Source: a virus | Length of the DNA stretch: 64,000 nucleotides | Virus record (IMG/VR): IMGVR_UViG_3300028581_000020 | Location: 40,528 to 104,527 of that record | Direction: 5' to 3' (one strand) | Shown here: piece after piece, positions 1-64,000 of the stretch | Position numbering within the stretch: position 1 is the stretch's first letter | Layout of the letters: every line of letters begins with the position of its first letter | Notes under the pieces: generated by a model | The model's input: the letters and a program-made list of their open reading frames with translations, nothing else | Databases searched by the model: none | What the model was told of the DNA's origin: nothing | Translations under genes and position numbers: made by a program

Positions 1-69
1 TTGGAAGAAGTTGACGAATTGTCTGAAACTGAACGGGGAACCGGGGCATATGGGAGCAGCGGCAAATGA
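1..69 (+). CDS. dut: dUTPase, C-terminal end (5'-truncated by window)
   Basis: Frame 1 reads LEEVDELSETERGTGAYGSSGK*, matching trimeric dUTPase motif V (RGxGGFGSSG). Confidence 0.85.
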   Translation: MEEVDELSETERGTGAYGSSGK

Positions 70-404
70 TTAGTATTAGCTATCTACAAGAACTCGCTAA
101 AAAAAGGCAAACCGAAATTGCAGATAATACGGAGAAGAAAAAACACATAGTTCCTTTTATAGTAGAGGAAAAATTAAAACGTGCTGCGTATCTTCAACAA
201 ACACACACCACCGTAAATATTGCGTTCGAAATCGAACCTGAAAATTTTAAGAAGAATTTTCGTATATCTTTAGAAGACGTTAACGTTAATGATATCGTTG
301 AAAAATTTGATGAGGTTGTTAAATCCCTTCAACCATTGGGTTACACTGTATGTAGTAATGCAGAATTATTTACCAAATCAAAACACTACGTCATTGAGTG
401 GTAA
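66..404 (+). CDS. hypothetical protein
   Basis: 112-aa ORF with ATGA overlap to dut and TAATG overlap to the next gene. Confidence 0.7.
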   Translation: MISISYLQELAKKRQTEIADNTEKKKHIVPFIVEEKLKRAAYLQQTHTTVNIAFEIEPENFKKNFRISLEDVNVNDIVEKFDEVVKSLQPLGYTVCSNAELFTKSKHYVIEW

Positions 405-712
405 TGGGTAAAAAACGAAACGAAGAATCATACGTTGAGAAACTCGAAAAAGAACTCAGAGAAGAAAAGGCCAAAAATAGACAGCTTATAAAGCGTCTCA
501 GAAAGCTTGACAAAGCTTATAATCGGTCCATAAAAGAAGCGGAGCAAGAAGCCCGCGACGAACTAGAAAAGGAATTTCATGGCCACGTTGAAAAAGAAGA
601 AGTCGAAAAGTGTCCTTCCTGTGGAAAAGGAAGACTCCTTGAAATTAACCTCGGAGCCAGAATCATCAAAAAGTGTTCCCAATGCCCCTACAGGAAAACC
701 GAAAAAGCCTAA
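404..712 (+). CDS. coiled-coil protein with C-terminal zinc ribbon
   Basis: Charged coiled coil then CPSC...CSQC; ATG at 404 overlaps the upstream stop. Confidence 0.7.
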   Translation: MGKKRNEESYVEKLEKELREEKAKNRQLIKRLRKLDKAYNRSIKEAEQEARDELEKEFHGHVEKEEVEKCPSCGKGRLLEINLGARIIKKCSQCPYRKTEKA

Positions 713-1046
713 GACCTTCAATTTTAAATCTTTTATCATTCAGTTATTACGTCGTGGAACTTATCGTTATAAACCTAGAAATGACGCGCTAAAAGACGCT
801 AAAATAGCTCGTAATCAGTATAAATGTGCAACATGTTCTGGTATTTTTGGAAGGAAAGACGTTCAAATTGACCATACAGATCCCGTTGTAAGTGTTGAAA
901 CTGGATTTGTAGACTGGAATACATATATAACTCGTATGTATCCGGAAAAACAAGGCTTTCAAATTTTGTGTTCACAATGTCATTCTAATAAATGCTTATT
1001 AGAAAAAGAAATGCGTAAGTTTTATAAGAATAAACTTGACAAATAA
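579..1046 (+). CDS. HNH endonuclease
   Basis: CATC...IDHTDPVV...QILCSQCHSNK motifs; start uncertain (134-nt overlap with the upstream ORF). Confidence 0.85.
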   Translation: MATLKKKKSKSVLPVEKEDSLKLTSEPESSKSVPNAPTGKPKKPKTFNFKSFIIQLLRRGTYRYKPRNDALKDAKIARNQYKCATCSGIFGRKDVQIDHTDPVVSVETGFVDWNTYITRMYPEKQGFQILCSQCHSNKCLLEKEMRKFYKNKLDK

Positions 1047-1064
1047 TGAATTCCATGTTAAATT
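1036..1064 (+). promoter_or_regulatory. sigma70-type promoter
   Basis: TTGACA (1036-1041), 17-nt spacer, TAAATT (1059-1064) with extended -10 TG; AAAGGA RBS before ATG 1080. Confidence 0.65.
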
Positions 1065-1079
1065 GAAAGGAAATAAAAT

Positions 1080-1376
1080 ATGATTGTTCTTGACAAACTT
1101 AAAAAACTTATGGTATATTGTAATGAACAGGGAGTAATGCTTCCGTTACTACATGATCCAATTAAAAAGGCCCCTTCTGTGTCTCTGACATTCCTTTTCA
1201 TCTCAGGGAATGTCGTTCTTGCCGGGCTTCTCGGTAAAGCCGCAGGATTCTTCGGCGGCATTGATATCTCACAAGCTCTCTATTGGTTTGGTATGTGCGC
1301 AGCTTTATATTTTAGTCGTAGCTTTTCTGGCGACGGCAAACAACAAAACATCTCAAACGATGAGAAAAAGGAATAA
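1080..1376 (+). CDS. putative holin (two TM segments)
   Basis: 98 aa, two hydrophobic stretches and a charged C-terminal tail. Confidence 0.5.
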   Translation: MIVLDKLKKLMVYCNEQGVMLPLLHDPIKKAPSVSLTFLFISGNVVLAGLLGKAAGFFGGIDISQALYWFGMCAALYFSRSFSGDGKQQNISNDEKKE

Positions 1377-1378
1377 TA

Positions 1379-2287
1379 ATGAATAAGCTACTAATACTGT
1401 CCGGCCTTCTTTCAATTACTGCCCTAGCACAGGTTCCTCTATCCAAAACTGATATTGTTCTATCAGAAAAAAACACGTTAGTGTTTAATACAGACTTTAA
1501 TAGTCGTGATGTTGCTAAATTATCTCAGAATGCTCGGGATATGGACGCGGCCTTACCGTCACAAGAGCCTATTTTTCTTGTTATGTACTCGCCAGCAGGT
1601 AGTATCGACGCCGGTCTTGAGCTTATCGAAACGCTTACAAGTCTCAATCGACCCGTCAATACCCTATCTATCTTTGCCGCTAGTATGGGGTTTCAAACCG
1701 TCCAAGGTTTGGGTGAACGTCTCCTGGTAGCCAATGGTACGCTCATGAGCCATAAGGCCACCGGAGGATTTTCCGGTGAATTTCCCGGACAGCTAGACAG
1801 CAGATATTCTTACTATCTAAAGCGAATTGCTCGATTGGATGAGAAAGTTGTTGCTAGGTCTAAGGGAAAGCTTACGCTAGAGAAATACCGTTCCTTGGTG
1901 GAAAATGAACATTGGTGTGACGGTGAAGATTGTGTAAAAGAAGGTCTTGCCGACAGGGTTGTTAAGGCGTCGTGCGACTCTACGCTGGCCGGAACAAATG
2001 ACGTTGTTCTTGCTAAGTTTATGTTTGCCGGAGCATCAATACAAGTCAATGCTGTTAGATCTAAATGTCCACTAATCACTGGAATTTTGTCTGCTAGCGT
2101 TACTATTAATGGTGAAAACATGTACAAAGAAGCTAAACCTCAAAAAGACCCTGTCGTTGTGGATTATTATACCCAACAAGCCCAGCCGGTTCTTTCAAAA
2201 GAAGAGATTGCACAGTTGGTTATTCGGGTTGACAAAATTCTTGACGATAATAGCGGCACAAATCGTCAAGTAATTCGAGGCTACTAA
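1379..2287 (+). CDS. ClpP-family (S14-like) protease with N-terminal signal peptide
   Basis: YSPAGSIDAG, AASMG (catalytic Ser) and LMSH (catalytic His); leader MNKLLILSGLLSITALA-Q. Confidence 0.8.
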   Translation: MNKLLILSGLLSITALAQVPLSKTDIVLSEKNTLVFNTDFNSRDVAKLSQNARDMDAALPSQEPIFLVMYSPAGSIDAGLELIETLTSLNRPVNTLSIFAASMGFQTVQGLGERLLVANGTLMSHKATGGFSGEFPGQLDSRYSYYLKRIARLDEKVVARSKGKLTLEKYRSLVENEHWCDGEDCVKEGLADRVVKASCDSTLAGTNDVVLAKFMFAGASIQVNAVRSKCPLITGILSASVTINGENMYKEAKPQKDPVVVDYYTQQAQPVLSKEEIAQLVIRVDKILDDNSGTNRQVIRGY

Positions 2288-2550
2288 TGGAGTATTTGAT
2301 CGGAATTATCGGCCTCCTTCTTGGGGGCTTTATTTTTCAGCGCACAAAGCGCAAATCAGCAGAATCGCTTCTAAATAATCTTCCGGTTAAAGAAGAAGCT
2401 GCAAAGCACGAAGCCTCCGTTACCAAGAATGAGGCTTTAGGTGACGCTGAGAAACAAAAACGGGCAGACATTGAATCGGAAACAAAGGCAAAACAAGATG
2501 AATCGACTAATCTACAAGATCTTGAGCGTTTCTTTAATCGCAAGCCTTAA
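2287..2550 (+). CDS. membrane-anchored coiled-coil protein (i-spanin-like)
   Basis: N-terminal TM followed by a charged helix; TAATG coupling. Confidence 0.45.
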   Translation: MEYLIGIIGLLLGGFIFQRTKRKSAESLLNNLPVKEEAAKHEASVTKNEALGDAEKQKRADIESETKAKQDESTNLQDLERFFNRKP

Positions 2551-2899
2551 TATCTCAGCATTAGCACAAGAAGTAGTTATCGTACAAAAGGGTCAGGAAG
2601 CTCCTTTCACGGGGCTTCTTTTCACCAAAGAACGAGCCGATGTTATCAGGGACAATGAAATTGCTCTAGATGGACAAAAGAAACTTAATACATCTTTAAA
2701 CCTTGAACTAACGTTTAAAGACTCCTCTTTAAATGCCCGTAAATCGGAAATTGACATTCTAATGGCCCAGAACGACAAGCTGTCAAAATCGCTCATGGAA
2801 GAGCGCTCTGTGGGCTCCTGGGAGCGTCTTAGTTGGGTAGCGGTTGGTATTTTAGCTTCAGGATTAGCATTTTATGGACTCCAAAAAGTACAAAAATAG
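2498..2899 (+). CDS. exported coiled-coil protein with C-terminal TM (spanin-like)
   Basis: From ATG 2498: signal peptide ending ALA-Q, GQEAPFTGLLF, coiled coil, C-terminal TM; overlaps the upstream gene as Rz/Rz1 pairs do. Confidence 0.45.
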   Translation: MNRLIYKILSVSLIASLNISALAQEVVIVQKGQEAPFTGLLFTKERADVIRDNEIALDGQKKLNTSLNLELTFKDSSLNARKSEIDILMAQNDKLSKSLMEERSVGSWERLSWVAVGILASGLAFYGLQKVQK

Positions 2900-3569
2900 C
2901 ACAGAAGATCTTTTAACGGCTCTTAATTCTTCAGATAAAGACATTGTTATTATTGAGAAAGAAGCTCCCTCTGACATTGGTCGGGCGGGGGTTTTTTTAC
3001 GTTTGTATGATCTTATGCCCGGAAGTACTAAAATCTCACAGAATACAGTTTTTAAAGCTTATAAACTTAGTGTTAAGAAATTTAAAATCAAGTTTAAAAC
3101 TAAGCAATCCTTTTTTGACTATTTAGCAACGCTAGGATTTAATACTGAGAGGAATTTTGTATTTGTCGATGGAAAAGTCAAGGAGCTGGTTTATGCCGCG
3201 ACTGAAAAAGAAGTAAAGATGGCTAAATACAAGAAAGAAACCACATATAAACTTCTAGAACAGTTTATTAATGAGCTTTCGATTTCCCCAGGCGATTGTC
3301 GTTGGGCTTTTGCCAATGTTCGTACAGTGATTTGGCTATGGCTTATTAATAATAAGTTAAAAAATCGTGTAGAATCGAAGCATATCAGTCATGCGTTCTT
3401 TAAAAAACACAAATTGGCGAGTAGTAGTACATATCATCTCTACGTCTCGGATGACGCAGATAAAAACATGAAGGAGTATTTAAATGGTAATGCAAGTAAA
3501 GAAAAAACGAGTAAAGCGCAAGAGTCTAAAATACCCGGCGCTGGACCCGGCGGTCAATCTAAAGACTAG
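2874..3569 (+). CDS. hypothetical protein
   Basis: 231-aa lysine-rich ORF. Confidence 0.65.
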   Translation: MDSKKYKNSTEDLLTALNSSDKDIVIIEKEAPSDIGRAGVFLRLYDLMPGSTKISQNTVFKAYKLSVKKFKIKFKTKQSFFDYLATLGFNTERNFVFVDGKVKELVYAATEKEVKMAKYKKETTYKLLEQFINELSISPGDCRWAFANVRTVIWLWLINNKLKNRVESKHISHAFFKKHKLASSSTYHLYVSDDADKNMKEYLNGNASKEKTSKAQESKIPGAGPGGQSKD

Positions 3570-3897
3570 ATCTGATTTGATTGACTATGATTATATTAAT
3601 AAGCTCTCTGAGAAAGAGAAAGCTTTTCTAAATGACTTTACTGAAGAATATACAAACGCTTCACTAGACTCTAAAAATCTAGAAAACAATATGCATAATA
3701 CTGTTGCGTTGAAACGTGACTGTTATAAGCGCAATAATGACAGAAATGCTGACATCTATACAAAATCTAAGGCTCAGGGAATTTTATTACAGCTCGATGA
3801 CTTGAAAATCTTCAATGAAAATGAAGAAGATCAGATGATTGAGCGTATTATTTTAAGAAAGAGCGTTAATAATACCGATGACGATGGCAACAAATGA
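3484..3897 (+). CDS. hypothetical protein
   Basis: AAGGAG RBS at 3471-3476; 137 aa. Confidence 0.7.
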   Translation: MVMQVKKKRVKRKSLKYPALDPAVNLKTRSDLIDYDYINKLSEKEKAFLNDFTEEYTNASLDSKNLENNMHNTVALKRDCYKRNNDRNADIYTKSKAQGILLQLDDLKIFNENEEDQMIERIILRKSVNNTDDDGNK

Positions 3898-4128
3898 TGC
3901 TATTGCTGCAACATAACCCAAAATTTCAGCCGTAAACTTAATTTTTCTAACATGAAGTTTGATAGGTTCAAGATCTTGTCGTAATAAACCGATACTTTCT
4001 TCAGCTAGATCTGTACGTTTAATGTGATGATCTATGTTTGATTCTTGTTTAGCAAGCGTAACCTTCATCTCGCCAATATCCTCTGAGATTTTTTCTACTT
4101 TTTCGTAAAGTTTATCAGCGATAGACAT
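3853..4128 (-). CDS. coiled-coil protein with C-terminal TM (XhlA/holin-like)
   Basis: Heptad coiled coil then a hydrophobic C-terminus; last gene of the minus-strand virion operon. Confidence 0.5.
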   Translation of the reverse strand: MSIADKLYEKVEKISEDIGEMKVTLAKQESNIDHHIKRTDLAEESIGLLRQDLEPIKLHVRKIKFTAEILGYVAAIASFVAIVIGIINALS

Positions 4129-4130
4129 GA

Positions 4131-6017
4131 TTACTCCTCAGTCGGCAGTTGTTCTCCAACAGCTTGTCTCGCTGCTGGGTTTTGTAATATCGTAAATAGT
4201 GCGGCATTCTTAGCCATCTGATTCTTATCAGAAAGCGCCGTGCGTAAAGCCTCTCCGACTTTTCCTAGTCCGGGGGTATTTTGTAGCTTATCTGCAATAA
4301 ACATCAAGTTGTCGTCGCTGGCAGTCGTTAGCGCACGATTGAAATTTGGTAGTGCTCTGGCGGCCTTCCCTGCCAAGTTTGCGGCCTCAATTGGGATACC
4401 CCTACCAGTCGATACACGACCAAAACTAGCTACAGATATAAGATTATTAAATACGTTACCATGTGGGTCAGTTCCCAGGGCTGTATGTACGGTGGCGGCT
4501 TTGTCGGCTTCATCACGAATTTGCTTAAAGAAAGAGTTTTTATCAACTCCCATTCTATCAAAGATAGTTTCTAATTGTTTACCTTCTTTAGATGCTTCGA
4601 ATTTACGAACGGCTTCAGACGATTCTAATTGCTTAAAGTTTTGTTTTAATTTATTCAAAAGCTCTGTAGAATCTAAGGCTTTAGTTCCAGGAAGTTCCGA
4701 TTTATTAATTAGATTCTTCAATTCGTCATAAACCTTGGTTTCGCCCGTCTTTAATTGTCCATAACGAACATTAGAAAGGCCTTCAGGACGAGCTTTTCCG
4801 ATGATGGTTTCCGGAATCATTTCGCGGAACTCGGCAAAACGTTTAGCAGCTTTAGCGTATTCTGGAACTTGGTCATTAAGACGGCTCATAATATTTCGAC
4901 TAAGATTCTGTAGATTTTCTCTTGCGGCTCGGGATTCTGGATTTAAATTTGCGGCAAGGTATTTAGATGCGTCGTCAAGCTCTGCTCGTAAAGAACGCAC
5001 TTGATCTGGGGTGAATTCGAAATTAGGCTGTGAGTAAATCTTACGGAAAATCTTTGAAATAGTATTATCTGCGTCAATAGCAGGGTTATTGAGGAATGCC
5101 TTTTCTAATTCTTGTGCCGATTTATTAAGATCTGCACCAATATTAACCTTAATACCCTTTGCGGTTGCATTGGCAATGGAATCACCAACAGCCTTCCCGA
5201 GCATGTCGTCGGCGGCATTAATTTTATTCAACATAACTTCTGCGGCCTGACCTGGTTTAGACGCAAAAGCTTCTTTATTGGCAATATCAGTTCCTTCTTT
5301 ACCGACATCAAATGCGTATTTCATTTGTCTGAGAAGTGCTGGGGCTTTATCTTTGTCCGGGACTTTTTTAAGCAGGGCGGCAGCGCCAGCTTTAGCCCCC
5401 ATACCTAGAGCGCCTAATGTACCAAAACCCGCACCCCACTTAGCGCCACTTTCAGCGCCCTCAAGTCCGGATTCCAGGAGTTTTTTACGACTATCTTCAG
5501 TATCAAGGTTTCCTTCAGACTGCGTGAGTCCTAGGATTCCTCCCGTAACGCCTCCGACGCCAGCGCCCTTAGCGACACTTCCGGCCATGCGAGCAAGAAG
5601 AGGAAGCTTTGTTGCGCCTTGTGCGGCCTTGCCAATAGGCAAGAGAGCGCCCATGCCAATGCTACCGGCAATATTACTAATCGTACCAGCAGTCGGACTT
5701 CTTTTCATTGCATCTTTGGCTTCTTTTTCACCAATCTTCTGATATTCGCGATATAACTCGGTCCAGTCTTTGCTAGAATCCCCGCCCATTGAATCGGGAA
5801 GAATCTTGGCAAGCGAAGCCCCAACAGCACCAGAAGCCTCATCGGCAAGACCACCAGAAAATCCTTGAGCCGCTTGAATTGCGCTGTCATACAAAGTCTC
5901 ACCGACAGCGTTGGCACCTTCTTGAATACGAGATCCAATAGAGGGACCTTCGAGGCTTTGCTCTTCAAATCCATCATCTAAACCGACATCAATAAAACCA
6001 TCATCAAGTTTTGGCAT
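4131..6017 (-). CDS. putative DNA ejection / internal virion protein
   Basis: 628 aa, Gly/Ala-rich amphipathic segments, QGFSGGLADE motif; follows other ejection-like genes. Confidence 0.55.
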   Translation of the reverse strand: MPKLDDGFIDVGLDDGFEEQSLEGPSIGSRIQEGANAVGETLYDSAIQAAQGFSGGLADEASGAVGASLAKILPDSMGGDSSKDWTELYREYQKIGEKEAKDAMKRSPTAGTISNIAGSIGMGALLPIGKAAQGATKLPLLARMAGSVAKGAGVGGVTGGILGLTQSEGNLDTEDSRKKLLESGLEGAESGAKWGAGFGTLGALGMGAKAGAAALLKKVPDKDKAPALLRQMKYAFDVGKEGTDIANKEAFASKPGQAAEVMLNKINAADDMLGKAVGDSIANATAKGIKVNIGADLNKSAQELEKAFLNNPAIDADNTISKIFRKIYSQPNFEFTPDQVRSLRAELDDASKYLAANLNPESRAARENLQNLSRNIMSRLNDQVPEYAKAAKRFAEFREMIPETIIGKARPEGLSNVRYGQLKTGETKVYDELKNLINKSELPGTKALDSTELLNKLKQNFKQLESSEAVRKFEASKEGKQLETIFDRMGVDKNSFFKQIRDEADKAATVHTALGTDPHGNVFNNLISVASFGRVSTGRGIPIEAANLAGKAARALPNFNRALTTASDDNLMFIADKLQNTPGLGKVGEALRTALSDKNQMAKNAALFTILQNPAARQAVGEQLPTEE

Positions 6018-7702
6018 TATAATTTTCCATCCTTGATTTCTTTAGTTCCATCAGCATAAATAAATTGCGTTTGATTAGTTTTAGGATTGTACCCCTTTTT
6101 CACAACAGACTTTTGTTGAGATTGTGAAGGAGCTTCGGGAACTTCCGGTAAAATAAGACTAGCATCAACACCACGTTTTTTAGCTTGCTGCAAATACGGA
6201 GCTGCGGTCGTTTTCCATTGACCATATTGTACGTTTCTGGCGTTTATTGCGAAATTTTTAACATTTTCGCGCTCTTTTGGCGTTAAAATTTCCCCTTTTA
6301 GGCCGCGAGTAATGGAACTTTTTACTGTCGTTGGAATTGAGCGTGCATTCCTAACGAACGAAATTTCACCTTCACGAACCACTGAATCTGGATCTAGAGA
6401 ACGAACGAATCCGTATAATAGCGCCAAATCGTTTTGTGGGTTGGGTTTATTAACCAACTCATCCATCTGTTTCGTCATACTATCCAAGGTCATGAGTTTT
6501 TCGTATTCTTTTCCGGTGACTTTCGGTGCCACTTGTCGGGCAAATTCTTCTCCGCGCTGGTCTTCTTTTGTTTGCCTATTTACAGCGAGGACCGCCTGGC
6601 GGAATTTACCTTCTTCTTTTCTAGCATCCAGACGATCAGCTTGCATGTCTTTTTGATTTTGACGCGCAAGCTCCATTTCCTTTTCTTTAAATACGTTAGG
6701 AAGAATCTTTTCTAGATCTTCAGCAGAAGCATCGCCCTTAACTTCAAGACCAAGCTTCTTCATATAATCACGATAACCTTTAGATACAGGACTATTTGGG
6801 TCTTTCTTATCAAGAGCCATCGTTTCTTTTACTTGACCGGGCATTGCTTGGGCTTGTTCAATGTTCTTTTGGAACAATTCTTGACCAACAGGTTTAACGT
6901 GAGCAATCGAAGAACCGATTAAATTTGCAGATTGGCCCAGATTACCAACTAGAGAACCTCTATTAGCTCCCTCTTGTGCTGCCATAAAAGCCGCCATACG
7001 ATCTTGTCCATCACCAAAGTCAATGGACTTCTGGGGAGGAGGAAGCGGAGCTTCTAGCTGTGCTGGGGCTCTTGGGGCAATAGATGCCGGAGGCTTCATA
7101 CCATCAGCAGGAGGAGGCATAATTGGAGCTTCTAGGGCTTGTGGGGCTTCAGGCATAGGGGGCTGTGACGCCATAGGAGCCATTGGAGGCTCACCCTTGA
7201 CGGAAGGAGATCCACGGAGCATGTCCATAAGACCGAGGGCACCCAAACCGCCTCCCACGACGTATGGAAGAGCCTTAGGAGTTGACATATTTACAGGGGC
7301 AGGAGGAGGAAGGGCTAGTTGCGCAGATTGAGGTGGAAGGGCTTTTGGGGCCATAGAAGGTGCGGCCTCGTCCGCCATACGAAAAACACCTTCTTCGAAA
7401 TCATCGGCAGCGCCCATGGCTTTTTTAGTGAAATCGTATCCCTTAGGAACCATATCACCAACAACTTCGGCTTCTTTTGCTGCCATTGGAAGCGCCTTCA
7501 TTGCGCCAGAACCGACATTTGAAATTGACCCAATCATAGACGCGCCTTGGGTTGACAAATCACGAATTTTTCTAGCTTTGTCTTCATCACCAACGAGTTT
7601 AGCCGTCATTTCGTCAATGCCTTTTTCGTAAGGAGCGGCAATATCCAACATGGGCTTTTGAAGCTCTTTGTATTTCTTAAGAAGCTCTTCTAAGTAATTC
7701 AT
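6017..7702 (-). CDS. putative DNA ejection / internal virion protein
   Basis: 561 aa, Pro-rich linker, LDPDSVVREGE motif seen in podovirus ejection proteins. Confidence 0.55.
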   Translation of the reverse strand: MNYLEELLKKYKELQKPMLDIAAPYEKGIDEMTAKLVGDEDKARKIRDLSTQGASMIGSISNVGSGAMKALPMAAKEAEVVGDMVPKGYDFTKKAMGAADDFEEGVFRMADEAAPSMAPKALPPQSAQLALPPPAPVNMSTPKALPYVVGGGLGALGLMDMLRGSPSVKGEPPMAPMASQPPMPEAPQALEAPIMPPPADGMKPPASIAPRAPAQLEAPLPPPQKSIDFGDGQDRMAAFMAAQEGANRGSLVGNLGQSANLIGSSIAHVKPVGQELFQKNIEQAQAMPGQVKETMALDKKDPNSPVSKGYRDYMKKLGLEVKGDASAEDLEKILPNVFKEKEMELARQNQKDMQADRLDARKEEGKFRQAVLAVNRQTKEDQRGEEFARQVAPKVTGKEYEKLMTLDSMTKQMDELVNKPNPQNDLALLYGFVRSLDPDSVVREGEISFVRNARSIPTTVKSSITRGLKGEILTPKERENVKNFAINARNVQYGQWKTTAAPYLQQAKKRGVDASLILPEVPEAPSQSQQKSVVKKGYNPKTNQTQFIYADGTKEIKDGKL

Positions 7703-8778
7703 TATGCAATACTCCCGGAGTTACCGAATCCCGAGCCGGAAGAATTTCCTTTTATAAGTTTTTTTGCCGAATTCTCTAGTTCTTTGTCTTTCAATCTCTT
7801 CAAAATCTCATTGTTTTGGAGATAATTAGCACCGGCTCCTAGCCCAGAACCAACACCACTACCAATCCCAGACCACATTTGTGCTGTAGAATTTGCATTA
7901 TTTTGGTCATTTGACGCCTTACCTTGAAGAGCATTTGCTTTGCGTTCGGCCTGTGCTGCACGATTTGCATATTCTTGCGCTTCTGCGCTTCTTTGACGAT
8001 TTAGTTCTTGATTGGCCTGTGCTGTATTTTGATCTGAGGCCTGTTGTGCGGCATTTAGATTGTATTTTTGTGCTTCATTTGAAGAATTAGTATTGCGCGT
8101 TTGGCGAGCAATTTGATTTTGTAAATTAAAACGTGACATTTCATCAGCAGCGGAAGCCTTGGCTTGTGCAATCGTATTATCTTGTCCGCGAATGCTACCG
8201 GACATATTACCGTATTTATCTAGGGCGCTTAAAGACGCTCGGGAAGCCTCTGCCGCTAGACGGTCAGCTTCTTCTGCTTGTTGGTTTGCACCGCTTTGTG
8301 CTGCTTGTAATTGAGCAACTAGCTCTGCGCCAGAACCACCCATACCACGTTGTTGTAGTTGTTGGAGAATTTGTCCACGTTGTCCTTGAACATCACGTTG
8401 AACTTTATTACGCATTTCATTGAATGCTGCTCTCTCTTCAGGACCAATTCCGGTTTCGGAGCGGTCTTTTAGAAGCTGCAAAGCGCTCATCTGAGCTTCA
8501 CGAAGACTGGGATCTTCCTGTACTTGCGCTGCTTGCGATACAGCATCACCAAGGTCTTTTTCTAATTGAGGAGTTAAAACCCCAACAGACTTGAATTTTT
8601 CTAGAATGATTTCTCGTTGAAGATCAGGGCCAGCGCCAATAGCGTCAATTTCTGCCATAGCAGCATCGAGGGCCTGCTGCGCTTTTTCTCTGTCTCCACG
8701 AGACGAAATGTTGCCAATAACACCACCAGCAATGGGGGCTAAAGCACTACCAATAGCGAGAGCTGTTCCGACTGCCAT
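7702..8778 (-). CDS. putative DNA ejection (pilot) protein
   Basis: Hydrophobic Gly/Ala N-terminus, Q/A/N-rich helix, GSGVGSGLGAG segment. Confidence 0.6.
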   Translation of the reverse strand: MAVGTALAIGSALAPIAGGVIGNISSRGDREKAQQALDAAMAEIDAIGAGPDLQREIILEKFKSVGVLTPQLEKDLGDAVSQAAQVQEDPSLREAQMSALQLLKDRSETGIGPEERAAFNEMRNKVQRDVQGQRGQILQQLQQRGMGGSGAELVAQLQAAQSGANQQAEEADRLAAEASRASLSALDKYGNMSGSIRGQDNTIAQAKASAADEMSRFNLQNQIARQTRNTNSSNEAQKYNLNAAQQASDQNTAQANQELNRQRSAEAQEYANRAAQAERKANALQGKASNDQNNANSTAQMWSGIGSGVGSGLGAGANYLQNNEILKRLKDKELENSAKKLIKGNSSGSGFGNSGSIA

Positions 8779-8779
8779 T

Positions 8780-9157
8780 TTATAACCTCTTTATCATATT
8801 AGACATTTTAGTGTCTGTAATTAAAAAACCAAAGTCTTCATATCTCTGAATAAGTCCAGGATGCTCCAGAGAAGTAAACACACTTTTAAACCCAGATTCT
8901 TTTGCTTGTGACAAAAGATCGTCAATAATCAAATTCAGAGCTTGACTACGATCAGACTTATCTGACTCTGGGTTTGAAATAACAAACTCAAGCCAACAAA
9001 TTTTACTATCCGTACGATACAAAAAACCAGCAGCAACGCCATCGACAATCATTCCCGTGGCTGGAAGCATGTCGTAAGAAGGAACAGACCAATCCCTAGC
9101 TCTCCACCATGAGGCGAGAGTTGGATAATCGGTTATTTCTACCTTACGCAATACCAT
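8780..9157 (-). CDS. GNAT-like acetyltransferase (virion module)
   Basis: GNAT-like pattern (AAGFLY...WLEFVISNP...YEDFGF); homologous to 32528-32926. Confidence 0.6.
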   Translation of the reverse strand: MVLRKVEITDYPTLASWWRARDWSVPSYDMLPATGMIVDGVAAGFLYRTDSKICWLEFVISNPESDKSDRSQALNLIIDDLLSQAKESGFKSVFTSLEHPGLIQRYEDFGFLITDTKMSNMIKRL

Positions 9158-10650
9158 TAAAATCCTCTACTCATAAGATTTTTATAATAGGCAAGTTGTT
9201 GAGATTGTTGTTCATTATCTCGACGAGCGTTTTCTATATCTCGTTCTTGTTTTGCTATTTCCGATTTAAGACTTGCACTCTTTGCTTGGCTTTCGAAATC
9301 AGAAATACCACGCTTACGAAGCTGTGCTAATTCAGTGTTTAATTGTGCTAATCTAGATTGACCAGTTTGTATGTGCTGATTTCCCGTTTCATATCTAGCT
9401 TGGATTGGGGCACTTTCAGCCGCCCATTGTTGCTTCATTGGGTCTAGAAGGCGATTTCCAGCCTGACGACCGACCTGAGCATCGAGTCCGGCCTTAATTT
9501 GCGGTAATTGTCCGGAGAATGCCTGATATGCCTGGTCTACGCCACCTAGTCGCGCTAAAGCATTTAAACGTGAAGCCTTTTGTTCATCAATGAATTGTTG
9601 TTCCTTAACAGGACCGGCTTGCTCGTATTGTAAAGAAGGGGAAAGAACGGCGGCAGGATCTAGGCCGTATTCAACGGCCTTCTTAGCCAGTTCAACCAAC
9701 TCAGATTGTTTTTGTTGTGGTGTCCCCAAATTAGACATTCCAGGACGGCTTAAATTTATTTTGTCGCTTTGCTGGTCTTCGGGAGATTGAATACCAGGGT
9801 TACGATATTGACGCTCAAGTTTTTCTATTTGCTGATAATATTCAGGACTTCCTATAGCAACTCCCGCCTGACCACGAATAGTTGCCTGAAGTTGGTCGTA
9901 AATACCTTGGGCCGCCTGTGATTTTTTATTAAATTGGCGAGCTTGATCGGCAGCTTCGGCTGTAACGGCATTTTGAGCGCCAGACAACTGTTTTTTAGTT
10001 TCTTCTGCAAATTGCTGAGCTTGACCTAGCGCTTGTTGTCCTTGTCCCAAGGCGGCAGCTTGTGCGGCCTGTGCTTCTGGAGATATGGCAAGTGCTTGAC
10101 GGCGAGCACCTTGGAGTGCAGAACGATCAACATTAGCGCCAAATAACAAGGAGTCTAGACGTTTTTGTCCACCCGTATATTGTTGATTCCCAGCAGCAAA
10201 ACGCTGGAGGAGATTCATTTGTCCTGGAGTATTACTAACATCTCCGGCAAGTTTTGCTGTTCTTTGCGCGGCAGATTGAATTCCGGCAGAGTTCGAAAGG
10301 CCCTGTTGGCCCATCTGTTTTAATTCGGCAGATGGTCCTGATAGATAGTTCTTGAATTTATTGACATCTTCGTCCGTTGCTGTTTGAGCGCCAGACAGAA
10401 TGCGGGCAGAATTTTCTTTATCGGCAGAAGTTCCTAATTGTTGTTGTTGAAGACCCGCACTAAACTTTTCTTTAGATTGACCAATATCTTGCTTGACTTT
10501 GCCGGTCTCATTTTTAATACCAGTAGTTACAGCTTGGCCTAGTTTATTACCCTCGTTTGCTTGCAGGTAACGGCTAAGGTTTGTAAACCCAGAGCCCTTT
10601 TTTTGGGGGCCGCCAATACCAGCGTCTTTTTTATTAATAATATCAGCCAT
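9157..10650 (-). CDS. putative internal virion protein
   Basis: Q/A-rich helical protein; AAGGA RBS supports start at 10650. Confidence 0.55.
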   Translation of the reverse strand: MADIINKKDAGIGGPQKKGSGFTNLSRYLQANEGNKLGQAVTTGIKNETGKVKQDIGQSKEKFSAGLQQQQLGTSADKENSARILSGAQTATDEDVNKFKNYLSGPSAELKQMGQQGLSNSAGIQSAAQRTAKLAGDVSNTPGQMNLLQRFAAGNQQYTGGQKRLDSLLFGANVDRSALQGARRQALAISPEAQAAQAAALGQGQQALGQAQQFAEETKKQLSGAQNAVTAEAADQARQFNKKSQAAQGIYDQLQATIRGQAGVAIGSPEYYQQIEKLERQYRNPGIQSPEDQQSDKINLSRPGMSNLGTPQQKQSELVELAKKAVEYGLDPAAVLSPSLQYEQAGPVKEQQFIDEQKASRLNALARLGGVDQAYQAFSGQLPQIKAGLDAQVGRQAGNRLLDPMKQQWAAESAPIQARYETGNQHIQTGQSRLAQLNTELAQLRKRGISDFESQAKSASLKSEIAKQERDIENARRDNEQQSQQLAYYKNLMSRGF

Positions 10651-10669
10651 AGGTTCCTTAATATAGTTG

Positions 10670-11083
10670 TTAATTGTACGCAAATACAGTTAATAAGAAC
10701 GGCGTATTTGCCGGTAGTCCTGTGACGTGTAAAATGTCTACAGATGCCGATAGTTGTCTGTACGTTATAAATGGGGCATTATTTGGATAACCTGCGGCAT
10801 TTGATTGGTTTTCCGCTCTTAATACGGATAATCCGACCACCCGCACGGCACTCTTTAAAGGCACAACGGTTTTGGCTTTTACCGTTCCATCAGCATTTAC
10901 CGTAATATTAACGGTGAACAGCGTCCCCTGCATATTATCGCCTAGAGTAAGACGACCGCTTAAAGCCGCATAGGCACTATCAAATCCATCATTTATAGAG
11001 CCAGCAAGAAGGTCGATGGTTGGCTGGATTTCTTGGTCAAAATCAGACTTATTAATTCGCTTAAAATTTCCAAGCTTAGCCAT
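10670..11083 (-). CDS. putative tail structural protein
   Basis: 137 aa, beta-rich C-terminus, directly downstream of the nozzle gene. Confidence 0.45.
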   Translation of the reverse strand: MAKLGNFKRINKSDFDQEIQPTIDLLAGSINDGFDSAYAALSGRLTLGDNMQGTLFTVNITVNADGTVKAKTVVPLKSAVRVVGLSVLRAENQSNAAGYPNNAPFITYRQLSASVDILHVTGLPANTPFLLTVFAYN

Positions 11084-11085
11084 AA

Positions 11086-14000
11086 TTAGTTCCTATATGC
11101 TCTTGTAGAAATACCGACATTTCCACTAATAGTTACTCCATATACAGACCACTCTTCTCTAGCAACAGAATGTAAGAACGATAGATTAATATAACGACAT
11201 CTCATGTAGTTTCTAGGAACATACGTTCTAAATGGTGATGAATTCGAAGCTCCGCCAAAATAGCCTTCACCAAAAGGTCCCGTACCCGTCCCAAATATCC
11301 CATTACCGGAAGAATTAAATTCCACGTAAGTGGTCAGAGGAATTAAATCGCTACTAAAGCCCATCTTACCTTTGGTGAATGCCCTATTAGCAAACATGAT
11401 AGTTGCTTCCATTAAATGTTTCCATCCCAAGGGATCGCCCATTGTTTCTGGAGCATAAGTTACAGAACACGGAATAGACTTAAATACCGTCATTTCACCA
11501 ACAATAAATTGCGGGCTAACGTTAAGTGTAACTTTTTTAATATTACGATTTACAGCAGTTACTACCGCCTCGAAGGAAGTGTCGTATTCAATTTGTGAAT
11601 AGTTTGTGAACGTAAAGTTTGTGCTGGTATTCATTGCATCTATCATAGCATTATAACATGCCATAATATCTTGAAACGATTCTACCTGCGTAGACCAAGT
11701 TCCAGTGGTTCCTGGAGTTGTGACATCAACAGGAACCGTAAAGGTATTGGCCGTAAGAACAGTAACTTCACGAGAACCGTTAATAACTGGAAAGGAATCT
11801 GTGCTAGCAATTGTAATAACACGACCAGAAACCAAGCCATGTGCAGAATCAGTGACAACTGTTGGATTAGCAACAGAAATTCCGGTTATAGTACCAGTTT
11901 TTGATGCAATTAGGCTGCTAAATGTTGGTGATTCTGTTATCTCAGAGTCTAGTTTAGTTGCGAGTGCTTCCATTTTAGAGCGCATATCGTCCCCAGAAAC
12001 AGCAAATAGTGTCGAATAGTAATCATCAGAAGGAACTGATGGATCTATGTCAAGCTTTTCAAGAAGACTATTAAATCTAAATACACTTAATGTTTGAGAT
12101 TGTTCAATAACATCACCAACTTCAATATCTGAAACCGAAGAAAACTCTAGGGTATTTGGTGCTGGATATCCAGAAGAAGACAGCAGAAGGCTATACTGCC
12201 TATCAGCATAATCCGTACGAGTGAAGTCTTTTCTTTCTTGTTCGATTTGATTAACATCCCCGGCACCAATAACCAGGCGGTCGTCCACAGGATTCACAAT
12301 GCCACAGGTGTTTTGCTTTTCGTAAGTGGTCCACGTTTGTGTTAGTGTACTGTATCTAAAACACTGTGTTGCGGTTGTGTCGTTAGTATTGGAGACTGTC
12401 CATACCAAGTAAGAATCGTCGGACTCATACCCAATTCCCCACGTCGCTGTTGCAAAGTTTGTATAGCTGCTTGACGCTAGCTTAAGTATTTGTGTGTCAA
12501 TTGCACGCGATCTTGTGTCTACCGAGGCCTCAGTGACCGTTACGATGCCCTTTTTGGTCCAAGCATAAATTGTATTATTTGAAGAGTCCACGCTATCTGG
12601 AGCAATGAGGATACACGAAAGATCAAATGGTTCTAGTATGTACTGTCCAGTTTCTCCTGAAACGCGATATAGCCCATCTTCTGTAAAGATGAATAAACTA
12701 TTTCTTAATGGAAAAATACGAAGTATCTGGTTTTCTAGTGGTCCAACGTCAAAATAGTTAACAAGAGGAACGGCTTCCGGTTGTCCTGGTTTAGAATAGA
12801 ATATTCTGTTTGGTCGTGCCTCGTTCTCAGAAACCTCAGCGGAAGGTAGCGGGATCAATGCCCCCATAGTTCCATTTGCCGTGGTTGAAACTGGAACGGT
12901 AAAGCTTGTTGAATTTATTACAGTAACAACTCTTATTCCGTCAATGCTTGGCGTTGAGTCTGTATTAGTAATTAACACTTTATCAAGATTATTCAGTCCA
13001 TGTGGAGTTGAGGTTGTTACGGTTGCTTGTAGTTCTGGTGCGGCGATATTAGAAATCTGCACGCTAGGAGCTACAATCGGATCAAAGCTTTCGGCCACCG
13101 TTGAGTTATTCGCTAAGATATAGAATTCCGGTACAGGCAGGTCGCGACCTTCTAATAACATAATACCTGGATTTGTATCAATACCAGGTAAATAATATCC
13201 GTATGTAACTTCGCCTTTGTTCTTATTCATAACACGAACAAAGCTCTTTGCTGTATTTTCTACGGCCTGTCCCACCGAAGTGATTGTCGAAAGAAGAACT
13301 TGTAGCTCTCCTTCTTGTGAAGTGCTTACAGTAAAGCCCCCAGATGTCACGTTCTCTGTAGTAGGTGACGTTGGTCCATAATCAACACTGGTGATAGTTA
13401 GTTGATTTGTATTAACTGAGACGTTAAAATAACCAGTATCAGTCAGCGCAGTTTGGATCTTGATGGCCATCTGATCGGCAGTCTCAGATCCAGTGGTGTC
13501 AATGCTAATCCCGCTCAAACCGAATACGTTCGGGTCTGTGGCCGATCCGCGATCAAACCATACATAATATTGTTGTTTACCAAAGGGGGTAAACACACTG
13601 AAATAGTCAGCAGTTCCCGCTGCGGCATATGCGGAGCCAGCAACGCACGTAACAACTGAGACTTCTTGTGTTACTTTTTCACCACGACCCTGCTGCGTAA
13701 CCGTGAAGGTGAAGCCTGCTGGAAGCGTAGAAACAACGTCATCAACATACCCATCTTCCAATGTCGTAATTAAAACTGTGCTGGTCGATATTGAAGATAT
13801 TTCAGCATTAAAATCGTATAATAATGTATTAATACAGTTTTTTACTTTTTCGGCAACCTGGGATGATGTATCAGAAGAAAGAACGTCTATAGCAAGTCCC
13901 GTTCTACCGGAAAGGGCGGGATCTGTGCCCGCATTGTCAACTCTAAACCAGAAATAGTATAAGTTTTCGTTGTTGCCAGAATTTATATTGAAATAGCTGC

Positions 14001-16065
14001 TAGCCAATAATGCTGTACTTCCTGCAGCACAAACCAGGGAGGTCTCTTCTTCTCTCCCAGTAACAAATTCATAGGTATGAAAATCGCTGGAGGTTGCTAT
14101 TGTAATTTTTGGCGGCCTTCCAGCATTATACTCGTCTATTAAATCTTGAACGCCCAAAAGTTTAAATTGTCTTCTTTGGCGAGTTTGTGTATTCGCATAA
14201 AAAACAGAGGTCTTATAAAGCGAAACATCTCCGGCCTCGGGAGGAACATCGTTTGCTTGAACAATTCCTTCACCAGTGGTTTCGTTTGTATAAAGATTTG
14301 CTCCGAGGAAAATGTCAGGAGTGATATCCTGAACAGTTAGAGTTCCATCGGCGAGTTCTGTGTCGGTAGGAAATCCCTCAAATACAAGCTGAAGTTCATC
14401 AGAAGGAACCAGGTCATCAAGAACATCTGTTCCGACCGCAGTTACCTGTGCTGAACGATATACTTGATAAAAGTTATTGGTTGTTGCACTTTCAGGAATA
14501 GTAATTTCGAGGTACGACGTTACTGTCGTTGTAATCGCCAAGTCATCGACAAATTCTTGTCCAAGTTCGTCATTAAATACAATGGTTTTGCTAATAAAGG
14601 CATCTGCATCTGGAGGACCTGAACCTGAATAGGTACTAGCAAATTGTAGGGTGGTTGACGTAACGTTTGTAATTGTTTTGTATCCGTCAATACTAGCACT
14701 AATAAACCCAGAAAGATAAATCTGTTGTCCAATTTGTACATAGTCTCTTGGGTCGCCAACAGAAAATGTTACGGTGTAAGTAGACCCATCACCAGAACAT
14801 GAGGCCGAGTCGATATTGAGAAGTCCGGTGCCCCCCGCGTCATTTGCAAGTAACGACTCGCGTGTAACGTTTTGAAGGGCCGTGATAATGGACTCCAAAT
14901 AAGTCTGTAGGTCTTGAAGTTGTGTGTGGGTCGTGGGAGTTGACGGAGCGGAAGGAACTGTAATATTACGGAAAGTTCCACTAGTAACTGTTGCCGAAGA
15001 GCTTGCAGTTACAGTGCCAGTGGCATCTGTGGTAAAACTTAGGGTATTTGCTGTGGGATCAATTGCTGTAATAGTTCTTAGGCCGTTGAGTGTTCCCGAC
15101 GTTCCAGCCGTAAATCCGGATAGATAAATAACTTGGCCAATATCGAAATATTGTTTAACATTGCCTCCGTCATTTCCTCCAGTAGCAAAGGATACGGTAC
15201 ACGTTGTTCCAGAAATAACGGCAGGAGTTGCTGCTAATTCTAAAGGAATAGCTGCTGAAATTGCTCCGTCATTATCTGCATATAAAATATCGTTGTCAAG
15301 TTTCGCTGTAAGGCCTAATAAATTTGTATATAAATCGTTAGCATCTGAAGAATCCGTCAAGTTATAAATAGCTTGATAGTTTCCATCAGTAATCATGCTT
15401 CCGAATTGATCCAATTGATCGAGTCTAAGAAGTAGATTATTAAAGTCCCTGGCAATAAGCTGCAACATTGGATTGTATAAAATGGTCTGTTCGGAAGGCG
15501 TTCCTAAAATTAGGTTATTGTTTAGGTCTCTTGAGGCCCAAACAACACGGTATGCAACAACCGAGTCTTGCTGAAACCAGGAGGTCTGGTCTCCTAATAT
15601 AACTCCTAAACGAGCGGCAACATCCAAAGCTTTAATACCACCAGCATCGGTAATATAGCCAGCATTTGCGGTAAGATCTGTGGCTGTTTTTGCTGAGATC
15701 TTTTTAATACCAGCAGACGTTGTAAAATATAAATTCCCATTACTAGCAACAAATTTAATACGAAGACCTGGACTAGTTTCTTCATACGAACCGGAAAAAT
15801 CTGTAAAATTCCCAGATCCATCATCAAAAGCTAGAGTATTGTCATAATGTAGGATAATACGGTCACGATAAGCTCTTAGTTGATTAGCTCTTTGTTGAAT
15901 AGAACCAAATGCAGAACCATACAACTTAAAGCCACGACGAGATTCAATGACATTATCACGACGGATAATGACGTTCTCAGCCTTAACAAGACTTCCTGAT
16001 GGAAGGTCAATATTATTAGGCGAATAGTTCAAACCTAGGGCTTTTAAATTAACCTGACTAGGCAT
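11086..16065 (-). CDS. tail nozzle / packaged-DNA stabilisation protein with inserted repeat domains
   Basis: N-terminal ENVIIRRDNVIESRRG, NRIFYSKPGQPEAVP propeller motif, HG-containing small beta-barrel inserts; 1659 aa. Confidence 0.65.
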   Translation of the reverse strand: MPSQVNLKALGLNYSPNNIDLPSGSLVKAENVIIRRDNVIESRRGFKLYGSAFGSIQQRANQLRAYRDRIILHYDNTLAFDDGSGNFTDFSGSYEETSPGLRIKFVASNGNLYFTTSAGIKKISAKTATDLTANAGYITDAGGIKALDVAARLGVILGDQTSWFQQDSVVAYRVVWASRDLNNNLILGTPSEQTILYNPMLQLIARDFNNLLLRLDQLDQFGSMITDGNYQAIYNLTDSSDANDLYTNLLGLTAKLDNDILYADNDGAISAAIPLELAATPAVISGTTCTVSFATGGNDGGNVKQYFDIGQVIYLSGFTAGTSGTLNGLRTITAIDPTANTLSFTTDATGTVTASSSATVTSGTFRNITVPSAPSTPTTHTQLQDLQTYLESIITALQNVTRESLLANDAGGTGLLNIDSASCSGDGSTYTVTFSVGDPRDYVQIGQQIYLSGFISASIDGYKTITNVTSTTLQFASTYSGSGPPDADAFISKTIVFNDELGQEFVDDLAITTTVTSYLEITIPESATTNNFYQVYRSAQVTAVGTDVLDDLVPSDELQLVFEGFPTDTELADGTLTVQDITPDIFLGANLYTNETTGEGIVQANDVPPEAGDVSLYKTSVFYANTQTRQRRQFKLLGVQDLIDEYNAGRPPKITIATSSDFHTYEFVTGREEETSLVCAAGSTALLASSYFNINSGNNENLYYFWFRVDNAGTDPALSGRTGLAIDVLSSDTSSQVAEKVKNCINTLLYDFNAEISSISTSTVLITTLEDGYVDDVVSTLPAGFTFTVTQQGRGEKVTQEVSVVTCVAGSAYAAAGTADYFSVFTPFGKQQYYVWFDRGSATDPNVFGLSGISIDTTGSETADQMAIKIQTALTDTGYFNVSVNTNQLTITSVDYGPTSPTTENVTSGGFTVSTSQEGELQVLLSTITSVGQAVENTAKSFVRVMNKNKGEVTYGYYLPGIDTNPGIMLLEGRDLPVPEFYILANNSTVAESFDPIVAPSVQISNIAAPELQATVTTSTPHGLNNLDKVLITNTDSTPSIDGIRVVTVINSTSFTVPVSTTANGTMGALIPLPSAEVSENEARPNRIFYSKPGQPEAVPLVNYFDVGPLENQILRIFPLRNSLFIFTEDGLYRVSGETGQYILEPFDLSCILIAPDSVDSSNNTIYAWTKKGIVTVTEASVDTRSRAIDTQILKLASSSYTNFATATWGIGYESDDSYLVWTVSNTNDTTATQCFRYSTLTQTWTTYEKQNTCGIVNPVDDRLVIGAGDVNQIEQERKDFTRTDYADRQYSLLLSSSGYPAPNTLEFSSVSDIEVGDVIEQSQTLSVFRFNSLLEKLDIDPSVPSDDYYSTLFAVSGDDMRSKMEALATKLDSEITESPTFSSLIASKTGTITGISVANPTVVTDSAHGLVSGRVITIASTDSFPVINGSREVTVLTANTFTVPVDVTTPGTTGTWSTQVESFQDIMACYNAMIDAMNTSTNFTFTNYSQIEYDTSFEAVVTAVNRNIKKVTLNVSPQFIVGEMTVFKSIPCSVTYAPETMGDPLGWKHLMEATIMFANRAFTKGKMGFSSDLIPLTTYVEFNSSGNGIFGTGTGPFGEGYFGGASNSSPFRTYVPRNYMRCRYINLSFLHSVAREEWSVYGVTISGNVGISTRAYRN

Positions 16066-16068
16066 TAT

Positions 16069-16542
16069 TTATTCCTTTTTTAAAGCTTTTAAACGGCCTT
16101 TAGCGCCCTTTAAGATATCATCATATTCATCAGCAACGGCTCGCCCTTTTATTAGCTGTGGGCTATCTAATGCCTCTAGGGACTTTTCTACGGCCCTACG
16201 AGCCAAAGGAGCGGGCTCTGGTTTAATCTGGATATTATCTAGGGCGTTTCCGGCCTGTTCTATAAATTCCTGACCAGAAGCCGGAACCTTAGCACCTAAA
16301 CCACGAAGGTAGTCTAAAAATTCCTTTTTTTCTATTAGGGGAAGGAGCTTCTTCTGAACAGCATGTTCTAGACTTTCTTCAATGACTGTCGGTCTGATAG
16401 GACCGATACTTCCGACAGCAGAAGCTCCGGATTCTGCTAGTTCCCGAACCCTTTCAGGATCGTTGACATAAGGACGTGATAAGTCGTCAATTCCCTTTTG
16501 GGATTCGGCAATTTTTTGTTTGAGACGTTCTAAAAGACCCAT
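16069..16542 (-). CDS. hypothetical protein; N-terminus similar to 6017-7702
   Basis: KGIDD...RVRELAESGASAVGSI versus KGIDE...KIRDLSTQGASMIGSI. Confidence 0.6.
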   Translation of the reverse strand: MGLLERLKQKIAESQKGIDDLSRPYVNDPERVRELAESGASAVGSIGPIRPTVIEESLEHAVQKKLLPLIEKKEFLDYLRGLGAKVPASGQEFIEQAGNALDNIQIKPEPAPLARRAVEKSLEALDSPQLIKGRAVADEYDDILKGAKGRLKALKKE

Positions 16543-17798
16543 TATGAATTCCTACGCCACCCGTTCCATTTACCGTAACGTAAAATACTGTGTGTATTAT
16601 TAACTTTTTTTGCAGCGCCTTCTACTCGATTAGATATCATCTTATTTTCAGCGCTAATAATGTCTTGAATCTTAGCATTTGTAACTTGTAGTCCGGCTTG
16701 ATCGCCAATTGCTGCTAATACTCTAGCGGAGCTTCTTTCTGCCAGCCCGTTATGAAGATCCGATGGGATTTGCGGGATAATACATTCTCCGGCTGTGCAA
16801 ATATAATCACCAATTTCAAAATTATCGGGAACTACCCCACTAGAAAATGTAATTTGATTGCCAGAAATTGCACTATTTGATAGTAGAATGTCAAATTTAT
16901 ATGTTTTATGCGCTCCGGGGGTTTGTAGAAAGTCGATTTTTGTATTATTCGCGATATTATCGGGAATACTGTCAAACTGAACCACTTGTAATGGACTGAT
17001 AATAATAGCATCCTCGTTTACAGTAGAGAAATCTGTTGTCACAATCGAGTACGAGACAGTTACGGTGGCAGTTGAGGGAGTTCCATTTGATGCTGAATAT
17101 TCTCCGTTGGAATTTATAGCGTTCACTAGATTGGTAGCTGTCAAAATTGAAGATGCGCCAATTAAAAACTCGTTACTTAAAGGAGATCCTGTTACGGCGG
17201 TAAACTGCTGTTCTCCGATAGTTAAAACGTCGCCATCGGCAATCGAAGCATTGTCAATTTCGATATTTTTTAGGAATGCCGTGGCCGTTGCTGCTCTATT
17301 AATTGGAACCAACTGGTTTGGACGCATGAAATAGTACATAACAAGCGAGCCCGTTGGAGACTGATTTGCTCCAGGGGTAATCACAATGTCAGACCCTTCC
17401 AAATAAAATCCCTGAATTACGTCTGGATTCGCTGCATTTTGCTGGAAGAAAGCCTTTTGACCTGCGTCAATTTGCGTCATTTCATACAAATTACCGTAGT
17501 CTTGACCGGGAATAATTTGGTTATCAGCATAAAACACGTCACGAAGTTTATCACCAATAGCACGCTTAGGAATAGCATAGCGAGACTTATTAGATTGTAA
17601 CGGGACAACAACGTACGATACAAAATATTCTTCGTGGTGCTCAAGAATAGCGGGAACTTGTCCGATCATCATCTCCTCGTTAGCAAAATCGAGCAAATCC
17701 TGTTCGGAAAAGGTCGCAGAAGCTATTGGAAACGAGATCTTACGTTTTAGGGCAGCAATAAGCTGCGTGCTATTCATCCAAGACGTTGCATTTGCCAT
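16542..17798 (-). CDS. head-tail adaptor (gatekeeper)-like protein with inserted domains
   Basis: N-terminal FSEQDLLDFANEE, YAIP, and C-terminal PQIPSDLH helices typical of adaptors; lies upstream of the nozzle. Confidence 0.55.
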   Translation of the reverse strand: MANATSWMNSTQLIAALKRKISFPIASATFSEQDLLDFANEEMMIGQVPAILEHHEEYFVSYVVVPLQSNKSRYAIPKRAIGDKLRDVFYADNQIIPGQDYGNLYEMTQIDAGQKAFFQQNAANPDVIQGFYLEGSDIVITPGANQSPTGSLVMYYFMRPNQLVPINRAATATAFLKNIEIDNASIADGDVLTIGEQQFTAVTGSPLSNEFLIGASSILTATNLVNAINSNGEYSASNGTPSTATVTVSYSIVTTDFSTVNEDAIIISPLQVVQFDSIPDNIANNTKIDFLQTPGAHKTYKFDILLSNSAISGNQITFSSGVVPDNFEIGDYICTAGECIIPQIPSDLHNGLAERSSARVLAAIGDQAGLQVTNAKIQDIISAENKMISNRVEGAAKKVNNTHSILRYGKWNGWRRNS

Positions 17799-17807
17799 GG
17801 AAACTCC

Positions 17808-18188
17808 TTAGGCTTTCTTTGCTTTTAGAGCCTCTTTTTTGGCTTGAAGTGAAGCGAGAAGTTCATCAATTTGCTCTTCTGACATTTCTTCACCTTCCAT
17901 GTCATTTTCCGGCTCACGATCTTCGCCGTCATCGGCAATCTCACCAAAACCACCCGCCTGACCTTCAACAATCTCTTCGGCTTTTTCTAGACCAGACTTC
18001 AGCCCCTCGGGAGAGTCGGCGGCAACCGAAACTTTCTTAAGGCCCTGAAGAGGTTCTTTCATAGCACCCATAGCTTCAGAACGAAGGCTGCTAAGAACAG
18101 ACTTTTTGGCATCCTTTTCCATAGGGTCCATTTCACAGTCTTTGCCACCTTTAAGCGACTTTAGCTTTTTTAACATTTCCATTTTCAT
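17808..18188 (-). CDS. hypothetical charged protein
   Basis: AAGGAA RBS; 126 aa, acidic C-terminus. Confidence 0.7.
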   Translation of the reverse strand: MKMEMLKKLKSLKGGKDCEMDPMEKDAKKSVLSSLRSEAMGAMKEPLQGLKKVSVAADSPEGLKSGLEKAEEIVEGQAGGFGEIADDGEDREPENDMEGEEMSEEQIDELLASLQAKKEALKAKKA

Positions 18189-18197
18189 ATTAATTCC

Positions 18198-18434
18198 TTA
18201 CTTAAGGTTTAGTGATGCAGAGCCCGAGCCTGCGCCAGAAGCCGCGATTGCTTGCGTAGTAGTGCGCGTAGCAATTTCGATCTGAGCGGGAGCACCGGCA
18301 GTAATCTGAAGAAGAAGGTTTAGGACTTGCTGGACTACTTCATGGGGTTTGGTGCTGTCTAGTTGTAGTTGCTGCGTCACTTGTCCGCAGTCTAGGGCTT
18401 GAGTCTCGATACGAATCATTACATAACCGGCCAT
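18198..18434 (-). CDS. hypothetical (possible structural) protein
   Basis: AGGAGA RBS; 78 aa. Confidence 0.65.
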   Translation of the reverse strand: MAGYVMIRIETQALDCGQVTQQLQLDSTKPHEVVQQVLNLLLQITAGAPAQIEIATRTTTQAIAASGAGSGSASLNLK

Positions 18435-18443
18435 AATATCTCC

Positions 18444-18893
18444 TTATTTTAGAGCTAACAAAATCAACGTCAGAACAATTCCAACGCTGTTAATAATATA
18501 TAGTAAGTTCATGTTTTTATGTTCTGTTATCGTCTTTTCAATAATAACAGGCTTCTCAATGACTTGGTATTCCGTGATATATTTAGGAATCTCTACGATC
18601 TGCACTTCTTTGACAATAACCGGAACTTCGATTTTCTCGATTTGAACTTCTTTAACGACAATAGTTTTTTCAACTTCAAAGGGCTCTTTGACAATCTCAG
18701 GAATCTTAATTTCTTGTATTTCTTTGACAATGACAGGAACCTCGATCTTCTCAATCTTAATTTCTTGTGGGGCAGTTTTGATTTGCGACGAAATCACAGG
18801 CATTTCGCCGTTCACAATAAGAACTCTGGTTGCATTCATGTTCTCGTCATGCGTATCGCGGATAATTTGGTTTGAGTCTTTAAGAGTTAGCAT
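18444..18893 (-). CDS. EKIEVPVIVKE-repeat protein with C-terminal TM
   Basis: Tandem V/I/E/K/P repeats and a hydrophobic C-terminus. Confidence 0.7.
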   Translation of the reverse strand: MLTLKDSNQIIRDTHDENMNATRVLIVNGEMPVISSQIKTAPQEIKIEKIEVPVIVKEIQEIKIPEIVKEPFEVEKTIVVKEVQIEKIEVPVIVKEVQIVEIPKYITEYQVIEKPVIIEKTITEHKNMNLLYIINSVGIVLTLILLALK

Positions 18894-20443
18894 TATACCG
18901 CCGTCGTGATCGCTCTAAATTTCATTGTTAATGCTGAGAATCCCGAATAGTTAGCCGAGGTATACTGAATTTGTCCGGCGTCCGTAATAGTAAAAACGAC
19001 AGAAGAGGCGTCGCCCACGGAAGTAATCCCCAATACCCAATCGGCCCCTCTTTGAATACCATTCAGTCTAAATTGCTCGAATAAATCACTAGTAGCATCC
19101 ACAGAAACACTCACCAAAGCTTCAAAACTACGAACAGACGCATTTGAAAACGCAAGACCAGTAACGTTTGCTGGTGAAGATTGGTTGTTTGCTCCAGAAA
19201 ATGAGGTTTGGTTAATATCGCCAGTTGAGGCGGTCGGAACTGAAGCCCACGAAAGAGTTCCCGACCCATTAGTTGATAATACCTGACCAGTTGTTCCACT
19301 ACTATCAGGGAAAAGAAGGGTCCTATTTGCTGTCAGTGTTTGTGGAATTGAAAAATCGTAACTAAAACCTGATCCGTCTGCGTCTCTCATTGAGAGTGTA
19401 TTGGCGGTTTGGTTCATTTTGAGTGTGGCGGAAAGTCTTGTTCCAGAAAGCCCAGAACCGGAAGCTCCACCAGTTGGGGAAACGTATAGGTTAATAGCAC
19501 TTCCGTTTGATCCACGACCAGAAGAGGCCGTAATATTGATATTACCGCCGTTAAGATCTGATCCGGTTCCAGCAGCACTGGAAGAAATAGATATTGCGCG
19601 ACCAGGAACTCCAGCACTGGGAGTCGTCACCGAAATTGCGGGACTTGTATTGTCAAAATTAAGGTTTGTGTTGATAGCTACAGACGCTAAATTAGATAGC
19701 GCAGTATTTGCTCCAGAGCCAGAAGGCGTTGTCCAAGTGCCATCAGCACGTAAGAAATTAGACGTTCCACCACCAGATGCGGGAGCAAGACCCTTTAAGG
19801 AAGTGGTAAAGTTATCTAGGAGTGCAGTTACCTGTGTTCCGGTAAGGTCTGATGGGGACGTTGAGCCGCCTGTAGCGTTACCTTTAATAGTGGTGGCCGC
19901 CATGTTTGCAAGTTTTGCGTTAGAAACTGCGTTATTTGCAATAGTTGCTGCAGCAGATCCCGGACCAGAGGCGGTTACATCGCCAGTAAGGTCGGTAATA
20001 TAATTACCAGTGGACTGCTTGCCGTTTAATTGTGTTTGAATATCAGAAGTTACTCCTGATAGGTATTGAAATTCTGAGCTTGTTACAGAACCATCTGCGA
20101 TTTTAGTTGCATCAATTCCAGAAGAAAGAGTTGTTGCCCCGGTATTACTAATGGTAACAGCTCCGGACATGGAAACCGCTGTGGCTAAATTTGAAGAATT
20201 ACCAACAAAAATTTGGCCGTCTGTCAAAGAATATCCGCTGTCGGTGTTTACCCAAGCGCTACCATTCCATACCCAAATTCGACCAGTATCAATGGCAACG
20301 CGAGCATCACCAGTAGTATTTCCAGAGGAAGGCAAAGCCGCCTGATTAGCGACAGCAGATTGCCAGGTGATTGCGCCACCACCTCCACCACCACCTACGA
20401 GGTCGAACTGGCCTGTTAGGCAATTGTATCGGTAACCGGCCAT
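18893..20443 (-). CDS. tail fibre-like protein
   Basis: S/T/G-rich; LTGDVT, FLRADGTW, GQVLSTNGSGTLSW fibre motifs. Confidence 0.75.
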   Translation of the reverse strand: MAGYRYNCLTGQFDLVGGGGGGGAITWQSAVANQAALPSSGNTTGDARVAIDTGRIWVWNGSAWVNTDSGYSLTDGQIFVGNSSNLATAVSMSGAVTISNTGATTLSSGIDATKIADGSVTSSEFQYLSGVTSDIQTQLNGKQSTGNYITDLTGDVTASGPGSAAATIANNAVSNAKLANMAATTIKGNATGGSTSPSDLTGTQVTALLDNFTTSLKGLAPASGGGTSNFLRADGTWTTPSGSGANTALSNLASVAINTNLNFDNTSPAISVTTPSAGVPGRAISISSSAAGTGSDLNGGNINITASSGRGSNGSAINLYVSPTGGASGSGLSGTRLSATLKMNQTANTLSMRDADGSGFSYDFSIPQTLTANRTLLFPDSSGTTGQVLSTNGSGTLSWASVPTASTGDINQTSFSGANNQSSPANVTGLAFSNASVRSFEALVSVSVDATSDLFEQFRLNGIQRGADWVLGITSVGDASSVVFTITDAGQIQYTSANYSGFSALTMKFRAITTAV

Positions 20444-20444
20444 T

Positions 20445-21080
20445 TTATTTCTTCCTCATTGCTTTATGGGCATAATTATCGGTCTGTTTATGACAAACAT
20501 GACATAACGTTCTACAGTTCGAAGCCTCAAAACGAAGTTCTGGGTAATTGCACCACTCTTTAATGTGGTCCATTTCTAACGATTTTCCTTTTTTGCTACA
20601 TATTTGGCAAGAATAATTGTCACGTTTAAGAACTAGAATTCGTAACTCTCGGTATTCAATACTAGAACGAAGTCTTTGTGATTCAGAGGTTTTTCCGCCA
20701 TCCCAACGATTTGAAAGCGGTCCTCGTTTACCTAATTTAGCGGCTCTCTGTTTTTGTCTTCCGGCTTCGGTGCTTAATGACTCAGGATTAAATAGCGCAC
20801 GATATAATACTGGCTTATTCGATCTTTTACTTCCCCTTCGTGTTTCTGAAGCTTTTCTTTTAGCTTCGGGACAAGAATGGCCAATCTTAAGACCCTCTAA
20901 GTTGAAATTAATTTCCCCGGCAGCAATCTGACACTTCTTACACTTATCCTTAGTGTTTCCCTTTTCAATATTCCATTTTTGAGCATAAGAAACAATTCTT
21001 TCATGCTGACAATCTGGGCAAACGCAAATCCATTTGGTTTCACGCCGCGTAACGTCGGGATTGATTGGAACTAGCATCAT
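20445..21080 (-). CDS. HNH homing endonuclease (NUMOD3-like plus HNH)
   Basis: RWDGG, RDNYSCQIC, MDHIK, NCRTLCHVCH; free-standing among structural genes. Confidence 0.85.
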   Translation of the reverse strand: MMLVPINPDVTRRETKWICVCPDCQHERIVSYAQKWNIEKGNTKDKCKKCQIAAGEINFNLEGLKIGHSCPEAKRKASETRRGSKRSNKPVLYRALFNPESLSTEAGRQKQRAAKLGKRGPLSNRWDGGKTSESQRLRSSIEYRELRILVLKRDNYSCQICSKKGKSLEMDHIKEWCNYPELRFEASNCRTLCHVCHKQTDNYAHKAMRKK

Positions 21081-21084
21081 ATAA

Positions 21085-21354
21085 TTAACTAATCCGTTCG
21101 GCTGAAACTAAAACGTCACGATTTCCATTCGTATAAATAATTCTGAGCGAGTACAGAGCAATTCCGTTCTCAGAAAATGCATAGGTTTCTGTGTCATTAG
21201 AAACCGTTGTGGTGCTAATGGTCATCTCAACTTTATTACCAATAAGACCAACAAGAAACCCATTGGTAGAGATTGTCTTATCTACGTCATTAAATACAGA
21301 ACGAATAGCTTGTGCCATGTCTTTATCGGACATTGGCTTTGTGGTGTTTGCCAT
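21085..21354 (-). CDS. hypothetical (possible structural) protein
   Basis: 89 aa; TAATG coupling with the upstream gene. Confidence 0.65.
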   Translation of the reverse strand: MANTTKPMSDKDMAQAIRSVFNDVDKTISTNGFLVGLIGNKVEMTISTTTVSNDTETYAFSENGIALYSLRIIYTNGNRDVLVSAERIS

Positions 21355-21557
21355 TAGTCACCCTTCATGTGTTTTTTAATCTTGGACCATTTACCTTTAG
21401 ACTCGGGAAGCTTTTTATAGGCTTTCTTCCCTTTATTATCGGATGTGAATTCTTTGGCCTTTTCTGGCGAAAGACTTTTAGGAGCGTCAAACATATTCTC
21501 TTTATTATTTTGGACAGCTTTCATAAAGCGAAATTGACGTTTTGAGACGCTAGGCAT
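21354..21557 (-). CDS. small basic hypothetical protein
   Basis: MPSVSKRQFRFMKAV-type small phage protein; begins 2 nt after the fibre stop codon. Confidence 0.65.
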   Translation of the reverse strand: MPSVSKRQFRFMKAVQNNKENMFDAPKSLSPEKAKEFTSDNKGKKAYKKLPESKGKWSKIKKHMKGD

Positions 21558-21559
21558 AA

Positions 21560-22880
21560 TTAGTTTCCGACCCTCTCGACGTTGAAATAAGTATTTGCAG
21601 TAGTTCCCGAAATTGTGAGTGTGCTTGCCGAGTTGTTTCCAAGGCCGTATAGGAAGATTTCAACGTAATCCCCAGCATTCAACTGAAGCGTCGTGCTTCC
21701 ATTGAACGCGTTGATTGTCGTTGCGGCAGATGTTCTGTACCCAAACAGACGAGCGGACGCTCCGTTTTTGTAGAGGTAAAGCCCGTAATCAGATGCGAGC
21801 ACGTTAGCTGAGGCGAGCAGGACTGCGGAGCTTATGCGGTACTTACCCGATACGGGTGCAGTGAATCTGCTGTTTGCTGAGCTAAATGATCCGGTCGTGT
21901 CAAACACTGCGGAAGAAAAAGCTACCTTAACGAAACTATTATTCGTCGCGATCCCTGTTTGGTTAGACCCTCCAAGTGTTGCATCCATCGCGACTGTTTC
22001 ACTCGCCGCGATCTGCGACGGGCCGGAGATACGCGAGATTGAGAAGTAGTTGTCAACAACACTACCTCCGACATTCAATGCTCCACCTGAGTTTTGGAAA
22101 ACTTGAATCCCTACCGTGTCCCCTGCATTGAACAAATATTCTGTTGCACCATTCAAAAACGTACCTGCAGAAGCCGTAGGGTCGAATATGTATGCCAGTG
22201 TGCGGATATTGCTTCCGTTTACACGCAGACGAACCTCACGACCGTTCGTCGAGCTTGCGGCAAAACTTACTTGAGTCGTAATCCTATACCAGCCGGGGAC
22301 TGGAATCGTGTAGAGACTTGTACCGGTATTCCAAGCCCCGTGCGTGTCGCTGATTGCGGCATCGAACGCTACGAGTGTTCCGGTGCTGTCTGGAATTGAC
22401 TGAGTGGCTGCGCGGCCTGTAGTCATTGCCACGACGCGAGTGTCCGTCTCAGACGACATCTGCACTTGAGACGACCATCCGGTGATGGGGACGAGGAAAG
22501 ATCCGCCAAAAACCGTGTTGTTGGCCCAAGCCGTCCCTAACGTGCCATTGAAATAATTATCTGCCTGTTGGCTAATGATTGCGACCGTTGTTGGAGAACC
22601 TGTGGCTACGAGAATATTGCCTGACCATGGGGTTTTAGATGCGGTAAGCGCCCCCACAACAGAGTTGTTTACGGCTCTAGTTATGTCCATAGAAAGGCCG
22701 CTTGGCAGCGAAATAGAAACTGGTGATCCAGAATTTGTTCCAGAAGTAACTGTAAACATGACTTCAAGAGAATCACCTACGCGCCGATACTTGGCGATAG
22801 ATGCAGAAACAGTTCCTAGGCCAACGTATGTCGGAGTGTAGCTCTGCCAGTCCGTGACTGGCGTTCCCTGCGTGATGATC
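21560..22880. repeat. direct repeat copy 1 (shared fibre C-terminal module)
   Basis: Ungapped match to 59822-61142 at offset 38,262; identical over 21560-21599, 21605-21769 and 22431-22822; mostly synonymous differences elsewhere. Confidence 0.97.
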
Positions 22881-23500
22881 TGCGGAGAGACGCGGACGTC
22901 GGATAGCGCCATCGTGTAGGCGGATGCCGACGTGCTGCCAACGTGGATACAGAGGCGGTAGCTGGTCGAGTTAGAGGCTGCCTGGAAAGTGCCTCTCCAA
23001 CTTTGTTGAACAGTGGTGCTTTCAATCGAAGAAGGGGCCGGTTGAATCAAAATCGAGTTGGTAACATCGTAGATCCAGACCGAAAGATCGCTCGTGGCGT
23101 AAGTCCCGCTGACTACCTCGTAGGGGAACGTAATTTGCAGGACTTTACCTTTGTCGGAATTATCAATCGTGAATGCATTCGAGACCCCGTTGCCTTGCCG
23201 GTTGTTTGCATCCTTGACGAGGTTGAAGTCAGCTCCCGGACGAAGCGGCGTTGTGGTCGAGCGCGAGATCGCAAACGTAGGGCTACCGCCCGTGCAATCG
23301 ACCGGAGAGCTGGCTGCCGAATCAGCATACCCCGCCCATCCGAGAGTATCTTTTCTAGCGTAGGCGTTTTTTATGTAGTTGCGGGAAGAGCTTGATCCGC
23401 TGTCGAGGAAATCTGCATCTAAAAACCTAGGGGTTTGCGCAAACGTAGTGCTCGCCCCAAGGGCTGCCGCTGCCAGTAAGAGGCGTTTGAAAAATTTCAT
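21560..23500 (-). CDS. fibre / receptor-binding protein with signal peptide and tandem C1q-like domains
   Basis: Leader MKFFKRLLLAAAALGASTTFA-Q; C1q-like motifs YTIPVPGWY and FTAPVSGKY...LNAGDYVEI; AAGGAG RBS. Confidence 0.8.
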   Translation of the reverse strand: MKFFKRLLLAAAALGASTTFAQTPRFLDADFLDSGSSSSRNYIKNAYARKDTLGWAGYADSAASSPVDCTGGSPTFAISRSTTTPLRPGADFNLVKDANNRQGNGVSNAFTIDNSDKGKVLQITFPYEVVSGTYATSDLSVWIYDVTNSILIQPAPSSIESTTVQQSWRGTFQAASNSTSYRLCIHVGSTSASAYTMALSDVRVSPQIITQGTPVTDWQSYTPTYVGLGTVSASIAKYRRVGDSLEVMFTVTSGTNSGSPVSISLPSGLSMDITRAVNNSVVGALTASKTPWSGNILVATGSPTTVAIISQQADNYFNGTLGTAWANNTVFGGSFLVPITGWSSQVQMSSETDTRVVAMTTGRAATQSIPDSTGTLVAFDAAISDTHGAWNTGTSLYTIPVPGWYRITTQVSFAASSTNGREVRLRVNGSNIRTLAYIFDPTASAGTFLNGATEYLFNAGDTVGIQVFQNSGGALNVGGSVVDNYFSISRISGPSQIAASETVAMDATLGGSNQTGIATNNSFVKVAFSSAVFDTTGSFSSANSRFTAPVSGKYRISSAVLLASANVLASDYGLYLYKNGASARLFGYRTSAATTINAFNGSTTLQLNAGDYVEIFLYGLGNNSASTLTISGTTANTYFNVERVGN

Positions 23501-23509
23501 ATCTCTCCT

Positions 23510-26500
23510 TTAGATTCCGTTACGAGCAATTTCGACAACTGCGGCAAGACCCGCATCCCAACGAAGACGAATGATGGAGCCCGCTTGCCCGCGCCAATCC
23601 CCCTGCAGGAGGACGGTCGAGGATGCGGCTAGGTCACAGTAGTTTGCGTTCGAGGTCCCGAGGATTTCAATCTCAGCTCCGTCAACCATACTCGAGGTCG
23701 TGATCGTGAACGTCTGAGCCGAGCCCCCCGTGTACCTAAAGCGCTGTGCCGGAGAATTCGTGGGCGTAATCGAGGAGCCGGTGAAGTTCGACTGATCGGG
23801 CGTCTTTGCTCCGCCGGTAGATAGCACCACATCCCAGCGCGTATCCGTCGTGTTGTAGACGAGCAGTGCGCCCTCGTTGAGCTTCAGCACGAGGTCCCGT
23901 GCCTGCGGGCAACGGATACGGTTTGCGGAAGTAGATCCCGCCCCCTGATGGCTGATCGTCACATCTGCGGTAGCGGACGTGTTCACAACCCATAGCATTC
24001 GCGGCGAACCGCCCCCTGAAATCCCACCAACTGTGCGTGCAGTGGCGGGAGCCAGACGGAACACGGTGATTCCCGTTGAGGTTACGTCATCGGTTGTGCC
24101 GGTCGCGGTCGAGTCGTCTACGTCGATAGCGAGGGTGCCGTCTAAGTGCAGTGTCTCAGCCGGGGATGCTTTGTTGACGCCCATCCGCGAGGTCGCAGTC
24201 AGTGTAAGCATTTCGACCGGAGTCGTTGATGCGTCGGGCTTCACGAAGAATCCGAGATCGGCGCCCTTACCGTTGGTTGTGCCGACTCCGCGCAGGATGG
24301 CGCGGATGTAGCCTACCAGGCGAGTACTGGCCGAAGGGGAAGTGCCGTTGTTAAGCGAGAAGAATTGCAGAATTCCTGCGATGTCGCTTGCTGCCGGGCT
24401 TGCGCGGTTGTTGCCGAGTGCTAGTGCGCCGTAGGAGTTCGCACCTGTCGCGTCGCCCATCACGTTCACGCGGCCTTCGGTCGTAACCGCGGTGCCGATC
24501 GGATCATCGCTCGTCGGAGTGCTCCCGAGAGTTAGCCGGAAGTTTTTATACCAGCGGGCAATCTCGATGTTGTTCACCCGGAACGGGATTTTGAAATCAT
24601 CGATCGTACCGAAGAACTTCTCAGCCAGCACCGTGTTGCCATCGAGCGTCCAACCGGATCCGCCGCCAGAGCCAGAGCCAGATCCGCCCACCACCTGCCA
24701 GCGGCTTGATGCGGTCTCGTAGTAAAGAATGACGGCGGCACCGTCGGCCATTGCTATGGCCGCGCCCGTTCCCGTGCGGATACGGTTTGCAGCGGTGCCG
24801 CCCGTGTCGTCGTTGAGGTTGACGGATGCGCCCGTGCGGTTGATGAGAACCAGGAACGTGGCATTTGGCGGCGCCGGAATCATGTCGATCGAAGTCAGCG
24901 ACCCGTCGGTAACAAGCAAGCTCGTCTTGGTCGGAGTCGCAAGCGTGGCGTTTGCGCCGGTCGCGGCTGCGTCCGTCTGCTCAGATCCCTGAAGCGTTGC
25001 CAAGGCGCGCAGGGCTGCAACAAAGCTCTTAGCTCCGCCGAAACTCTGTGCCGCGGTGCTGACCGATCCGGGGTTGGTTGCGTCTGCCGGCTGAATCGTA
25101 AGGGTGTCTGCCACAAGCGTCGCGCCAGACGTGCCTGGAGTAGACCCAAAAGTCGCAAGCGAGAGGGAGCTTCCGCCAGCACCTTGGAAACTGCGCCAAG
25201 TGCCGCTCGTCATACAGAAGAAAAAGACTTTGGAGCCACTGGCCAGCGCAAAGGCAGCGTCGGCGGCACCCGCGTCGATCGCCTCGCCCGAGGCCGGGAA
25301 CACGTCGCAAGAGGCAGCGCCCGAGTTCTGCACGTAAAGCTGCATGCCCGCGACTGCCGCGGGGAGCTTGACTGAATCGTTTGCGGTGGCGCACACGCTC
25401 ACGCGGTTTTGCTGTTTAGCAAGCTGGGTTGCGGAAGCCTGTCCGCCGCCCGCAAACGCGGTGATTGTGTCGGCAGCCGAGAACATCACGTAGGCTTGCG
25501 CAATGATGTTGTTTGCGAACGTCTTCACACCCGCGATCGTTTGCGCGATGGCGGTGAGTAACCCCGGCTGGGATCCGTCTGCCGGCTGCAGGGTGAGGAC
25601 TTGGCCTGAGAGCGAGGCGCCGTTTGCAGAGGGGGAGCTGCCGACGGCTGCAAGCGACACATCGCCTGAGTTCGTTCCCGCGATGTCAGCGTCACTAGAG
25701 AAAGTCAGCGAACGCGCGGCGTTTTTGAGATCGATCGTGAGGTCACGATCGGCGTCCTGCGTGACGCTACTCGTGAAAATGAAGCGCGAGAACCAAGACG
25801 TGGACGTTTCTTTGATCGAAACACCCGTCACGAATTTCTTCAAGCCCGCAATCAACTGCGTGAGAGTTGAGACGCCGCCGGGGTTGGTTGCATCTGCCGG
25901 CTCCATGTTTAGCACAGCACCAGAGAGCGTAAGGCCGTTTGCGTTCGGGGCCGTGCCAAATCCTTGCAGGGTGACGGTCGCGGGACCGGCAGGACCAACG
26001 GCGCCGGCAGGACCCGGGGGGCCTGCGATACCCAAGTACTCGGACGGATCACGCGCCTGCACGCCGGTACCGTCATCTGAGATTGAGAGAACTTTACCGG
26101 CGTTGATTGCGAGGTCGGGGAAAGCCTTATCCCGATCAGGCGAGGTGGAACCAAAAAGTAGCGCCCGCCGCATGCGGCCGACCACTTCCTGTACTTGCTG
26201 CACGATACGATCAAGCGTGCGCTCGTTCGTCTCAGGCGGGAAGATCCCCGTCGAAATGTAATCCGTTTCCTGTGTGACGGGCGTCACTCGACGAACGAGT
26301 ACGCGCTGCGTGGCGGTCGGAGTCGAAACTGTGACTACCGCACTACCAGGGTCGCCGCCCGAGATTGAATACTGCCCGGGAGCTGTGAGCGTTGTCTCGG
26401 TGACTGCTGTCGGCACCGTGTAGTCGCGTAGGATGACTTGCACCTGCGAGTTGGCAGTGAACGCAAAGGGGATTGCGAATGAAGTCGTAACTCCGTCGCC

Positions 26501-26539
26501 CTGATAAATCTGCTCGGTCGTCGTGTTAGAGATCGTCAT
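23510..26539 (-). CDS. tail fibre protein (T7 gp17-like N-terminal anchor)
   Basis: YQGDGVTTSFAIPF...RRVTP...ERTLDRIVQQVQE anchor; short collagen stretch; three ~47-aa repeats. Confidence 0.9.
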   Translation of the reverse strand: MTISNTTTEQIYQGDGVTTSFAIPFAFTANSQVQVILRDYTVPTAVTETTLTAPGQYSISGGDPGSAVVTVSTPTATQRVLVRRVTPVTQETDYISTGIFPPETNERTLDRIVQQVQEVVGRMRRALLFGSTSPDRDKAFPDLAINAGKVLSISDDGTGVQARDPSEYLGIAGPPGPAGAVGPAGPATVTLQGFGTAPNANGLTLSGAVLNMEPADATNPGGVSTLTQLIAGLKKFVTGVSIKETSTSWFSRFIFTSSVTQDADRDLTIDLKNAARSLTFSSDADIAGTNSGDVSLAAVGSSPSANGASLSGQVLTLQPADGSQPGLLTAIAQTIAGVKTFANNIIAQAYVMFSAADTITAFAGGGQASATQLAKQQNRVSVCATANDSVKLPAAVAGMQLYVQNSGAASCDVFPASGEAIDAGAADAAFALASGSKVFFFCMTSGTWRSFQGAGGSSLSLATFGSTPGTSGATLVADTLTIQPADATNPGSVSTAAQSFGGAKSFVAALRALATLQGSEQTDAAATGANATLATPTKTSLLVTDGSLTSIDMIPAPPNATFLVLINRTGASVNLNDDTGGTAANRIRTGTGAAIAMADGAAVILYYETASSRWQVVGGSGSGSGGGSGWTLDGNTVLAEKFFGTIDDFKIPFRVNNIEIARWYKNFRLTLGSTPTSDDPIGTAVTTEGRVNVMGDATGANSYGALALGNNRASPAASDIAGILQFFSLNNGTSPSASTRLVGYIRAILRGVGTTNGKGADLGFFVKPDASTTPVEMLTLTATSRMGVNKASPAETLHLDGTLAIDVDDSTATGTTDDVTSTGITVFRLAPATARTVGGISGGGSPRMLWVVNTSATADVTISHQGAGSTSANRIRCPQARDLVLKLNEGALLVYNTTDTRWDVVLSTGGAKTPDQSNFTGSSITPTNSPAQRFRYTGGSAQTFTITTSSMVDGAEIEILGTSNANYCDLAASSTVLLQGDWRGQAGSIIRLRWDAGLAAVVEIARNGI

Positions 26540-29500
26540 AGCGTAGGCTCCCCTTTTCGTTTCGCCCGTTGCTGGGTTTTAAGCATAGTTGATTCTTCGT
26601 CTTTTGAAATACCCATGATGGACCGAATTTGTGCACGCGCGTTTTCAACCACGTCACGGTCCACCGTTTGCCCAAGCGCGGTCGAGCGCGCAACTTGAGC
26701 ACCCAAGAATTGTTCCCGGATATCCGGGAATTCCAGGAGTAGTTGTTGTTTTGCAGCGGCGCGGTACATGCCCACCATTTCTGCAATGACGGTGCGTTTG
26801 TTTTCGTCGGTACGGTAGGCCTCCGGGATGCCGGGCTTCCCATCCAATTGCCGAGCGTAGTCGGATTTAATGAGCGCCCCAAGCATGTCCTTAAGGTTTG
26901 GAACCTTTTGGTCCCGTTCCTTAGGTGCTTTTTTGATCTCATCGATCGAGCCAAGGCCGTGCCCCGCCGCAAGCTCTACAAATCGATTGTACTGCTCACT
27001 GGTTAGGTTCACGGGGAAGCTGTCTTTGCCGTCCACGTAGGCGAACGAGATATTGCGGGGAGGCATGTCCACCATGAGGTGGCTCTGCCCGGCAAGGGGC
27101 TTCGGCTTGACGAGCGGACCCGATACTCCCAGGCGAACAAGCTCTTCCCGGATGGGATCGTCTTTTGCAGGGGAGTACTTGAACGGGTTCACCAGGGCGA
27201 TCGCGGAGAGGATCGCAGGGCCCGTTCCCTGCGGGTGTACAACCTCTTCACCGAAGAGGTTTAGCTGCGGCATGCCCACACCAAACGAAGCTTTCAGGGG
27301 CTTCACCACTGACTCCCAAGCGCCGTCCTGTGCCCCAAGCTTTGTGTCGATTTTCTTATCCCCAAAAGCTCTGTTTACTTGCTTGAACAGGTTGGGCGTA
27401 AGCGACGAGGCGAAGTTATCTGCCAGTTTTTTCCAAGCTGACGTGGGCGCACCGTCCCGAAGCAACTCGAGCACTTTTCCGAAATCGTCGGTGAGTACGT
27501 CGGGAACTGCCGCGGAGGCAATGTGCGCGGCCCCCGCAAGTGTGAGGTCTTCAAACCCCTGCATGTCCCCATCCGGGCTATCCCAGTAGGCTGCGAGCTC
27601 ATGTAGATCGGCGGCAATACCGAGCAGGGTCCCTACGCCTCCCAAGGCTTGGTAAGAGAAATACCCGTCCCCAACCTTGATAGAGTTAGGTTGCCAGCCA
27701 GTGTCCTCGAGCGCTTTGCGCGCCTGCCAGTTTGTGGGACCGGCGCCCGTGATGACGCCCTCAACGGCGAGTAGCCCACCAAGCCCCAGCATCGACGTGC
27801 CTACTGCTACCTTACCGAGCGCTACGTCCCGAGCGGTACCGCCGGAAGCCATCGCTTCCTTGAATCCGGGGGTGAGCATCGCAAGGCCAGGGAATCGCTG
27901 CAACACTTGATCCGTTTGGTTGATGTTGATTTTGGTAAACGGAACCAGCATGCGGAACATCGGGTTCTGCGAGATTCCGTCGTATAATTTTGTGAATATC
28001 TCCGGGGTGTAGTTCAGCGTGCGCTGCCCCGCCTCACGCGCGGCCATCATGTTGATGTGTGCCGGCGGGAACTGCGTCATCTCCTTCACCATTTTTGTGT
28101 AGGCATCGCCCGTAAGGCCCGCTGCCCGGGCGGTGCGAACGGCAAGAGCGTTGGTTTGCATGCGATAGATCGTAGCCTTAGATGCTACGTCGGCGGCGTT
28201 CAGCGCACGCCCAGGAATACGAATTCCAGAGCCGATGAAATCCATCGCGTCGGCCCAGACGCCATGCAGCCCGTTGGCGGCGCCAGTCAAAGTAGAGGGA
28301 CGCTCAAGCGCCATCAGCTTCGAGCCGCCCGCAGTTAGAAGGGGATCGCTCGTGCGCCACGCCTTGAAGTAAGCAATCCAACCTTCCTTGAGGCCCTGCC
28401 CAAGCGACAGCACCGTAGCGTTAGACTCGGCGAGTGAAACGGCCTCACTTTGCACCTTGTTTGCAAACGCCGTGTAGGTTGCGTCAATCTCTTCCGCTGG
28501 CATCCCACCGAAGAAAGACGAAAGTTCATCCACACTAAGACGTGTGGCAGGGTTACCTTTGCCGCCTACGATTGAGCGCATTTTCTGGACAGCCCAAGCC
28601 GCGTACTTCTCGGGGATTAATCCAATGGTGTTCACCAGGTTGTTGGCGACGTTTACGGTCTGCGTGAGCGGCCCGGAAAGTAAGCTCATAACCCGCAGCT
28701 CTTCGCCCATCGCTGCGAGGTGCCCAAGTCTCGAGCGATTACTCATCCAGGAGAAGTGCTTCACCTTCTCTGCGGGGGACATCCTAGACATCATGTCCAC
28801 GATTGTTGCCGCTTGCTTCTGAATCTGCTCCTTACCGCCAGCGACGGTAAGCACGTCCTTTGCAGCGAACATCTCTGCAACGGGGAACGCAGTCACATTC
28901 GACAAGTCCGCCGCACGCGTGGCAAGACCGGCTTCCTTTGTCCCGGCTTTAAACAACGCCATGGAATCAAGCGTGAGCATCTTCGATCTCTCGAAAGCAG
29001 CAATTACCTCATCGCTCGCATTCGGAGCAGCGGCAGCTATCGCTTTCTCAACACTGTCCTGCACGGCGTTAACAAAGAAAATTCCAGCACCTTTTACCTC
29101 AACGGCATTCCACCCTTGGCCAGGCACCTTAGTAGTAAGCCGGCTAACATCTTCGCCGAGGAGCTTGAACGCATCAGCAAGTACCGACTCATCGCTAACA
29201 ACTCCGCGAGCAATCGTCTCAAAGCCTTCCTTGTTCGCGGCTACAATATTTGAAACCACGCGGCGGAAGTCATCGACAGACCCCATCGTGGGCACGTTAT
29301 CTAGATTGAACCGCTTCGTGGCCTCGGTCGCCGGAGCCTGCAATTCTTCTAGGCTGAGCATACGCAAGTTCTGCGCTTGGCGCATTACCGTGGGCTGCTC
29401 AACTACCCGGGCTGCGTCGAGAACACCACGCCCTTCGGCCACTGCAGCGGAAACCGCAGATGCGTCTGCCGTGATTGTCTCCCCGCCCGAGTTTACAAGG

Positions 29501-30480
29501 GTGTGCCCTCGCGCGGTCGCTGCCGCATCCAGGGGAGCCTCAGTTGCACCTTCCTGGGCTGCCTTACTTGCAATGGCTTGCGCCTCGTCAACCGAAGGGG
29601 CAATTGCCTGCCCGGCCTTATCGACGGCAGTGTTTTCTGCAGTGACCTTTACTTCCGTCTTTGCCGCAGCTCCGGCGGCGCCCTCAGCAACTTCAGTGCC
29701 TACTTTGGAGACGCCTCGGAAGGATTTGTAGACCTTCATTGCGCCAACAAAAACTCCGGCAAGTGCGGCGTCGCCCACGATGCTCGTGACGAAGTTTTTG
29801 AAGCGGCCTTCGGCCTCGGTGTCAGTTTCCTTGGCTGCCCAGTAATCGACAATTCCGTTCTGGAACATCGGGAATCGCTGAACAAAGTTAGCGATATTCC
29901 CCTCGTGCGGGTCGGCCGTAAAATAAGAAGATACGCCTGCAGCGGCAGCGCTGGCCCCCACAGAAACAATCCCAGGTGCAGCCATAGCCGCAGCGCCTAC
30001 GCCTGTTCCAATCGCGGTCGCAAACTGGGTTACAAACTTCCCAGCTCCCCGGAATGCACGCTCTGTGTCGGTCGTAGACGGGGGAGCCAGGTCTTTGCCA
30101 AACGTGAACACACGATCGTCATCGATCAAATCTGTTTCTTTGATCCCGGTGGTCGTAAGCCAGTTATCGACCGAGTTGATGAGATCATGCCCGGCCTGTA
30201 CAGCACCACGTGCGACATCTACCGCACCTGCGGCAAACTGCTTCATCGGTTTCCCGCCGGACAATTCATCCGCGCGGGTAGCCACACCCGAGAGCTCATT
30301 TGCAGGGGGGGTTGCCTTTGGGGCGGGCCCCTCCTGCGGCTGCTGTTTTGCAAGCAGTTCGTCTGCCGGAGCTCCGAAAATATCTTTCTCGAGTTGAGAG
30401 ATTCGGTTGTCTTGTGACCCCGCAATTTCACGGTCTAGTGCGTAGCCGCGTTCCATCGGAGACAGATTTGTCGTATCCAT
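26536..30480 (-). CDS. large internal virion / ejection protein (gp16-like position)
   Basis: About 1314 aa from ATG 30480 (TAATG overlap); ITGAGP...GWQPNSIKVG motif typical of podovirus inner-core proteins. Confidence 0.7.
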   Translation of the reverse strand: MDTTNLSPMERGYALDREIAGSQDNRISQLEKDIFGAPADELLAKQQPQEGPAPKATPPANELSGVATRADELSGGKPMKQFAAGAVDVARGAVQAGHDLINSVDNWLTTTGIKETDLIDDDRVFTFGKDLAPPSTTDTERAFRGAGKFVTQFATAIGTGVGAAAMAAPGIVSVGASAAAAGVSSYFTADPHEGNIANFVQRFPMFQNGIVDYWAAKETDTEAEGRFKNFVTSIVGDAALAGVFVGAMKVYKSFRGVSKVGTEVAEGAAGAAAKTEVKVTAENTAVDKAGQAIAPSVDEAQAIASKAAQEGATEAPLDAAATARGHTLVNSGGETITADASAVSAAVAEGRGVLDAARVVEQPTVMRQAQNLRMLSLEELQAPATEATKRFNLDNVPTMGSVDDFRRVVSNIVAANKEGFETIARGVVSDESVLADAFKLLGEDVSRLTTKVPGQGWNAVEVKGAGIFFVNAVQDSVEKAIAAAAPNASDEVIAAFERSKMLTLDSMALFKAGTKEAGLATRAADLSNVTAFPVAEMFAAKDVLTVAGGKEQIQKQAATIVDMMSRMSPAEKVKHFSWMSNRSRLGHLAAMGEELRVMSLLSGPLTQTVNVANNLVNTIGLIPEKYAAWAVQKMRSIVGGKGNPATRLSVDELSSFFGGMPAEEIDATYTAFANKVQSEAVSLAESNATVLSLGQGLKEGWIAYFKAWRTSDPLLTAGGSKLMALERPSTLTGAANGLHGVWADAMDFIGSGIRIPGRALNAADVASKATIYRMQTNALAVRTARAAGLTGDAYTKMVKEMTQFPPAHINMMAAREAGQRTLNYTPEIFTKLYDGISQNPMFRMLVPFTKININQTDQVLQRFPGLAMLTPGFKEAMASGGTARDVALGKVAVGTSMLGLGGLLAVEGVITGAGPTNWQARKALEDTGWQPNSIKVGDGYFSYQALGGVGTLLGIAADLHELAAYWDSPDGDMQGFEDLTLAGAAHIASAAVPDVLTDDFGKVLELLRDGAPTSAWKKLADNFASSLTPNLFKQVNRAFGDKKIDTKLGAQDGAWESVVKPLKASFGVGMPQLNLFGEEVVHPQGTGPAILSAIALVNPFKYSPAKDDPIREELVRLGVSGPLVKPKPLAGQSHLMVDMPPRNISFAYVDGKDSFPVNLTSEQYNRFVELAAGHGLGSIDEIKKAPKERDQKVPNLKDMLGALIKSDYARQLDGKPGIPEAYRTDENKRTVIAEMVGMYRAAAKQQLLLEFPDIREQFLGAQVARSTALGQTVDRDVVENARAQIRSIMGISKDEESTMLKTQQRAKRKGEPTL

Positions 30481-32057
30481 TATTGTGCATCCTTCGCGTG
30501 TACTTCCAACGCCTGCTGCCAGTCTCCGTAAAGGCGCACGCGGCGCTCCCATTCAGAGGCGCCAAATTGACGGATGATTTCCTTCTTCTGCTGAAGCAAC
30601 GTGGATTTTACCGCATCCATGTTGTTTGCACGCATGGAATCCCGGCCGATACCGGGTAGGGGAGGAAGAGATTCCGGGGCTCCGATCATCTGTCGAAGCG
30701 CCTTGCGCGCCGCGGGCACGGGATCTACACCCTGCTCCATGTACTCGTTGCGTTTGTTGATGACTTCAGCTGCAAGGCGTTCCTTGTCGGCGTTGCCACC
30801 CATTTTAGTTGCAAAATCAAACTGACCACGAGATCCCGTAACGGTAGCGTTGATGATATCGTTAGATACCTGCACCTGGCGTTTGAACGCGGGGTCTGCC
30901 TGTTTTTCTTTCGACGCTGTTTTAGCTGCGCGCAACAACCGCTCGGTGGTCTCACGCGTAAGTGTACCATCATCGAAAGACTTCATAATGTCTTTTTGAA
31001 TTTTAGACCCCGACTCGCCTTTAAGAATTCGACTGGTGTAGTTCACGCTTGCGCGCGATTCCATCTCGCCAGAAACATCCTTGGCCTCGGCCTGCAGCCG
31101 GTTGTATCCCTCGGGGCTTATCAACCTTTGCTTGAGTAAATCTTGCGCTTGTTGCAGCATAACGTCACGCTGCGCAGGCGAGGTGGCGGCAGCGACACCC
31201 GCAAAAAGTGCGGAATCGTTATTTTGCACCACTTGCTCATAGGCTTCTTTGCGCTTCTTTTCAGCTTGCTCTTTTTCATCAAGCACGCGATTCGTGTATT
31301 GCAGCTTTGTCACGGCAATCTTCTCAGAGAGTTTGTTGATATGCGCGGCATCCTTAGCGTAAGGCGCAAGTTTTTGTAGGGCCGCTTCCGCTTCCGAGAA
31401 TTTCTTTTGCCCAATGAAACCGTTGACGGCGGTATCGACAAGCGACGCTTGATCATCAACTTTTATCTGCTCGCGCACAGGTGCGGTGTATAGCCCTGTG
31501 AGCTGATCAACTTCCTTATTGTTTTTTTCGATCTCCTCAATAGCGGCGTCGGGGGCGCTTAAAATCCGCGACGCCCGTGACGCGTAATTGGCCCTACGCG
31601 CGCGATCTAGTGCCTCGGGACCACGACGCGTAACATCAGCGTACACGTTGGCGGCGTAAGAGTTTTTAGCAGCGCCAAGTACATTCTTTGCTTCGGCAGC
31701 GATGTTGCCACCAAGTGCATCGATTTCCTTGGTGATCTCCTTTACTTCATCGTCGTATTTTTTCTGGTACAGCTCAAGCATGTCGGAGCCATCGTCTTTG
31801 GCTTCCTTACCGGCGGCAGCAAACGCTTTCTGTTTTGCCTCTGTACCTGCGTTTTCCACGCGCCCAAGGAAAATCTTTTTCTCCTCAGTGTCTTTGACCT
31901 TGAAGTAATCCTGCAGATTCGCCGCGGTCTTTACGAGATCGTTGCCAAACCCAGCAACAGCCTCACCCTGCGTGCGAGCGCCGCTCGTGCCTCCAATGGG
32001 GACAGGCGAGGATACTTGCAGGCGAGTGGCTTGGTCCTGTAGCGGGATACGCGGCAT
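30480..32057 (-). CDS. internal virion protein (gp15-like position)
   Basis: MPRIP start, helical 525 aa, synteny. Confidence 0.65.
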   Translation of the reverse strand: MPRIPLQDQATRLQVSSPVPIGGTSGARTQGEAVAGFGNDLVKTAANLQDYFKVKDTEEKKIFLGRVENAGTEAKQKAFAAAGKEAKDDGSDMLELYQKKYDDEVKEITKEIDALGGNIAAEAKNVLGAAKNSYAANVYADVTRRGPEALDRARRANYASRASRILSAPDAAIEEIEKNNKEVDQLTGLYTAPVREQIKVDDQASLVDTAVNGFIGQKKFSEAEAALQKLAPYAKDAAHINKLSEKIAVTKLQYTNRVLDEKEQAEKKRKEAYEQVVQNNDSALFAGVAAATSPAQRDVMLQQAQDLLKQRLISPEGYNRLQAEAKDVSGEMESRASVNYTSRILKGESGSKIQKDIMKSFDDGTLTRETTERLLRAAKTASKEKQADPAFKRQVQVSNDIINATVTGSRGQFDFATKMGGNADKERLAAEVINKRNEYMEQGVDPVPAARKALRQMIGAPESLPPLPGIGRDSMRANNMDAVKSTLLQQKKEIIRQFGASEWERRVRLYGDWQQALEVHAKDAQ

Positions 32058-32524
32058 TATTTGCTCCTAGCGAGGAAACCGCTCGCGGTCGAAAGCCCTT
32101 GGCCGATGACCGGGAGCACGTTCGCCTCAAAGCTCGAAAGCCGCTCAGCCTGCTCCATGGATGCGCCGGCTTTCAGGAAAGCCTCGCGCGCCTTGGCCTT
32201 GCCGTCGTCGATGATCGCGCGCTCCTCGCCCACCTGGCGAGCCTTCGCGTTCGCAAGCACAAGCATCGGCGAACCAGTCAGATCTACTCCCCCGCGCGCG
32301 AACGCCGAAACCTGCGCTCCGCGAAACTCTTCTGACTGATCGCGGTAGATGCTAAGCTCACGTTGAGTCGCGGCCTGTGCAAAACGAGCCTGCTCTTCCA
32401 GGAAGGAAGCGTTTGCGCGCTCAGCTTCCGCCTGCGCCTGGTTTGCCTTGATGTTGCCGTAGGCGCTCGTCGCGAGCCCAGCCGCGGCAATTGAGCCTAA
32501 AATGACCCCCGTACCTACAGGCAT
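32057..32524 (-). CDS. internal virion protein (gp14-like)
   Basis: Hydrophobic N-terminus, QAEAERANA, GGVDLTGSP motif. Confidence 0.7.
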   Translation of the reverse strand: MPVGTGVILGSIAAAGLATSAYGNIKANQAQAEAERANASFLEEQARFAQAATQRELSIYRDQSEEFRGAQVSAFARGGVDLTGSPMLVLANAKARQVGEERAIIDDGKAKAREAFLKAGASMEQAERLSSFEANVLPVIGQGLSTASGFLARSK

Positions 32525-32527
32525 CCC

Positions 32528-32926
32528 CTACCCCACTTCCCGGATTAGAATAGTCGCATCCTCGACGCAGGTAAAGCCAAGCCGGCGCGCAAAATGCTTT
32601 GCAATCTCAGGCTTTGTGAAGTGCATAACTGCCTTCATGTTGCAGTCGCGGGCTGCCACCATGAGATGATCGATCAGGTAGCCCAGCGCCTTAAATCCCA
32701 TGATCCCAAGCGTCGGGTCCGTTGCCGTCCATTCGAGCACGCCCAGACTCGAATTCGTGAGGTACAAAAACCCCACTGCCGCGGGCTTCCCCTCGATCTC
32801 AACAATCATCCCCGTCGCCGGCAGGAACTCTTGGGGAGGCACACCCTTTGCATCCCAGCCGTGCCCAATAAACCACCCCGAGATCAGCTCGTAATCGCTC
32901 GGTTGGTACTTACGCCAGGAGAGCAT
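32528..32926 (-). CDS. GNAT-like acetyltransferase
   Basis: True start ATG 32926 (TGATG overlap); LPATGMIV...AVGFLYLTNS...LEW, homologous to 8780-9157. Confidence 0.65.
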   Translation of the reverse strand: MLSWRKYQPSDYELISGWFIGHGWDAKGVPPQEFLPATGMIVEIEGKPAAVGFLYLTNSSLGVLEWTATDPTLGIMGFKALGYLIDHLMVAARDCNMKAVMHFTKPEIAKHFARRLGFTCVEDATILIREVG

Positions 32927-33363
32927 CAACGCACCCGCGCCATGATGTTGTAGTTGCGCCGGTCCTCGCCGAAAGCCTTCAAAAGCCCTTCCGATGCAAA
33001 CCCGAGAGTAGTCGCCCAACGGTAAGCCATCGCCTCGCCCTCGAGCACGTAGGCCTGTACGCGGTGAAGCGTGAGCGCCTGCTCGTAGTCCTGGATCACG
33101 CTCAGCACGCCCTTGGTGAACTGCACGGGGCAGGTGTAGATGTGCTTTGAGAAGATAGCCCAAACTTCAGCCACCCCCGCCCACAGGACCGTGCCGCCGA
33201 CTGCTCCCAGGCAGAGGTCGTCCTCGGTATAGAGCGTGTGCGCAAAGTTATGCGGATGATCCATGAAGTGCTCTTTGGTGTTGATCCCGTTCTCGCCAAA
33301 GAAAACGCTGGTAGGTTCCAGGCCGTCGAGATGCCGGGGGTCAAACTTTTTGCGCTTAATCAT
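32926..33363 (-). CDS. GNAT-like protein (T7 gp13-like position)
   Basis: WAGVAEVW...HRVQAYV...RWATTLGFASEG pattern; follows the nozzle gene. Confidence 0.7.
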   Translation of the reverse strand: MIKRKKFDPRHLDGLEPTSVFFGENGINTKEHFMDHPHNFAHTLYTEDDLCLGAVGGTVLWAGVAEVWAIFSKHIYTCPVQFTKGVLSVIQDYEQALTLHRVQAYVLEGEAMAYRWATTLGFASEGLLKAFGEDRRNYNIMARVR

Positions 33364-35683
33364 TGGTCACACCGCGGGCAAAGATGCCTTCGACTTCCAG
33401 GGGGAGAGGAAGGTCCTGGGCCACGATGAGGTTCAAGCGCTCGCTCCACCCCGACTGGAAGCCAAGGTGGCGATCGCCCGTGAACAGCGGAATCTCGGCA
33501 TTGTTTACGAGATCCGGCGTGCGGAATTCGATCGTCTCGAGCTCCGAGTCGTTGCTCCCAAACTTAGCGCCCACCGTGCGGTTGAAGCGGATCACGATGT
33601 CGTCGATTGATTTGTTCGCTCCCTGCGCGGATCCAATCACAGATCCCAGGTTGATGTTGCTCGTCTTAAGAAGGCTCCGGTACTTGAGCCCCGCGATCAG
33701 CTCGGTTGCGTTGATGTCGAGCGTGATTTGTCCCGAGCCGTCTACCACTTTCTCACCATGGTAGATCCCGTCAGCAAGGCACGAAACCGTCTGCCCGATC
33801 AAATGCGAGAAGCCGGTGAAGACTTTCCCGGGGCTTCCGAGTGTCACGATTTTGGCGGAATCCGAGAAGATCGGTTTGTCGAGGTAGCTGGTAGAGTTGT
33901 TGTAAAGGTCTTCGAGCTCAAACTCTTTGTTGATCCGCTCGAGGTACGTGATGTCGGCACCGTTGATCGTGCGCCGGACAGCCAACCAAATGTCGTCGTG
34001 CGTGCCTTCCGCATTCGGCGCCACGCAGAAGGACAGAATCTTAGGCGGCGTTGCCTTGCTCGACTCGGTGAGCACCCCGCCCAGCTCATGCCAGTGGAAG
34101 GCGGCATAGCCCTGATCGCGGTCACGCGTGCACGCGTAGAATCCGCCGTTGCGATCAAGTACCCAGAGCATCCCGTTGAAGTGCTCTTGGTTAGAAATCT
34201 GCACGATCTCGGGGTTCACGTACGTGACGCGCTTTGCGAGCATCTTTTTCGGCATGTGCTCGGCATACGTCGAAATGTCCGCCGCCTTGTAGGAATCTTC
34301 CTGGAAGTTGAAAACAAATTCCCGGAGACGGCGCTTGTTGCGCGGGATGAATACAAGAGAGTTCCCTTGACGCGCAGGCATAATGAGTGCCCCGCCGTGG
34401 GCCGTCTCTGCCTGGAAGCCCACGTTCAGGGGGCCCAGCGTTTGCGAACTGTCAGGGTTATTTGAGATGAATTCGCGCCCAGTCGAACCAAGCTGCAGCG
34501 TCTTACCAGCGGACATCCACACGATCTGCGAGAGTTCGTTGGAAGTGAGGTTCACATCATACGGGTCATCGTTCGCGACGGTATTGGGGCTGTCGTCCAC
34601 ATACTTTGCTTGGCGCATGTCGCCCAGGTTTCCGATGCGGGAGGCCCACAAACCGTTCGGGCGAAAATAGTGGCTTCCGTAATAGAGGCGGTTCTCGTAA
34701 AACGAAATCACGCCGGGATTGCCGCGGCTGTTGGCCTTCACCGTCGAGTTAGAGACGCCCTCTTTCAGTCGCCAGTCAGAAAAACACCAGCGAACAGTGG
34801 CGCTCGTATCTCCCAGGGTCTTGAGCACCGTCGCGTTCACGCTGCTTGCAAGCCCGTTCGATGGCGATACCAGCGAGGTGATGAGCACAACACCCGTCGT
34901 AGAATTCGATGCGTTCGTGATCCGCATGGCGTGCCCCACCATGGATTCATTGTAGATCGTGATCGGAAACCCACCCGAGACCGTGGTGGCGGGGATCGTG
35001 ATGTTGCCAGTGGTGGCCGAAGGCGTAACCTGGAATAGTCCGTTCGACGGGTTCTCAGGCAAAAACGGCCAGGACTTGGCTGCAACTGCGCTCGAGAAAC
35101 CAGTAATCGAAGTGTTAGTTTGTCCCAGGGCGGAATACGCCCAGAACATAAACAGGCCTAGGTCCGTTGTCCCGTCGTATTGGATTGCAAACGGCGGATG
35201 ATCCTTCTGCACGAAGAACATCGCGCGCCCAAACTGTGTGTACTGAATTTCGCGAAGCTGCTGCGCAGTCGAGAATCCTAGGAACTGTGCGGCACCTGAA
35301 AGAAGCGAAAATGGAACCGAAGTCGTCACCGCAAGCTGCGTGACCGTTCCATCAGAGTTCAGTCGGTAAGCGTCGATCCCCTTGGCGCCGGCAACCGCCG
35401 CCACTGTGCGCGTCGTAAACGCGAGTACGATCGTAACCCCATCCTGCACAAACGGGATCAGCCGAACATTCGTCTCATCCTTGATGAATGAACCGACCGA
35501 GCTACCGTGCCCGCCTACGTACTGTGCGCCAGGGCGGCGCATAGCACCGCCTTGCGGGAGCACGAGCATGTTTGTGAGCTCTTCGCATGAGTTTTTGTAG
35601 GTCTCGAGATCAACGCGCGCCTGCGCACGAGGAGAGACTTCGCCCGCCAGGAAGTGGGCGATCTGCTCGCGGAATCGTGCCAT
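33356..35683 (-). CDS. tail tubular protein B / nozzle
   Basis: FLAGEVSP...NMLVLPQGGAMRRPG N-terminus, FYENRL, C-terminal PLPLEV. Confidence 0.85.
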   Translation of the reverse strand: MARFREQIAHFLAGEVSPRAQARVDLETYKNSCEELTNMLVLPQGGAMRRPGAQYVGGHGSSVGSFIKDETNVRLIPFVQDGVTIVLAFTTRTVAAVAGAKGIDAYRLNSDGTVTQLAVTTSVPFSLLSGAAQFLGFSTAQQLREIQYTQFGRAMFFVQKDHPPFAIQYDGTTDLGLFMFWAYSALGQTNTSITGFSSAVAAKSWPFLPENPSNGLFQVTPSATTGNITIPATTVSGGFPITIYNESMVGHAMRITNASNSTTGVVLITSLVSPSNGLASSVNATVLKTLGDTSATVRWCFSDWRLKEGVSNSTVKANSRGNPGVISFYENRLYYGSHYFRPNGLWASRIGNLGDMRQAKYVDDSPNTVANDDPYDVNLTSNELSQIVWMSAGKTLQLGSTGREFISNNPDSSQTLGPLNVGFQAETAHGGALIMPARQGNSLVFIPRNKRRLREFVFNFQEDSYKAADISTYAEHMPKKMLAKRVTYVNPEIVQISNQEHFNGMLWVLDRNGGFYACTRDRDQGYAAFHWHELGGVLTESSKATPPKILSFCVAPNAEGTHDDIWLAVRRTINGADITYLERINKEFELEDLYNNSTSYLDKPIFSDSAKIVTLGSPGKVFTGFSHLIGQTVSCLADGIYHGEKVVDGSGQITLDINATELIAGLKYRSLLKTSNINLGSVIGSAQGANKSIDDIVIRFNRTVGAKFGSNDSELETIEFRTPDLVNNAEIPLFTGDRHLGFQSGWSERLNLIVAQDLPLPLEVEGIFARGVTND

Positions 35684-36253
35684 CTAGTACCTCGAATCAA
35701 GCCAGGAAGATGCTTCCGGCGCTTGCTGGGAACCACGTTGCTGGGCGGAGTACGACCGTGCCTCGCGCATTTTCTCTTTCCAGAGGGTCTGCATGTTAGC
35801 AGCGAGAGTAGCGTTCTGCGTAATCGTATACGCCATCTCAGCCGCCATCTTGTACGCAAGTACCTCTTGGAAGGCCGGCTGGTAGCTGCTCGTGTCTGTG
35901 TTACGCCAGGCGTAGCGAACGGCAATCACATCGGTGTAGTTCGTAAGCAGCTGACCGCTTTCGATGATCCAGTCCACCTCGTTAGGGATGTTGGAGTCAA
36001 AAACTCCAAGGCAATCCCCCGGGAGCTGATATGCACGCGTGTATTGAAAAGCCGGTACAAGGCCCGCAATTTGCGCGACTTGCGCGCGGCGGGTCGCAAA
36101 ATTCCACGGCTGAGAGGCGAGCAGCGCGTCCCTGGAAATGAAGTACGTGTCCTTGCAAGTGCGCCCCTCGAGAGAATCATCCGAGAGCGACGTTATCCGC
36201 CGCGCTCGGAGCTTCGCTAAGGCCGCGTTACAAATCTCGACTTCAGTTGCCAT
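35684..36253 (-). CDS. tail tubular protein A / adaptor
   Basis: MATEVEICNAALAKL...PWNFATRR...YQLPGDCL. Confidence 0.9.
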   Translation of the reverse strand: MATEVEICNAALAKLRARRITSLSDDSLEGRTCKDTYFISRDALLASQPWNFATRRAQVAQIAGLVPAFQYTRAYQLPGDCLGVFDSNIPNEVDWIIESGQLLTNYTDVIAVRYAWRNTDTSSYQPAFQEVLAYKMAAEMAYTITQNATLAANMQTLWKEKMREARSYSAQQRGSQQAPEASSWLDSRY

Positions 36254-36306
36254 TCGGCTGCTCCCTCCCACCCCTGGGTGGCTATGATATAGCCCAGAAC
36301 GGAAAC

Positions 36307-36762
36307 TTAGTCTTGGACGATGTAGAAAGCGCCCTTGATGAGCACGTTGCCCACGTCGGTTGCTTCCGTCCAGGCCAGCACAACGTCCACTTCAGAAGCG
36401 AAACGCTTCAAGTGTCCGGCATGCCCTGCGGCAGGCTTAGCCAAAACCGCAGCGCCACCAGCGTCGTAGCCCGATCCAAAGGCATCGTCATCTGCGGCAA
36501 CAACCGCATCCGCCGAAACAAGGTTGCCAATCTTACAGATACCCGTGGTGCCCGTGGAAGGGATTTGAATATCCCAACCAACAACACGCGAGCCTGCAGG
36601 GAGGCGGAGAAGGGTCAGGGTATCCGCGATAGCTTGGACCGCGGCGCCCGTGACTTCAAAGTAGAATGCACGCACGCGACCACGTACGTTGCCGATCTCT
36701 TGCTTGTCGAGACCGACACCAGACGATTGGGCCGTGAACAGAGAGGTATTGACGTTCGCCAT
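36307..36762 (-). CDS. putative capsid decoration / cement protein
   Basis: 151 aa, beta-rich, LPAGSRVV; directly after the MCP gene; AAGGAG RBS. Confidence 0.55.
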   Translation of the reverse strand: MANVNTSLFTAQSSGVGLDKQEIGNVRGRVRAFYFEVTGAAVQAIADTLTLLRLPAGSRVVGWDIQIPSTGTTGICKIGNLVSADAVVAADDDAFGSGYDAGGAAVLAKPAAGHAGHLKRFASEVDVVLAWTEATDVGNVLIKGAFYIVQD

Positions 36763-36782
36763 GAAAGTGGCTCCTTATGCTT

Positions 36783-36818
36783 AAAATCAAAGGGCCCCGG
36801 GGGACCACCCCCCGGAGC
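36783..36818 (-). terminator. probable (leaky) intrinsic terminator after MCP
   Basis: GC stem 36794-36803 / 36809-36818 followed on the minus strand by CCTTTGATTTT. Confidence 0.55.
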
Positions 36819-36836
36819 GTTACTGCAGGGCAAAAC

Positions 36837-37778
36837 TTAGGCTTCGGTGCAGAGGATACCGACGACTTTAGTCTCTTCCAGGCGAACAGCGCCACAAGTC
36901 ATGCTCGCGTACACTTGCTTGGAGTAGGACTTGTCGGCGCGCTCGTCGATCCGGCCTTTGATCTCGGAACCGCTCGCAAGAACGATACCGCTTTCGGCCC
37001 AAGCAAAACACCGGCGGGTGTTGTTGCCGTTACCCGTCGAGAGCGTGACCGCGCCCGTGGTGGTGTTGATCGAGGCAAGGAAGCCGCCAGCGCCGGCCGT
37101 ACGCAAGAGTTGCGTGCGGTGGAACTTGAAGCCCATGAACGTGTCCACTTCGCCGTGCACAAGCGCCTTGATGGCGTTGTAATCGGCAGAGGTGACTTGG
37201 TTCTCGCCCAGGAGACCGTCGATCTGCTTCTGCGAAACCGCAATGTGCAGCATCTCGTTCTCGTCCACGTCGGCCTGCCCGAAGAGCGACTTGACCTTGA
37301 TCAAGGTCGCGACGTTCAGGTTCGACACGGCCGTCGAAGCCACGGCACCGACGTACTGTGCTGCCAGTTGAGCTTGAGTGCTGTCGCCTTCTTTACCAGT
37401 GATGGCCGAGCCAAGAGCTGCGTCGATGATCTCAAGATCCATCGCGCGGCCAAGAGCCCAGGCTGCCGACATCGCGTAGGGGCTGGTAGGATCGATGAGA
37501 GCGCGGATGCGATCTTCCTTGTCGATCAAGTCGGCCCATTCGTAGTCGTTCATCTTCACGCCACGACGGCTGTGATCCGAGTTCACCAAGGGGGTGTCGG
37601 AATGACGGCCGACTTTCTTGATGGCGCTCGTGGGTCCGAGGCGGTCGTAGAAATCGACTTCGGCGTTCTGGACTTCGTTGCGCACGAAGGGACGCAGACG
37701 CGAGCCCTTTTGTTGCGCGAGGTGGAAAATGTTGTCAGAGAAGCCCTTTACAAAGGCTTGCGGGTACAGATTCGACAT
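36837..37778 (-). CDS. major capsid protein
   Basis: LAQQKGSRLR, DLIDKEDRIR..IDPTSPY, ALGRAMD, FMGFKF, GAVRLEE: BPP-1/epsilon15-type MCP. Confidence 0.9.
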   Translation of the reverse strand: MSNLYPQAFVKGFSDNIFHLAQQKGSRLRPFVRNEVQNAEVDFYDRLGPTSAIKKVGRHSDTPLVNSDHSRRGVKMNDYEWADLIDKEDRIRALIDPTSPYAMSAAWALGRAMDLEIIDAALGSAITGKEGDSTQAQLAAQYVGAVASTAVSNLNVATLIKVKSLFGQADVDENEMLHIAVSQKQIDGLLGENQVTSADYNAIKALVHGEVDTFMGFKFHRTQLLRTAGAGGFLASINTTTGAVTLSTGNGNNTRRCFAWAESGIVLASGSEIKGRIDERADKSYSKQVYASMTCGAVRLEETKVVGILCTEA

Positions 37779-37970
37779 GTGGAATGTCTCCTTTGGTTTC
37801 GAGTTGTGGGTTCAGATTACCGAGCGATATCGGAACTGCCCTCGAAACCGAGGATTCCTTCGCATCGTGCCTGCTTTCAGGCGCGCTACAAACGTGGCTG
37901 CTACTTAGAGTGGACCCGAAAAGGGTTGCCCACAAACAGCCGGGAATCCGAGGATGCTAAAATAACACTC
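37779..37970 (-). ncRNA. candidate structured 5' leader RNA of the capsid gene
   Basis: Several nested inverted repeats in a 250-nt intergenic gap (see findings). Confidence 0.4.
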
Positions 37971-38028
37971 CCCCCGGGACATCTACTAGAATGCCACGGG
38001 GGGAGTTAAATGCAAGTACCGGGGCTAA

Positions 38029-38898
38029 CTATTTTTGCTCGGCAGGGTAGCGCTGCTCCCAAAGCTTCGACATCTCGGCCACCGCTGCCTGGTGGTTCGG
38101 ATGATCCTTCAGGTAGTAGGGGTGCTGGCGATCGCTCTTGATTGACTCAATGCGTTCCTTGGCCTGCTCAGGAGTCATCCCACCACCCTCGCGCGACGTG
38201 CCACCAGGGAGCTTGTCCTCTCTAAGCTCAGCCCCGATTTTGGCGAACACTTTGATGAGCCGCGAATCATTGTTCAGCCCCGACTCTTTCAGGTGCTTTA
38301 TCAGCTCGTCGCCGCCGAAGTCGCGGATCGCGAGTTCCGCAATCTTGATCTGCTGCTCAAACCCGTTGCCCCACTCTTTTTTGAGCTCGGCAATTTCTGC
38401 CGTCTGCTTTTCGGTGTGCTTTGCTTTCAGGGACTCGGCCGCACCTTTGGCAGTGAGGCCATACCAGTTGAGGAGCTTTTCGGCTTGCTTCGGGAGGATG
38501 CCCGCCTTGTGTGCCTGTTCCTTGAAGGAATCGAGAAACGAGTCCTCGAGCCCCGCTTCCTTGTCGAGCTTCACCTGGTAGTCCTTCAACTCTTTCGGAC
38601 GCCCCAGCTTGTCGAAGATGTTTTGCCAGTCTTCCTCGGTTGCGTGCTGATCGGGAACCGGGATCTTGTCTTTTCCGATGAGCTTCTGCGCGTTGATGAA
38701 CGCCTTCGTCAAATTCGGAATGTCCTTGATGCTCGCAAGCGAGGGGTCAGCGCGGAATTCTTCCGGGAGCCCTTCCTTCCAATTTTCCGGGAACGAGACG
38801 CTACTTGCAGGGGGAGGCGGAGCTCCGGCTCCCGACTTGTCACCACCACCACTGGCAGGGGCCCCGCCCGCAGTCCCCATGAATCCTTCATTCGCCAT
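38029..38898 (-). CDS. capsid scaffolding protein
   Basis: WKEGLPEE, KLGRP, ELKKEWG, HPNHQAAV motifs; between portal and MCP. Confidence 0.85.
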   Translation of the reverse strand: MANEGFMGTAGGAPASGGGDKSGAGAPPPPASSVSFPENWKEGLPEEFRADPSLASIKDIPNLTKAFINAQKLIGKDKIPVPDQHATEEDWQNIFDKLGRPKELKDYQVKLDKEAGLEDSFLDSFKEQAHKAGILPKQAEKLLNWYGLTAKGAAESLKAKHTEKQTAEIAELKKEWGNGFEQQIKIAELAIRDFGGDELIKHLKESGLNNDSRLIKVFAKIGAELREDKLPGGTSREGGGMTPEQAKERIESIKSDRQHPYYLKDHPNHQAAVAEMSKLWEQRYPAEQK

Positions 38899-39154
38899 TT
38901 TCGCTATCCTCCACGATTTTACGCAACCGCTCCGGGTTCACGTTTATAAGCTTCAGGATGCGGAGCACGACATTGCGCTCCCCCTCCCAAAAAATATGAC
39001 GGTTGGGAGCTGCCGGATCAAACGTGCACGACAGGACGTGATGCTGTTTGATTAAATCACGCAGCACGCGCTCCCCTGCCTGAGACGAAAAGATTTGCTT
39101 GTAGTCCTTCACACGCGCGAGCGCGGAATTCTCGACTTCTTTATTGTCAGCCAC
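38888..39154 (-). CDS. Bbp19-like head assembly protein
   Basis: YKQIFSSQAGERVLRDL...EGERNVVLRI; downstream of the portal gene. Confidence 0.75.
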   Translation of the reverse strand: MADNKEVENSALARVKDYKQIFSSQAGERVLRDLIKQHHVLSCTFDPAAPNRHIFWEGERNVVLRILKLINVNPERLRKIVEDSENGE

Positions 39155-39163
39155 GGGACTCCT

Positions 39164-40783
39164 TTACGCTTGTTTGGAAAGCTGCTCAAGTCCGATCGCG
39201 GTCGGCCCCAGTTTGGCGGCGCCATCGATCTGCTTTGCTTGCTGCTCCTGCGCCACGGCCTGCGCCTGCGCGTCGGCCCGTGCTTTCCGCTTCTGCTCAA
39301 CCTCATCCGCATCCCGGATGATCTCTTGCGGGAAGTTGAACACGCGAGCAGCAAACTTCAAAGCGGCATCGCCATTCAAGTTGTCGAGCACGCTCTGATC
39401 TGCCTGCACGAACGGCGCGATGAAATCCATCGTCTTCGAGATCGATTGCGCTTCCGCCACACGCTGCGCTTGCGCAATCATGGACGTGTACGCAACATCG
39501 ATCTGCCGGCCACGGAGAACTTCGGGGGCCTCGTCAATCATTCCCTTGCGCTGCATGATCTCAAACACGCGATCAATCAAGGGACGTAAGAATTCCGATT
39601 GCTGGCGACCGAGCATAGGGCCCAGCAAACGCATGCGCTCTTCAGTCCGCTGCATGACTTCCGTTGCCGTCATCTGCGGGCCAGTGTTGAGCTGCAACTG
39701 ATCGATATAGAACGTCTGCTTGATCCGCTCGCGGCGCTCGCGCATGACTTCAAACCCAAAATCCACGCGCGTGTCGTTGAACACGGGCTCGATCCGGTCT
39801 TGCGACCCTGCACGGTAGTAGCTCACGCCACCAGGGCGAGTTTTCAGCGGCATTACAAAGCCGTCGTCGGGCGCCTGCACCGGAGGATCGACGGCTTTCT
39901 GGGCGCCAATCAGCACCGTCTCAGTCATCTTGTTCAGGGTCTTCACATCCGGGAGTGCATTCATCCCGGGGCCGCGTCCGTAGACTTCGCCCGAGGCCTT
40001 CGTCCACCGCGGCACTACCAGGGGGAGTTCTCGGAACTGCCCCTCAGAGAGCTCCACTTCGTCCACTGACTTCAGAATGAACTGAGAGACGTAGCGGAAC
40101 TTGGCGGTGGAAACCTTGGCTGCATCCCGTGGATAGATCGCCTGGATCAATTCAAATTTGTCTTCCACGCCCTTTTCATAGGCGCGCTTCAGATTGCGCG
40201 AGAGCTCGAGAACTTTCTCTCCGAATTGCTGCACGATCTGGCGCGCAGTCCACTGGAACGAGCGGTAGATTTCATCAATCTGCCCCTTGTTGTTCTCAGC
40301 GATGTAGAGCTCTTTGATGTGGCGAGCGGCAAACCGCACGACTTGATCCTCGTCCTCTTCAATCGAGAAACCGGCGGTGCCAATGCAGGGGAGATCAAGA
40401 TAATACTGGTGCACTTCCGTCTGGAAGTTTGAGCCGTTGAAGACATTAAGCATCTTGCGCGAGCTGTTTTGCAGCCACTTGCGCACATCATCGAGATCAT
40501 CGATCTCGGGGTTGCCGGTTGTGAGCATGAACCACTGCCCAGAGGGGTTTGTCAGCATCCCATGCAGCGCTCCTGCCAGGAGCTCATTCGATTGCACTCC
40601 CGTCGAATCCAGGAGCACGAGATTGCGCTTCTGCCCCGGCGAGTACACGGTGTTGATATCGGAGCGGTTTGGGAGCATGTAGGTTGCGCACTCACGCCAG
40701 TGGGATTCCCACGTCGTGCGATCGGCCTTGAGCTGCTCGAAGCGTTTGCAAATCTTTTTTGCCGAGAGCTTATCTGCTGCCAC
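39164..40783 (-). CDS. portal protein (head-to-tail connector)
   Basis: WESHWRE, LLDSTG, RW...GEVYGRGP, MTATEV...LGP motifs; GTG start. Confidence 0.95.
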   Translation of the reverse strand: MAADKLSAKKICKRFEQLKADRTTWESHWRECATYMLPNRSDINTVYSPGQKRNLVLLDSTGVQSNELLAGALHGMLTNPSGQWFMLTTGNPEIDDLDDVRKWLQNSSRKMLNVFNGSNFQTEVHQYYLDLPCIGTAGFSIEEDEDQVVRFAARHIKELYIAENNKGQIDEIYRSFQWTARQIVQQFGEKVLELSRNLKRAYEKGVEDKFELIQAIYPRDAAKVSTAKFRYVSQFILKSVDEVELSEGQFRELPLVVPRWTKASGEVYGRGPGMNALPDVKTLNKMTETVLIGAQKAVDPPVQAPDDGFVMPLKTRPGGVSYYRAGSQDRIEPVFNDTRVDFGFEVMRERRERIKQTFYIDQLQLNTGPQMTATEVMQRTEERMRLLGPMLGRQQSEFLRPLIDRVFEIMQRKGMIDEAPEVLRGRQIDVAYTSMIAQAQRVAEAQSISKTMDFIAPFVQADQSVLDNLNGDAALKFAARVFNFPQEIIRDADEVEQKRKARADAQAQAVAQEQQAKQIDGAAKLGPTAIGLEQLSKQA

Positions 40784-41185
40784 TTATTTCCCCGAAATCT
40801 GGCGCGCTGCGAGCGACCCGAAATATTGCTGTGCCGGCGACGGCTTAGAGAGGCCCACGTTCGGAGATGTCATCAGCTTCGCCGACTCTTCCGTCTGTGC
40901 GCGAGCCGCAGCTGCCCGGGCACTTGCAGCGGTAGCCGTCTGTGTGTACCGATTGATGAGATCATTCTGTTTGTTGATGATGTCGGGCTGGGCCAGGAAC
41001 GATTGATCGTCTTTGCTTGTGGCTCCCAGGGCTTCGATCTCGGCGAGATACGCCTTGCGCTCTTCATCCGAGAGCTCCGCATTCTTATTGACGGCGTTGA
41101 TGATCGAATCCCGCCCGCGGAGAACTTCCTGGCTGTAAAGCATGCCCTGTGCCGTGCCGGCCTGGCCGCGATCATTGCTACCCAT
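40784..41185 (-). CDS. hypothetical virion-associated protein
   Basis: GGAGG RBS; 133 aa between terL and portal. Confidence 0.6.
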   Translation of the reverse strand: MGSNDRGQAGTAQGMLYSQEVLRGRDSIINAVNKNAELSDEERKAYLAEIEALGATSKDDQSFLAQPDIINKQNDLINRYTQTATAASARAAAARAQTEESAKLMTSPNVGLSKPSPAQQYFGSLAARQISGK

Positions 41186-41201
41186 TGAAAGCCCTCCCCA
41201 T

Positions 41202-42533
41202 CTACCCTAGAATATCGTAGCTTGAGTCGGTATGATCCGGCAAGTGGTCGCGACGCGTCCTGACCGAATTGTCAATATTCCCCATGGCTACCAGGCGGAA
41301 ACCGTCCGCGCCGTGCGAGGCCCAGTTATGCAGGGGCTTCGTCGAAAAAATCTTGTTCTTTGCGTCCCACTTGCGCTCGTAGTTCTTGAGCGCATCGATC
41401 CCACGGGCGCACTTCTCCGCGTCAAACCACACCTTGGGTATCAGCAGGCGGGCTGCGTTGATCCCGTCTTCGACTGAGTGCCGGGGCAGGACCTTGGCTG
41501 TCACACCTAGATCCCGGAGCGACTGGATCCGGTTCTTTCCCGTCTGTAGCTCACGCGCCTCGGCATCGTGCGGAAGAATATGATCGCGGTACACGTAGCC
41601 ACCACGGCGCTGAGCACGCTTCTGAAGCTCGGCCACGTAGTGGGGGAGCGCCTGCCCAGAATCCTCCAGATAGTCGATCGCATGGAACTCCCTCCCCACT
41701 TGCTGAATGAACCAAATGACGAGCGAATCGCCGATCCCGAGGTCCCAGTAGGTATCGACGGGAACCGCGGGGTCATGTGGGACTTCGCAAATGCGGCCAG
41801 CTTTCTGTGCCGCTTCCATCTCTTTTCCGTAGTAGGCCCCGATAAGCGCTGCCGTAAACGAGCACTCAAACTCCTGCTCAAACTCCTCCGGCGACATAAT
41901 CGCCCGCGCGTCGTCCAGCTCCTTGGCTGGAACGATGCCCGTCTCAGAAGCTTTAAACACGCCCCAGTACCAGTCCTGATCAACACCAGATTTCGACTTC
42001 GCGACTTTTAAGATATCCCAGAAGTGGTTCTGCCCCTTGGGAGTACCGATGAAGATCGCCCAGCCCATCCGGTCCGAGAGCGCCGGGCGAATTACCTGCG
42101 ACCACACCAGGGGGTCCATTTCCGCGAATTCATCCAAAATAACCCCGTCAAAATACATCCCCCGGATCGATCCGGGGTTGTCGGCTCCCAGGAGTACAAT
42201 TCGGATCCGATCGCCCCCGTTGACGCCAGGGCGAGGAATATCCACTCGCAACTCAGCCTCATTTGCCGTCACCCCAGGGATATTCTTCGTGTACTCTTTG
42301 AGGTAATCCCACGCGACGCGCTTGGCTTGCCCGTAGTAGGGCGCAAAATATGCGTACTGCGGGTTCTTGCGCGGGCAACGGAGTGACTTGTCAACAACTT
42401 CGTTGATCGCAAGTACCGTTTTCCCGAAACGGCGATGGCAGACGAGCACATTGAAGCGCTTCAGGAGAGTATGAATCTTCTCCTGCAGTTTGCGCGGAAC
42501 GTACCCGGTTCCGACTTTCTTTTGCTGCATCAA
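41202..42533 (-). CDS. terL: terminase large subunit
   Basis: HRRFGKT (Walker A), ILDEFA (Walker B), GTPKG, WDLG, SHGADGF. Confidence 0.95.
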   Translation of the reverse strand: MMQQKKVGTGYVPRKLQEKIHTLLKRFNVLVCHRRFGKTVLAINEVVDKSLRCPRKNPQYAYFAPYYGQAKRVAWDYLKEYTKNIPGVTANEAELRVDIPRPGVNGGDRIRIVLLGADNPGSIRGMYFDGVILDEFAEMDPLVWSQVIRPALSDRMGWAIFIGTPKGQNHFWDILKVAKSKSGVDQDWYWGVFKASETGIVPAKELDDARAIMSPEEFEQEFECSFTAALIGAYYGKEMEAAQKAGRICEVPHDPAVPVDTYWDLGIGDSLVIWFIQQVGREFHAIDYLEDSGQALPHYVAELQKRAQRRGGYVYRDHILPHDAEARELQTGKNRIQSLRDLGVTAKVLPRHSVEDGINAARLLIPKVWFDAEKCARGIDALKNYERKWDAKNKIFSTKPLHNWASHGADGFRLVAMGNIDNSVRTRRDHLPDHTDSSYDILG

Positions 42534-42572
42534 TTCCCCCGGCCCCAGGATACCAGGGGGGAGGAAAAACCG

Positions 42573-42863
42573 CTAGGATTCACGAACGGGAATCCCGGGT
42601 TGCGCTAGATCATGTACCGTGATCGACAGCCACACCGTCCAGGGCTTGCAATTCTGGCACCCCGGATTCTGGCAGTGGGGCTGCTTCACCTTCTTCGTCA
42701 GCGTCGCTCCATGCAGGAGCTTCGCTGTGTCCCCGATCCCCGTGATCTGGTGTTCGACTATCAGCTTCTTGATCACCTCTGTCCGCAGTCCCGGAGCCTT
42801 CACCTGGAAGTGCTCGAGCTGGTTCCACGTCACCGCTGATGTCGTCTCGAATTCCACCCACAT
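42573..42863 (-). CDS. hypothetical Cys-containing protein overlapping the terS 3' end
   Basis: ATG 42863 with a G-rich RBS; HCQNPGCQNC; ordinary globular composition. Confidence 0.45.
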   Translation of the reverse strand: MWVEFETTSAVTWNQLEHFQVKAPGLRTEVIKKLIVEHQITGIGDTAKLLHGATLTKKVKQPHCQNPGCQNCKPWTVWLSITVHDLAQPGIPVRES

Positions 42864-43452
42864 CTTTTGCCCCCTGGAATCCCGGATCTCCGGGCCTACG
42901 AATACCCGTGTCAATGATTAATTGCAGGGGGGCTTGCGCATCCCCCGAAATTTTGACCTTGCTTCCCCAGTTTTCGGGGTCGAGTTTTTCCGCCTGCCAC
43001 TTCAAAGTCTCGACCGCGAGTTTAACTCCCGCAACTTCATCCTTGCCCGGCTCTGTAAGGGCGCGATTGACTGCATCCTGGGCAGCGTTTTCCGCTGCAA
43101 TCTTTTTTGCAAGCTGGACCTTCTCGCGGAAGTTCGGTTTGTCCGTCATCCACTTCATCAACACGCGAGCCGGCGGCATGCCTTCAATCTTTGCGACATC
43201 CGTAAACGTCGCTCCGCCTTGTACCAGGGAGGCCACACGGTCAGCCAGCCCCATCGAGTACACAAAGCGTCCGTCAACGCGGGCGAGCTGCTCACGGCCT
43301 ACCAGGGCCCCTGTCTCGACATCGATGAGGTTGTATTCCTGGATGCTCTCGTCCCATTCCCAGTGGACGTGCTGGCCCGCCTGCGAGGTTTGCAGGGGGG
43401 AGGAAGACGGGGCAAGTTCTAGGTCGAGCGGACGCGGAGTGGTCATTCTCAC
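42610..43452 (-). CDS. terS: terminase small subunit
   Basis: YSMGLADRV...GMPPARVLMKW...KLAVETLKWQAEKLDPENWG (Sf6-type); upstream of terL. Confidence 0.8.
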   Translation of the reverse strand: MRMTTPRPLDLELAPSSSPLQTSQAGQHVHWEWDESIQEYNLIDVETGALVGREQLARVDGRFVYSMGLADRVASLVQGGATFTDVAKIEGMPPARVLMKWMTDKPNFREKVQLAKKIAAENAAQDAVNRALTEPGKDEVAGVKLAVETLKWQAEKLDPENWGSKVKISGDAQAPLQLIIDTGIRRPGDPGFQGAKDVGGIRDDISGDVEPARALPGEGSGTADRGDQEADSRTPDHGDRGHSEAPAWSDADEEGEAAPLPESGVPELQALDGVAVDHGT

Positions 43453-43738
43453 AGGATACAGGATTTAAAACAATCCGGGAACCCGCGACATAGTTGCCGC
43501 ACTGCGTCAAATGAAAACTGAAAAACTTGTCCCGGTTGCAGTCGGCACCGAACGCCCTAACCGGTCTCGGGGAATTTGGGGGTGCACCCCTTTGAAAAGA
43601 CCCCCCGGGGGGCCCCGGCATCCGTCTATCAATGCGCGGCGGGCCGCTCTTATATACTAGACCCCGGTACCCTGGGGCGCACACGCCTAGGGGCTCGCGC
43701 TACCCTTATCCCGGGGGCGCACATTTATTTCACTTTGC

Positions 43739-43791
43739 TATTGACAAGGCTAATCACTTATCATAATGCACTGACTCACAATGTACCAACA
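43739..43791 (+). promoter_or_regulatory. early promoter region with AATGTACCAACA box
   Basis: TTGACA 43741-43746, CATAAT 43762-43767 (spacer only 15 nt), box 43780-43791. Confidence 0.45.
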
Positions 43792-43804
43792 CAAAGGAGT
43801 TCAA

Positions 43805-44053
43805 ATGAAACGCACCCTTCGTAACCTAACTCTAGGCCTTACCCTCGGCGCCGGGATCCCCGGAGTCCTCCTCTACAGCGCCCCAGTGCACGCCGCGGCA
43901 GGTGCCCAGGCTGCCAAAGGGGGAACTCCCCGAACGATTGATCCCAGGAATCCCTGCCATTGGTCCAAAACCCACATTGTATGGGTCCCTGAGACCCGGG
44001 GGTGCATGACCCCGGCCGCTTACTCCCAATGGTTGAAAGAACGCGCTAAATAG
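43805..44053 (+). CDS. small exported protein
   Basis: AAGGAG RBS; signal-peptide-like N-terminus ending VHA-A; two Cys. Confidence 0.65.
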   Translation: MKRTLRNLTLGLTLGAGIPGVLLYSAPVHAAAGAQAAKGGTPRTIDPRNPCHWSKTHIVWVPETRGCMTPAAYSQWLKERAK

Positions 44054-44412
44054 ATCGTACATGGCTAGATGGCATCTATCGGGGCATCAGGCCACTGAAT
44101 TCTCAAACATCTTTTTGGTTCCATATATCCAACGCGTATTTTTGCCAGATATCCTTATAATGCCTTTCCAGAAAAAAGATATTTTTTTTAGAGAAGTATC
44201 TGCCCTAGTCACTACTATGCAAATAGATTTTAGAAAATCAAGTACTTAGGGGAGTGACGAGGTACTTTAGGGCCTCGTCACTGCCCGGTAACTCATACCC
44301 TGCTAGATACTATCTGACACTTAGTTAGGTCAGACGCAAATTAAAACCTTGTCCAAACGCCATGCTACATGGCATGTAACACACACAACATCTAACCAAG
44401 GAGATTAACGCG

Positions 44413-44721
44413 ATGCCTGTAAAATTAGAAACTGTTAAAATTCGAGTACATGCCGCCGGTCAAGTGTTTGAAATGGAAGAAGGGGATAGCTTAGCGGCAC
44501 AGTGCCTAATACGTATCCCGGAACTAAGGAAACCCTATGAGCGGGACCTAAAAACGCTCCCGTTCGAAGACGCCGCCGAGATGGCGCAACGCTTTGAGGA
44601 TTGGCACCCCGGACTCCTAGACCTTCCCATCACCTGCCAGGTGTTATCCCTGCATTTGTACCGCGTAAGGCCCCGGGGAACCGGGAAGTACCGCCGCCTA
44701 GTGGCCACGCGCACGTTCTAA
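44413..44721 (+). CDS. hypothetical protein
   Basis: AAGGAG RBS; 102 aa. Confidence 0.7.
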   Translation: MPVKLETVKIRVHAAGQVFEMEEGDSLAAQCLIRIPELRKPYERDLKTLPFEDAAEMAQRFEDWHPGLLDLPITCQVLSLHLYRVRPRGTGKYRRLVATRTF

Positions 44722-44739
44722 TCCCCCTGCAAATAATCC

Positions 44740-44782
44740 TTGACTCTCAACGTCCCAACTATCATTATCAAATGTACCAACA
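44740..44782 (+). promoter_or_regulatory. sigma70-type promoter with AATGTACCAACA box
   Basis: TTGACT-N17-CATTAT (44740-44768), box 44771-44782. Confidence 0.55.
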
Positions 44783-44813
44783 GCCCTAAAAGCCGAATTG
44801 GAGCGGCTAAATC

Positions 44814-45068
44814 ATGAAATACCGATTTAAAACCACGTTGATAGCAACCTTGCTCGCAGGGAGCCTTGGGGTTTCCTCTTCTCCTGCAAATGCGATCGCG
44901 AAGCCGCGCATCTCCCTGGAAGATGCCGTCGAAAAGCTTCGTGTAAAGTATTCGATCATGGATGCATCCGAGAACATGCGTGCACGTCACAAGCAAGAAC
45001 GAGCGGAACTAAAAGAGCGCCAAAAAACTGAGCGCGAATCTCTCAAGTTCCAATTGGGGCGCAAATGA
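44814..45068 (+). CDS. small exported protein
   Basis: MKYRFKTTLIATLLAGSLGVSSSPANA signal-like leader; charged helix. Confidence 0.65.
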   Translation: MKYRFKTTLIATLLAGSLGVSSSPANAIAKPRISLEDAVEKLRVKYSIMDASENMRARHKQERAELKERQKTERESLKFQLGRK

Positions 45069-45253
45069 AAACAAAGCTTGCTGAAATCTTCCGCGAATAC
45101 TGGAACAACTTTCTTAGCGTTGAAGGCTTTGCATCGTATTATGGAATCCCGGTTTCCAGGGCGCAACGCATGATTAATCTAGGCCGCTGGGCGCACGACA
45201 AAGGCGCTAAAGCCCCTTGGACAATCCAGGGCCGCAAGGCAGGTAGCAAATGA
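45065..45253 (+). CDS. hypothetical protein
   Basis: ATGA-coupled; YWNNFLSVEGFASYYGI motif. Confidence 0.65.
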   Translation: MKTKLAEIFREYWNNFLSVEGFASYYGIPVSRAQRMINLGRWAHDKGAKAPWTIQGRKAGSK

Positions 45254-45465
45254 GTAAGGTCCAAGTAATTGAACAATCGCGAAGCGTCTTCATTACGTGG
45301 GACTTTGGCTCCCTGGGATCAAGCCAACGTTGGCTAAGAAAGATCCGGGGTGCCAAGTGTGTTTCCCCCTGCAGATATGTACGCAACTTATACGGCGAAG
45401 AGTTTTTGCTGCGCGAATATCAAGACAATCAAGGTACGCGTTTTTTAGTGAAGGAGAGTATTTAA
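45250..45465 (+). CDS. hypothetical protein
   Basis: ATGA-coupled early ORF. Confidence 0.55.
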   Translation: MSKVQVIEQSRSVFITWDFGSLGSSQRWLRKIRGAKCVSPCRYVRNLYGEEFLLREYQDNQGTRFLVKESI

Positions 45466-45720
45466 ATGAGACATTACATAAAACTTGACCGCAGCGGCCC
45501 TCGCGCAAAATCGTTTGGCTTTGGATCGAACAATAAGATCACGGAAGGCAAGCAGGACTTGACTTTTGAAGCTGAGTTCTTAACGCAGGAAAAACCCCGG
45601 GAGAATGATACACGCAAGTCCCTAGGTTCGGTGCAACTTGTCGTCCTCCCCTGCAAAACCCGAGAGCTACGGCATTGGCATAATGGTGTGTGCACGGTAC
45701 TCGCTATGGTGAAAGTATGA
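45466..45720 (+). CDS. hypothetical protein
   Basis: AAGGAG RBS. Confidence 0.6.
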   Translation: MRHYIKLDRSGPRAKSFGFGSNNKITEGKQDLTFEAEFLTQEKPRENDTRKSLGSVQLVVLPCKTRELRHWHNGVCTVLAMVKV

Positions 45721-45971
45721 ATGTGGATCTTGGTTACGTGGCAACACGTAGGAAGCGTATACTTGTGGAGCAATGGGAGTTGCCGTTCGCTACCTGCCAA
45801 GTGTGGGAAGCGCATGGACCCCCGGGAGCCCGCCACATTCAGCACAAGTATGCGGCATGCTACTTAGATGAGTTTGGAAAGAAGCAATGGCTACGAGAGC
45901 CTGAAACTGATTTTGAAACGGTGTCGGGAGCACGCACGGCAATTCTTATCTTCATGGAGACTTTAAAATGA
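45717..45971 (+). CDS. hypothetical protein
   Basis: ATGA-coupled start at 45717. Confidence 0.55.
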   Translation: MNVDLGYVATRRKRILVEQWELPFATCQVWEAHGPPGARHIQHKYAACYLDEFGKKQWLREPETDFETVSGARTAILIFMETLK

Positions 45972-46060
45972 CAGCAGATTACGGATGGAAATTGTGGGAG
46001 CTTGCAATTATTGTGGGTCTCATTATGCTAGTTGGAACAAAATTAGGGGTGATTAAATGA
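45968..46060 (+). CDS. 30-aa single-TM peptide (not in the ORF track)
   Basis: MTADYGWKLWELAIIVGLIMLVGTKLGVIK*; GGAG RBS; ATGA overlaps at both ends. Confidence 0.55.
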   Translation: MTADYGWKLWELAIIVGLIMLVGTKLGVIK

Positions 46061-46752
46061 GTTCAAAAAGTCGTGTGAGGCCAGGTGTTCCCGCGAGTCG
46101 GAAGGACCCTATGCCACCGAAATTTCCGGTGGAGATCCCCCCTGCAAAAAAAGAGCATTGGCAGGAGGAGCCGGTTAAAGGATGGCTGGACCCCTGGGAG
46201 TATTTCATCCAGGATCAAGTCAAACAAAAATACCCCGAATTACTTGCACTCACGCCTAGGCGTATGCAAGTGGTTGATCCCAAGTGGGCGGGGCGTGACG
46301 AGGAGTCCCGCCTGCAATGGTGGGCATGCTTTCTCTGGGCATTGGCGGGCCCTGAATCTAATCGTTCTCGGACGATGATCTATGTTGAGGGGACGATGGA
46401 TAAGGACCCCGTGACGGGCTTCCAGGTGCGCTCAGAGGGGTTACTCCAGCTGAGCTATCAGGACGTGCCCAACTATAAATATAAGGGTGAAATCTCCTGG
46501 GAGAAGGATCGGGAGCTTGCGCGCTTTGATTATGAGACGAAAGCGAAGTTCGGAGATGGACTGCGTACGTTGCATTCTGCTTACGCGAATCTTGACTTAG
46601 GTCTCTTCATCATGCGCAAGCATTTGGTTGAATTCAACTCGGATCGATCGTTTGAGGATGCACTAGGCAAATACTGGTATGTGATGCAAACGCGTAACAA
46701 GGAAGAGTTTGCGCAGGTGTTGGCTGGGCTTAAGACTCGGGGGATGCGGTGA
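46057..46752 (+). CDS. lysozyme / SLT-superfamily enzyme, Bdellovibrio DslA-like
   Basis: ALAGPESN (catalytic ES), YVE, SEGLLQLS, NLDLG, KYWYVM; no signal peptide. Confidence 0.7.
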   Translation: MSSKSRVRPGVPASRKDPMPPKFPVEIPPAKKEHWQEEPVKGWLDPWEYFIQDQVKQKYPELLALTPRRMQVVDPKWAGRDEESRLQWWACFLWALAGPESNRSRTMIYVEGTMDKDPVTGFQVRSEGLLQLSYQDVPNYKYKGEISWEKDRELARFDYETKAKFGDGLRTLHSAYANLDLGLFIMRKHLVEFNSDRSFEDALGKYWYVMQTRNKEEFAQVLAGLKTRGMR

Positions 46753-47051
46753 GAATCATCAAATTCGTCTCACGCGAAATTAGCGGTGGGCAGATTGCGC
46801 TCTATCCTATCTATGAGAATGGCAGGGAGGGTGCGCTTGCGTGTAAGTGTACGCCTGAAGTTGCGCACATGTTCATGAGCGCGCCAAGCCTTATGCGTAT
46901 GGCAGAGCAAGCAACTGGCTCCCCGGACCCCATCATGCGCAGTCTCGCGCGTACCTCGCTCGCACTCGCGAAGCGTGCGCCAGACGTTCTCCCTGCAAAT
47001 AGCCGCTCTGATGCGTTCATGAGCATCATTAGGGGGCTTCGGGATGGCTAA
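46749..47051 (+). CDS. hypothetical protein
   Basis: GTGA-coupled ORF. Confidence 0.55.
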   Translation: MRIIKFVSREISGGQIALYPIYENGREGALACKCTPEVAHMFMSAPSLMRMAEQATGSPDPIMRSLARTSLALAKRAPDVLPANSRSDAFMSIIRGLRDG

Positions 47052-47445
47052 GCGCATTGGACTCACCAAGGGTTTTCACTGCATTGTGAGTGATGAGGAC
47101 TTTGAATGGATCGGATCATTCAAATGGCACGCATCTATTGCAACGACAGATGAGCGCAGTATCCAAAAAGTATACGCGAAGCGCCGTAGGCGAGTCTCCG
47201 AGCCTGGCGAGACAGCCATGGTGTACATGCACCATGAGGTCATGAAGCGGCACTTGCGCGAGCAAGGCCTTGACGTTGACTTGGAGCTTGCAGGCAAGTA
47301 CATCGATCACGGGGATGGGGACTCTTTGAATAACACGCGCGAGAATCTTTGGCCTGTTTTGCCGAAAGAGAACATCCCACGCTACACGCTGATCCATAAT
47401 CAGCCACGCGTGAAGCGTGCGCTTAAGAAAGCGAGAAGGAAATGA
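47044..47445 (+). CDS. HNH endonuclease (HNH_3-like)
   Basis: LTKG...VSDEDFE...YMHHEVM...IDHGDGDSLNNTRENL. Confidence 0.85.
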   Translation: MAKRIGLTKGFHCIVSDEDFEWIGSFKWHASIATTDERSIQKVYAKRRRRVSEPGETAMVYMHHEVMKRHLREQGLDVDLELAGKYIDHGDGDSLNNTRENLWPVLPKENIPRYTLIHNQPRVKRALKKARRK

Positions 47446-47705
47446 CCCCCGAATCCAAGACCCCCAGCGCGTGGCCGAGTGAGGAAGACTTCTGTCACAT
47501 AGCGTGGGAGTGTTTCGGCCAAGACATTGCGTCGCATAACTTCAAAGGCCTCTACGCAGTTCTCACCACCCGCCTCAAAGACCACGTCATCCTACCAAGG
47601 GATCAGGTGGAGAAGCTAAGGGAAGAGATTGTGAGCGACGTTAAGTCTCTGCGTACATTCGACTGCCTCAACATCCTCGACGCCGCATTAACAAACAACA
47701 AGTAA
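47442..47705 (+). CDS. hypothetical protein
   Basis: AAGGA RBS, ATGA overlap. Confidence 0.6.
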   Translation: MTPESKTPSAWPSEEDFCHIAWECFGQDIASHNFKGLYAVLTTRLKDHVILPRDQVEKLREEIVSDVKSLRTFDCLNILDAALTNNK

Positions 47706-47714
47706 AGGAGACCT

Positions 47715-48083
47715 ATGGAAATCAGTGCAAATGAAATTGAAATCAACGGCCAAAAGTACGTGAAGAAAGGCACACAGTCGCAGGCAACATCGCCTGAAGG
47801 ACTTCCCTACGTCATCATCCGCAGCGAGGGGGCTGGCGTCTTTGCCGGTTACTTGAAAGAGCAGAATGGTCAGGAAGTCGTGATCCTTGAGTCTCGTCGT
47901 CTTTGGTATTGGTCTGGTGCCGCATCGCTCAGTCAGCTTGCCATTGACGGTACATCGAAGCCCAAAGACTGCAAGTTCCCCGAGGCTGTGTCGTCACAGA
48001 AGATTTTCAAGGTGCTTGAGATCATCAATGTGACCCAGAAAGCAAAAGACTCGATTGCGAGCGTGAAGCCGTGGCAACTGTAG
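47715..48083 (+). CDS. conserved phage protein (DUF6948-like)
   Basis: YVIIRSEGAGVFAG...RRLWYWSGAASLSQLAIDG. Confidence 0.75.
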   Translation: MEISANEIEINGQKYVKKGTQSQATSPEGLPYVIIRSEGAGVFAGYLKEQNGQEVVILESRRLWYWSGAASLSQLAIDGTSKPKDCKFPEAVSSQKIFKVLEIINVTQKAKDSIASVKPWQL

Positions 48084-48292
48084 AGGTTGATTCCGGCTCC
48101 GGCGACGGCTCCGGCGACGGCTACGGCTACGGCTCCGGCGACGGCGACGGCTCCGGCTACGGCTCCGGCGACGGCGACGGCTCCGGCTACGGCGACGGCT
48201 ACGGCTCCGGCTACGGCGACGGCTCCGGCGACGGCGACGGCTCCGGCGACGGCGACGGCTACGGCTCCGGCTACGGCGACGGCTACGGTTGA
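48071..48292 (+). CDS. Gly-rich (GDGYGSG)n protein
   Basis: Frame reads G-x repeats with x = S, D or Y. Confidence 0.55.
   Translation: MATVEVDSGSGDGSGDGYGYGSGDGDGSGYGSGDGDGSGYGDGYGSGYGDGSGDGDGSGDGDGYGSGYGDGYG
48095..48287 (+). repeat. tandem 6-nt unit array (GGCTCC/GGCGAC/GGCTAC)
   Basis: About 32 hexamer units read directly. Confidence 0.95.
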
Positions 48293-48326
48293 TCTATGAA
48301 AACTTTTCGCAAAGCCTCCAGCAACC

Positions 48327-48671
48327 GTGCCGCAAAGACGCCGGGGGTGGCGAGTGATTAGCGACTGGCACATGCAGGATGACCGCAAGTCAGGGAAAGT
48401 GATCAAAGTCCGCAAGACTTTACGCCCCATGGACGAGGCAGCCTCGGATGCGTGGCTAAAGAAGCTCGGCGAATGGATCGAGGCCAATCCTCCCCCTGCC
48501 AGTGGCGTGGCCCTAAAAATGGCAGAAGAGCGCACGACAAACAAGATCGTGTGGTGGGCTCTCAATACCTACGGTAATGTCCAACTCGCTGCCGACAAAT
48601 TGGGTATGCTGAGATCAACTCTCTTTGAGCGTATGCGGGCTCAGGGAATTAAATGGGAGCGGAAGAGATGA
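48327..48671 (+). CDS. Fis-family helix-turn-helix protein
   Basis: ALNTYGNVQLAADKLGMLRSTLFERMRAQGI; start uncertain. Confidence 0.8.
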   Translation: MPQRRRGWRVISDWHMQDDRKSGKVIKVRKTLRPMDEAASDAWLKKLGEWIEANPPPASGVALKMAEERTTNKIVWWALNTYGNVQLAADKLGMLRSTLFERMRAQGIKWERKR

Positions 48672-48958
48672 TTATTGAAGTATCGACCTACACCGACGAA
48701 GACGAATTGGTTGAATGCAAGTTCGATGTTTGGCTCCCCGGAGGCGACGACACTCCGCAAGCGACATTCGTCGAGGGTTGGAAAGACGGGCCCGCATTGA
48801 GAGAGGATCTGTACGATACGGCGTGGCTCAGACGTGCTGGCATCTACGATGAATTAGTCGAGGCAGCCTGCGCGAAGTATGATCCGGTGCTTGACTCAGA
48901 GCTTGCGGATATTGAGAAGGGTGACAACGCCTTGGATCTCGCGAGGGAGCTAGATTAA
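48668..48958 (+). CDS. acidic hypothetical protein
   Basis: ATGA-coupled; D/E-rich. Confidence 0.6.
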   Translation: MIIEVSTYTDEDELVECKFDVWLPGGDDTPQATFVEGWKDGPALREDLYDTAWLRRAGIYDELVEAACAKYDPVLDSELADIEKGDNALDLARELD

Positions 48959-48992
48959 AAAAAGGGCTCCTGGTTTTTAGCCAGGAGCCCTT
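48957..48992 (-). terminator. intrinsic terminator oriented on the minus strand
   Basis: Perfect 12-bp stem AAGGGCTCCTGG / CCAGGAGCCCTT with A7 run at 48957-48963. Confidence 0.75.
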
Positions 48993-49037
48993 AACGGCGT
49001 TAACAGATACCATTGGAGCGGACTGAGAGACGCCTGA
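48957..49037 (-). ncRNA. candidate ~80-nt countertranscribed small RNA
   Basis: Defined by a minus-strand promoter and terminator in a plus-strand operon. Confidence 0.45.
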
Positions 49038-49043
49038 TCCGGT

Positions 49044-49072
49044 AAGGTACTAGCGCAAATTAAAATCGTCAA
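49044..49072 (-). promoter_or_regulatory. sigma70-type promoter (minus strand)
   Basis: TTGACG (49072-49067), 17-nt spacer, TACCTT (49049-49044). Confidence 0.55.
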
Positions 49073-49108
49073 GTAAGTTTCTGTCCGGGGAGCGGAGGGG
49101 ATCGTCAT

Positions 49109-51478
49109 TTGTTACAGATTTTGGGGCTGAGGGAAAAGTTCAATTCAAAGCTCGGCATACGTAGACCTAGCGAGGATTTCTTCGCGAAGGGCTGGCGCGC
49201 AATGGACTTGCGCACGATGTTTGCCTCCCTGCCAGATGTGCTGGCGCAGATCCCGGAAGATCAGCGTTGGAACCTGTTCTACACGATGCACCATGTGTTT
49301 GAAGAGCCAGGCCGGCGCATGGAGCGCATGGAGGCCTACGCCTTTGACATCGATCAGATCCCCGGCTTCTCGGGTACGCGCGATCAGGTACGCGAGATTG
49401 CGGGTGTGGTTGCGCGCACGCTAGGCCTCCCCCTGGAAGAACTTGGCGTTGTCTGCAGCGGGAACGGCGTGCACGTTCTCGTATATTTGGACCCGAGTTG
49501 TTGGCAGACATCGCCGGAATATTTTGAAAAGAACCGGGGGCATTACCGGGCAGTCTGCGACAACATCAATCGAGCCCTGGATGTGGCGGGCTACGGGGGC
49601 GCAAAAGCTGACCCCGCAATCTTTGATCAGGCGCGAATTCTCAGGCTCCCCGGAACCCTCAATCGCAAGACGAAAGAGGGGCAGTTACGTGAGCGTAACT
49701 GTTACCTCTTGCAGGGGGATTTAAAGCCCCAGAAAATCGATATCTCCGAGCTCTCGGGGATCCCGGAAGTCAGTCCCGAGGACGCAATCCCCGAGGCGCA
49801 GATGGCTAGGTTCCCGGAGCCAGACCCGGAAGGGGTGCTGGGCGGCTGCAGTTTCCTGAAAGAGTGCAAGGCGCTGCCTAAGACGGTGACGGAGCCCAAC
49901 TGGTACGCCATGCTCTCGATCATTGGTCGCTTGCCTAATGGCCGCGAGCTTGCGCATGAATATTCAAAAGGCCATCCAAACTACACCCCTCAGGAGACTG
50001 AGGCGAAGCTTGATCAGGCGATGGCCCAAGCGGGCCCCCGCACCTGCCAGAACGTGCAGGATCTTTGGGGCAAATGTAAGCAGTGCCCCTATTACGGAAA
50101 GATTCCGAGTCCGATCGTTATCAAGGGCGAGAACTATATCGCAACCGAGAAGACGGGCTTTCACCACATGACGACGGGCCAGGACGGGAGACCGAAGCCT
50201 GGCAAAGCCGACTGGGATGGGCTGAGAAAGTTCTTTCAGCGCAAACACCCCTACGCAACGCTTGCCGATGGCGAGTATCTAGTGACCTGGACCGGCACCC
50301 ACTGGCAGGAGTATTCAAAGGTTGAGGCAAAGGCATTTGCGCAGAAGCACTTCAGGCCGGTAGCGGATACGAATAAAGCGAATGAGTTCCTGGGAATTTT
50401 GCTACGCAATGAGGTGCGCCCCCGGGGTTGGACGCAACATGGGACGAAGGGGAAATTGAACTTTCTTAATGGAACCCTGGAGCCCCGTACGATGTCGTTT
50501 GGTCCGCACAACCGAGACGACGGATTCATGAACGTGATTCCCTACGCGTATGATCCGAAGGCTGCGGCTCCTCGGTTTGAAAAGTTCCTTGATGATGTGA
50601 CATGCGGGCACCGGGAGCTTCGCGAAATCCTCCTGCAATATATCGGATACTCGCTCTCAAACGATGCGATATGGGAACAGAAATGCCTCATCCTGCAGGG
50701 GGAGGGACGCAACGGAAAATCCACTCTAATGCAGGTAGTGCGCGAGCTTGCAGGTGAGGGTAACTCTGCGTCGCTGACTCTCACTGAGCTTGAAAAAGAC
50801 ACGAACCGTTTCTCGCTTGACGGTGCGTTCTTTAATATGGCCGAAGAAGCTCCCACGCGTGGGATGCTCGAGAGCGGAATCTTCAAGACGCTCATTGGCG
50901 GCGGGAGCTTCCAGGTAAAGAAGCTTTACTCGCAGCCGTACTCAATTCAAAATCGTGCGAAGCTCTGGCTTGCGTGTAACGACATGCCTCGCTTCAACGA
51001 CTTCACGGTGGGGATGTTCCGCCGGCTTGTGATCGTGCCTTTCCAGGCGAAGTTTGAGGGAGCAAACGTCGATAAGAACATCGGAGCAAAGCTCAGCGAA
51101 GAGCTCCCCGGAATCTTCAATCTTGCGATGGCAGCCTACGGGCGGATGCGCGCAAACGGAGGACTCCTGGATTCGCAATTGGTGCAGGAGCAGGCCGACA
51201 TGTACCGGCTTGAACAGGACTCGGTGTACAACTGGTGGCAGGATAATGTCGAAGTTGTACCCATGTCGGAGACGGCCCCCCGGGTTGACTCAAGTAAGTT
51301 ATTCCAGGAGTACGCAATGCACATGCGCCAGTCGGAGGAGAAGCCTTTGTCTGCTCAGCAATTCCAAAAGCGTGTGCGCACATTTGTGAAAGATATTGAA
51401 GCTAGGCGCGTGCGATCAAATGGCGTGCGTTGGCTCATAGGCATTTCGTTATTGACAAGGCGTATGGAAAACTTCTAG
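49109..51478 (+). CDS. primase-helicase (PrimPol-like N-terminus, D5/P4-type SF3 helicase)
   Basis: FDID, SGNGVH, RILRLPGT; GEGRNGKST Walker A; RRLVIVPF; TTG start with GGAGG RBS. Confidence 0.92.
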   Translation: MLQILGLREKFNSKLGIRRPSEDFFAKGWRAMDLRTMFASLPDVLAQIPEDQRWNLFYTMHHVFEEPGRRMERMEAYAFDIDQIPGFSGTRDQVREIAGVVARTLGLPLEELGVVCSGNGVHVLVYLDPSCWQTSPEYFEKNRGHYRAVCDNINRALDVAGYGGAKADPAIFDQARILRLPGTLNRKTKEGQLRERNCYLLQGDLKPQKIDISELSGIPEVSPEDAIPEAQMARFPEPDPEGVLGGCSFLKECKALPKTVTEPNWYAMLSIIGRLPNGRELAHEYSKGHPNYTPQETEAKLDQAMAQAGPRTCQNVQDLWGKCKQCPYYGKIPSPIVIKGENYIATEKTGFHHMTTGQDGRPKPGKADWDGLRKFFQRKHPYATLADGEYLVTWTGTHWQEYSKVEAKAFAQKHFRPVADTNKANEFLGILLRNEVRPRGWTQHGTKGKLNFLNGTLEPRTMSFGPHNRDDGFMNVIPYAYDPKAAAPRFEKFLDDVTCGHRELREILLQYIGYSLSNDAIWEQKCLILQGEGRNGKSTLMQVVRELAGEGNSASLTLTELEKDTNRFSLDGAFFNMAEEAPTRGMLESGIFKTLIGGGSFQVKKLYSQPYSIQNRAKLWLACNDMPRFNDFTVGMFRRLVIVPFQAKFEGANVDKNIGAKLSEELPGIFNLAMAAYGRMRANGGLLDSQLVQEQADMYRLEQDSVYNWWQDNVEVVPMSETAPRVDSSKLFQEYAMHMRQSEEKPLSAQQFQKRVRTFVKDIEARRVRSNGVRWLIGISLLTRRMENF

Positions 51479-51481
51479 GTT
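51450..51481 (+). promoter_or_regulatory. putative promoter for the helicase operon
   Basis: TTGACA-N18-TAGGTT; shares TATTGACAAGGC with 43739-43750. Confidence 0.45.
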
Positions 51482-51497
51482 AGTGGGTGGAGCGGCA

Positions 51498-52970
51498 ATG
51501 ATCGAATTCGATAAATTATGGGACCACCAAAAGCGAGCCGTCGCGCTCGCCATGCAGCAGCGAGACTTCGCGCTGTTCCACGACATGGGCGCGGGCAAGA
51601 CGGGCACGATGATCAATATCCTGCGCCGCCGCTATGGCGAGGCCGGGCGCCTGCGCCGCACGCTGATCGTCTCGCCGCTCATCACGCTTGATAACTGGAA
51701 GAAAGAATTCGGGCAATTCTCGAAGGTGGATCCCCGGCACATTCTTATCTTGAAAGGCGCGGGCCGTAAGCGTGCAAAGGATTTCATGAAGTTTGTTTCG
51801 GACCCCGTGACCGAACGACTTGTTTTCAACCGCGTGGTCATCATGAACTACGAGTCGGTTCAAATGAAGGAACTGTATGACGCAATCAAAGCCTGGAATC
51901 CTGAGATCATTGTTTTTGATGAAGCTCATCGACTCAGAAATCACCAGTCAAAACGCGCGCGAGCTTGCGCGAATCTGGCTGACATCGCAAAGCACCGATA
52001 TCTGCTTACGGGATCGCCGATCCTTAATTCAGCAATGGACGTGTTCTTCCAGTACCGCTGTCTCGACCTTGGAGACACGTTTGGGCAGAACTTTTACGCC
52101 TTCCGAAACCGATACTTTGAAGACCGAAACTCTGGCTGGGCTAGTAAGCCTGGTTACTTCCCCGACTTTGAAGCTCGTCCTGAGGCTTTTGCCGATCTCC
52201 ACGCGCGCATGTACAAAGACGGCAGAGGGCTTGCCCGCGCCCACCGAGTGATGAAGAAAGACTGCCTTGACCTACCCCCACTGGTGAAGACCAAGATCGA
52301 AGTAGAGCTCTCGCCGGATCAACGGAAGATGTACAAGGAAATGTCAGACGAGTTCCTGACATTTGTTGAGCGCGAGAAACAAACGGGCACACCACTAGCA
52401 GTGGTGGCACAGCTTGCAATCACGAAGGCGCTCCGCTTGCAGCAGATCGTAACCGGCTTCTGCAAGGCGGAAGACGGAGTTGAGTATGAGATTGCAGGGG
52501 GGAATCCCAGGCTCGAGGCGCTAGAGGAATTGCTTGAAGACTTGGCTCCGAACGGCAAAGTAATTGTGTGGGCATGCTTTAAGCAGAACTACCAACAGAT
52601 TGCACGCGTGTGTGACAAGCTGAAGCTCCCTTACCGGATGATCCATGGTGAGATTAGGAACGCTGATAAGCAGATAGCCATGGAAGAGTTCCGCAAAGAC
52701 GAATCGATCAAGGTGATGATTGCAAACCAGGGGGCTGCAGGCATTGGCGTGAATTTGGTTGAAGCCCCGTATTCTGTGTTTTTCTCCCGGAACTTTTCGC
52801 TTGAGCAAGATACTCAGGCCGAGGCACGCAACTATCGCGGTGGATCTGAGATGCATACAAGTGTGACTCGCTATGATATTGTTGCGCGAAATAGTATTGA
52901 CGAGTTAATCGCCGACGCGTTAGCAGGTAAGCAGAAAATCGCAGATACCATTCTCGATTGGAAAATATAA
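51498..52970 (+). CDS. SNF2-family (SF2) helicase
   Basis: DMGAGKT, DEAH, LTGSP, QAEARNYR. Confidence 0.92.
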   Translation: MIEFDKLWDHQKRAVALAMQQRDFALFHDMGAGKTGTMINILRRRYGEAGRLRRTLIVSPLITLDNWKKEFGQFSKVDPRHILILKGAGRKRAKDFMKFVSDPVTERLVFNRVVIMNYESVQMKELYDAIKAWNPEIIVFDEAHRLRNHQSKRARACANLADIAKHRYLLTGSPILNSAMDVFFQYRCLDLGDTFGQNFYAFRNRYFEDRNSGWASKPGYFPDFEARPEAFADLHARMYKDGRGLARAHRVMKKDCLDLPPLVKTKIEVELSPDQRKMYKEMSDEFLTFVEREKQTGTPLAVVAQLAITKALRLQQIVTGFCKAEDGVEYEIAGGNPRLEALEELLEDLAPNGKVIVWACFKQNYQQIARVCDKLKLPYRMIHGEIRNADKQIAMEEFRKDESIKVMIANQGAAGIGVNLVEAPYSVFFSRNFSLEQDTQAEARNYRGGSEMHTSVTRYDIVARNSIDELIADALAGKQKIADTILDWKI

Positions 52971-52979
52971 GGAGCGGAC

Positions 52980-53450
52980 ATGGCAAGTGAATTGGATTCC
53001 TGGGACGAAGCGACTCCCGTGATTGAGGTCTCAACGCAAGAGCTAGATGCTCTCGTGCAGCGAATGGACACCCTCTGGGACGAGTCAGAGAAGGTAAAGA
53101 AGCTGGCAAGTGAGGCTCGCGCGGCCTACGATGAGGTCGAGGCACGCGTGCTCGCGATGCTGAAAGCCGCTGGAAAAAAGAGCTACATCGTTGATGGACT
53201 TGGCACCGTGTCGATCACCAACAAATACATGATTACAACGCCCAAGGGGATTGAGGAAAAGAAACGGCTCTTTGCCTACATCAACAAGGAGCACGGGGAA
53301 GAGGGGCTATATGGCTTACTCACGATCAATTCCCAGACGCTCAATAGCTTTGTGAACGCAGAGCTTGACCGCAAACCTGAAGTACAAATTCCCGGACTCG
53401 ATGCACCGACTCACCGTGAGTCTCTTTCGTTCCGGGCAAAAAAGAAGTGA
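52980..53450 (+). CDS. conserved replication-module protein
   Basis: AAGGAG RBS; coiled coil then INSQTLNSFV. Confidence 0.65.
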   Translation: MASELDSWDEATPVIEVSTQELDALVQRMDTLWDESEKVKKLASEARAAYDEVEARVLAMLKAAGKKSYIVDGLGTVSITNKYMITTPKGIEEKKRLFAYINKEHGEEGLYGLLTINSQTLNSFVNAELDRKPEVQIPGLDAPTHRESLSFRAKKK

Positions 53451-53457
53451 GGAAGAA

Positions 53458-54246
53458 ATGGCAACCAAGAAGTCCCCGAAATCAGATACCCCTGTGAGCC
53501 AAGCCCCGGCAGTCGTTGAAGTGAACGGGGCGCTCGTATCGGCAGAGGAGCAGGCAGCCTGGGGCGCGAGTCCCTTCCTGTCGAGCCGTGACACGATCAT
53601 CCCGAAGATTCTGCTCATGCAGCCGATGTCAAAGAAAGTGCTGGCAGACGAGGCAGCCTTCGGTGAGCTCCGCGATTCGGTCACAAACGAGGTCTACGGG
53701 TCTGATAAGAAATCGATCGAGATCATCCCCTTCCACCTGCAAACGGTGTGGGTTGAGCACGAGAAGAACGTGGACCCTAAGACCGGCAAAGAGGACTTGA
53801 AGTACCTCCGCACGGTGCCGCTCTCTCCGCAGAACGACACGCTGCCCCTCGATGAGCCCAACTTAAAGCGCGTGCGCACGATGCAGTTCTACGTGCTGCG
53901 CCCGGAAGAGTTGGGATCCGGGATCCCTAAGGTGATCGCCTTTCGTATCACTTCAATCAAGGCCGGAAAGAAACTGGCAACACAAATGTATGTGACGAAC
54001 CGGGCAGCCGGGCTTCCCCCTCCGGGCAGGGTGATGCGGCTTTCTGTCTCCCGCCAGACCAATGGCAAGGGCACGTTTGCGGTGATGGATGTCGAGCCTG
54101 TTCGCGCTGCCACCAGTGAGGAGCGCGCTTCTGCTCTTAAGTGGTTCAAGATTATCCAGACGGATGCGGCTGTTAAGGTCGATGATTCGGATGTGGCAGA
54201 GGTCGAGACTCCGGTCGAAGACTCGGGCACTACCGGACAATTCTAA
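53458..54246 (+). CDS. putative single-stranded DNA-binding protein
   Basis: IPKILLMQPMS; acidic tail ending in Phe; replication-module position. Confidence 0.55.
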   Translation: MATKKSPKSDTPVSQAPAVVEVNGALVSAEEQAAWGASPFLSSRDTIIPKILLMQPMSKKVLADEAAFGELRDSVTNEVYGSDKKSIEIIPFHLQTVWVEHEKNVDPKTGKEDLKYLRTVPLSPQNDTLPLDEPNLKRVRTMQFYVLRPEELGSGIPKVIAFRITSIKAGKKLATQMYVTNRAAGLPPPGRVMRLSVSRQTNGKGTFAVMDVEPVRAATSEERASALKWFKIIQTDAAVKVDDSDVAEVETPVEDSGTTGQF

Positions 54247-54255
54247 GTAACGTTG

Positions 54256-54291
54256 GGGCCCCTGGGGGTAAGGGAACAGGGGCCCGTTTTT
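54256..54291 (+). terminator. intrinsic terminator
   Basis: GGGCCCCTG / CAGGGGCCC stem followed by TTTTT. Confidence 0.6.
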
Positions 54292-54307
54292 ACTAAAGAG
54301 GGCATGT

Positions 54308-55075
54308 ATGCGAGTGCTTTGCATTGACTTTGAGACGACACACAAGGACCCGCTACAAGCCCGCCCGTGGGAGTTTGCCGCGTGCGTGGCTACTAACAAT
54401 TCGTGGGCATTTGCACAGGAGGGGCAATATACTGGGCGCATGTGGGCAGCTGATTACCCTGAGTTGTCGCCCGAGATCCAACGTGTCTGCAAGCTGCCGA
54501 GTGAGCGTAAGAACTTTGTCGGCTCTCCCAGCACCAAAGAAGTTCTTGCGAATCTGCACTCCCTGGCAGGGCAGGCAGATTACCTGATGGCTTATAACGC
54601 CGAGTACGACCGGACGGTGTGGGAGCAGGAATGCATCCGGCAGAAGGTGCCCTTCCCTACCACCCCCTGGCTGTGCGCCTACTCTGATGTCCCGTACCCT
54701 GACTATTACCGCTGCCGGCAGCTCTCGCATCTGGCGCTTGACCATGGGATCAAGGTCGATCCCGAGGCACTGCATGGAGCCCTGGGAGATGTGAGACTGA
54801 TGGGCCAGCTACTCAGCCGAGGTGGATACACCCTGGAAAAAATCCTGGAATATAAGCAGGAGCCCTGGGTGTACATGAAGGCGGTGTTCAATGCGTTTGG
54901 CCCTGGAGGCCAGGAGCTCAAAGAAGCGGCAAAGGCAGACGGCTACGGCTGGCAGCAGTGCCGCGGAGATACGGTTACGTTCATGAAGACTTGGGTTAAG
55001 CGAGTGAAGCTATCCAAGTTTGAGGAAGAGAAGGCTCGCACGCTGCCGTTCAAGCGTGAAACTTTGGAGGCCTGA
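54308..55075 (+). CDS. DEDDh 3'-5' exonuclease
   Basis: IDFET, AYNAEYD, HGALGD. Confidence 0.9.
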   Translation: MRVLCIDFETTHKDPLQARPWEFAACVATNNSWAFAQEGQYTGRMWAADYPELSPEIQRVCKLPSERKNFVGSPSTKEVLANLHSLAGQADYLMAYNAEYDRTVWEQECIRQKVPFPTTPWLCAYSDVPYPDYYRCRQLSHLALDHGIKVDPEALHGALGDVRLMGQLLSRGGYTLEKILEYKQEPWVYMKAVFNAFGPGGQELKEAAKADGYGWQQCRGDTVTFMKTWVKRVKLSKFEEEKARTLPFKRETLEA

Positions 55076-55281
55076 TGCATACGAAAAATCTGAAACAACA
55101 ACCTGCCCGCAAGGGGAATACTCCCCGCCGCAAACCGCTAACGGTCCGTATCGATCGCACGCTACACGACTTTGTGACCCGCTCAGCACATGCCAAGGGC
55201 GAGTGCGTGGCCGTGACGGTCTCGCGCATCTTAAAGTCCTACCAGCGGAGCGTCGGCCGCGCGAAGGCACTGCACGCGTGA
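55075..55281 (+). CDS. ribbon-helix-helix (Arc/CopG-like) protein
   Basis: KPLTVRIDRTLH...VAVTVSRIL; coupled to both neighbours. Confidence 0.55.
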   Translation: MHTKNLKQQPARKGNTPRRKPLTVRIDRTLHDFVTRSAHAKGECVAVTVSRILKSYQRSVGRAKALHA

Positions 55282-57110
55282 TTGTCACCGACTCCAATTT
55301 TGAAGAGGTCGTAGGCCTGCTCTCCCGCAGCGGGGAGTACGGCCTGGACTGCGAAACCACGGGGCTTGATTTCAAGGCTCGCTTGTTTTCGATCATCATT
55401 GCGAGTCGTGAACAGTCCTATTATTTCAATTTCCACGACTACGGGGACGGGACGCCGGTACTTCCGCGCTCACGTATCCGGGCAATGCAGCCCGTCTTCC
55501 TCGGGCAATCGATTTTTTACATTTCGAATGCGAAGTTTGATCTCCGAATGCTGCGGCACGAAGGGCTTGAGGTAGAGTCCCACGTTTTCTGCACAAACGC
55601 ACTGGGCCGGGTGCTTAAGAACAATTACTTCGGGCCGAAGGCCTACTCGCTAGAATCCTGGGCTCAGCGGCTTGGCGACGCCAAGGACGATGCCGTCATG
55701 GACTACGTGGTTGAGCACAAGCTCTACTCGGTTGAGAATATTCCAGGGAAGAAAAAAGAATTTAAGCGGATGCGCTTTTGGGAAGTCCCCGCGAGCATCA
55801 TGATTCCCTACGGGGAGAAGGATGCTGAGCTTCACTTGAAGGTCGGATCGCATATTGCAGCGGGGATTAAGTCGCTGAACGCTCCCGGATCTCCGGGAAA
55901 TATTCAACGGCTGGCTGAGAACGAGGCGCAGCTAACAAAGGTCTGCTTTGACATGGAGTGGGCAGGCATCCGCATTGATCGTGATTACGTAAGGAAGGCA
56001 CAGGCCTATGAAGAAGAGCAAATTTCCCGCTTCACCGAACGTTTCCGTGAGTTATCGGGTGAGACGTTCCGGGACTCGTCGAGTTTTCTGGCCGGTGTCT
56101 TCAAGCAAGCCGGCTACACCGACTTGCCCACAACCGACAAAGGAAACCCAAGCTTCACCGACGACAACCTCGACGATCTCGGAGGAGACCTTGCTCAGAG
56201 CGTGCGAGATATTCGCTTTCATGCCAAGCGAGTCGGAACTTATTACTCCTCTTTTTTGCACTACGCCGACGGAGAGGACCGAATCCACCCAGACATGAAG
56301 CAATCGGGCACTGAGACGGGACGCTTCAGCTACGCTGATCCGAACCTACAGAACGTGCCGAAAGAGGAGAACACCACACATGCTACCACCCCTTCTATCG
56401 TACGCTGTAGTTTCGTGCCTGATCCTGGTGACGTGTTTGTTATGGTGGATTACTCACAGCAGGAGTTTCGACTCATGCTCGACTACGCCGGAGAAACCAA
56501 GCTCATCGATGCCATCAACCAGGGGGCAGACGTTCACCAAGCCACTGCAGATATGTTGGGCATCTCGCGACAATATGCGAAGACAGTTAACTTTGCGCTT
56601 CTCTACGGAGCAGGACCGGCAAAGATGGCTCGAATGCTTTCGATACCTGAGTTCGAGGCACGGGATCTCCGCGCGCTTTACTTCGGAAGGCTTCCTCGAG
56701 TGCAGCGCTTTATCACGCAAGTCATCGATCGTGGTCGAGCCCGCGGTTACGTGGTTAATTGGGCGGGTAGGCGTTGCCACATCGATTCACCCGACTACGC
56801 CTACATTCTCCCCAATCACCTGATCCAGGGAGGAGGCGCGGATGTCATCAAGTTCGCCATGGTGCAGATCCACGCGCTCTTGCAGGAGAAAACCGGCGGG
56901 CGGTCGAGCATGCGGCTGCAGGTCCATGATGAGGTGGTCTTCCAATTTAACCCTCGCGATCTCGAGCTAGTTCCAGAAATCCGTCGTATCATGGAGGGGA
57001 TCTATCGTCCCTTCAACGGGATGAAACTTACCACGTCGTGTGACCACTCCTGGAAATCCTGGGGGGCACCCGACAAAGAGAAGGGGCTCCCTGGGGATGA
57101 GACGGCCTGA
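55278..57110 (+). CDS. family A DNA polymerase with 3'-5' exonuclease domain
   Basis: LDCETTG, NAKFD, TGRFS..PNLQN, DYSQQE, RQYAKTVNF, QVHDE; GTG start 55278. Confidence 0.95.
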   Translation: MIVTDSNFEEVVGLLSRSGEYGLDCETTGLDFKARLFSIIIASREQSYYFNFHDYGDGTPVLPRSRIRAMQPVFLGQSIFYISNAKFDLRMLRHEGLEVESHVFCTNALGRVLKNNYFGPKAYSLESWAQRLGDAKDDAVMDYVVEHKLYSVENIPGKKKEFKRMRFWEVPASIMIPYGEKDAELHLKVGSHIAAGIKSLNAPGSPGNIQRLAENEAQLTKVCFDMEWAGIRIDRDYVRKAQAYEEEQISRFTERFRELSGETFRDSSSFLAGVFKQAGYTDLPTTDKGNPSFTDDNLDDLGGDLAQSVRDIRFHAKRVGTYYSSFLHYADGEDRIHPDMKQSGTETGRFSYADPNLQNVPKEENTTHATTPSIVRCSFVPDPGDVFVMVDYSQQEFRLMLDYAGETKLIDAINQGADVHQATADMLGISRQYAKTVNFALLYGAGPAKMARMLSIPEFEARDLRALYFGRLPRVQRFITQVIDRGRARGYVVNWAGRRCHIDSPDYAYILPNHLIQGGGADVIKFAMVQIHALLQEKTGGRSSMRLQVHDEVVFQFNPRDLELVPEIRRIMEGIYRPFNGMKLTTSCDHSWKSWGAPDKEKGLPGDETA

Positions 57111-57423
57111 GTCAGAGAAGGCGTTTGCAGCGAGGGTCAGAAAAGAAATCGAGGCGATGCCCCGTACGTGGTGCTTTAAGCCCTTCACCGGCTCGGTACG
57201 TGGGATCCCGGATCTCATTTGCTGTGTGTCCGGGTGGTTTGTGTCGCTTGAGTTCAAGAAAGCCGGCGCTGCCAAGGACTCATCGAGAGAGAGGCTGCAG
57301 GAATATGTGGCCTCAAAGATTCGGTTTGCGGGGGCGCCCATTGCTGAGCACCGTGTGACCCCGGCTTCCTGGCCTGCGATTCGCGAGCGGCTTGTGCAAA
57401 TGGCGGGAGAGACTTTCTCTTAA
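57097..57423 (+). CDS. VRR-NUC / PD-(D/E)xK nuclease
   Basis: ESE...RGIPDL...LEFK...LQ. Confidence 0.8.
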   Translation: MRRPESEKAFAARVRKEIEAMPRTWCFKPFTGSVRGIPDLICCVSGWFVSLEFKKAGAAKDSSRERLQEYVASKIRFAGAPIAEHRVTPASWPAIRERLVQMAGETFS

Positions 57424-57848
57424 AGCCTGCGGTAATCGTAGTAGTCTTTTGAGAAGCACTTGATTCCGCTCATTTTCCAGATGTCGTCAACTCCGATGCG
57501 CTCCTCGACTTCGACCCGCTTGATACAGGCACCTAGGAAAGTGCGCATGCACTTGTACGTGTGGTGGAAAATGCAGGGAGCGTCCGCACAAAACAGGTAG
57601 CGCTTATCCGCAAACTTGCAGACGAAATCAGCACTGCGAAGCGTGCTACGCAGGAACGCGTCCTCTAGATCAAGCTTCCGGTACTCAAGCTTTAGGCAGT
57701 CGGTGCCTTTGACTTCCGAGCACCGGGTTGTGACAAGGCCCTTCTCGCTCTCGGATGCAATAAAGATTTGCCGCACGAGATCCGGGAACTGCGTGATGGA
57801 TCTCTCGGTTGCACATGCGGTAAAGAAAAGGGCCAGCAGGTATTTCAT
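57420..57848 (-). CDS. Cys-rich lipoprotein (possible o-spanin)
   Basis: MKYLLALFFTA-C lipobox; last gene of the lysis cassette. Confidence 0.55.
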   Translation of the reverse strand: MKYLLALFFTACATERSITQFPDLVRQIFIASESEKGLVTTRCSEVKGTDCLKLEYRKLDLEDAFLRSTLRSADFVCKFADKRYLFCADAPCIFHHTYKCMRTFLGACIKRVEVEERIGVDDIWKMSGIKCFSKDYYDYRRL

Positions 57849-58129
57849 TTCGTGAGCTCAAGCCCAGCCGAGAGGTACTTGTTGAGCGCTGCCTCTTCGA
57901 CCTTCAGTAGATCGTAGAGCTCAGCGATCAGAGCCATGTCCTGCTTATCTTGTTTCTTTTCTTCCGCCAAAATGTCCATCTGCACTTTACGCCAGCGCTC
58001 GATCGGCTCACGCTTGAGCTTGACCAGCCCCTTCTCGGCAAAAATCTCGATGATCGAGAGCGCCGTGTTGAGTGCCGTCATGCCCGGGATGAGCGAATCC
58101 GTTGCTGGCAGGGGTACAACAATGTCCAT
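57845..58129 (-). CDS. hypothetical lysis-cassette protein
   Basis: 94 aa, ATGA coupled. Confidence 0.55.
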   Translation of the reverse strand: MDIVVPLPATDSLIPGMTALNTALSIIEIFAEKGLVKLKREPIERWRKVQMDILAEEKKQDKQDMALIAELYDLLKVEEAALNKYLSAGLELTK

Positions 58130-58135
58130 GGCAGC

Positions 58136-58276
58136 TTAGGCTTTGCCGAGGAATTTCTTCAGGCCGTTGATGACAAGCTGAACAATGCTGTTTGACTTGA
58201 AGGCCGGGATCAAAGCAAGAGCTTCAGACACCGCGAGAAGCGCACCGAGAATGAGAGCGATCGTCGAATTTTCCAT
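58136..58276 (-). CDS. 46-aa hydrophobic protein, putative holin (not in the ORF track)
   Basis: MENSTIALILGALLAVSEALALIPAFKSNSIVQLVINGLKKFLGKA*; GGGGA RBS. Confidence 0.6.
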   Translation of the reverse strand: MENSTIALILGALLAVSEALALIPAFKSNSIVQLVINGLKKFLGKA

Positions 58277-58293
58277 TTTGTTCCCCCGAAACG

Positions 58294-58788
58294 CTAGGTT
58301 TTCCTAGCTACCCAAGGATCCAGGAACCCCACAATGGAGAACCTTGGAAACCCTTTTAAGTTACGCTTGACACGATAGACCCCATCGCCGTCCGAATCAA
58401 GGCCGGAAGGGTTTACATTTCCCTCGACCGTCAAAAAATTACCCTTGCGATCGGGCGAGGTCTCAACGATGCCGGCATGCCCGCGCCCTGAGTCATCCGT
58501 TCGCTTCCAAATGATGATGCGCCCGGGGCTGGCCTCTTTTCGCTGGTAAAGCTTGTTGCGATTCCAGAGGGTGAGGCAGTGCTCTGAAAATTGGATGTGA
58601 TCCAGGCCCGACTGCTCGGCTACTTTCTGCAGGACAGTGCACACAAACGCTGCACACCAAGGCTCGCCCTGCGCCACGCCGTCTACCGTCTTCTGGAAGC
58701 CTTCAATGATGTCGCCGGCATTGGCGCCTGACTCGTGGACGCCGAGATAGATTCTAGCCATGTTCACGGTTGCTAGGTGCAGATCCAT
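58294..58788 (-). CDS. CHAP-domain endolysin
   Basis: GVHE..N.G, PWCAAFV (Cys), GHAGIV (His), TVEGN. Confidence 0.9.
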   Translation of the reverse strand: MDLHLATVNMARIYLGVHESGANAGDIIEGFQKTVDGVAQGEPWCAAFVCTVLQKVAEQSGLDHIQFSEHCLTLWNRNKLYQRKEASPGRIIIWKRTDDSGRGHAGIVETSPDRKGNFLTVEGNVNPSGLDSDGDGVYRVKRNLKGFPRFSIVGFLDPWVARKT

Positions 58789-59075
58789 TAGCGTATCCGC
58801 TTCAGCTCTCCGCTGATCTCGCCCAGCTTACGATTCATGTCTTGGAGGGTTGCCTGCAACCGTTCCTCTTTATCATCTAGCCGGGTTTCGATCACGCCAA
58901 ATCGAGTGACACTTGCGGCCTGCGCCTCGGCCTGGGCGTACTTCAGCGTGTTGATGTCGGCTCTAAGCATCGTAAACCAAATCGTACACGGGATCACGAC
59001 GGCGCTTAGAAACCAAACCAGGCCTCGGAGCAGTTGCCCCGAAACCCCTGCGATCTTGTTGTGCCATTCGGCCAT
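58788..59075 (-). CDS. single-TM coiled-coil protein (holin/antiholin-like)
   Basis: One TM then a coiled coil; TAATG coupled to the endolysin. Confidence 0.5.
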   Translation of the reverse strand: MAEWHNKIAGVSGQLLRGLVWFLSAVVIPCTIWFTMLRADINTLKYAQAEAQAASVTRFGVIETRLDDKEERLQATLQDMNRKLGEISGELKRIR

Positions 59076-59078
59076 GAG

Positions 59079-59822
59079 CTATCCCCCGCAGACAGCCATT
59101 CTAAACGGATTTTTCGGATCGCGGTAGTAGCCTTTGACCCAGTTTTCTCGTGGCCCGCGGTTTGTTTCATGCACTTTTATGCAGCCATCAATCCACGCTT
59201 TCCCCCACCAGGGGAGCTTCACTTTCCGTAGGAATTTGATGCGGAGATCAGCCAGCCCCCAGTTTTTTGAGAGCCGCAGCCCTAGCCCCAGCCAGAGAAG
59301 CGAGATCGGATCGGGCTCCTCACCTGCTGCCAGCTCAAGGATTGCCCAGTCACCAGGCTGAAGCATCTCAGTCCACGACCAACGTCCGGGATCGCGGGGG
59401 TTGTACTGAAACCAGTGCTTGCGCCCATACTCGAGAATCGCCCAGGCATGCCCTGAATTGTAGTGGTGCGAGAGGATTGCAAGCGACACCACGTTGTCGT
59501 GCGACTGCCCGATGTCAAGCGGCACGAGGTCGCCTTCTGCATTCTCAAATCTGAGCTCGTGCCCAGGCCACCGCCCGTGGAGCCCCGGCTCAATCTCAGT
59601 CAGCTCCATGTGGCGCTTAAAAGCCAGGAACCCTTCCACTGATCTCGCCTCCGGGTCAAGCTCAAGGAGCCCCTGCGCCAGCGCGTAGCTCGCGTTCTCG
59701 TTGGTTGAGCGCACAGGATATTTCGGACTCAACGGGGGAGCTAGGTTGCCCGGCTCATCTTCAAACAAACCCCCGCCATCGGGAGCAATGTAGCGCTCGA
59801 CGAAGGCGGAGAGGTGGTCCAT
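59079..59822 (-). CDS. hypothetical protein (Trp/His-rich, enzyme-like)
   Basis: 247 aa, GC-rich like phage B; NEN and SHDN motifs; TAATG overlap with the fibre stop. Confidence 0.7.
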   Translation of the reverse strand: MDHLSAFVERYIAPDGGGLFEDEPGNLAPPLSPKYPVRSTNENASYALAQGLLELDPEARSVEGFLAFKRHMELTEIEPGLHGRWPGHELRFENAEGDLVPLDIGQSHDNVVSLAILSHHYNSGHAWAILEYGRKHWFQYNPRDPGRWSWTEMLQPGDWAILELAAGEEPDPISLLWLGLGLRLSKNWGLADLRIKFLRKVKLPWWGKAWIDGCIKVHETNRGPRENWVKGYYRDPKNPFRMAVCGG

Positions 59823-61142
59823 TAGTTTCCGACCCTCTCGACGTTGAAATAAGTATTTGCAATAACTCCCGAAATTGTGAGTGTGCTTGCCGAGTTGTTT
59901 CCAAGGCCGTATAGGAAGATTTCAACGTAATCCCCAGCATTCAACTGAAGCGTCGTGCTTCCATTGAACGCGTTGATTGTCGTTGCGGCAGATGTTCTGT
60001 ACCCAAACAGACGAGCGGACGCTCCGTTTTTATATAGGTAAAGCCCGTAATCGGATGCGAGCACGTTCGCGGAGGCAAGTAGGACTGCAGCACTTACGCG
60101 ATACTTACCTGACACCGGGGCCGTGAACCGACTATTGCCGGAGCTAAACGATCCAGTTGTATCGAAGACTGCGGAAGAGAAGGCCACCTTAACGAAACTA
60201 TTGTTCGTTGCTACTCCTGTTTGGTTAGCCCCTCCAAGTGTTGCATCCATCGCGACTGTCTCACTGGCCGCGATCTGCGATGGGCCGGAGATTCGGGAGA
60301 TGGAGAAGTAGTTGTCAGCAACACCTCCTCCGACGTTTAATGCTCCACCTGAGTTTTGGAAGACTTGAATCCCTACCGTGTCCCCTGCGTTAAACAAATA
60401 TTCTGTTGCACCATTCAAAAACGTACCTGCAGAAGCCGTAGGGCCGAATATGTATGCCAGTGTCCGGATATTGCTTCCGTTTACACGCAGACGAACCTCA
60501 CGACCGTTGGTCGAGCTTGCGGCAAAAGCTACTTGAGTCGTAATCCTATACCAGCCAGGGACTGGAATCGTATAGAGACTTGTACCGGTATTCCAAGCCC
60601 CGTGCGTGTCGCTGATTGCGGCGTCGAAAGCTACCAGTGTTCCGGTACTGTCTGGAATCGACTGAGTGGCTGCGCGGCCTGTAGTCATCGCTACGACGCG
60701 AGTGTCCGTCTCAGACGACATCTGCACTTGAGACGACCATCCGGTGATGGGGACGAGGAAAGATCCGCCAAAAACCGTGTTGTTGGCCCAAGCCGTCCCT
60801 AACGTGCCATTGAAATAATTATCTGCCTGTTGGCTAATGATTGCGACCGTTGTTGGAGAACCTGTGGCTACGAGAATATTGCCTGACCATGGGGTTTTAG
60901 ATGCGGTAAGCGCCCCCACAACAGAGTTGTTTACGGCTCTAGTTATGTCCATAGAAAGGCCGCTTGGCAGCGAAATAGAAACTGGTGATCCAGAATTTGT
61001 TCCAGAAGTAACTGTAAACATGACTTCAAGAGAATCACCTACGCGCCGATACTTGGCGATAGATGCAGAAACAGTTCCTAGGCCGACAAATGTAGGAGTG
61101 TAGCTCTGCCAATCCGTAACAGGCGTTCCCTGCGTAATAATT
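59822..61142. repeat. direct repeat copy 2 (shared fibre C-terminal module)
   Basis: Matches 21560-22880; identical blocks 59867-60031 and 60693-61084. Confidence 0.97.
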
Positions 61143-62671
61143 TGAGGCCCGACAACAACATCATCAAATGCTAGTGTGTATGCACTAGTGGACACGCTGC
61201 TAACATGAAGAATTAAGCGATAGCTGGTGCTGTTTGAGGCAGTTTGGAAGGTTCCACGCCATTTACTGCCACCAATGAAATTTTCAATAGAACTTGGTGC
61301 TGGCTGAATGAGTGTTGCATTTGTAATATCATAAATCCAAACAGTCATGTCGCTTGTAGCAAAGGTTCCGGAGACAACTTCGTAATCAAACGAAATGCTT
61401 TGTACTTGTGCTTTGTCAATGGAGGCGATTGTGAAGTCATAAGAGACGCCTTGTCCTTGACGGTTCGCGGCATCCTTTACAAAATTAAAATCATAAGCTC
61501 CGCGAAGAGGCGTTGTGCTCGAAACGTCCCATGTTACGGTAGCAATGCCTCCAGTCCCATCAACGGGAGCTGTTCCTGGAGCGTTAGTATATGTGGTCCA
61601 GCCGGTAGTAAGGCCAGACTCAGCATCGCCTTCTAGAACATAATTAACTACTTGCGTCTTATCTAAACGATAAGGAGCAGCACTAGAAGCGTCGTTCTTA
61701 AAATAAGGGTGTCCATCAGATCCGGGATAGAAGCTTCCATAACCAGAAGCAACAGTAGGACCAGTGGTAGGAGTTGAAAGTTCTACCATACGAGCGGCGT
61801 CTTCTAAACTAATAAGACCCGTTCCGTTAGCGTTAATGCTAATATTCCCATTAGTATCCGTGCTAGAAATTTCATTACCATCAACGCGAATGTTATCGAC
61901 ATCTAGCTGCGTAATTCCTGACATGGCTCCGGCATCATTAAGAGCAACGGTACTACTTTGAATAAAGTTACCAGTCGTTCCATCCCAACGAGCAACGCGG
62001 TCATCAACAACAACACCAGAAGCCGCAATGCCCCCAGAACCACCGACTACGCGCCATCGTGCGGTTGAATCGTCATATTTAAGAATGACAACACCGCCGT
62101 TTTTAAGGGAAATAGTCGAACCGTTTCCAGTAATAATACGGTTGGCGGCAGAAGGATTTGAATCTTCGTTTGGAATACTAATATCACTGCCGCTAGCATT
62201 GATGACATAAAGAACTTTATCTCCGGAAGCTGCAACAATACCGCGCAACGACGTGACAGCGCCGGTAAGGCGAATCGAACCATAAGTAGCGTTTACAAGA
62301 GCGTCAACGTTGCCAGTAGAGGCGTCGTTTTGGTCAGTGACTACAATACCATTACCGTCTAATAGAAGACCGGACGAGATTACCGTTCCAGAACCATTAC
62401 GAGCAAGGATTTTATTAGCGTCACCAACTTCAGTTTTAAGTGAAGATAGTGCAAGATCTTGTACGGTGTTGCTGTCTCCGTCAATCGTTTTATTTGTAAG
62501 CGTGGCTGCGTGGGCTTCCGTTACAACCGGACTAGAAGATGTTCCATTATGATAATTAAGCTTTCCATCTCCGCTAGTGACATCCAAATCACCCTGGTCG
62601 TCGGCTGTGGAGGCGGATTCTGGACGAAGGTTTAAACCCTTCCAAATTTTAGTGAAAACATTGGCAGACAT
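59822..62671 (-). CDS. tail fibre / receptor-binding protein with tandem C1q-like domains
   Basis: AT-rich phage A N-terminus (TLTNKTID, VARWDGTTG, VDNIRVDGN) joined to the shared C-terminus. Confidence 0.85.
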   Translation of the reverse strand: MSANVFTKIWKGLNLRPESASTADDQGDLDVTSGDGKLNYHNGTSSSPVVTEAHAATLTNKTIDGDSNTVQDLALSSLKTEVGDANKILARNGSGTVISSGLLLDGNGIVVTDQNDASTGNVDALVNATYGSIRLTGAVTSLRGIVAASGDKVLYVINASGSDISIPNEDSNPSAANRIITGNGSTISLKNGGVVILKYDDSTARWRVVGGSGGIAASGVVVDDRVARWDGTTGNFIQSSTVALNDAGAMSGITQLDVDNIRVDGNEISSTDTNGNISINANGTGLISLEDAARMVELSTPTTGPTVASGYGSFYPGSDGHPYFKNDASSAAPYRLDKTQVVNYVLEGDAESGLTTGWTTYTNAPGTAPVDGTGGIATVTWDVSSTTPLRGAYDFNFVKDAANRQGQGVSYDFTIASIDKAQVQSISFDYEVVSGTFATSDMTVWIYDITNATLIQPAPSSIENFIGGSKWRGTFQTASNSTSYRLILHVSSVSTSAYTLAFDDVVVGPQIITQGTPVTDWQSYTPTFVGLGTVSASIAKYRRVGDSLEVMFTVTSGTNSGSPVSISLPSGLSMDITRAVNNSVVGALTASKTPWSGNILVATGSPTTVAIISQQADNYFNGTLGTAWANNTVFGGSFLVPITGWSSQVQMSSETDTRVVAMTTGRAATQSIPDSTGTLVAFDAAISDTHGAWNTGTSLYTIPVPGWYRITTQVAFAASSTNGREVRLRVNGSNIRTLAYIFGPTASAGTFLNGATEYLFNAGDTVGIQVFQNSGGALNVGGGVADNYFSISRISGPSQIAASETVAMDATLGGANQTGVATNNSFVKVAFSSAVFDTTGSFSSGNSRFTAPVSGKYRVSAAVLLASANVLASDYGLYLYKNGASARLFGYRTSAATTINAFNGSTTLQLNAGDYVEIFLYGLGNNSASTLTISGVIANTYFNVERVGN

Positions 62672-62681
62672 TTATACCCCT

Positions 62682-63176
62682 TTAATCTTGTTGAAGGATA
62701 GCTTTTGCGCTAAAAGAAATAGTGCCTGTATGGTTGATAGTACCAACGGCAGTTGTAGTGAAAGAAACGGCTCCAGCATCGGAAACTGAAAATTCAATAT
62801 TGGCTCCAGGGGCCGTGGCCATGCGTGTAACCGACCATTTAGAGCCTGATGAATTGTCTGGGTCGTAAACGGCAGTAAACTCACCGGCCTCAGATAGGTG
62901 GGTAGTTGGTGAGTCCCCTTCACGATAAACAGCATAAGTAACAGTGAAGGCCCGAACTAATAGTACCGGGAATTGTAGAGCCGTAATAGGCTGGTCAGTT
63001 ACAACGTTATAAGCGTCAATATTAAGTACCTGAGGAGGAACGTCATAGGGACCAACAATACCAGAAAGGGCCTGTTCGACTGCTTCGGCGAAAGCAATAA
63101 TAGCCTCAGACCAATTTGGACTTTCCCCAGAATCCGGGAATGCGATAGGTGTACCTGAAATAGTAATAATTGGCAT
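62682..63176 (-). CDS. structural protein paralogous to the C-terminal domain of 18893-20443
   Basis: PITALQF..VRAF...DAGAVSFTT...ISFSA versus NVTGLAF..VRSF...DAGQIQYTS...MKFRA. Confidence 0.65.
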   Translation of the reverse strand: MPIITISGTPIAFPDSGESPNWSEAIIAFAEAVEQALSGIVGPYDVPPQVLNIDAYNVVTDQPITALQFPVLLVRAFTVTYAVYREGDSPTTHLSEAGEFTAVYDPDNSSGSKWSVTRMATAPGANIEFSVSDAGAVSFTTTAVGTINHTGTISFSAKAILQQD

Positions 63177-63215
63177 AACATTAGTTGTTAACCGCCAACT
63201 ATAAAAGTATAGGGC

Positions 63216-63998
63216 CTATAACGTTTTTACATATTTAGCCTGACCGGCATCGTATATCTTATAAAGTCCTAACTCTTTAGCGTATTCTTTCTCGGAAAGC
63301 CCCCTGGCGTCCATATTAGCCTTACAATACAGTCTATTAAAGGTCTTTACCCCATCTGTCCATTTCCACCCAAGAGTGGTCCCAGAGCGTTTAAATGCGT
63401 TCTTTTCTAAAGACTCTCCGGTGGCGTAGCGAAGGTCAACAAATGAGACGATTTCTCCACCAAAAGCCTCTAAAAACTTGCAGAGCTTAGAAAAGCCACC
63501 AATAATGGACGTATTAAGTTCATTTGAATAACGAACAATCTCAGAGCCCGTTTTTGTTTCTTTAAAAGTCATGACAGAAACGAGTTTATTATCATAGAAA
63601 AGACCGAGGGCTCTGGAAGCTGGACCTTTCCCCATCAAGTGAGTCCTTTCTAGGAATTCTGAGGCTTCTTTAAACTCGATTTCTTGAAGAGAGCATTTTC
63701 GAGCAAAGATTCTTGTATTCGATTTCTTGATATTACCAATCATGCTTTGAATAATAAGGGGGCGTTCTTTAATCTCGTCTTGTCGAAATTGTAGAAGCCG
63801 CAATCCAACATTTTCATAATCAATTCGTTTATTAATGTGATATTTATTATCTTTCTTGTATAAATCTGAATGGTAAATTAATCCATCAACGTCAATATAT
63901 GTATCCTCTGATAGTTTAAAGTCCGGCTTGTATTTCAGATCATCGCAAATCTTTTTATTAAAAGATGGAAGATTTTCTATGGTCTTTTGGATTTGCGT
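63216..63998 (-). CDS. Hef-like homing endonuclease (Vsr/EDxHD-type nuclease plus C-terminal domain), 5'-truncated
   Basis: Frame is open to the window edge: YKPDFKL...IDVDGLIYHS, then IFARKC...HLMG...GGFSKL...IYDAG. Confidence 0.8.
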   Translation of the reverse strand, partial: TQIQKTIENLPSFNKKICDDLKYKPDFKLSEDTYIDVDGLIYHSDLYKKDNKYHINKRIDYENVGLRLLQFRQDEIKERPLIIQSMIGNIKKSNTRIFARKCSLQEIEFKEASEFLERTHLMGKGPASRALGLFYDNKLVSVMTFKETKTGSEIVRYSNELNTSIIGGFSKLCKFLEAFGGEIVSFVDLRYATGESLEKNAFKRSGTTLGWKWTDGVKTFNRLYCKANMDARGLSEKEYAKELGLYKIYDAGQAKYVKTL

Positions 63999-64000
63999 TT

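Follow-up and report, generated by a model that had tools for sequence, protein, structure and literature searches.

Mosaic tail fibres have been described since the early 1990s in phages P2, Mu, P1 and lambda, and in the T-even phages. Chimeric contigs have been documented in short-read viral metagenome assembly using simulated viromes (PMC4247695). Here we analyse a window of 64,000 nucleotides that forms the end of a linear IMG/VR metagenome record of 104,527 bp (IMGVR_UViG_3300028581_000020, positions 40,528–104,527), in which one phage appears to lie inside the fibre gene of another. We favour, with a probability of about 0.87, the reading in which a figure-eight path through the assembly merged two independent phages, A and B, that co-occur in lake water, into one chimeric contig.

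Layout of the two phage units

A GC-rich podovirus unit of 38,262 bp (B, approximately 57% GC) sits inside the AT-rich phage A (approximately 41% GC), flanked by two ungapped direct copies of a fibre-tip module of 1.26–1.34 kb (Table 1). GC content is 0.40–0.47 at positions 1–21500 and 61200–64000 and in the 40 kb upstream, and 0.53–0.61 at positions 23000–59800. The GC3 of the tip, 0.49, is foreign to both A (0.31–0.35) and B (0.62–0.68). When the contig is resolved at the repeat, two uninterrupted co-directional late operons result. The podovirus B measures about 38.3 kb. A would have a minimum length of 66 kb here, rising to 86 kb if a contig of 124,122 bp shares the layout. The right arm of A encodes a protein of 1,659 residues and further fibre-like genes; the early arm of B includes a 73-residue open reading frame (ORF) of (S/D/Y)-G dipeptide repeats (48071–48292).

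Neither tyrosine integrase (PF00589) nor serine resolvase (PF00239) had a match in the whole 104.5-kb record, with positive controls, and the arms of A and B found no match by megablast among 50,697 phage records. A close relative of A was not obtained, its 516-residue fibre-like protein having only distant relatives in IMG/VR. The anatomy described in the first-pass annotation, comprising the repeats, the GC step, the intact hybrid ORFs and the lack of an integrase, proved right in every detail.

Table 1 Features of the window, with strand and composition
Feature	Positions	Strand	Remarks
Phage A late region, right arm	1–21558	-	~0.41 GC, GC3 0.31–0.35
HNH endonuclease of A	20445–21080	-	within 1–21558
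Small basic ORF of A	21356–21557	-	directly after fibre stop
Fibre-tip copy 1, 3' part	21559–22430	-	variant t1; 70 sites differ from copy 2; contiguous with A flank
392-bp block, copy 1	22431–22822	-	identical in both copies
Bn, N-terminal part of B's second fibre	22823–23500	-	GC3 0.62
Phage B structural arm	23510–43684	-	gp17-like fibre, internal virion proteins, tail tube B, major head protein, portal, large terminase
Phage B early/replication arm	44413–57110	+	primase/helicase, helicase, DNA polymerase
End of B's late operon	57420–59822	-	includes 247-aa gene, its start overlapping fibre stop (TAATG)
CHAP endolysin of B	58294–58788	-	within 57420–59822
Fibre-tip copy 2, 3' part	59821–60692	-	variant t2; terminal cluster encodes VI
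392-bp block, copy 2	60693–61084	-	identical to copy 1
An, N-terminal two thirds of A's fibre	61085–62671	-	GC3 0.34–0.35
Phage A genes upstream of its fibre	62672–64000	-	
Homing/HNH endonuclease of A	63216–63803	-	within 62672–64000

The fibre-tip repeat and its probable path through an assembly graph

The two copies of the repeat (21559–22822 and 59821–61084) align without gaps at an offset of exactly 38,262 and differ at 70 of 1,264 nt (94.5% identity); the repeat is confirmed as real and is far beyond chance. Runs identical between the copies measure 41 nt (21559–21599), 165 nt (21605–21769) and 392 nt (22431–22822). The 392-bp block is followed by a transition zone of 76 nt, extending to 22898 and 61160 and holding 19 mismatches, past which identity is 54–68% out to about 23350 and 61610. 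At the opposite end, homology stops one base beyond the stop codon. Both fibre ORFs are uninterrupted and lie on the minus strand (21560–23500, 646 residues; 59822–62671, 949 residues) and are 87% identical across their C-terminal 607 residues, with a tip that carries BclA_C and C1q domains. The TAATG stop/start overlap at 59824–59820 opens the next gene of B, and an ATG at 21557 starts the small next ORF of A. The terminal cluster of variant sites in t1 (21600/21603/21604) encodes TT. The start of Bn resembles a signal peptide.

Both phages would thus carry a tip of the C1q/BclA type, with approximately 94% nucleotide identity and a shared identical block of 392 bp. This block is presumably longer than the assembler k-mer and most read-pair inserts, and would for that reason collapse to one graph node with entries An and Bn and exits t1 (to A) and t2 (to B). 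The reported contig would then follow the path An, block, t2, all of B, Bn, block, t1 and the rest of A, using each edge once, with the switch between A and B placed at the copy-1 block. The real B would read Bn, block, t2 and B's next gene; the real A would read An, block, t1 and A's small next ORF. We infer both this A-to-A join and the behaviour of the assembler.

The structure is also exactly that of one crossover between two circles, and the first-pass annotation had put foremost a reversible cointegrate with the fibre gene as its attachment site, naming the assembler figure-eight as an equally serious alternative. Under such a scheme, cells infected by both phages would produce a subpopulation of true A::B molecules, formed when A recombines homologously, through the 392-bp block, with B in circular or concatemeric form. 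These molecules would occur alongside more abundant free B and would later resolve, at which step the 3' parts of the fibre tips would be exchanged. However, the graph would be expected to yield the same contig without any cointegrate, and the contig by itself is no evidence for any joined molecule. We regard a cointegrate of this kind as unlikely, given the depth and protein data below.

Depth of A and B across lake-water runs

Depth was taken as the k-mer depth of Logan contigs (k=31), and all runs holding the query are lake-water metagenomes from 2019, X1 being the probable source run. A and B are both present in every one of the 12 runs in which over half of the query is represented. In X1, A contigs have depths of 13.6–15.4x, including a contig of 8,096 nt spanning 13493–21588 at 15.4x, and B is represented by a 25-kb contig at 45.2x and a Bn contig (22793–23128) at 47.2x. 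The 392-bp block forms a separate contig of 392 nt at 59.5x, near the sum of 15.4 and 45.2, and a contig covering 21559–21769 has 61.3x, that is, A plus B. The comparison of depth inside and outside the repeat, proposed in the first-pass annotation, therefore gives a clear three-fold step, and the shared blocks reach the two depths added together. The ratio of B to A is approximately 2.9 in X1, 2.4 in X10 and 3.7 in X12, so A and B are neither equimolar nor in constant proportion. No more than one third of B can be joined one-to-one to A.

Depth also places t2 with B. The t2 letters (22331–22460) have 43.7x in X1, a B-like depth, although the contig attaches t2 to An. At the popped bubbles of the Logan graphs (21600–04, 22182 and 22202), the majority letters kept are those of t2 in X1, X10 and X12. 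In X12, where A is patchy at 0–3x, a contig of 936 nt runs from B's next gene (281 nt) into t2, with agreement at 58 of 58 variant sites, reaching 22213. By inference t1 belongs to A: its depth in X1 is 26.1x, well below the 45x of B yet above the 15.4x of A, an excess that is unexplained. A loose end at 22873 in the same run continues as the window from 61136 onward.

Since contigs of k=31 cannot phase the 392-bp block, the depths would permit true cointegrates up to the level of A (15x in X1). In X10, moreover, a contig of 761 nt bridges t1 (22311–22430), the block and Bn (to 23071) with 0 differences, thereby reproducing the copy-1 hybrid junction; with a depth of 3–6x and k=31, it may be an artefact of graph cleaning. 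A cointegrate of 104–124 kb would, from general phage biology, exceed the capsid of B about three-fold and the genome of A by 38 kb. Presumably too long to be packaged and inherited, it would be expected to be scarce, not to match the whole of A in abundance.

The co-occurrence in 12 of 12 runs, together with the lack of any recorded An-t1 protein, would also suit a stable nested phage, in which every A carries B in its fibre gene like a prophage while B also exists free. We consider this barely credible: integrase and resolvase are absent, the insertion would add 38 kb to the packaged length of A, and the hybrid mosaics differ between assemblies. Run X13 holds two 151-nt fragments of A without B-specific cover, which are too few to count and weigh only slightly against nesting.

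Fibre proteins on other contigs

If the contig is an assembly chimera, resolving the two copies at the 392-bp block predicts the fibre of a free B. The protein P0005 is this predicted fibre, with 0 differences in 646 residues, and carries t2 throughout. It lies on a contig of 38,399 bp, which is the length of the B unit (38,262 bp) plus 137; the content of that contig beyond P0005 is deduced from these two lengths only. The free form of B that the first-pass annotation expected from resolution is thus represented by the exact resolved fibre protein. With the coverage step and t2 at B depth, it favours the figure-eight path; the coverage step and the free-B fibre leave the cointegrate headline of that annotation unsupported.

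Bn is present in P0003, P0004 and P0005. P0003 (on contigs of up to 88,010 bp) and P0004 (124,122 bp) have the form Bn-t2-TT, and P0003 matches exactly the protein expected if the path switches in the 165-bp block. P0006 has the form An-t2-VI, which occurs on 4 contigs; if the 124,122-bp longest contigs of P0004 and P0006 are the same record, the two proteins would adjoin there and t2 would be used twice. The mosaic of these other assemblies combines a switch in the 165-bp block with a tip interior collapsed to the majority variant, such as graph bubble-popping produces. Bn-t2-TT beside An-t2-VI fits bubble collapse followed by traversal of the loop, and is not given by a single crossover.

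Contigs with a cointegrate-like arrangement recur across several assemblies (104.5, 88 and 124 kb), and no free-A fibre (An-t1-TT) was recorded in the protein collection by near-length and shorter-length searches with the 949-residue fibre, a blank that does not amount to absence. Both points would agree with a true cointegrate. Together with the X10 bridge and the excess depth of t1, they count against a chimera. Searches with a 30-mer from the tip end (IMG/VR and JGI metagenome contigs) and with a degenerate pattern for all four junction combinations across the 392-bp block (IMG/VR) each returned only the contig of phage C, described below, and are uninformative on free A or B.

A third phage with the same fibre tip

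Phage C (L003) is an integrase-bearing provirus that shares the fibre tip with A and B. Its fibre equals B on the 5' side of the 392-bp block and is identical to t1 on the 3' side, giving tracts with 0–1 mismatch of 698 nt between B and C and of 1,264 nt between C and the inferred A. In C the gene after the fibre is a homologue (72% identical) of the one that follows the fibre in B, and stop and start codons overlap in the same way, so the B-to-B gene order proposed here is natural. In X13 the C fibre region lies in a contig of 18.4 kb, and that run lacks B-specific cover and shows A in traces only. C suggested that copy 1 might be a natural B haplotype, with the switch in the last 41 nt of the gene; this was ruled out by the depths, the X12 contig and P0005, all of which show that B carries t2.

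Among these otherwise unrelated genomes, only the C-terminal fibre domain is nearly identical, and the similarity breaks off at the stop codon on one side and at the domain edge on the other. This shows a real and recent horizontal swap of the receptor-binding tip among A, B and the temperate phage C, and the identical or near-identical tips imply that the exchange was very recent. A, B and C probably share a host receptor. Gene exchange, which the first-pass annotation had expected to stand even if the contig was an assembly chimera, does so and extends to a third phage.

Phage C, with break-points at the edges of the 392-bp block, shows that real recombination has taken place there, which speaks for cointegrates as well. 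A minority of real A::B cointegrates or recombination intermediates might accordingly form through the fibre-tip block, making the receptor-binding module a portable homology site at which unrelated phages could fuse, separate again and reassort their tips; we judge this improbable. The C fibre could be a fixed product of such an event, with B on one side of the block and the inferred A on the other.

Implications and comparison with known systems

On the favoured reading of an assembly chimera, a public viral record of 104.5 kb, rated 91% complete by CheckV, probably comprises two genomes, and the same probably applies to sister contigs, at least those of 88 kb and 124 kb. Such records should be split at the 392-bp block, since host, taxonomy and genome-size statistics derived from them would be wrong. 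In that case P0001, P0003, P0004 and P0006 probably do not represent true alleles of A and B, although the C-terminal 522 residues of P0001 form a genuine haplotype that occurs in phage C. The locus illustrates cleanly how a receptor-binding module common to two phages can create the persuasive appearance of one phage nested in another. The biology that stands is modest but well founded: in one lake, the large AT-rich phage A, the 38-kb podovirus B and the provirus C, which bears an integrase, have identical or near-identical tips.

Among known systems, integrase-mediated prophage insertion differs in its recombinase, a gene class (PF00589, PF00239) absent from this record. A Campbell-type cointegrate is alike in that direct repeats flank one complete partner, resolution regenerates both, and a site-specific recombinase is not needed; it differs in that its partners have equal depth, against a ratio of B to A of 2.4–3.7 here, and in that the product here would be too long for packaging by either partner. 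Chimeras formed at inter-genome repeats in de Bruijn graphs share with this contig an identical block at both junctions (the longest of 392 bp, with another of 165 bp), a coverage step with the block at the summed depth of two genomes, an insert of exactly one genome length, and mosaics that differ between assemblies. The exchange of tail-fibre modules known from P2, Mu, P1, lambda and the T-even phages is alike in that high identity is found only in the C-terminal tip of unrelated genomes. The present case differs in that no invertase or diversity-generating element is involved, and in that three partners of differing lifestyle, from a single lake, share tracts with 0–1 mismatch.

Anatomy of the contig

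The window forms the final 64 kb of a linear viral record of 104,527 bp in IMG/VR, in which unit B, with a GC content of approximately 0.57 and a full podovirus gene set, lies within the AT-rich phage A (approximately 0.41 outside the unit). An ungapped direct repeat, offset by exactly 38,262 bp, encodes the C-terminal part of two fibre genes, with BclA_C and C1q domains. The copies differ at 70 of 1,264 nucleotides and contain identical runs of 41, 165 and 392 nucleotides; a 76-nt transition zone adjoins the repeat, and past it the fibre genes are just 54–68% alike. Homology ends one base past the fibre stop codon. In copy 2 this stop codon and the start of B's 247-aa gene overlap (TAATG); in copy 1 the ATG that comes after it opens a 67-aa phage A ORF. 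No integrase or resolvase was found in the whole 104,527-bp record. These results on the repeat, fibre ORFs, GC contrast, gene set and integrase or resolvase confirm the anatomy described in the first-pass annotation in all points.

Features of the window
Feature	Coordinates	Strand	Description
Repeat copy 1	21559-22822
Repeat copy 2	59821-61084
Fibre gene, copy 1	21560..23500	-	646 aa; repeat is C-terminal part
Fibre gene, copy 2	59822..62671	-	949 aa; repeat is C-terminal part
392-bp block	22431-22822 and 60693-61084		identical in both copies
149-aa ORF	18444..18893		phage A
HNH endonuclease	20445..21080		next to 516-aa fibre-like gene
73-aa ORF	48071-48292		B's early arm

With An and Bn denoting the N-terminal parts of the A and B fibres, and t1 and t2 the tip variants 3′ of the block (t1 in copy 1, ending TT; t2 in copy 2, ending VI), the contig reads A's next gene, t1, block, Bn, the body of B, B's next gene, t2, block, An.

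The product of the 73-aa ORF is almost entirely a series of (S/D/Y)-G dipeptides, encoded by 6-nt units that repeat every 12 and 18 nt. Among sequences borne on genomes, those closest to the tip (protein, 21563–23128; L087, L089 and L090) are in Bdellovibrio and Bdellovibrionales genomes, at 33–39% amino acid identity, and one short match bears the name Pseudobdellovibrionaceae; such similarity may hint at the host or at shared adhesin folds.

Depth and linkage in lake metagenomes

Fourteen lake-water metagenome runs (2019) carry the stretch wholly or partly, and four of these were compared with window 11561–31560 as Logan k=31 contigs. In X1, probably the source run, the A arm has a depth of 13.6x (6,167-nt contig) to 15.4x (8,096-nt contig) and the B arm 45.2x (25,023-nt contig), with the 392-bp block on its own contig at 59.5x and a contig of 21559–21769 at 61.3x. 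In this run the shared sequence thus has the depth of both phages added together, and B outnumbers A threefold. This difference inside versus outside the unit goes against the reversible phage–phage cointegrate that the first-pass annotation had put forward as one of two equally serious readings, the other being an assembly artefact. The A and B arms are at approximately 2.8x and 6.7x in run X10, and 1.3x and 4.7x in X12.

In X1, the t2 letters at 22361–22430 are at 43.7x, Bn at 47.2x and t1 (21770–22130) at 26.1x, and the majority letters kept where Logan popped bubbles (21600–04, 22182, 22202) are those of t2 in X1, X10 and X12. A 936-nt contig of X12 runs from B's next gene (281 nt) into t2, which it matches at 58 of 58 variant sites, and a further contig runs on from t2 into the block. 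Loose ends at 21559 continue as B's next gene (window 59791 onward), and that at 22873 as An (window 61136 onward). Because of these depth, bubble and linkage data, t2 is assigned as the tip of the abundant genome B, though the contig joins it to An, and the A/B switch lies within the 392-bp block. At 26.1x, t1 in X1 is deeper than phage A itself (15.4x); another t1 carrier may be the source, and the shared-block depth leaves little room for a third carrier.

Contigs of phage A in X10 and X12 depart from the window at 18193, read different letters, and return to it at 18894; some A strains carry an alternative cassette in place of the 149-aa ORF. Where the fibre-like gene borders the HNH endonuclease, two X1 contigs diverge from the window (20376 and 20400), which may reflect presence/absence polymorphism of the homing endonuclease.

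Origin of the joint contig

The contig is best explained as a figure-eight assembly chimera of two phages, with a probability of approximately 0.87. B would be a closed loop joined to A's path at a single collapsed node, and the walk An-block-t2-B-Bn-block-t1-A would take each edge once. The 392-bp block would exceed the assembler's k-mers and most short-read inserts, and the 165-bp block would be short enough for read pairs to span; phase in the window's contig is held across the latter and lost at the 392-bp block only. Resolving this walk gives back two unbroken co-directional late operons, and also the fibre/next-gene order seen independently in phage C. Short-read virome assembly is known to yield chimeric contigs (PMC4247695).

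That A and B are truly joined in one molecule is very improbable. Contigs of k=31 cannot phase 392 bp, so the depth is compatible with cointegrates at most as abundant as A. A low-depth contig of X10 runs from t1 through the block into Bn, and the free-A fibre, An-t1-TT, was not found among recorded proteins in near- and shorter-length searches with the 949-aa fibre, a result that does not itself establish absence. A joint molecule of 104–124 kb would presumably be packageable by neither phage, so any real cointegrate would be a rare intracellular intermediate.

Fibre proteins in other assemblies

The 90% cluster of the 646-aa fibre has five members (P0001–P0005).

Recorded fibre proteins and their contigs
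Protein	Composition	Contigs
P0001	Bn-t1-TT, window's own	2, longest 104,527 bp
P0002	fibre of phage C	longest 140,601 bp
P0003	Bn-t2-TT	2, longest 88,010 bp
P0004	Bn-t2-TT with K119Q, T124S	1, 124,122 bp
P0005	Bn-t2-VI	1, 38,399 bp
P0006	An-t2-VI, 949 aa, separate cluster	4, longest 124,122 bp

By script, P0005 matches every letter of the fibre predicted by resolving both copies at the block, and its contig has the length of one B unit plus 137 bp; P0003 is exactly what switching within the 165-bp block would give. If one record holds both P0004 and P0006, the 124-kb contig would have the t2 interior in both tip copies. This is not a product of a single crossover, and fits an assembler that first collapses the bubble's minority branch (t1) and afterwards goes through the collapsed repeat twice.

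The two substitutions of P0004 (window 23129–23141) are C-like or A-like residues exactly where C–B identity stops, and X1 has a loose end nearby, at 23121; this border is one of further microdiversity or recombination.

Exchange of the fibre tip

The 247-aa gene of B has a single relative in IMG/VR, in phage C, a 34.5-kb provirus with an integrase, cut from a 140.6-kb metagenome contig (L003; IMGVR_UViG_3300028569_002826, Ga0247843_1000200). The C fibre (in L003:8124-10711) differs from window 23128..21559 solely at base 22612 and is followed, with the same TAATG stop/start overlap, by a 72%-identical homologue of the 247-aa gene, which may be a fibre assembly partner. B's other genes have no match in C. 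Run X13 holds phage C alone, on an 18.4-kb contig at 19.1x with C's private base at 22612. C's fibre was first read as making copy 1 B's own haplotype, which is ruled out by the depth and linkage data giving t2 to B.

The tip has a GC3 of 0.49, compared with 0.31–0.35 in A and 0.62–0.68 in B, and is foreign to both. C is identical to B over 23128–22431 and, save base 22612, to t1 of A over 22822–21559; the two tracts overlap over the 392-bp block. GC3 and the identity tracts show that the receptor-binding tip has passed very recently among three phages of different type, with break-points that map to 23128/23129, 22822/22823, 22430/22431 and the fibre's stop codon. Such an exchange represents no new kind of element: tail-fibre mosaicism has long been known, and the exchange among A, B and C is an instance of it.

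Follow-up and report, generated by a model that had tools for sequence, protein, structure and literature searches.

A putative receptor-binding cassette probably exchanged among at least three unrelated lake phages, two of which are joined in one contig

Fibre genes and phages at the locus

The window, i.e., the whole stretch of 64,000 nucleotides that was analysed (positions 40,528–104,527 of the IMG/VR record IMGVR_UViG_3300028581_000020), is part of a contig from a lake-water metagenome. It carries two copies of a fibre gene, hereafter genes A and B, and the backbones of two phages, H and L. The main features are as follows.

21,560–23,500, minus strand: gene A, 646 aa, in the order Sec-type signal peptide, D1, D2, D3, D4
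23,435–23,500, minus strand: Sec-type signal peptide (MKFFKRLLLAAAALGASTTFAQ) at the start of gene A
22,865–23,380, minus strand: D1 (aa 41–212), a beta-sandwich conserved family-wide
22,823–22,864, minus strand: linker 1 (PVTDWQSYTPT), at the upstream edge of the 392-bp exact block
22,431–22,822 (second copy 60,693–61,084), minus strand: exact block of 392 bp, aa 227–357, D2 and linker 2 (PITGWSSQVQMSSETDTRVV)
21,770–22,430, minus strand: stretch present as two alleles, D3 plus the first half of D4, which are C1q/TNF-like jelly rolls in tandem
21,605–21,769 (second copy 59,867–60,031), minus strand: exact block of 165 bp, aa 578–632, within the C1q-like D4
59,822–62,671, minus strand: gene B, 949 aa, which starts with a fibre-type N-terminal part (342 aa) belonging to phage L and continues with D1–D4
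23,501–59,821, no strand assigned: backbone of phage H, GC 0.56, unit length 38,262 bp, full podovirus gene set
23,510–26,539, minus strand: T7 gp17-type tail fibre of phage H, 1009 aa, directly upstream of gene A
59,079–59,822, minus strand: 247-aa gene of phage H, its start overlapping the fibre-gene stop codon (TAATG)
1–21,559, no strand assigned: backbone of phage L, GC 0.40, downstream side of the fibre gene
62,672–64,000, no strand assigned: backbone of phage L, upstream side of the fibre gene, up to the contig end

An offset of 38,262 bp brings genes A and B into gap-free alignment, and their homology ended one base past the stop codon. In ungapped comparison, 80 mismatches were counted over 21,559–22,880, and nucleotide identity was 57% over 22,881–23,380. 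The patchy identity described in the first-pass annotation was reproduced base for base, including both exact runs. An AGGAG ribosome-binding site lies just upstream of the ATG of gene A, which is separated by 9 nt from the stop codon of the preceding gene.

In the shared protein, D1 is a beta-sandwich, D2 a variable beta domain, and D3 and D4 are C1q/TNF-like jelly rolls in tandem; three conserved linkers join the domains. The C1q-like nature of the region between the exact blocks, proposed earlier from the sequence, was borne out by Pfam matches in gene A to BclA_C (PF18573; aa 373–492, 46.3 bits against a cut-off of 38) and C1q (PF00386; aa 515–616, 42.3 bits against a cut-off of 23.7), and gene B gave the identical set. 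In structural comparisons using predicted monomer models (pLDDT 81–86), D3 and D4 each superposed on solved C1q/TNF domains with Z scores of 16–19 and an rmsd of ca. 2 Å over 125–139 residues; the matches included Caprin-2, C1QL, EDA, the phi812 spike knob and the cyanophage A4 tail. D3 is homologous to D4, and no relation of D2 to either was detected. The 392-bp block (aa 227–357) corresponds closely to one domain, as had been suggested, namely D2 (aa 224–340 in the AlphaFold2 model) plus linker 2. Relative domain placement differed between the two monomer models; a single-chain pseudo-trimer, in which D2, D3 and D4 would pack like a C1q head, was considered and rejected as not reproducible, since two domains fitted onto single-chain TNF/C1q trimers at 5.4 Å in one model but only at ca. 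24 Å in the second. We propose that the shared sequence encodes a putative modular receptor-binding protein.

Phage H is a 38-kb pelagiphage-like podovirus. It encodes TerS, TerL, portal, capsid, tail tube A and B, internal virion proteins, primase-helicase, DNA polymerase and endolysin, and its TerL is 42%–46% identical to those of HTVC and EXVC pelagiphages and Methylophilales phage Venkman. No integrase was found among the H ORFs that were scanned, a set that covers the small ORFs in part. Gene A gave no match to PF03906, and its D1 is preceded by the signal peptide and ca. 20 disordered residues, indicating that a T7 gp17-type N-terminal adaptor is absent; an adaptor-like N-terminus occurs instead on the adjacent gene of 1009 aa, which had a sub-threshold Pfam match to Phage_T7_tail (E 0.0026) and also matched PHROG tail fibre/tail protein families over aa 1–129 (E down to 4e-23). 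Phage L has a GC content of 0.40 and a size of at least 66 kb, its backbone extending over 40.5 kb of the contig beyond the window, upstream. When a 516-aa neighbour was used to search for relatives of L, the matches were unrelated mosaic fibre genes, in the hundreds, and an L-like backbone was not among them. The two backbones are unrelated, as first supposed: outside the fibre gene, they shared one weak protein match and no nucleotide matches.

A third phage, T, is also GC-rich, has yet another unrelated backbone and was assembled by itself from other samples. Runs X13 and X14 yielded it as its own 18,367-nt contig; small pieces of L but no piece of the H backbone were recovered in these runs, which at a depth of ca. 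2 carries no weight as evidence. Phage T carries the copy A allele from 23,128 to 21,560 (1,569 bp), with a sole mismatch at 22,612. The identity continues into the H flank for ca. 78 nt past the fibre gene, on a backbone that is otherwise unrelated; in T, too, the fibre gene is followed by a homologue of the 247-aa gene of H (72% aa identity). The exchange is therefore not one between two phages only, as first described, but involves at least three (H, L and T), and a direct recombination between H and L is not required.

It is conceivable, if unlikely, that the module in H and T is an exported protein and not a virion fibre. In both, a canonical Sec signal peptide directly precedes D1, a fibre shaft or gp17-type adaptor is lacking, and the phage has a separate gp17-type fibre; ca. 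15% of family members have an N-terminus of the same kind. If secreted, the module could mask the receptor of competitors such as L or stop progeny sticking to debris, and its exchange with the L fibre would represent an arms race of mask versus adhesin, not a shared adsorption device.

The nested layout

In the record as assembled, the AT-rich phage L is interrupted at the 392-bp block by the complete, unrelated 38.3-kb GC-rich podovirus H, and it is within this block that the present contig switches between phages. The first-pass annotation spoke of a nesting and allowed that it might be an artefact; the evidence favours an assembly artefact as the most likely source. In run X1, the 392-bp block is a single 392-nt Logan contig with a depth of 59.5, matching the sum of the H flank (45.2) and the L flank (15.4). 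A separate 38,399-bp contig, known by its size and one protein alone (P0125), shows exactly the haplotype predicted for native H. In other assemblies, the switch falls elsewhere: the proteins P0123 and P0124, on contigs of 88 kb and 124 kb, join B-type D3–D4 to an A-type terminus within the 165-bp block. Together, the depths, the native H contig and the differing switch points make an assembly chimera the most probable reading of the nesting. Chimeric metagenome contigs form at repeats shared between genomes, and the present case resembles them in its exact repeat longer than the assembler word size, its depth step and its join point varying by assembly; it differs in that the repeat itself is a biologically interesting recombination product.

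The assembler would have entered the circular H genome from L via the 392-bp exact block and left via the same block, a path that would make each printed gene a hybrid of the native H and L genes, the one reciprocal to the other. Gene A would thus be H-type until the 392-bp block and L-type from 22,430 to the stop, as judged from contig depths together with P0125 and P0123, and gene B L-type until the block and H-type from 60,692 to the stop. The native H gene most likely combines the N-terminal part of copy A with D3–D4 and the terminus of copy B, and the native L gene is most likely the converse. This attribution of alleles to phages was made through mean contig depths: in run X1, the B-type D3 allele had a depth of 43.7 and the A-type allele 22.3–26.1, with isolated bubbles resolved toward the B-type. 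In run X12, A-type D1, B-type D3–D4 and the H flank were the only forms seen. No read or contig bridging the 392-bp block was found in a sample with both phages. In a pattern scan of the viral_contigs collection, the junction of the L flank with the stop codon was not found, and both the H-flank junction and a degenerate four-haplotype pattern across the 392-bp block occurred in the phage T contig only. The degenerate pattern and a block-internal 50-mer were not found in metagenome_contigs, a collection seemingly without these lake samples.

The contig could alternatively represent a real molecule, in which a single crossover between H and L within the 392-bp block of a co-infected cell produced a cointegrate of at least 104 kb, with H lying between reciprocal hybrid fibre genes after Campbell-type integration by homology without an integrase. 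The sequence is precisely what a single crossover predicts, and the depths would be compatible with a mixture of cointegrate (15×) and free H (30×). Two or more further assemblies show this nested layout as well (88,010 bp and 124,122 bp, the latter carrying both P0002 and P0124), which counts against the chimera in so far as a real cointegrate would produce it too. However, a switch located in the 392-bp block here and in the 165-bp block in P0123 and P0124 fits graph ambiguity better, and both copies on the 124-kb contig are B-type in D3–D4, implying that one allele was used twice. Free H is moreover present as its own contig of ca. 38.4 kb, and, judging from headful packaging limits, an L-sized capsid should not hold an extra 38 kb. 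Phage H has the build of a lytic podovirus with no integrase found among the ORFs scanned, and in place of the short attachment-site repeats of an integrated prophage, the flanking "repeat" is the 1.3–1.8 kb homologous gene itself. A cointegrate is accordingly improbable, and we infer a chimera instead. Exchange of the cassette among at least three unrelated lake phages, with the nesting as an assembly chimera, is the likely explanation of the whole.

Divergence layers and the exact blocks

Codon analysis of A against B resolved the layered divergence that had been described into at least four dS classes. In D1 (aa 41–212), dS was saturated and dN was 0.29–0.45. Linker 1 had a dS of 1.3, with six synonymous and one non-synonymous nucleotide differences, and was described as the same at the protein level. 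Across the 392-bp block, dS was ca. 0. Differences between the exact blocks were mostly synonymous, as reported earlier: D3 showed a dS of 0.22 and a dN of 0.016, and linker 3 with the first half of D4 a dS of 1.08 and a dN of 0.028, so that the two-allele stretch is divided into a part with a dS of 0.22 (22,430 to ca. 22,100) and a part with ca. 1.1 (ca. 22,100 to 21,770). The 165-bp block contained no differences, and three non-synonymous changes were found in the last 14 codons. Given 70 mismatches in 1,264 nt, the chance of an exact run of 392 nt is ca. 4e-10 and that of a 165-nt run ca. 0.003. This mosaic, whose segments range from exact through slightly and strongly diverged to saturated, suggests several events of homologous recombination or gene conversion, differing in age or donor.

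Base composition adds to this picture. The GC3 of D1 was 0.64 in copy A, close to the H genes (0.68), and 0.37 in copy B, close to the L genes (0.31–0.33), which agrees with the earlier observation that the N-terminal domain has taken on the bias of its own genome. In contrast, the GC3 of D2–D4 was 0.49 in both copies and fits neither genome. D2–D4 therefore seems to behave as a circulating cassette, whereas D1 appears to have settled into the composition of each genome.

Whether the identical blocks could be a collapsed consensus of two alleles, a concern raised at the outset, was addressed at the contig level: the 392-nt block in run X1 had no alternative letters and its depth equalled the sum of both phages, with the qualification that Logan contigs omit minor variants and a few single-base differences are possible within the "exact" blocks. 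A related explanation is that the blocks are an assembly product, in which the copies had scattered differences and bubble-popping copied the majority allele to both, rendering the layers partly artificial. Popping did reduce variant sites at 21,600–21,604, 22,182 and 22,202 to one allele in the Logan contigs, and a single assembly graph lies behind both copies. Nevertheless, phage T, from other samples in which no H sequence was recovered and L had a depth of ca. 2, carries the same 392 bp with one change and shares the 1,569 bp with the copy A allele, the block edges are base-identical between the IMG/VR record and the Logan assemblies, and popping is unable to produce a dS contrast of 0, 0.22, 1.1 and saturation; this explanation is very unlikely. 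Scarcely credible is the view that there was no recent exchange and that single inheritance or acquisition of the module with uneven constraint explains the identity: linkers and D1 are conserved family-wide, so constraint does vary along the protein, but protein constraint leaves synonymous differences while dS here ranges from 0 to saturation in one gene, the exact block covers D2, among the least conserved domains of the family (mean pairwise identity 0.31), and the module is common to three phages with unrelated backbones. On these comparisons, the exchange of fibre DNA between unrelated phages is real.

Domain exchange across the family and its significance

Comparison of 119 homologues showed each of the four domains shuffling on its own, with frequent swaps of a single domain and no correlation between the identities of different domains. 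Mean pairwise identity in the family was 0.30–0.32 for D2–D4 and 0.60–0.67 for the linkers, indicating variable units between conserved motifs. Breakpoints were called on protein sequences of non-independent pairs, using an HMM with column-specific background, as the conserved N-terminal part of D1 confounds the plain version. Past residue 240, 20 of the 24 breakpoints (17 of 21 after de-duplication) fell within the windows of linkers 2 and 3, which make up 14.7% of the length. Such clustering is equally expected from selection against chimeric domains and from preferred crossover in the linkers. In the trio of H, L and T, the breakpoints that fit this pattern are both edges of the 392-bp block and the end of the gene; the four other breakpoints are intradomain (mid-D1 at 23,128/23,129, D3 at ca. 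aa 470, D4 at aa 577/578 and at 632/633). The idea that conserved linkers serve as crossover points thus agrees with the family (linkers 2 and 3) and only in part with the trio, where breakpoints lie inside domains too. Overall, the first-pass interpretation is partly supported: it stands as to the unrelated backbones, the layers, the domain-sized block and the clustering in the family, and needs correction as to the two printed copies, which are most likely hybrids, an exchange confined to two phages and linker-only breakpoints in the trio.

Transfer of tail-fibre and receptor-binding domains between unrelated phages is classical for P2, P1, Mu, lambda and the T-even phages. The present case is similar in that near-identical receptor-binding DNA occurs in unrelated genomes and homology stops at the gene boundary, and it differs in involving uncultured lake phages, three partners, several divergence layers and an intermediate GC3 of the cassette. 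In T-even phages, swapping of the distal tail-fibre and adhesin genes (gp37/gp38) is described as occurring at conserved motifs (Tetart et al. 1998, as related by Trojet et al. 2011, PMC3157838). By that account, the likeness lies in D2–D4 being variable between conserved linkers with family breakpoints clustered there, whereas the units here are whole folded domains of ca. 110–145 residues rather than short hypervariable loops, and the partners are unrelated backbones with a 16-point GC gap rather than members of one superfamily. The gp37/gp38 families were absent from the Pfam results and structural match lists, and the likeness is that the protein works like gp38, not a claim of homology. 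Adhesin swapping at conserved motifs is already known, and this case is a further instance. In HTVC010P-like pelagiphage podoviruses, C1q-domain genes adjoining the tail fibre have been proposed as hypervariable receptor-binding proteins, the C1q part being hypervariable between concurrent lineages (Mizuno et al. 2014, PMC3909814). Phage H is likewise a podovirus with a C1q-domain gene directly after a gp17-type fibre gene. In contrast to those phages, H is freshwater and GC-rich, and its gene encodes D1 and D2 in addition to a tandem pair of C1q-like domains; moreover, an unrelated AT-rich phage carries this module joined to a fibre shaft.

A shared host for these phages is plausible. That H and L infect the same host and track the same receptor, as the earlier reading held, is nonetheless still an inference, and the GC3 contrast (0.68 vs. 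0.32) argues for different long-term histories. A common host is not assignable from identical fibre DNA alone, because a third phage can be the intermediary. The genome_contigs scan returned one 2-kb contig in a Burkholderiales MAG, and the phage collection one spring-water phage and a partial match in a Methylophilales phage, both insufficient for naming a host.

These results bear on how viral records are read. The IMG/VR record, rated 91% complete, joins two viruses, and the same seems to hold for two or more sister contigs (88 kb and 124 kb); shared fibre cassettes would accordingly be a recurrent cause of chimeric "viral genomes" and invented hybrid fibre genes. The locus provides a natural example of one receptor-binding cassette moving among the phages of one lake that differ greatly in composition and architecture, and it defines a large uncultured family of adhesins in which whole domains are exchanged at conserved linkers.

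Two unrelated backbones and a shared fibre module

The record is a linear IMG/VR virus entry of 104,527 bp, of which the window is the final 64 kb, and the runs containing it are all lake-water metagenomes. GC content splits the window into three parts, belonging to an AT-rich phage (L) and a GC-rich podovirus (H); fibre genes A and B carry the shared module.

1-21559, L, downstream side of the fibre gene, GC 0.40
21560-23500 (-), gene A, 646 aa
23501-59821, H, GC 0.56
59822-62671 (-), gene B, 949 aa, whose C-terminal 607 residues align with gene A
62672-64000, second piece of L, GC back at 0.40

H possessed a complete podovirus gene set: small and large terminase, portal, protease/scaffold, capsid, tail tube A and B, internal virion proteins, gp17-type fibre, primase-helicase, DNA polymerase and endolysin. 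A scan of H ORFs revealed no integrase, and the terminase was 42-46% identical to those of HTVC/EXVC pelagiphages and Methylophilales phage Venkman. L extends 40.5 kb further, upstream of the window, and encodes ribonucleotide reductase, RNA ligase, a DnaB-type helicase, DNA polymerase and many homing endonucleases. Apart from the fibre genes, the two phages had no nucleotide similarity and a single weak protein match, in agreement with the first-pass annotation, which had called them unrelated.

Several features of these backbones were observed separately. The L RNA ligase gene (contig 10528-12738, upstream of the window) is apparently split by a LAGLIDADG homing-endonuclease segment in an intein-like layout; the phage also has several HNH genes. 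A 516-aa L protein (18893-20443, -), whose gene lies two positions downstream of the adhesin gene, probably represents a further mosaic fibre component; at aa 100-245 it contains short, highly similar stretches common to hundreds of unrelated viral contigs. In H, a long imperfect tandem array of 12/18-nt period (48056-48313, +) at the end of an ORF codes for Ser/Asp/Tyr-Gly repeats (SGDGSGDGYGYG...).

The gene A protein contains BclA_C and C1q domains (Pfam), and its AlphaFold2 model (60 homologues, pLDDT 81.5) comprised four domains joined by linkers of low confidence.

aa 2-13, N-terminal helix
aa 18-37, disordered stretch
aa 40-210, D1
aa 224-340, D2
aa 357-492, D3
aa 503-646, D4

Superposition of predicted models gave Z scores of 16-19 for D3 and D4 against C1q/TNF domains and phage knobs. 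D3 and D4 are homologous to each other, and D1 and D2 are not detectably related to them.

The protein alignment of the two genes has one gap, of one residue, near the N-terminal end of D1. At DNA level the two genes, offset by 38,262 bp, align ungapped between the stop codon and 23380, and homology stops one base beyond the stop codon. Pairwise alignment bore out the patchy identity described earlier, with exact runs at 22431-22822 (392 bp) and 21605-21769 (165 bp).

Divergence between genes A and B by segment
D1: dS saturated, dN 0.29-0.45
Linker 1: dS 1.3, dN 0.03
392-bp block: dS about 0, dN 0
D3: dS 0.22, dN 0.016
Linker 3 and first half of D4: dS 1.08, dN 0.028
165-bp block: dS 0, dN 0
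Last 14 codons: dS 0, 3 non-synonymous changes

Given 70 mismatches in 1,264 nt, the chance of a 392-nt exact run is ~4e-10. This block corresponds to aa 227-357, i.e., D2 plus linker 2, so the proposal that it is almost exactly one domain was right; the 165-bp block lies within D4. As had also been claimed, D1 follows the bias of its own genome, with a GC3 of 0.64 in copy A and 0.37 in copy B (H genes 0.68, L genes 0.31-0.33).

Origin of the nested arrangement

Depths for the flanks and alleles came from Logan contigs of X1, the probable source run.

Depth in X1
L flank, 8.1-kb contig: 15.4
H flank, 25-kb contig: 45.2
392-bp block, single 392-nt contig: 59.5, the sum of L and H
Copy B allele, 22331-22460: 43.7
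Copy A allele, 22331-22460: 22.3
Copy A allele, 21740-22160: 26.1

Because of these depths, the D3-D4 allele printed in gene B is assigned to the abundant phage H and that in gene A to L; at isolated variant sites the X1 contigs retained the copy B allele. The D3-D4 alleles are therefore swapped relative to D1, and in each copy the switch between phages lies within the 392-bp block. Members of the protein cluster bear this out: P0125, on a 38,399-bp contig (H unit 38,262 bp), combines A-type D1 with B-type D3-D4 and a B-type terminus, as predicted for the native H gene. A-type D1, B-type D3-D4 and the H flank were the only pieces recovered from run X12. B-type D3-D4 is combined with an A-type terminus in P0123, whose contigs reach 88 kb, and in P0124, whose 124-kb contig also carries exact P0002, so their assemblies switch phage in the 165-bp block. 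The nesting of H in L is thus most likely an assembly chimera, since the moving join point, the three-fold depth step and the free-standing H contig all indicate an ambiguous assembly graph at a repeat shared between the genomes. One crossover between H and L would have produced a physical cointegrate of identical sequence, but this is improbable.

Exchange with a third phage and the position of breakpoints

A third unrelated phage, T (IMG/VR contig 3300028569_002826, 34.5 kb, GC 0.58), encodes a 644-aa adhesin that equals the copy A allele over 1,569 bp from 23128 to the stop codon, with 22612 the sole exception, and diverges upstream of 23129. Past the stop codon, T equals the H flank for ~78 nt and then falls to 69% identity. 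The T and H backbones have only the adhesin gene and the next gene (72% aa identity) in common, and T and L share two weak matches besides. In runs X13 and X14, T occurred on its own 18,367-nt contig (depth 19 and 15), and no H sequence was seen; hence the T haplotype is not a graph artefact, and a third phage takes part in what is a genuine exchange of the module. Relative to the native alleles, T equals H over 23128-22431 and L over 22822-21560 and has an H-like flank, a pattern characteristic of a conversion patch. In both copies GC3 of D2-D4 is 0.49, between 0.68 and 0.32, suggesting a cassette circulating too fast to ameliorate.

The D1 of P0124 is H-type except for T-like residues at aa 118 and 123; P0124 is either one more natural recombinant or, since H and T share ~700 identical bases, a further assembly hybrid. 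P0122, the T protein, is also encoded on a contig of 140,601 bp, which greatly exceeds the T record in length and may likewise be chimeric.

At its N-terminus the gene A protein has a canonical Sec signal peptide (23435-23500, -; MKFFKRLLLAAAALGASTTFAQ), encoded just after an AGGAG site, and the T copy has a different, equally typical one (L003:9944-10010; MKKILGLLLLVGSVASAS). A simple rule on hydrophobicity and charge identified such N-termini in 16 of the 121 family members; by eye, two or three others looked similar. Cytoplasmic synthesis is normal for virion fibres. A 247-aa gene follows the H adhesin gene (59079-59822, -) with a TAATG overlap, has no Pfam or PHROG match, and also accompanies the T adhesin (L003:11878-12597; first ~78 nt identical); its product could serve the adhesin as a chaperone or partner. 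The equivalent position in L has a different, small gene of 67 aa (21354-21557).

Breakpoints had been proposed to fall at linkers. Among H, L and T, both edges of the 392-bp block (aa 226/227 and aa 357) and the gene end did so, whereas four lay within domains: 23128/23129 in mid-D1 (aa 124/125), about aa 470 in D3, and aa 577/578 and 632/633 in D4. Across 119 more distant homologues from a protein search, excluding the module's own cluster, per-domain identities were uncorrelated and one-domain replacements were common (e.g., D1 0.99, D2 0.88, D3 0.35, D4 0.89). Downstream of aa 240, a two-state HMM with column-specific background called 24 breakpoints, of which 20 were in the linker 2 or linker 3 windows (14.7% of length; 17/21 after de-duplication); in D1, conserved throughout the family, they were scattered. 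The proposal thus holds as a family rule, applying where domains are too diverged for internal recombination, and fails for the near-identical alleles. The same pattern would also result if chimeric domains were selected against.

Relation to known adhesin exchange and the host

Fibre-gene transfer between unrelated phages is classical. T-even gp37/gp38 are an established case of adhesin segments being exchanged at conserved motifs (PMC3157838, citing Tetart 1998), and C1q-domain genes beside the fibre gene of HTVC010P-like pelagiphages have been proposed to encode hypervariable receptor-binding proteins (PMC3909814). The present case belongs with these exchanges, and is distinctive in its three-way near-identity over a 16-point GC gap and its shuffling of whole domains. 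The module could have been transferred by way of T or other carriers. It is plausible that the phages have a host or receptor in common, given the recent exchange, the strong purifying selection on D3-D4 (dN/dS 0.03-0.07) and co-occurrence in at least 11 runs.

Follow-up and report, generated by a model that had tools for sequence, protein, structure and literature searches.

A Dsl-family lysozyme of Bdellovibrionota ancestry in a podovirus: a possible second lysin for the prey wall

The podovirus described here encodes a Dsl lysozyme, a type of enzyme known from Bdellovibrio, in a form that is adapted to the phage. We consider this variant to be both real and new; Dsl proteins have not previously been reported in phages within the searchable literature, among which no paper linking DslA with phage lysins was found and none in which DslA and endolysin occurred together. 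The gene lies in a 64-kb stretch of viral DNA (hereafter the window), with which a 104.5-kb IMG/VR record ends. Its presence suggests that the host of the phage is a Bdellovibrio-type predator and that the phage needs a second enzyme in order to leave the prey. The best explanation, to which we assign a probability of roughly 40%, is that the lysozyme is freed by lysis of the holin/CHAP/spanin-like type and then cuts the de-N-acetylated sacculus of the prey; the enzymatic activity, the preference for a deacetylated wall, the identity of the host and the target wall are what we infer from the evidence below. To date, DslA has been known solely as the tool with which the predator leaves its prey. 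A lysis programme that opens two walls would, if true, include the first lysis function aimed at the wall of a third organism, and it would explain how virions exit from a three-membered system of phage, predator and prey.

Family Assignment and Active-Site Residues

The protein of 231 aa is encoded by an ORF on the + strand (46057-46752), in which all of the strings on which the original prediction was based (ALAGPESN, YVE, SEGLLQLS, NLDLG and KYWYVM) are present. When all PDB chains were searched with phmmer, the structures of DslA (Bd0314 of B. bacteriovorus HD100; 6TA9, 6TAB, 6TAD and 6TAF) were the sole matches under an E-value of 1 (7.9e-7). An AlphaFold model of the window protein, with 23 homologues in the alignment (pLDDT 88.5), was compared with the PDB using Foldseek, and the predicted fold matched 6TAF, 6TAD and 6TA9 with an E-value of 2e-5, a TM-score of 0.71-0.73 and an rmsd of 2.4 Å; the next fold matches, which were SLT70, MltE, hen lysozyme and phage lysozymes, had E-values of 0.2 or higher. 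By sequence and by predicted fold, DslA is the only significant solved relative of the window protein, and the assignment to the DslA family, which had been made from the order of the motifs, proved to be correct and specific. The Pfam SLT family (PF01464) gave no match even at an E-value of 10, and neither Pfam nor PHROGs placed the protein in a family. Moreover, the protein has a second catalytic Glu, unlike the single-Glu SLT transglycosylases; in DslA, this residue makes the enzyme a hydrolase instead of a transglycosylase (PMC7511926).

The residues that are responsible for catalysis and for the selection of the substrate in DslA are E143/S144, E154, S166, M150 and Y228-W229 (PMC7511926). 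According to the alignment, their equivalents in the window protein are E100/S101 (codons 46354-46356 and 46357-46359), E111 (46387-46389), S126 (46432-46434), M107 (46375-46377) and Y206-W207 (46672-46677). The likeness thus comprises the ES motif, where the central helix ends, the second Glu (on strand beta-1) and the Ser that holds it, the Met and the YW, all within a predicted two-lobed modified lysozyme fold. E100, S101, E111, S126, Y206 and W207 are invariant across the 23 close homologues, and the position of M107 varies. In DslA, Y228-W229 and M150 sterically exclude N-acetylated GlcNAc; DslA, DslB and DslC are specific for or prefer the deacetylated wall and reject the acetylated one, and all homologues with an equivalent of E154 also retain Y228 (PMC7511926). 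The suggestion that a change from YWS to YWY might alter the specificity did not hold up, as the motif defined in the paper is YW (PMC7511926) and family members differ freely in the residue that follows it (Y, S, L, A, F or H; A in both DslB and DslC).

Compared with DslA, to which it is about 21% identical, the window protein is encoded by a phage, has neither a signal peptide nor a lipobox nor either of the two disulfides, and carries an Asp (D136) in place of S176 of the proposed GlcN pocket. It also has an insert of 20-30 residues after the beta-hairpin that is common to its own subfamily. In the HD100 genome, one ORF matches 6TA9 end to end, and a profile of the window subfamily gave E-values of ~1e-39 and ~1e-36 at two DslB/DslC-type loci (1.34-1.36 Mb) as against 3e-15 for DslA. 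On these profile scores, the window protein is nearer to DslB (Bd1413) and DslC (Bd1440), both of which prefer the deacetylated wall (PMC7511926), than to DslA. Unlike the window protein, however, DslB and DslC are secreted lipoproteins with cysteine pairs, which are chromosomally encoded and expressed throughout predation.

Ancestry and Distribution

The family is a small one; among 1.84 billion representatives, it comprised 325 clusters at an E-value of 1e-3 or lower and 16 at 1e-30 or lower. Nine of the 14 genome loci that were obtained in the profile search bear the names Bacteriovoracaceae, Bdellovibrionales, Bdellovibrionia or Oligoflexia, and two MAGs with Dsl loci that are labelled "Proteobacteria bacterium" belong to the same GTDB phylum sample (Bdellovibrionota). 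The profile matched 100 of the 401 sampled Bdellovibrionota genomes, often with 2-6 copies in each, compared to 2 of the 401 control genomes, which were drawn from the phylum of the Dongiaceae MAG and include the seed. The phage-type clade is nested in clades in which only Bdellovibrionota occur among the named members (support of 95 in the first tree; 93/76 and 91/89 in the second). The Bdellovibrionota ancestry of this clade was shown at the level of sequence, and the gene was most likely taken from a Bdellovibrionota genome. A best match to generic SLT proteins of non-predators, which had been named as a refuting result, was not obtained; the nearest relatives of the window protein form this clade, whose named members are all Bdellovibrionota, and the profile counts given above likewise did not refute the proposal.

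Members of the wider Dsl-like family were also found in Acidobacteriota and Bacteroidota, in a Dongiaceae MAG and in numerous viral contigs whose GC content ranges from 29 to 58%, and so the family by itself is no proof of a predator host. Previous work reported homologues in varied bacteria that also possess CE4 deacetylases and found no members in epibiotic predators (PMC7511926). A metagenome scan with the phage-type clade returned cellular-type copies only, no match was obtained with tblastn against 50,697 isolated phage genomes, and a fold search of BFVD gave nothing at an E-value of 0.001 or lower. Three family members (P0112, P0066 and P0073) are fused to PG_binding_1; a search for longer forms yielded one protein, and Pfam detected PG_binding_1 in one of ten longer representatives and nothing else.

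Loss of the Export Signal and the Disulfides

The absence of a signal peptide had been noted from the sequence, and it was borne out for both of the possible starts of the protein: no N-terminal hydrophobic stretch exists with either of them, the maximal Kyte-Doolittle mean over 12 residues being -0.02 versus 2-3 in the secreted homologues. DslA and nearly all of its relatives are lipoproteins or otherwise secreted, with a Cys pair that joins the FCP motif to the C-terminus and, in many of them, a second pair. Of the DslA disulfides (C117:C253 and C182:C199), neither is found in the window protein, which has a single Cys (C91); the FCP motif is replaced by VDP, and a C-terminal Cys is lacking. 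P0008, P0010 and P0089 are the only ones of 35 close homologues that are likewise devoid of both the C-terminal Cys and the N-terminal hydrophobic stretch. Together with the window protein, they form one clade (support 89/90, inner node 98/84; 98 in the first tree), the four sequences of which are 44-48% identical. The loss of the signal and of the disulfides in one lineage is what would be expected for an enzyme that is made and folded in the cytoplasm. Most of the Dsl copies in viral contigs, on the other hand, bear a signal peptide or a lipobox.

P0008, P0010, P0089 and a protein of a related podovirus (L019:9452-10516) begin with a short motif rich in Trp, Phe and Lys (such as WFKKK or LFKKK), which is followed by a Pro-rich linker. 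This motif may be a helix that associates with the membrane or the wall. In the window protein, the linker is present, basic and rich in Pro, but the Trp/Phe/Lys-rich motif is not.

Position of the Gene and the Lysis Cassette

The podovirus unit (21560-59821; 38,262 bp, ~57% GC) carries terS, terL and the genes for the portal, capsid, tail, internal virion proteins and fibres as well as the lysis cassette on the - strand, and the early and replication genes on the + strand. The lysozyme gene belongs to a + strand operon that consists of small early genes, the lysozyme and genes for an HNH protein, DUF6948, primase, helicase, exonuclease and DNA polymerase. An AGGGGTG Shine-Dalgarno-like site precedes its ATG at 46057, and translation could alternatively begin at M19 (46111), as it does in the database copy P0001. 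The ATG overlaps the stop of an upstream ORF of 30 codons (45968-46060, +) as ATGA, and the lysozyme stop overlaps the GTG start of the next gene (46749-47051, +; 100 aa, no family) as GTGA; by these overlaps on both sides, the gene forms an integral part of the early/middle operon. The 30-codon ORF encodes one hydrophobic helix and has a GC content of 0.39 versus 0.53 in its neighbours. It may represent a tiny membrane peptide that is coupled to the lysozyme, or else noise and no gene at all. The base composition of the lysozyme gene is the same as that of its neighbours, by which a recent unselected insertion was ruled out. A virion-associated entry lysin was also rejected, as the gene is located in the early operon with no internal virion protein genes around it.

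As the original prediction stated, the lysozyme gene is not part of the lysis cassette, and the phage already has a CHAP endolysin. The CHAP gene (58294-58788, -; 164 aa, PF05257, PHROG endolysin, no signal peptide) is 11.5 kb away on the opposite strand. It is accompanied by a 95-aa protein that, given its single membrane helix at the N-terminus and its tail resembling a coiled coil, is a holin or i-spanin-like candidate (58788-59075, -), a holin-like hydrophobic protein of 46 aa (58136-58276, -), a 94-aa protein and a Cys-rich lipoprotein of 142 aa with the lipobox FFTAC, which is an o-spanin-like candidate and closes the cassette (57420-57848, -). The Dsl protein resembles a canonical endolysin in being a cytoplasmic wall hydrolase without a signal. 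Its gene is not beside holin or spanin genes; just the putative hydrophobic ORF of 30 codons lies upstream. Proteins identical to the lysozyme and the CHAP endolysin have been recorded for 10 contigs, which reach lengths of 70 and 124 kb.

Relatives That Pair CHAP with Dsl

An alignment search with the helicase identified L019/L071 as the nearest relative in IMG/VR (helicase 47%, primase 38%), whereas the primase as a single query found nothing in IMG/VR. In this related podovirus (IMGVR_UViG_3300033149_000442), L019:9452-10516 encodes a protein of 354 aa, the first half of which is a CHAP domain and the second half a Dsl domain that shares 29% identity with the window protein (E 6e-15). The fusion gene directly follows a fibre gene and is itself followed by small membrane-protein and lipoprotein genes. 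The same two domains that are separate in the window phage thus occur in a lysis cassette as a single polypeptide. The L019 Dsl domain branches elsewhere in the tree and, judging from this placement, is probably a separate acquisition. The lipoprotein of L019 (102 aa) is placed in the same way as the 142-aa one of the window, and both are candidates for an outer-membrane spanin.

An alignment search with CHAP added two more relatives (L127 and L136). The Dsl gene is absent from another relative, G804, which is 92% complete, and is therefore accessory; it was probably gained more than once. A CHAP gene and a Dsl gene also occur together in the unrelated viral contigs L027 and L137, and this pairing was found in four phages. 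In L137, a signal-bearing protein of 644 aa (L137:4646-6580), which is homologous to the 646-aa fibre/adhesin-like protein of the window, is encoded beside a CHAP gene and the gene of a Dsl lipoprotein.

Host of the Phage

We consider it fairly probable that the phage infects a member of the Bdellovibrionota. When the predatory host was first proposed, the claim lacked an independent basis; it has since become likelier owing to the nesting of the gene, a prophage and the fibre module. The complete 3.43-Mb Bdellovibrionota genome G155 contains a podovirus-like prophage (C1, ~1,231,500-1,270,400; L068-L070) with genes for terminase, portal, capsid, tail, an internal protein of 2494 aa and fibres. 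In its lysis cluster, a holin (phrog_1299), a lipoprotein, a 197-aa protein (phrog_3000) and a Dsl lipoprotein are encoded, after which come RusA and a tyrosine integrase. Because of this prophage, it can be said that phages of Bdellovibrionota carry Dsl genes in lysis clusters. The Dsl protein of G155 is exported, which suggests that the enzyme does not attack the wall of the cell that produces it, since the cell would otherwise die early.

Two copies of a 1.7-kb fibre module flank the podovirus unit, which lies within a phage of ~40% GC. One of the copies belongs to the gene of the 646-aa fibre/adhesin-like protein (21560-23500, -; BclA_C and C1q domains, signal-like N-terminus) and the other to that of a 949-aa fibre (59822-62671), the C-terminal part of which is 87% identical to the former at the DNA level over 1.7 kb. 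The copies are offset by a fixed 38,262 nt and are exactly identical over 392 nt (22431-22822) and over 165 nt (21605-21769). No integrase was seen in the podovirus, and its presence in the 40% GC phage may reflect real nesting by homologous recombination or a join made by the assembler. Of 396 Bdellovibrionota genomes, 8 contained near full-length homologues of the fibre module (34-37% identical; best E 2e-84), compared to 1 of 391 genomes of the control phylum (E 1e-25). The Bdellovibrionota homologues extend over ~600 residues within ORFs of 897-1033 aa (L122-L125), and the best cellular homologues of the 646-aa protein are from Bdellovibrionota genomes. A search of 401 Bdellovibrionota genomes for a close prophage relative found none, the portal matches being only 28-34% identical and occurring in three of the genomes.

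Escape from the Bdelloplast and Alternative Explanations

The explanation that we prefer would involve the following course of events. A Dsl gene would have been captured from Bdellovibrionota and would have lost the lipoprotein signal and both disulfides, which would allow the product to fold in the cytoplasm, while the inverting pair of glutamates (E100 and E111, with S126) was retained. Y206-W207 and M107 would also have been retained and would exclude N-acetylated GlcNAc as they do in DslA. Transcribed with the early and replication genes, the enzyme would accumulate harmlessly inside the host cell; early expression is harmless because, without an export signal, no wall can be reached before the cell is opened. 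Release would occur only upon the opening of the host by the separate holin/CHAP/spanin-like cassette, and the freed enzyme would then cut glycan strands that the acetylated wall of the host does not offer. If the Tyr, Trp and Met confer a preference for the deacetylated wall, the enzyme cannot open the acetylated sacculus of the host. With an intraperiplasmic predator as the host, the target would be the de-N-acetylated prey sacculus of the bdelloplast, which would be the second wall that the virions have to cross. Such an escape through two walls is plausible, although we hold it with less than even confidence. The CHAP amidase/endopeptidase that is freed at lysis could by itself cut the peptides of the prey wall, and a second enzyme is therefore not strictly required. 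Counted against the preferred explanation are also the lack of a close prophage relative in the Bdellovibrionota genomes searched, the absence of Dsl from G804, D136 in place of S176, the pelagiphage-like portal and the occurrence of the family in other phyla.

The enzyme could instead be an ordinary auxiliary endolysin, with the Dsl muramidase and CHAP both acting on the host's own wall, the place in the early operon being incidental and no prey wall being involved. The fusion of CHAP and Dsl in the lysis cassette of L019 has the usual architecture of a two-domain endolysin, the PG_binding_1 fusions resemble the classic endolysins of phages of Gram-negative bacteria, the pairing with CHAP recurs in four phages, and the window protein is cytoplasmic and signal-less like the lysins that depend on holins. 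Against such a role, Y206, W207 and M107, the counterparts of the acetyl-excluding residues of DslA, are kept, and all three of the tested Bdellovibrio enzymes reject the acetylated wall (PMC7511926). Furthermore, most of the Dsl copies of phages and prophages, that of G155 included, are exported, which would be suicidal for a cutter of the own wall unless it were held inactive, and the gene is both remote from the lysis cassette and missing in the near-complete G804. We regard this role, the main alternative, as somewhat less likely than the preferred explanation. It is more doubtful that the host is a non-predator which received a Dsl-like gene by transfer and in which the enzyme acts on a partly de-N-acetylated host wall or has no role in lysis. 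This would agree with the presence of the wider family in other phyla and in viral contigs of diverse GC content, with the co-occurrence of homologues and CE4 deacetylases in diverse bacteria (PMC7511926), and with a portal whose nearest counterparts among cultured phages are those of HTVC010P-type pelagiphages (44-45%); base composition gives no clue to the host because the contig joins phages of 57% and 40% GC. Nevertheless, the window copy falls within the clade of named Bdellovibrionota and not on the branches of the other phyla, the fibre module independently indicates Bdellovibrionota, and among the podovirus proteins that were scanned there was no CE4 deacetylase.

Least probable of all, in our estimate, is an early non-lytic role or none, whether as a moron that remodels or senses wall fragments or takes part in phage exclusion, or as a decaying passenger. 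The gene is indeed accessory within the lineage and stands amid small early genes with translational coupling on both sides, but, as it lacks an export signal, its product stays in the cytoplasm and has no access to the peptidoglycan before lysis. The intact catalytic and substrate-selecting residues, the conservation of the clade over four sequences as divergent as given above, and a base composition that fits the neighbouring genes also speak against a non-lytic or decaying gene.

The two-wall explanation may be put in more general terms, although we offer the generalisation only tentatively and would not bet on it: the phages of periplasmic predators would run a lysis programme in which the CHAP set opens the predator and a captured Dsl enzyme opens the prey sacculus. 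Dsl would then take three forms, namely the signal- and disulfide-stripped one of the window phage and its three relatives, the CHAP-fused one of L019, and the lipoprotein of the G155 prophage and L137. Specificity for the deacetylated wall, if present, would provide a testable answer to the question of how phages escape from the bdelloplast. In addition, Dsl could serve as a marker gene for predicting Bdellovibrionota phages in metagenomes, and a disulfide-free Dsl should be easy to produce for biochemistry.

The proposal has a counterpart in mycobacteriophages, which use two lysins, LysA and LysB, for two envelope layers, the LysB esterase cutting the mycolyl-arabinogalactan link of the host. 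In both cases the host sacculus is opened by one enzyme and a further barrier, which would otherwise trap the virions, by another; unlike in the LysB case, the second barrier in our proposal would belong to the prey, which is a third organism. The position of the gene can be compared with that of the T7 gp3.5 lysozyme, an amidase that is encoded among the genes for DNA metabolism, away from the holin, and that also regulates T7 RNA polymerase. Both are signal-less wall hydrolases encoded in the early/middle region of a podovirus. In contrast to gp3.5, the fold of the window protein is unrelated, and no RNA polymerase gene was found among the annotated genes of the podovirus.

A 247-aa protein (59079-59822, -), for which neither Pfam nor PHROGs gave a match, heads the lysis cassette. 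In the early operon, an ORF of 73 codons (48071-48292, +) with 75% GC consists almost entirely of Gly-Ser/Asp/Tyr dipeptide repeats with a DNA period of 12 or 18 nt, and its opposite strand reads as an Ala-Val-Ala-Gly repeat.
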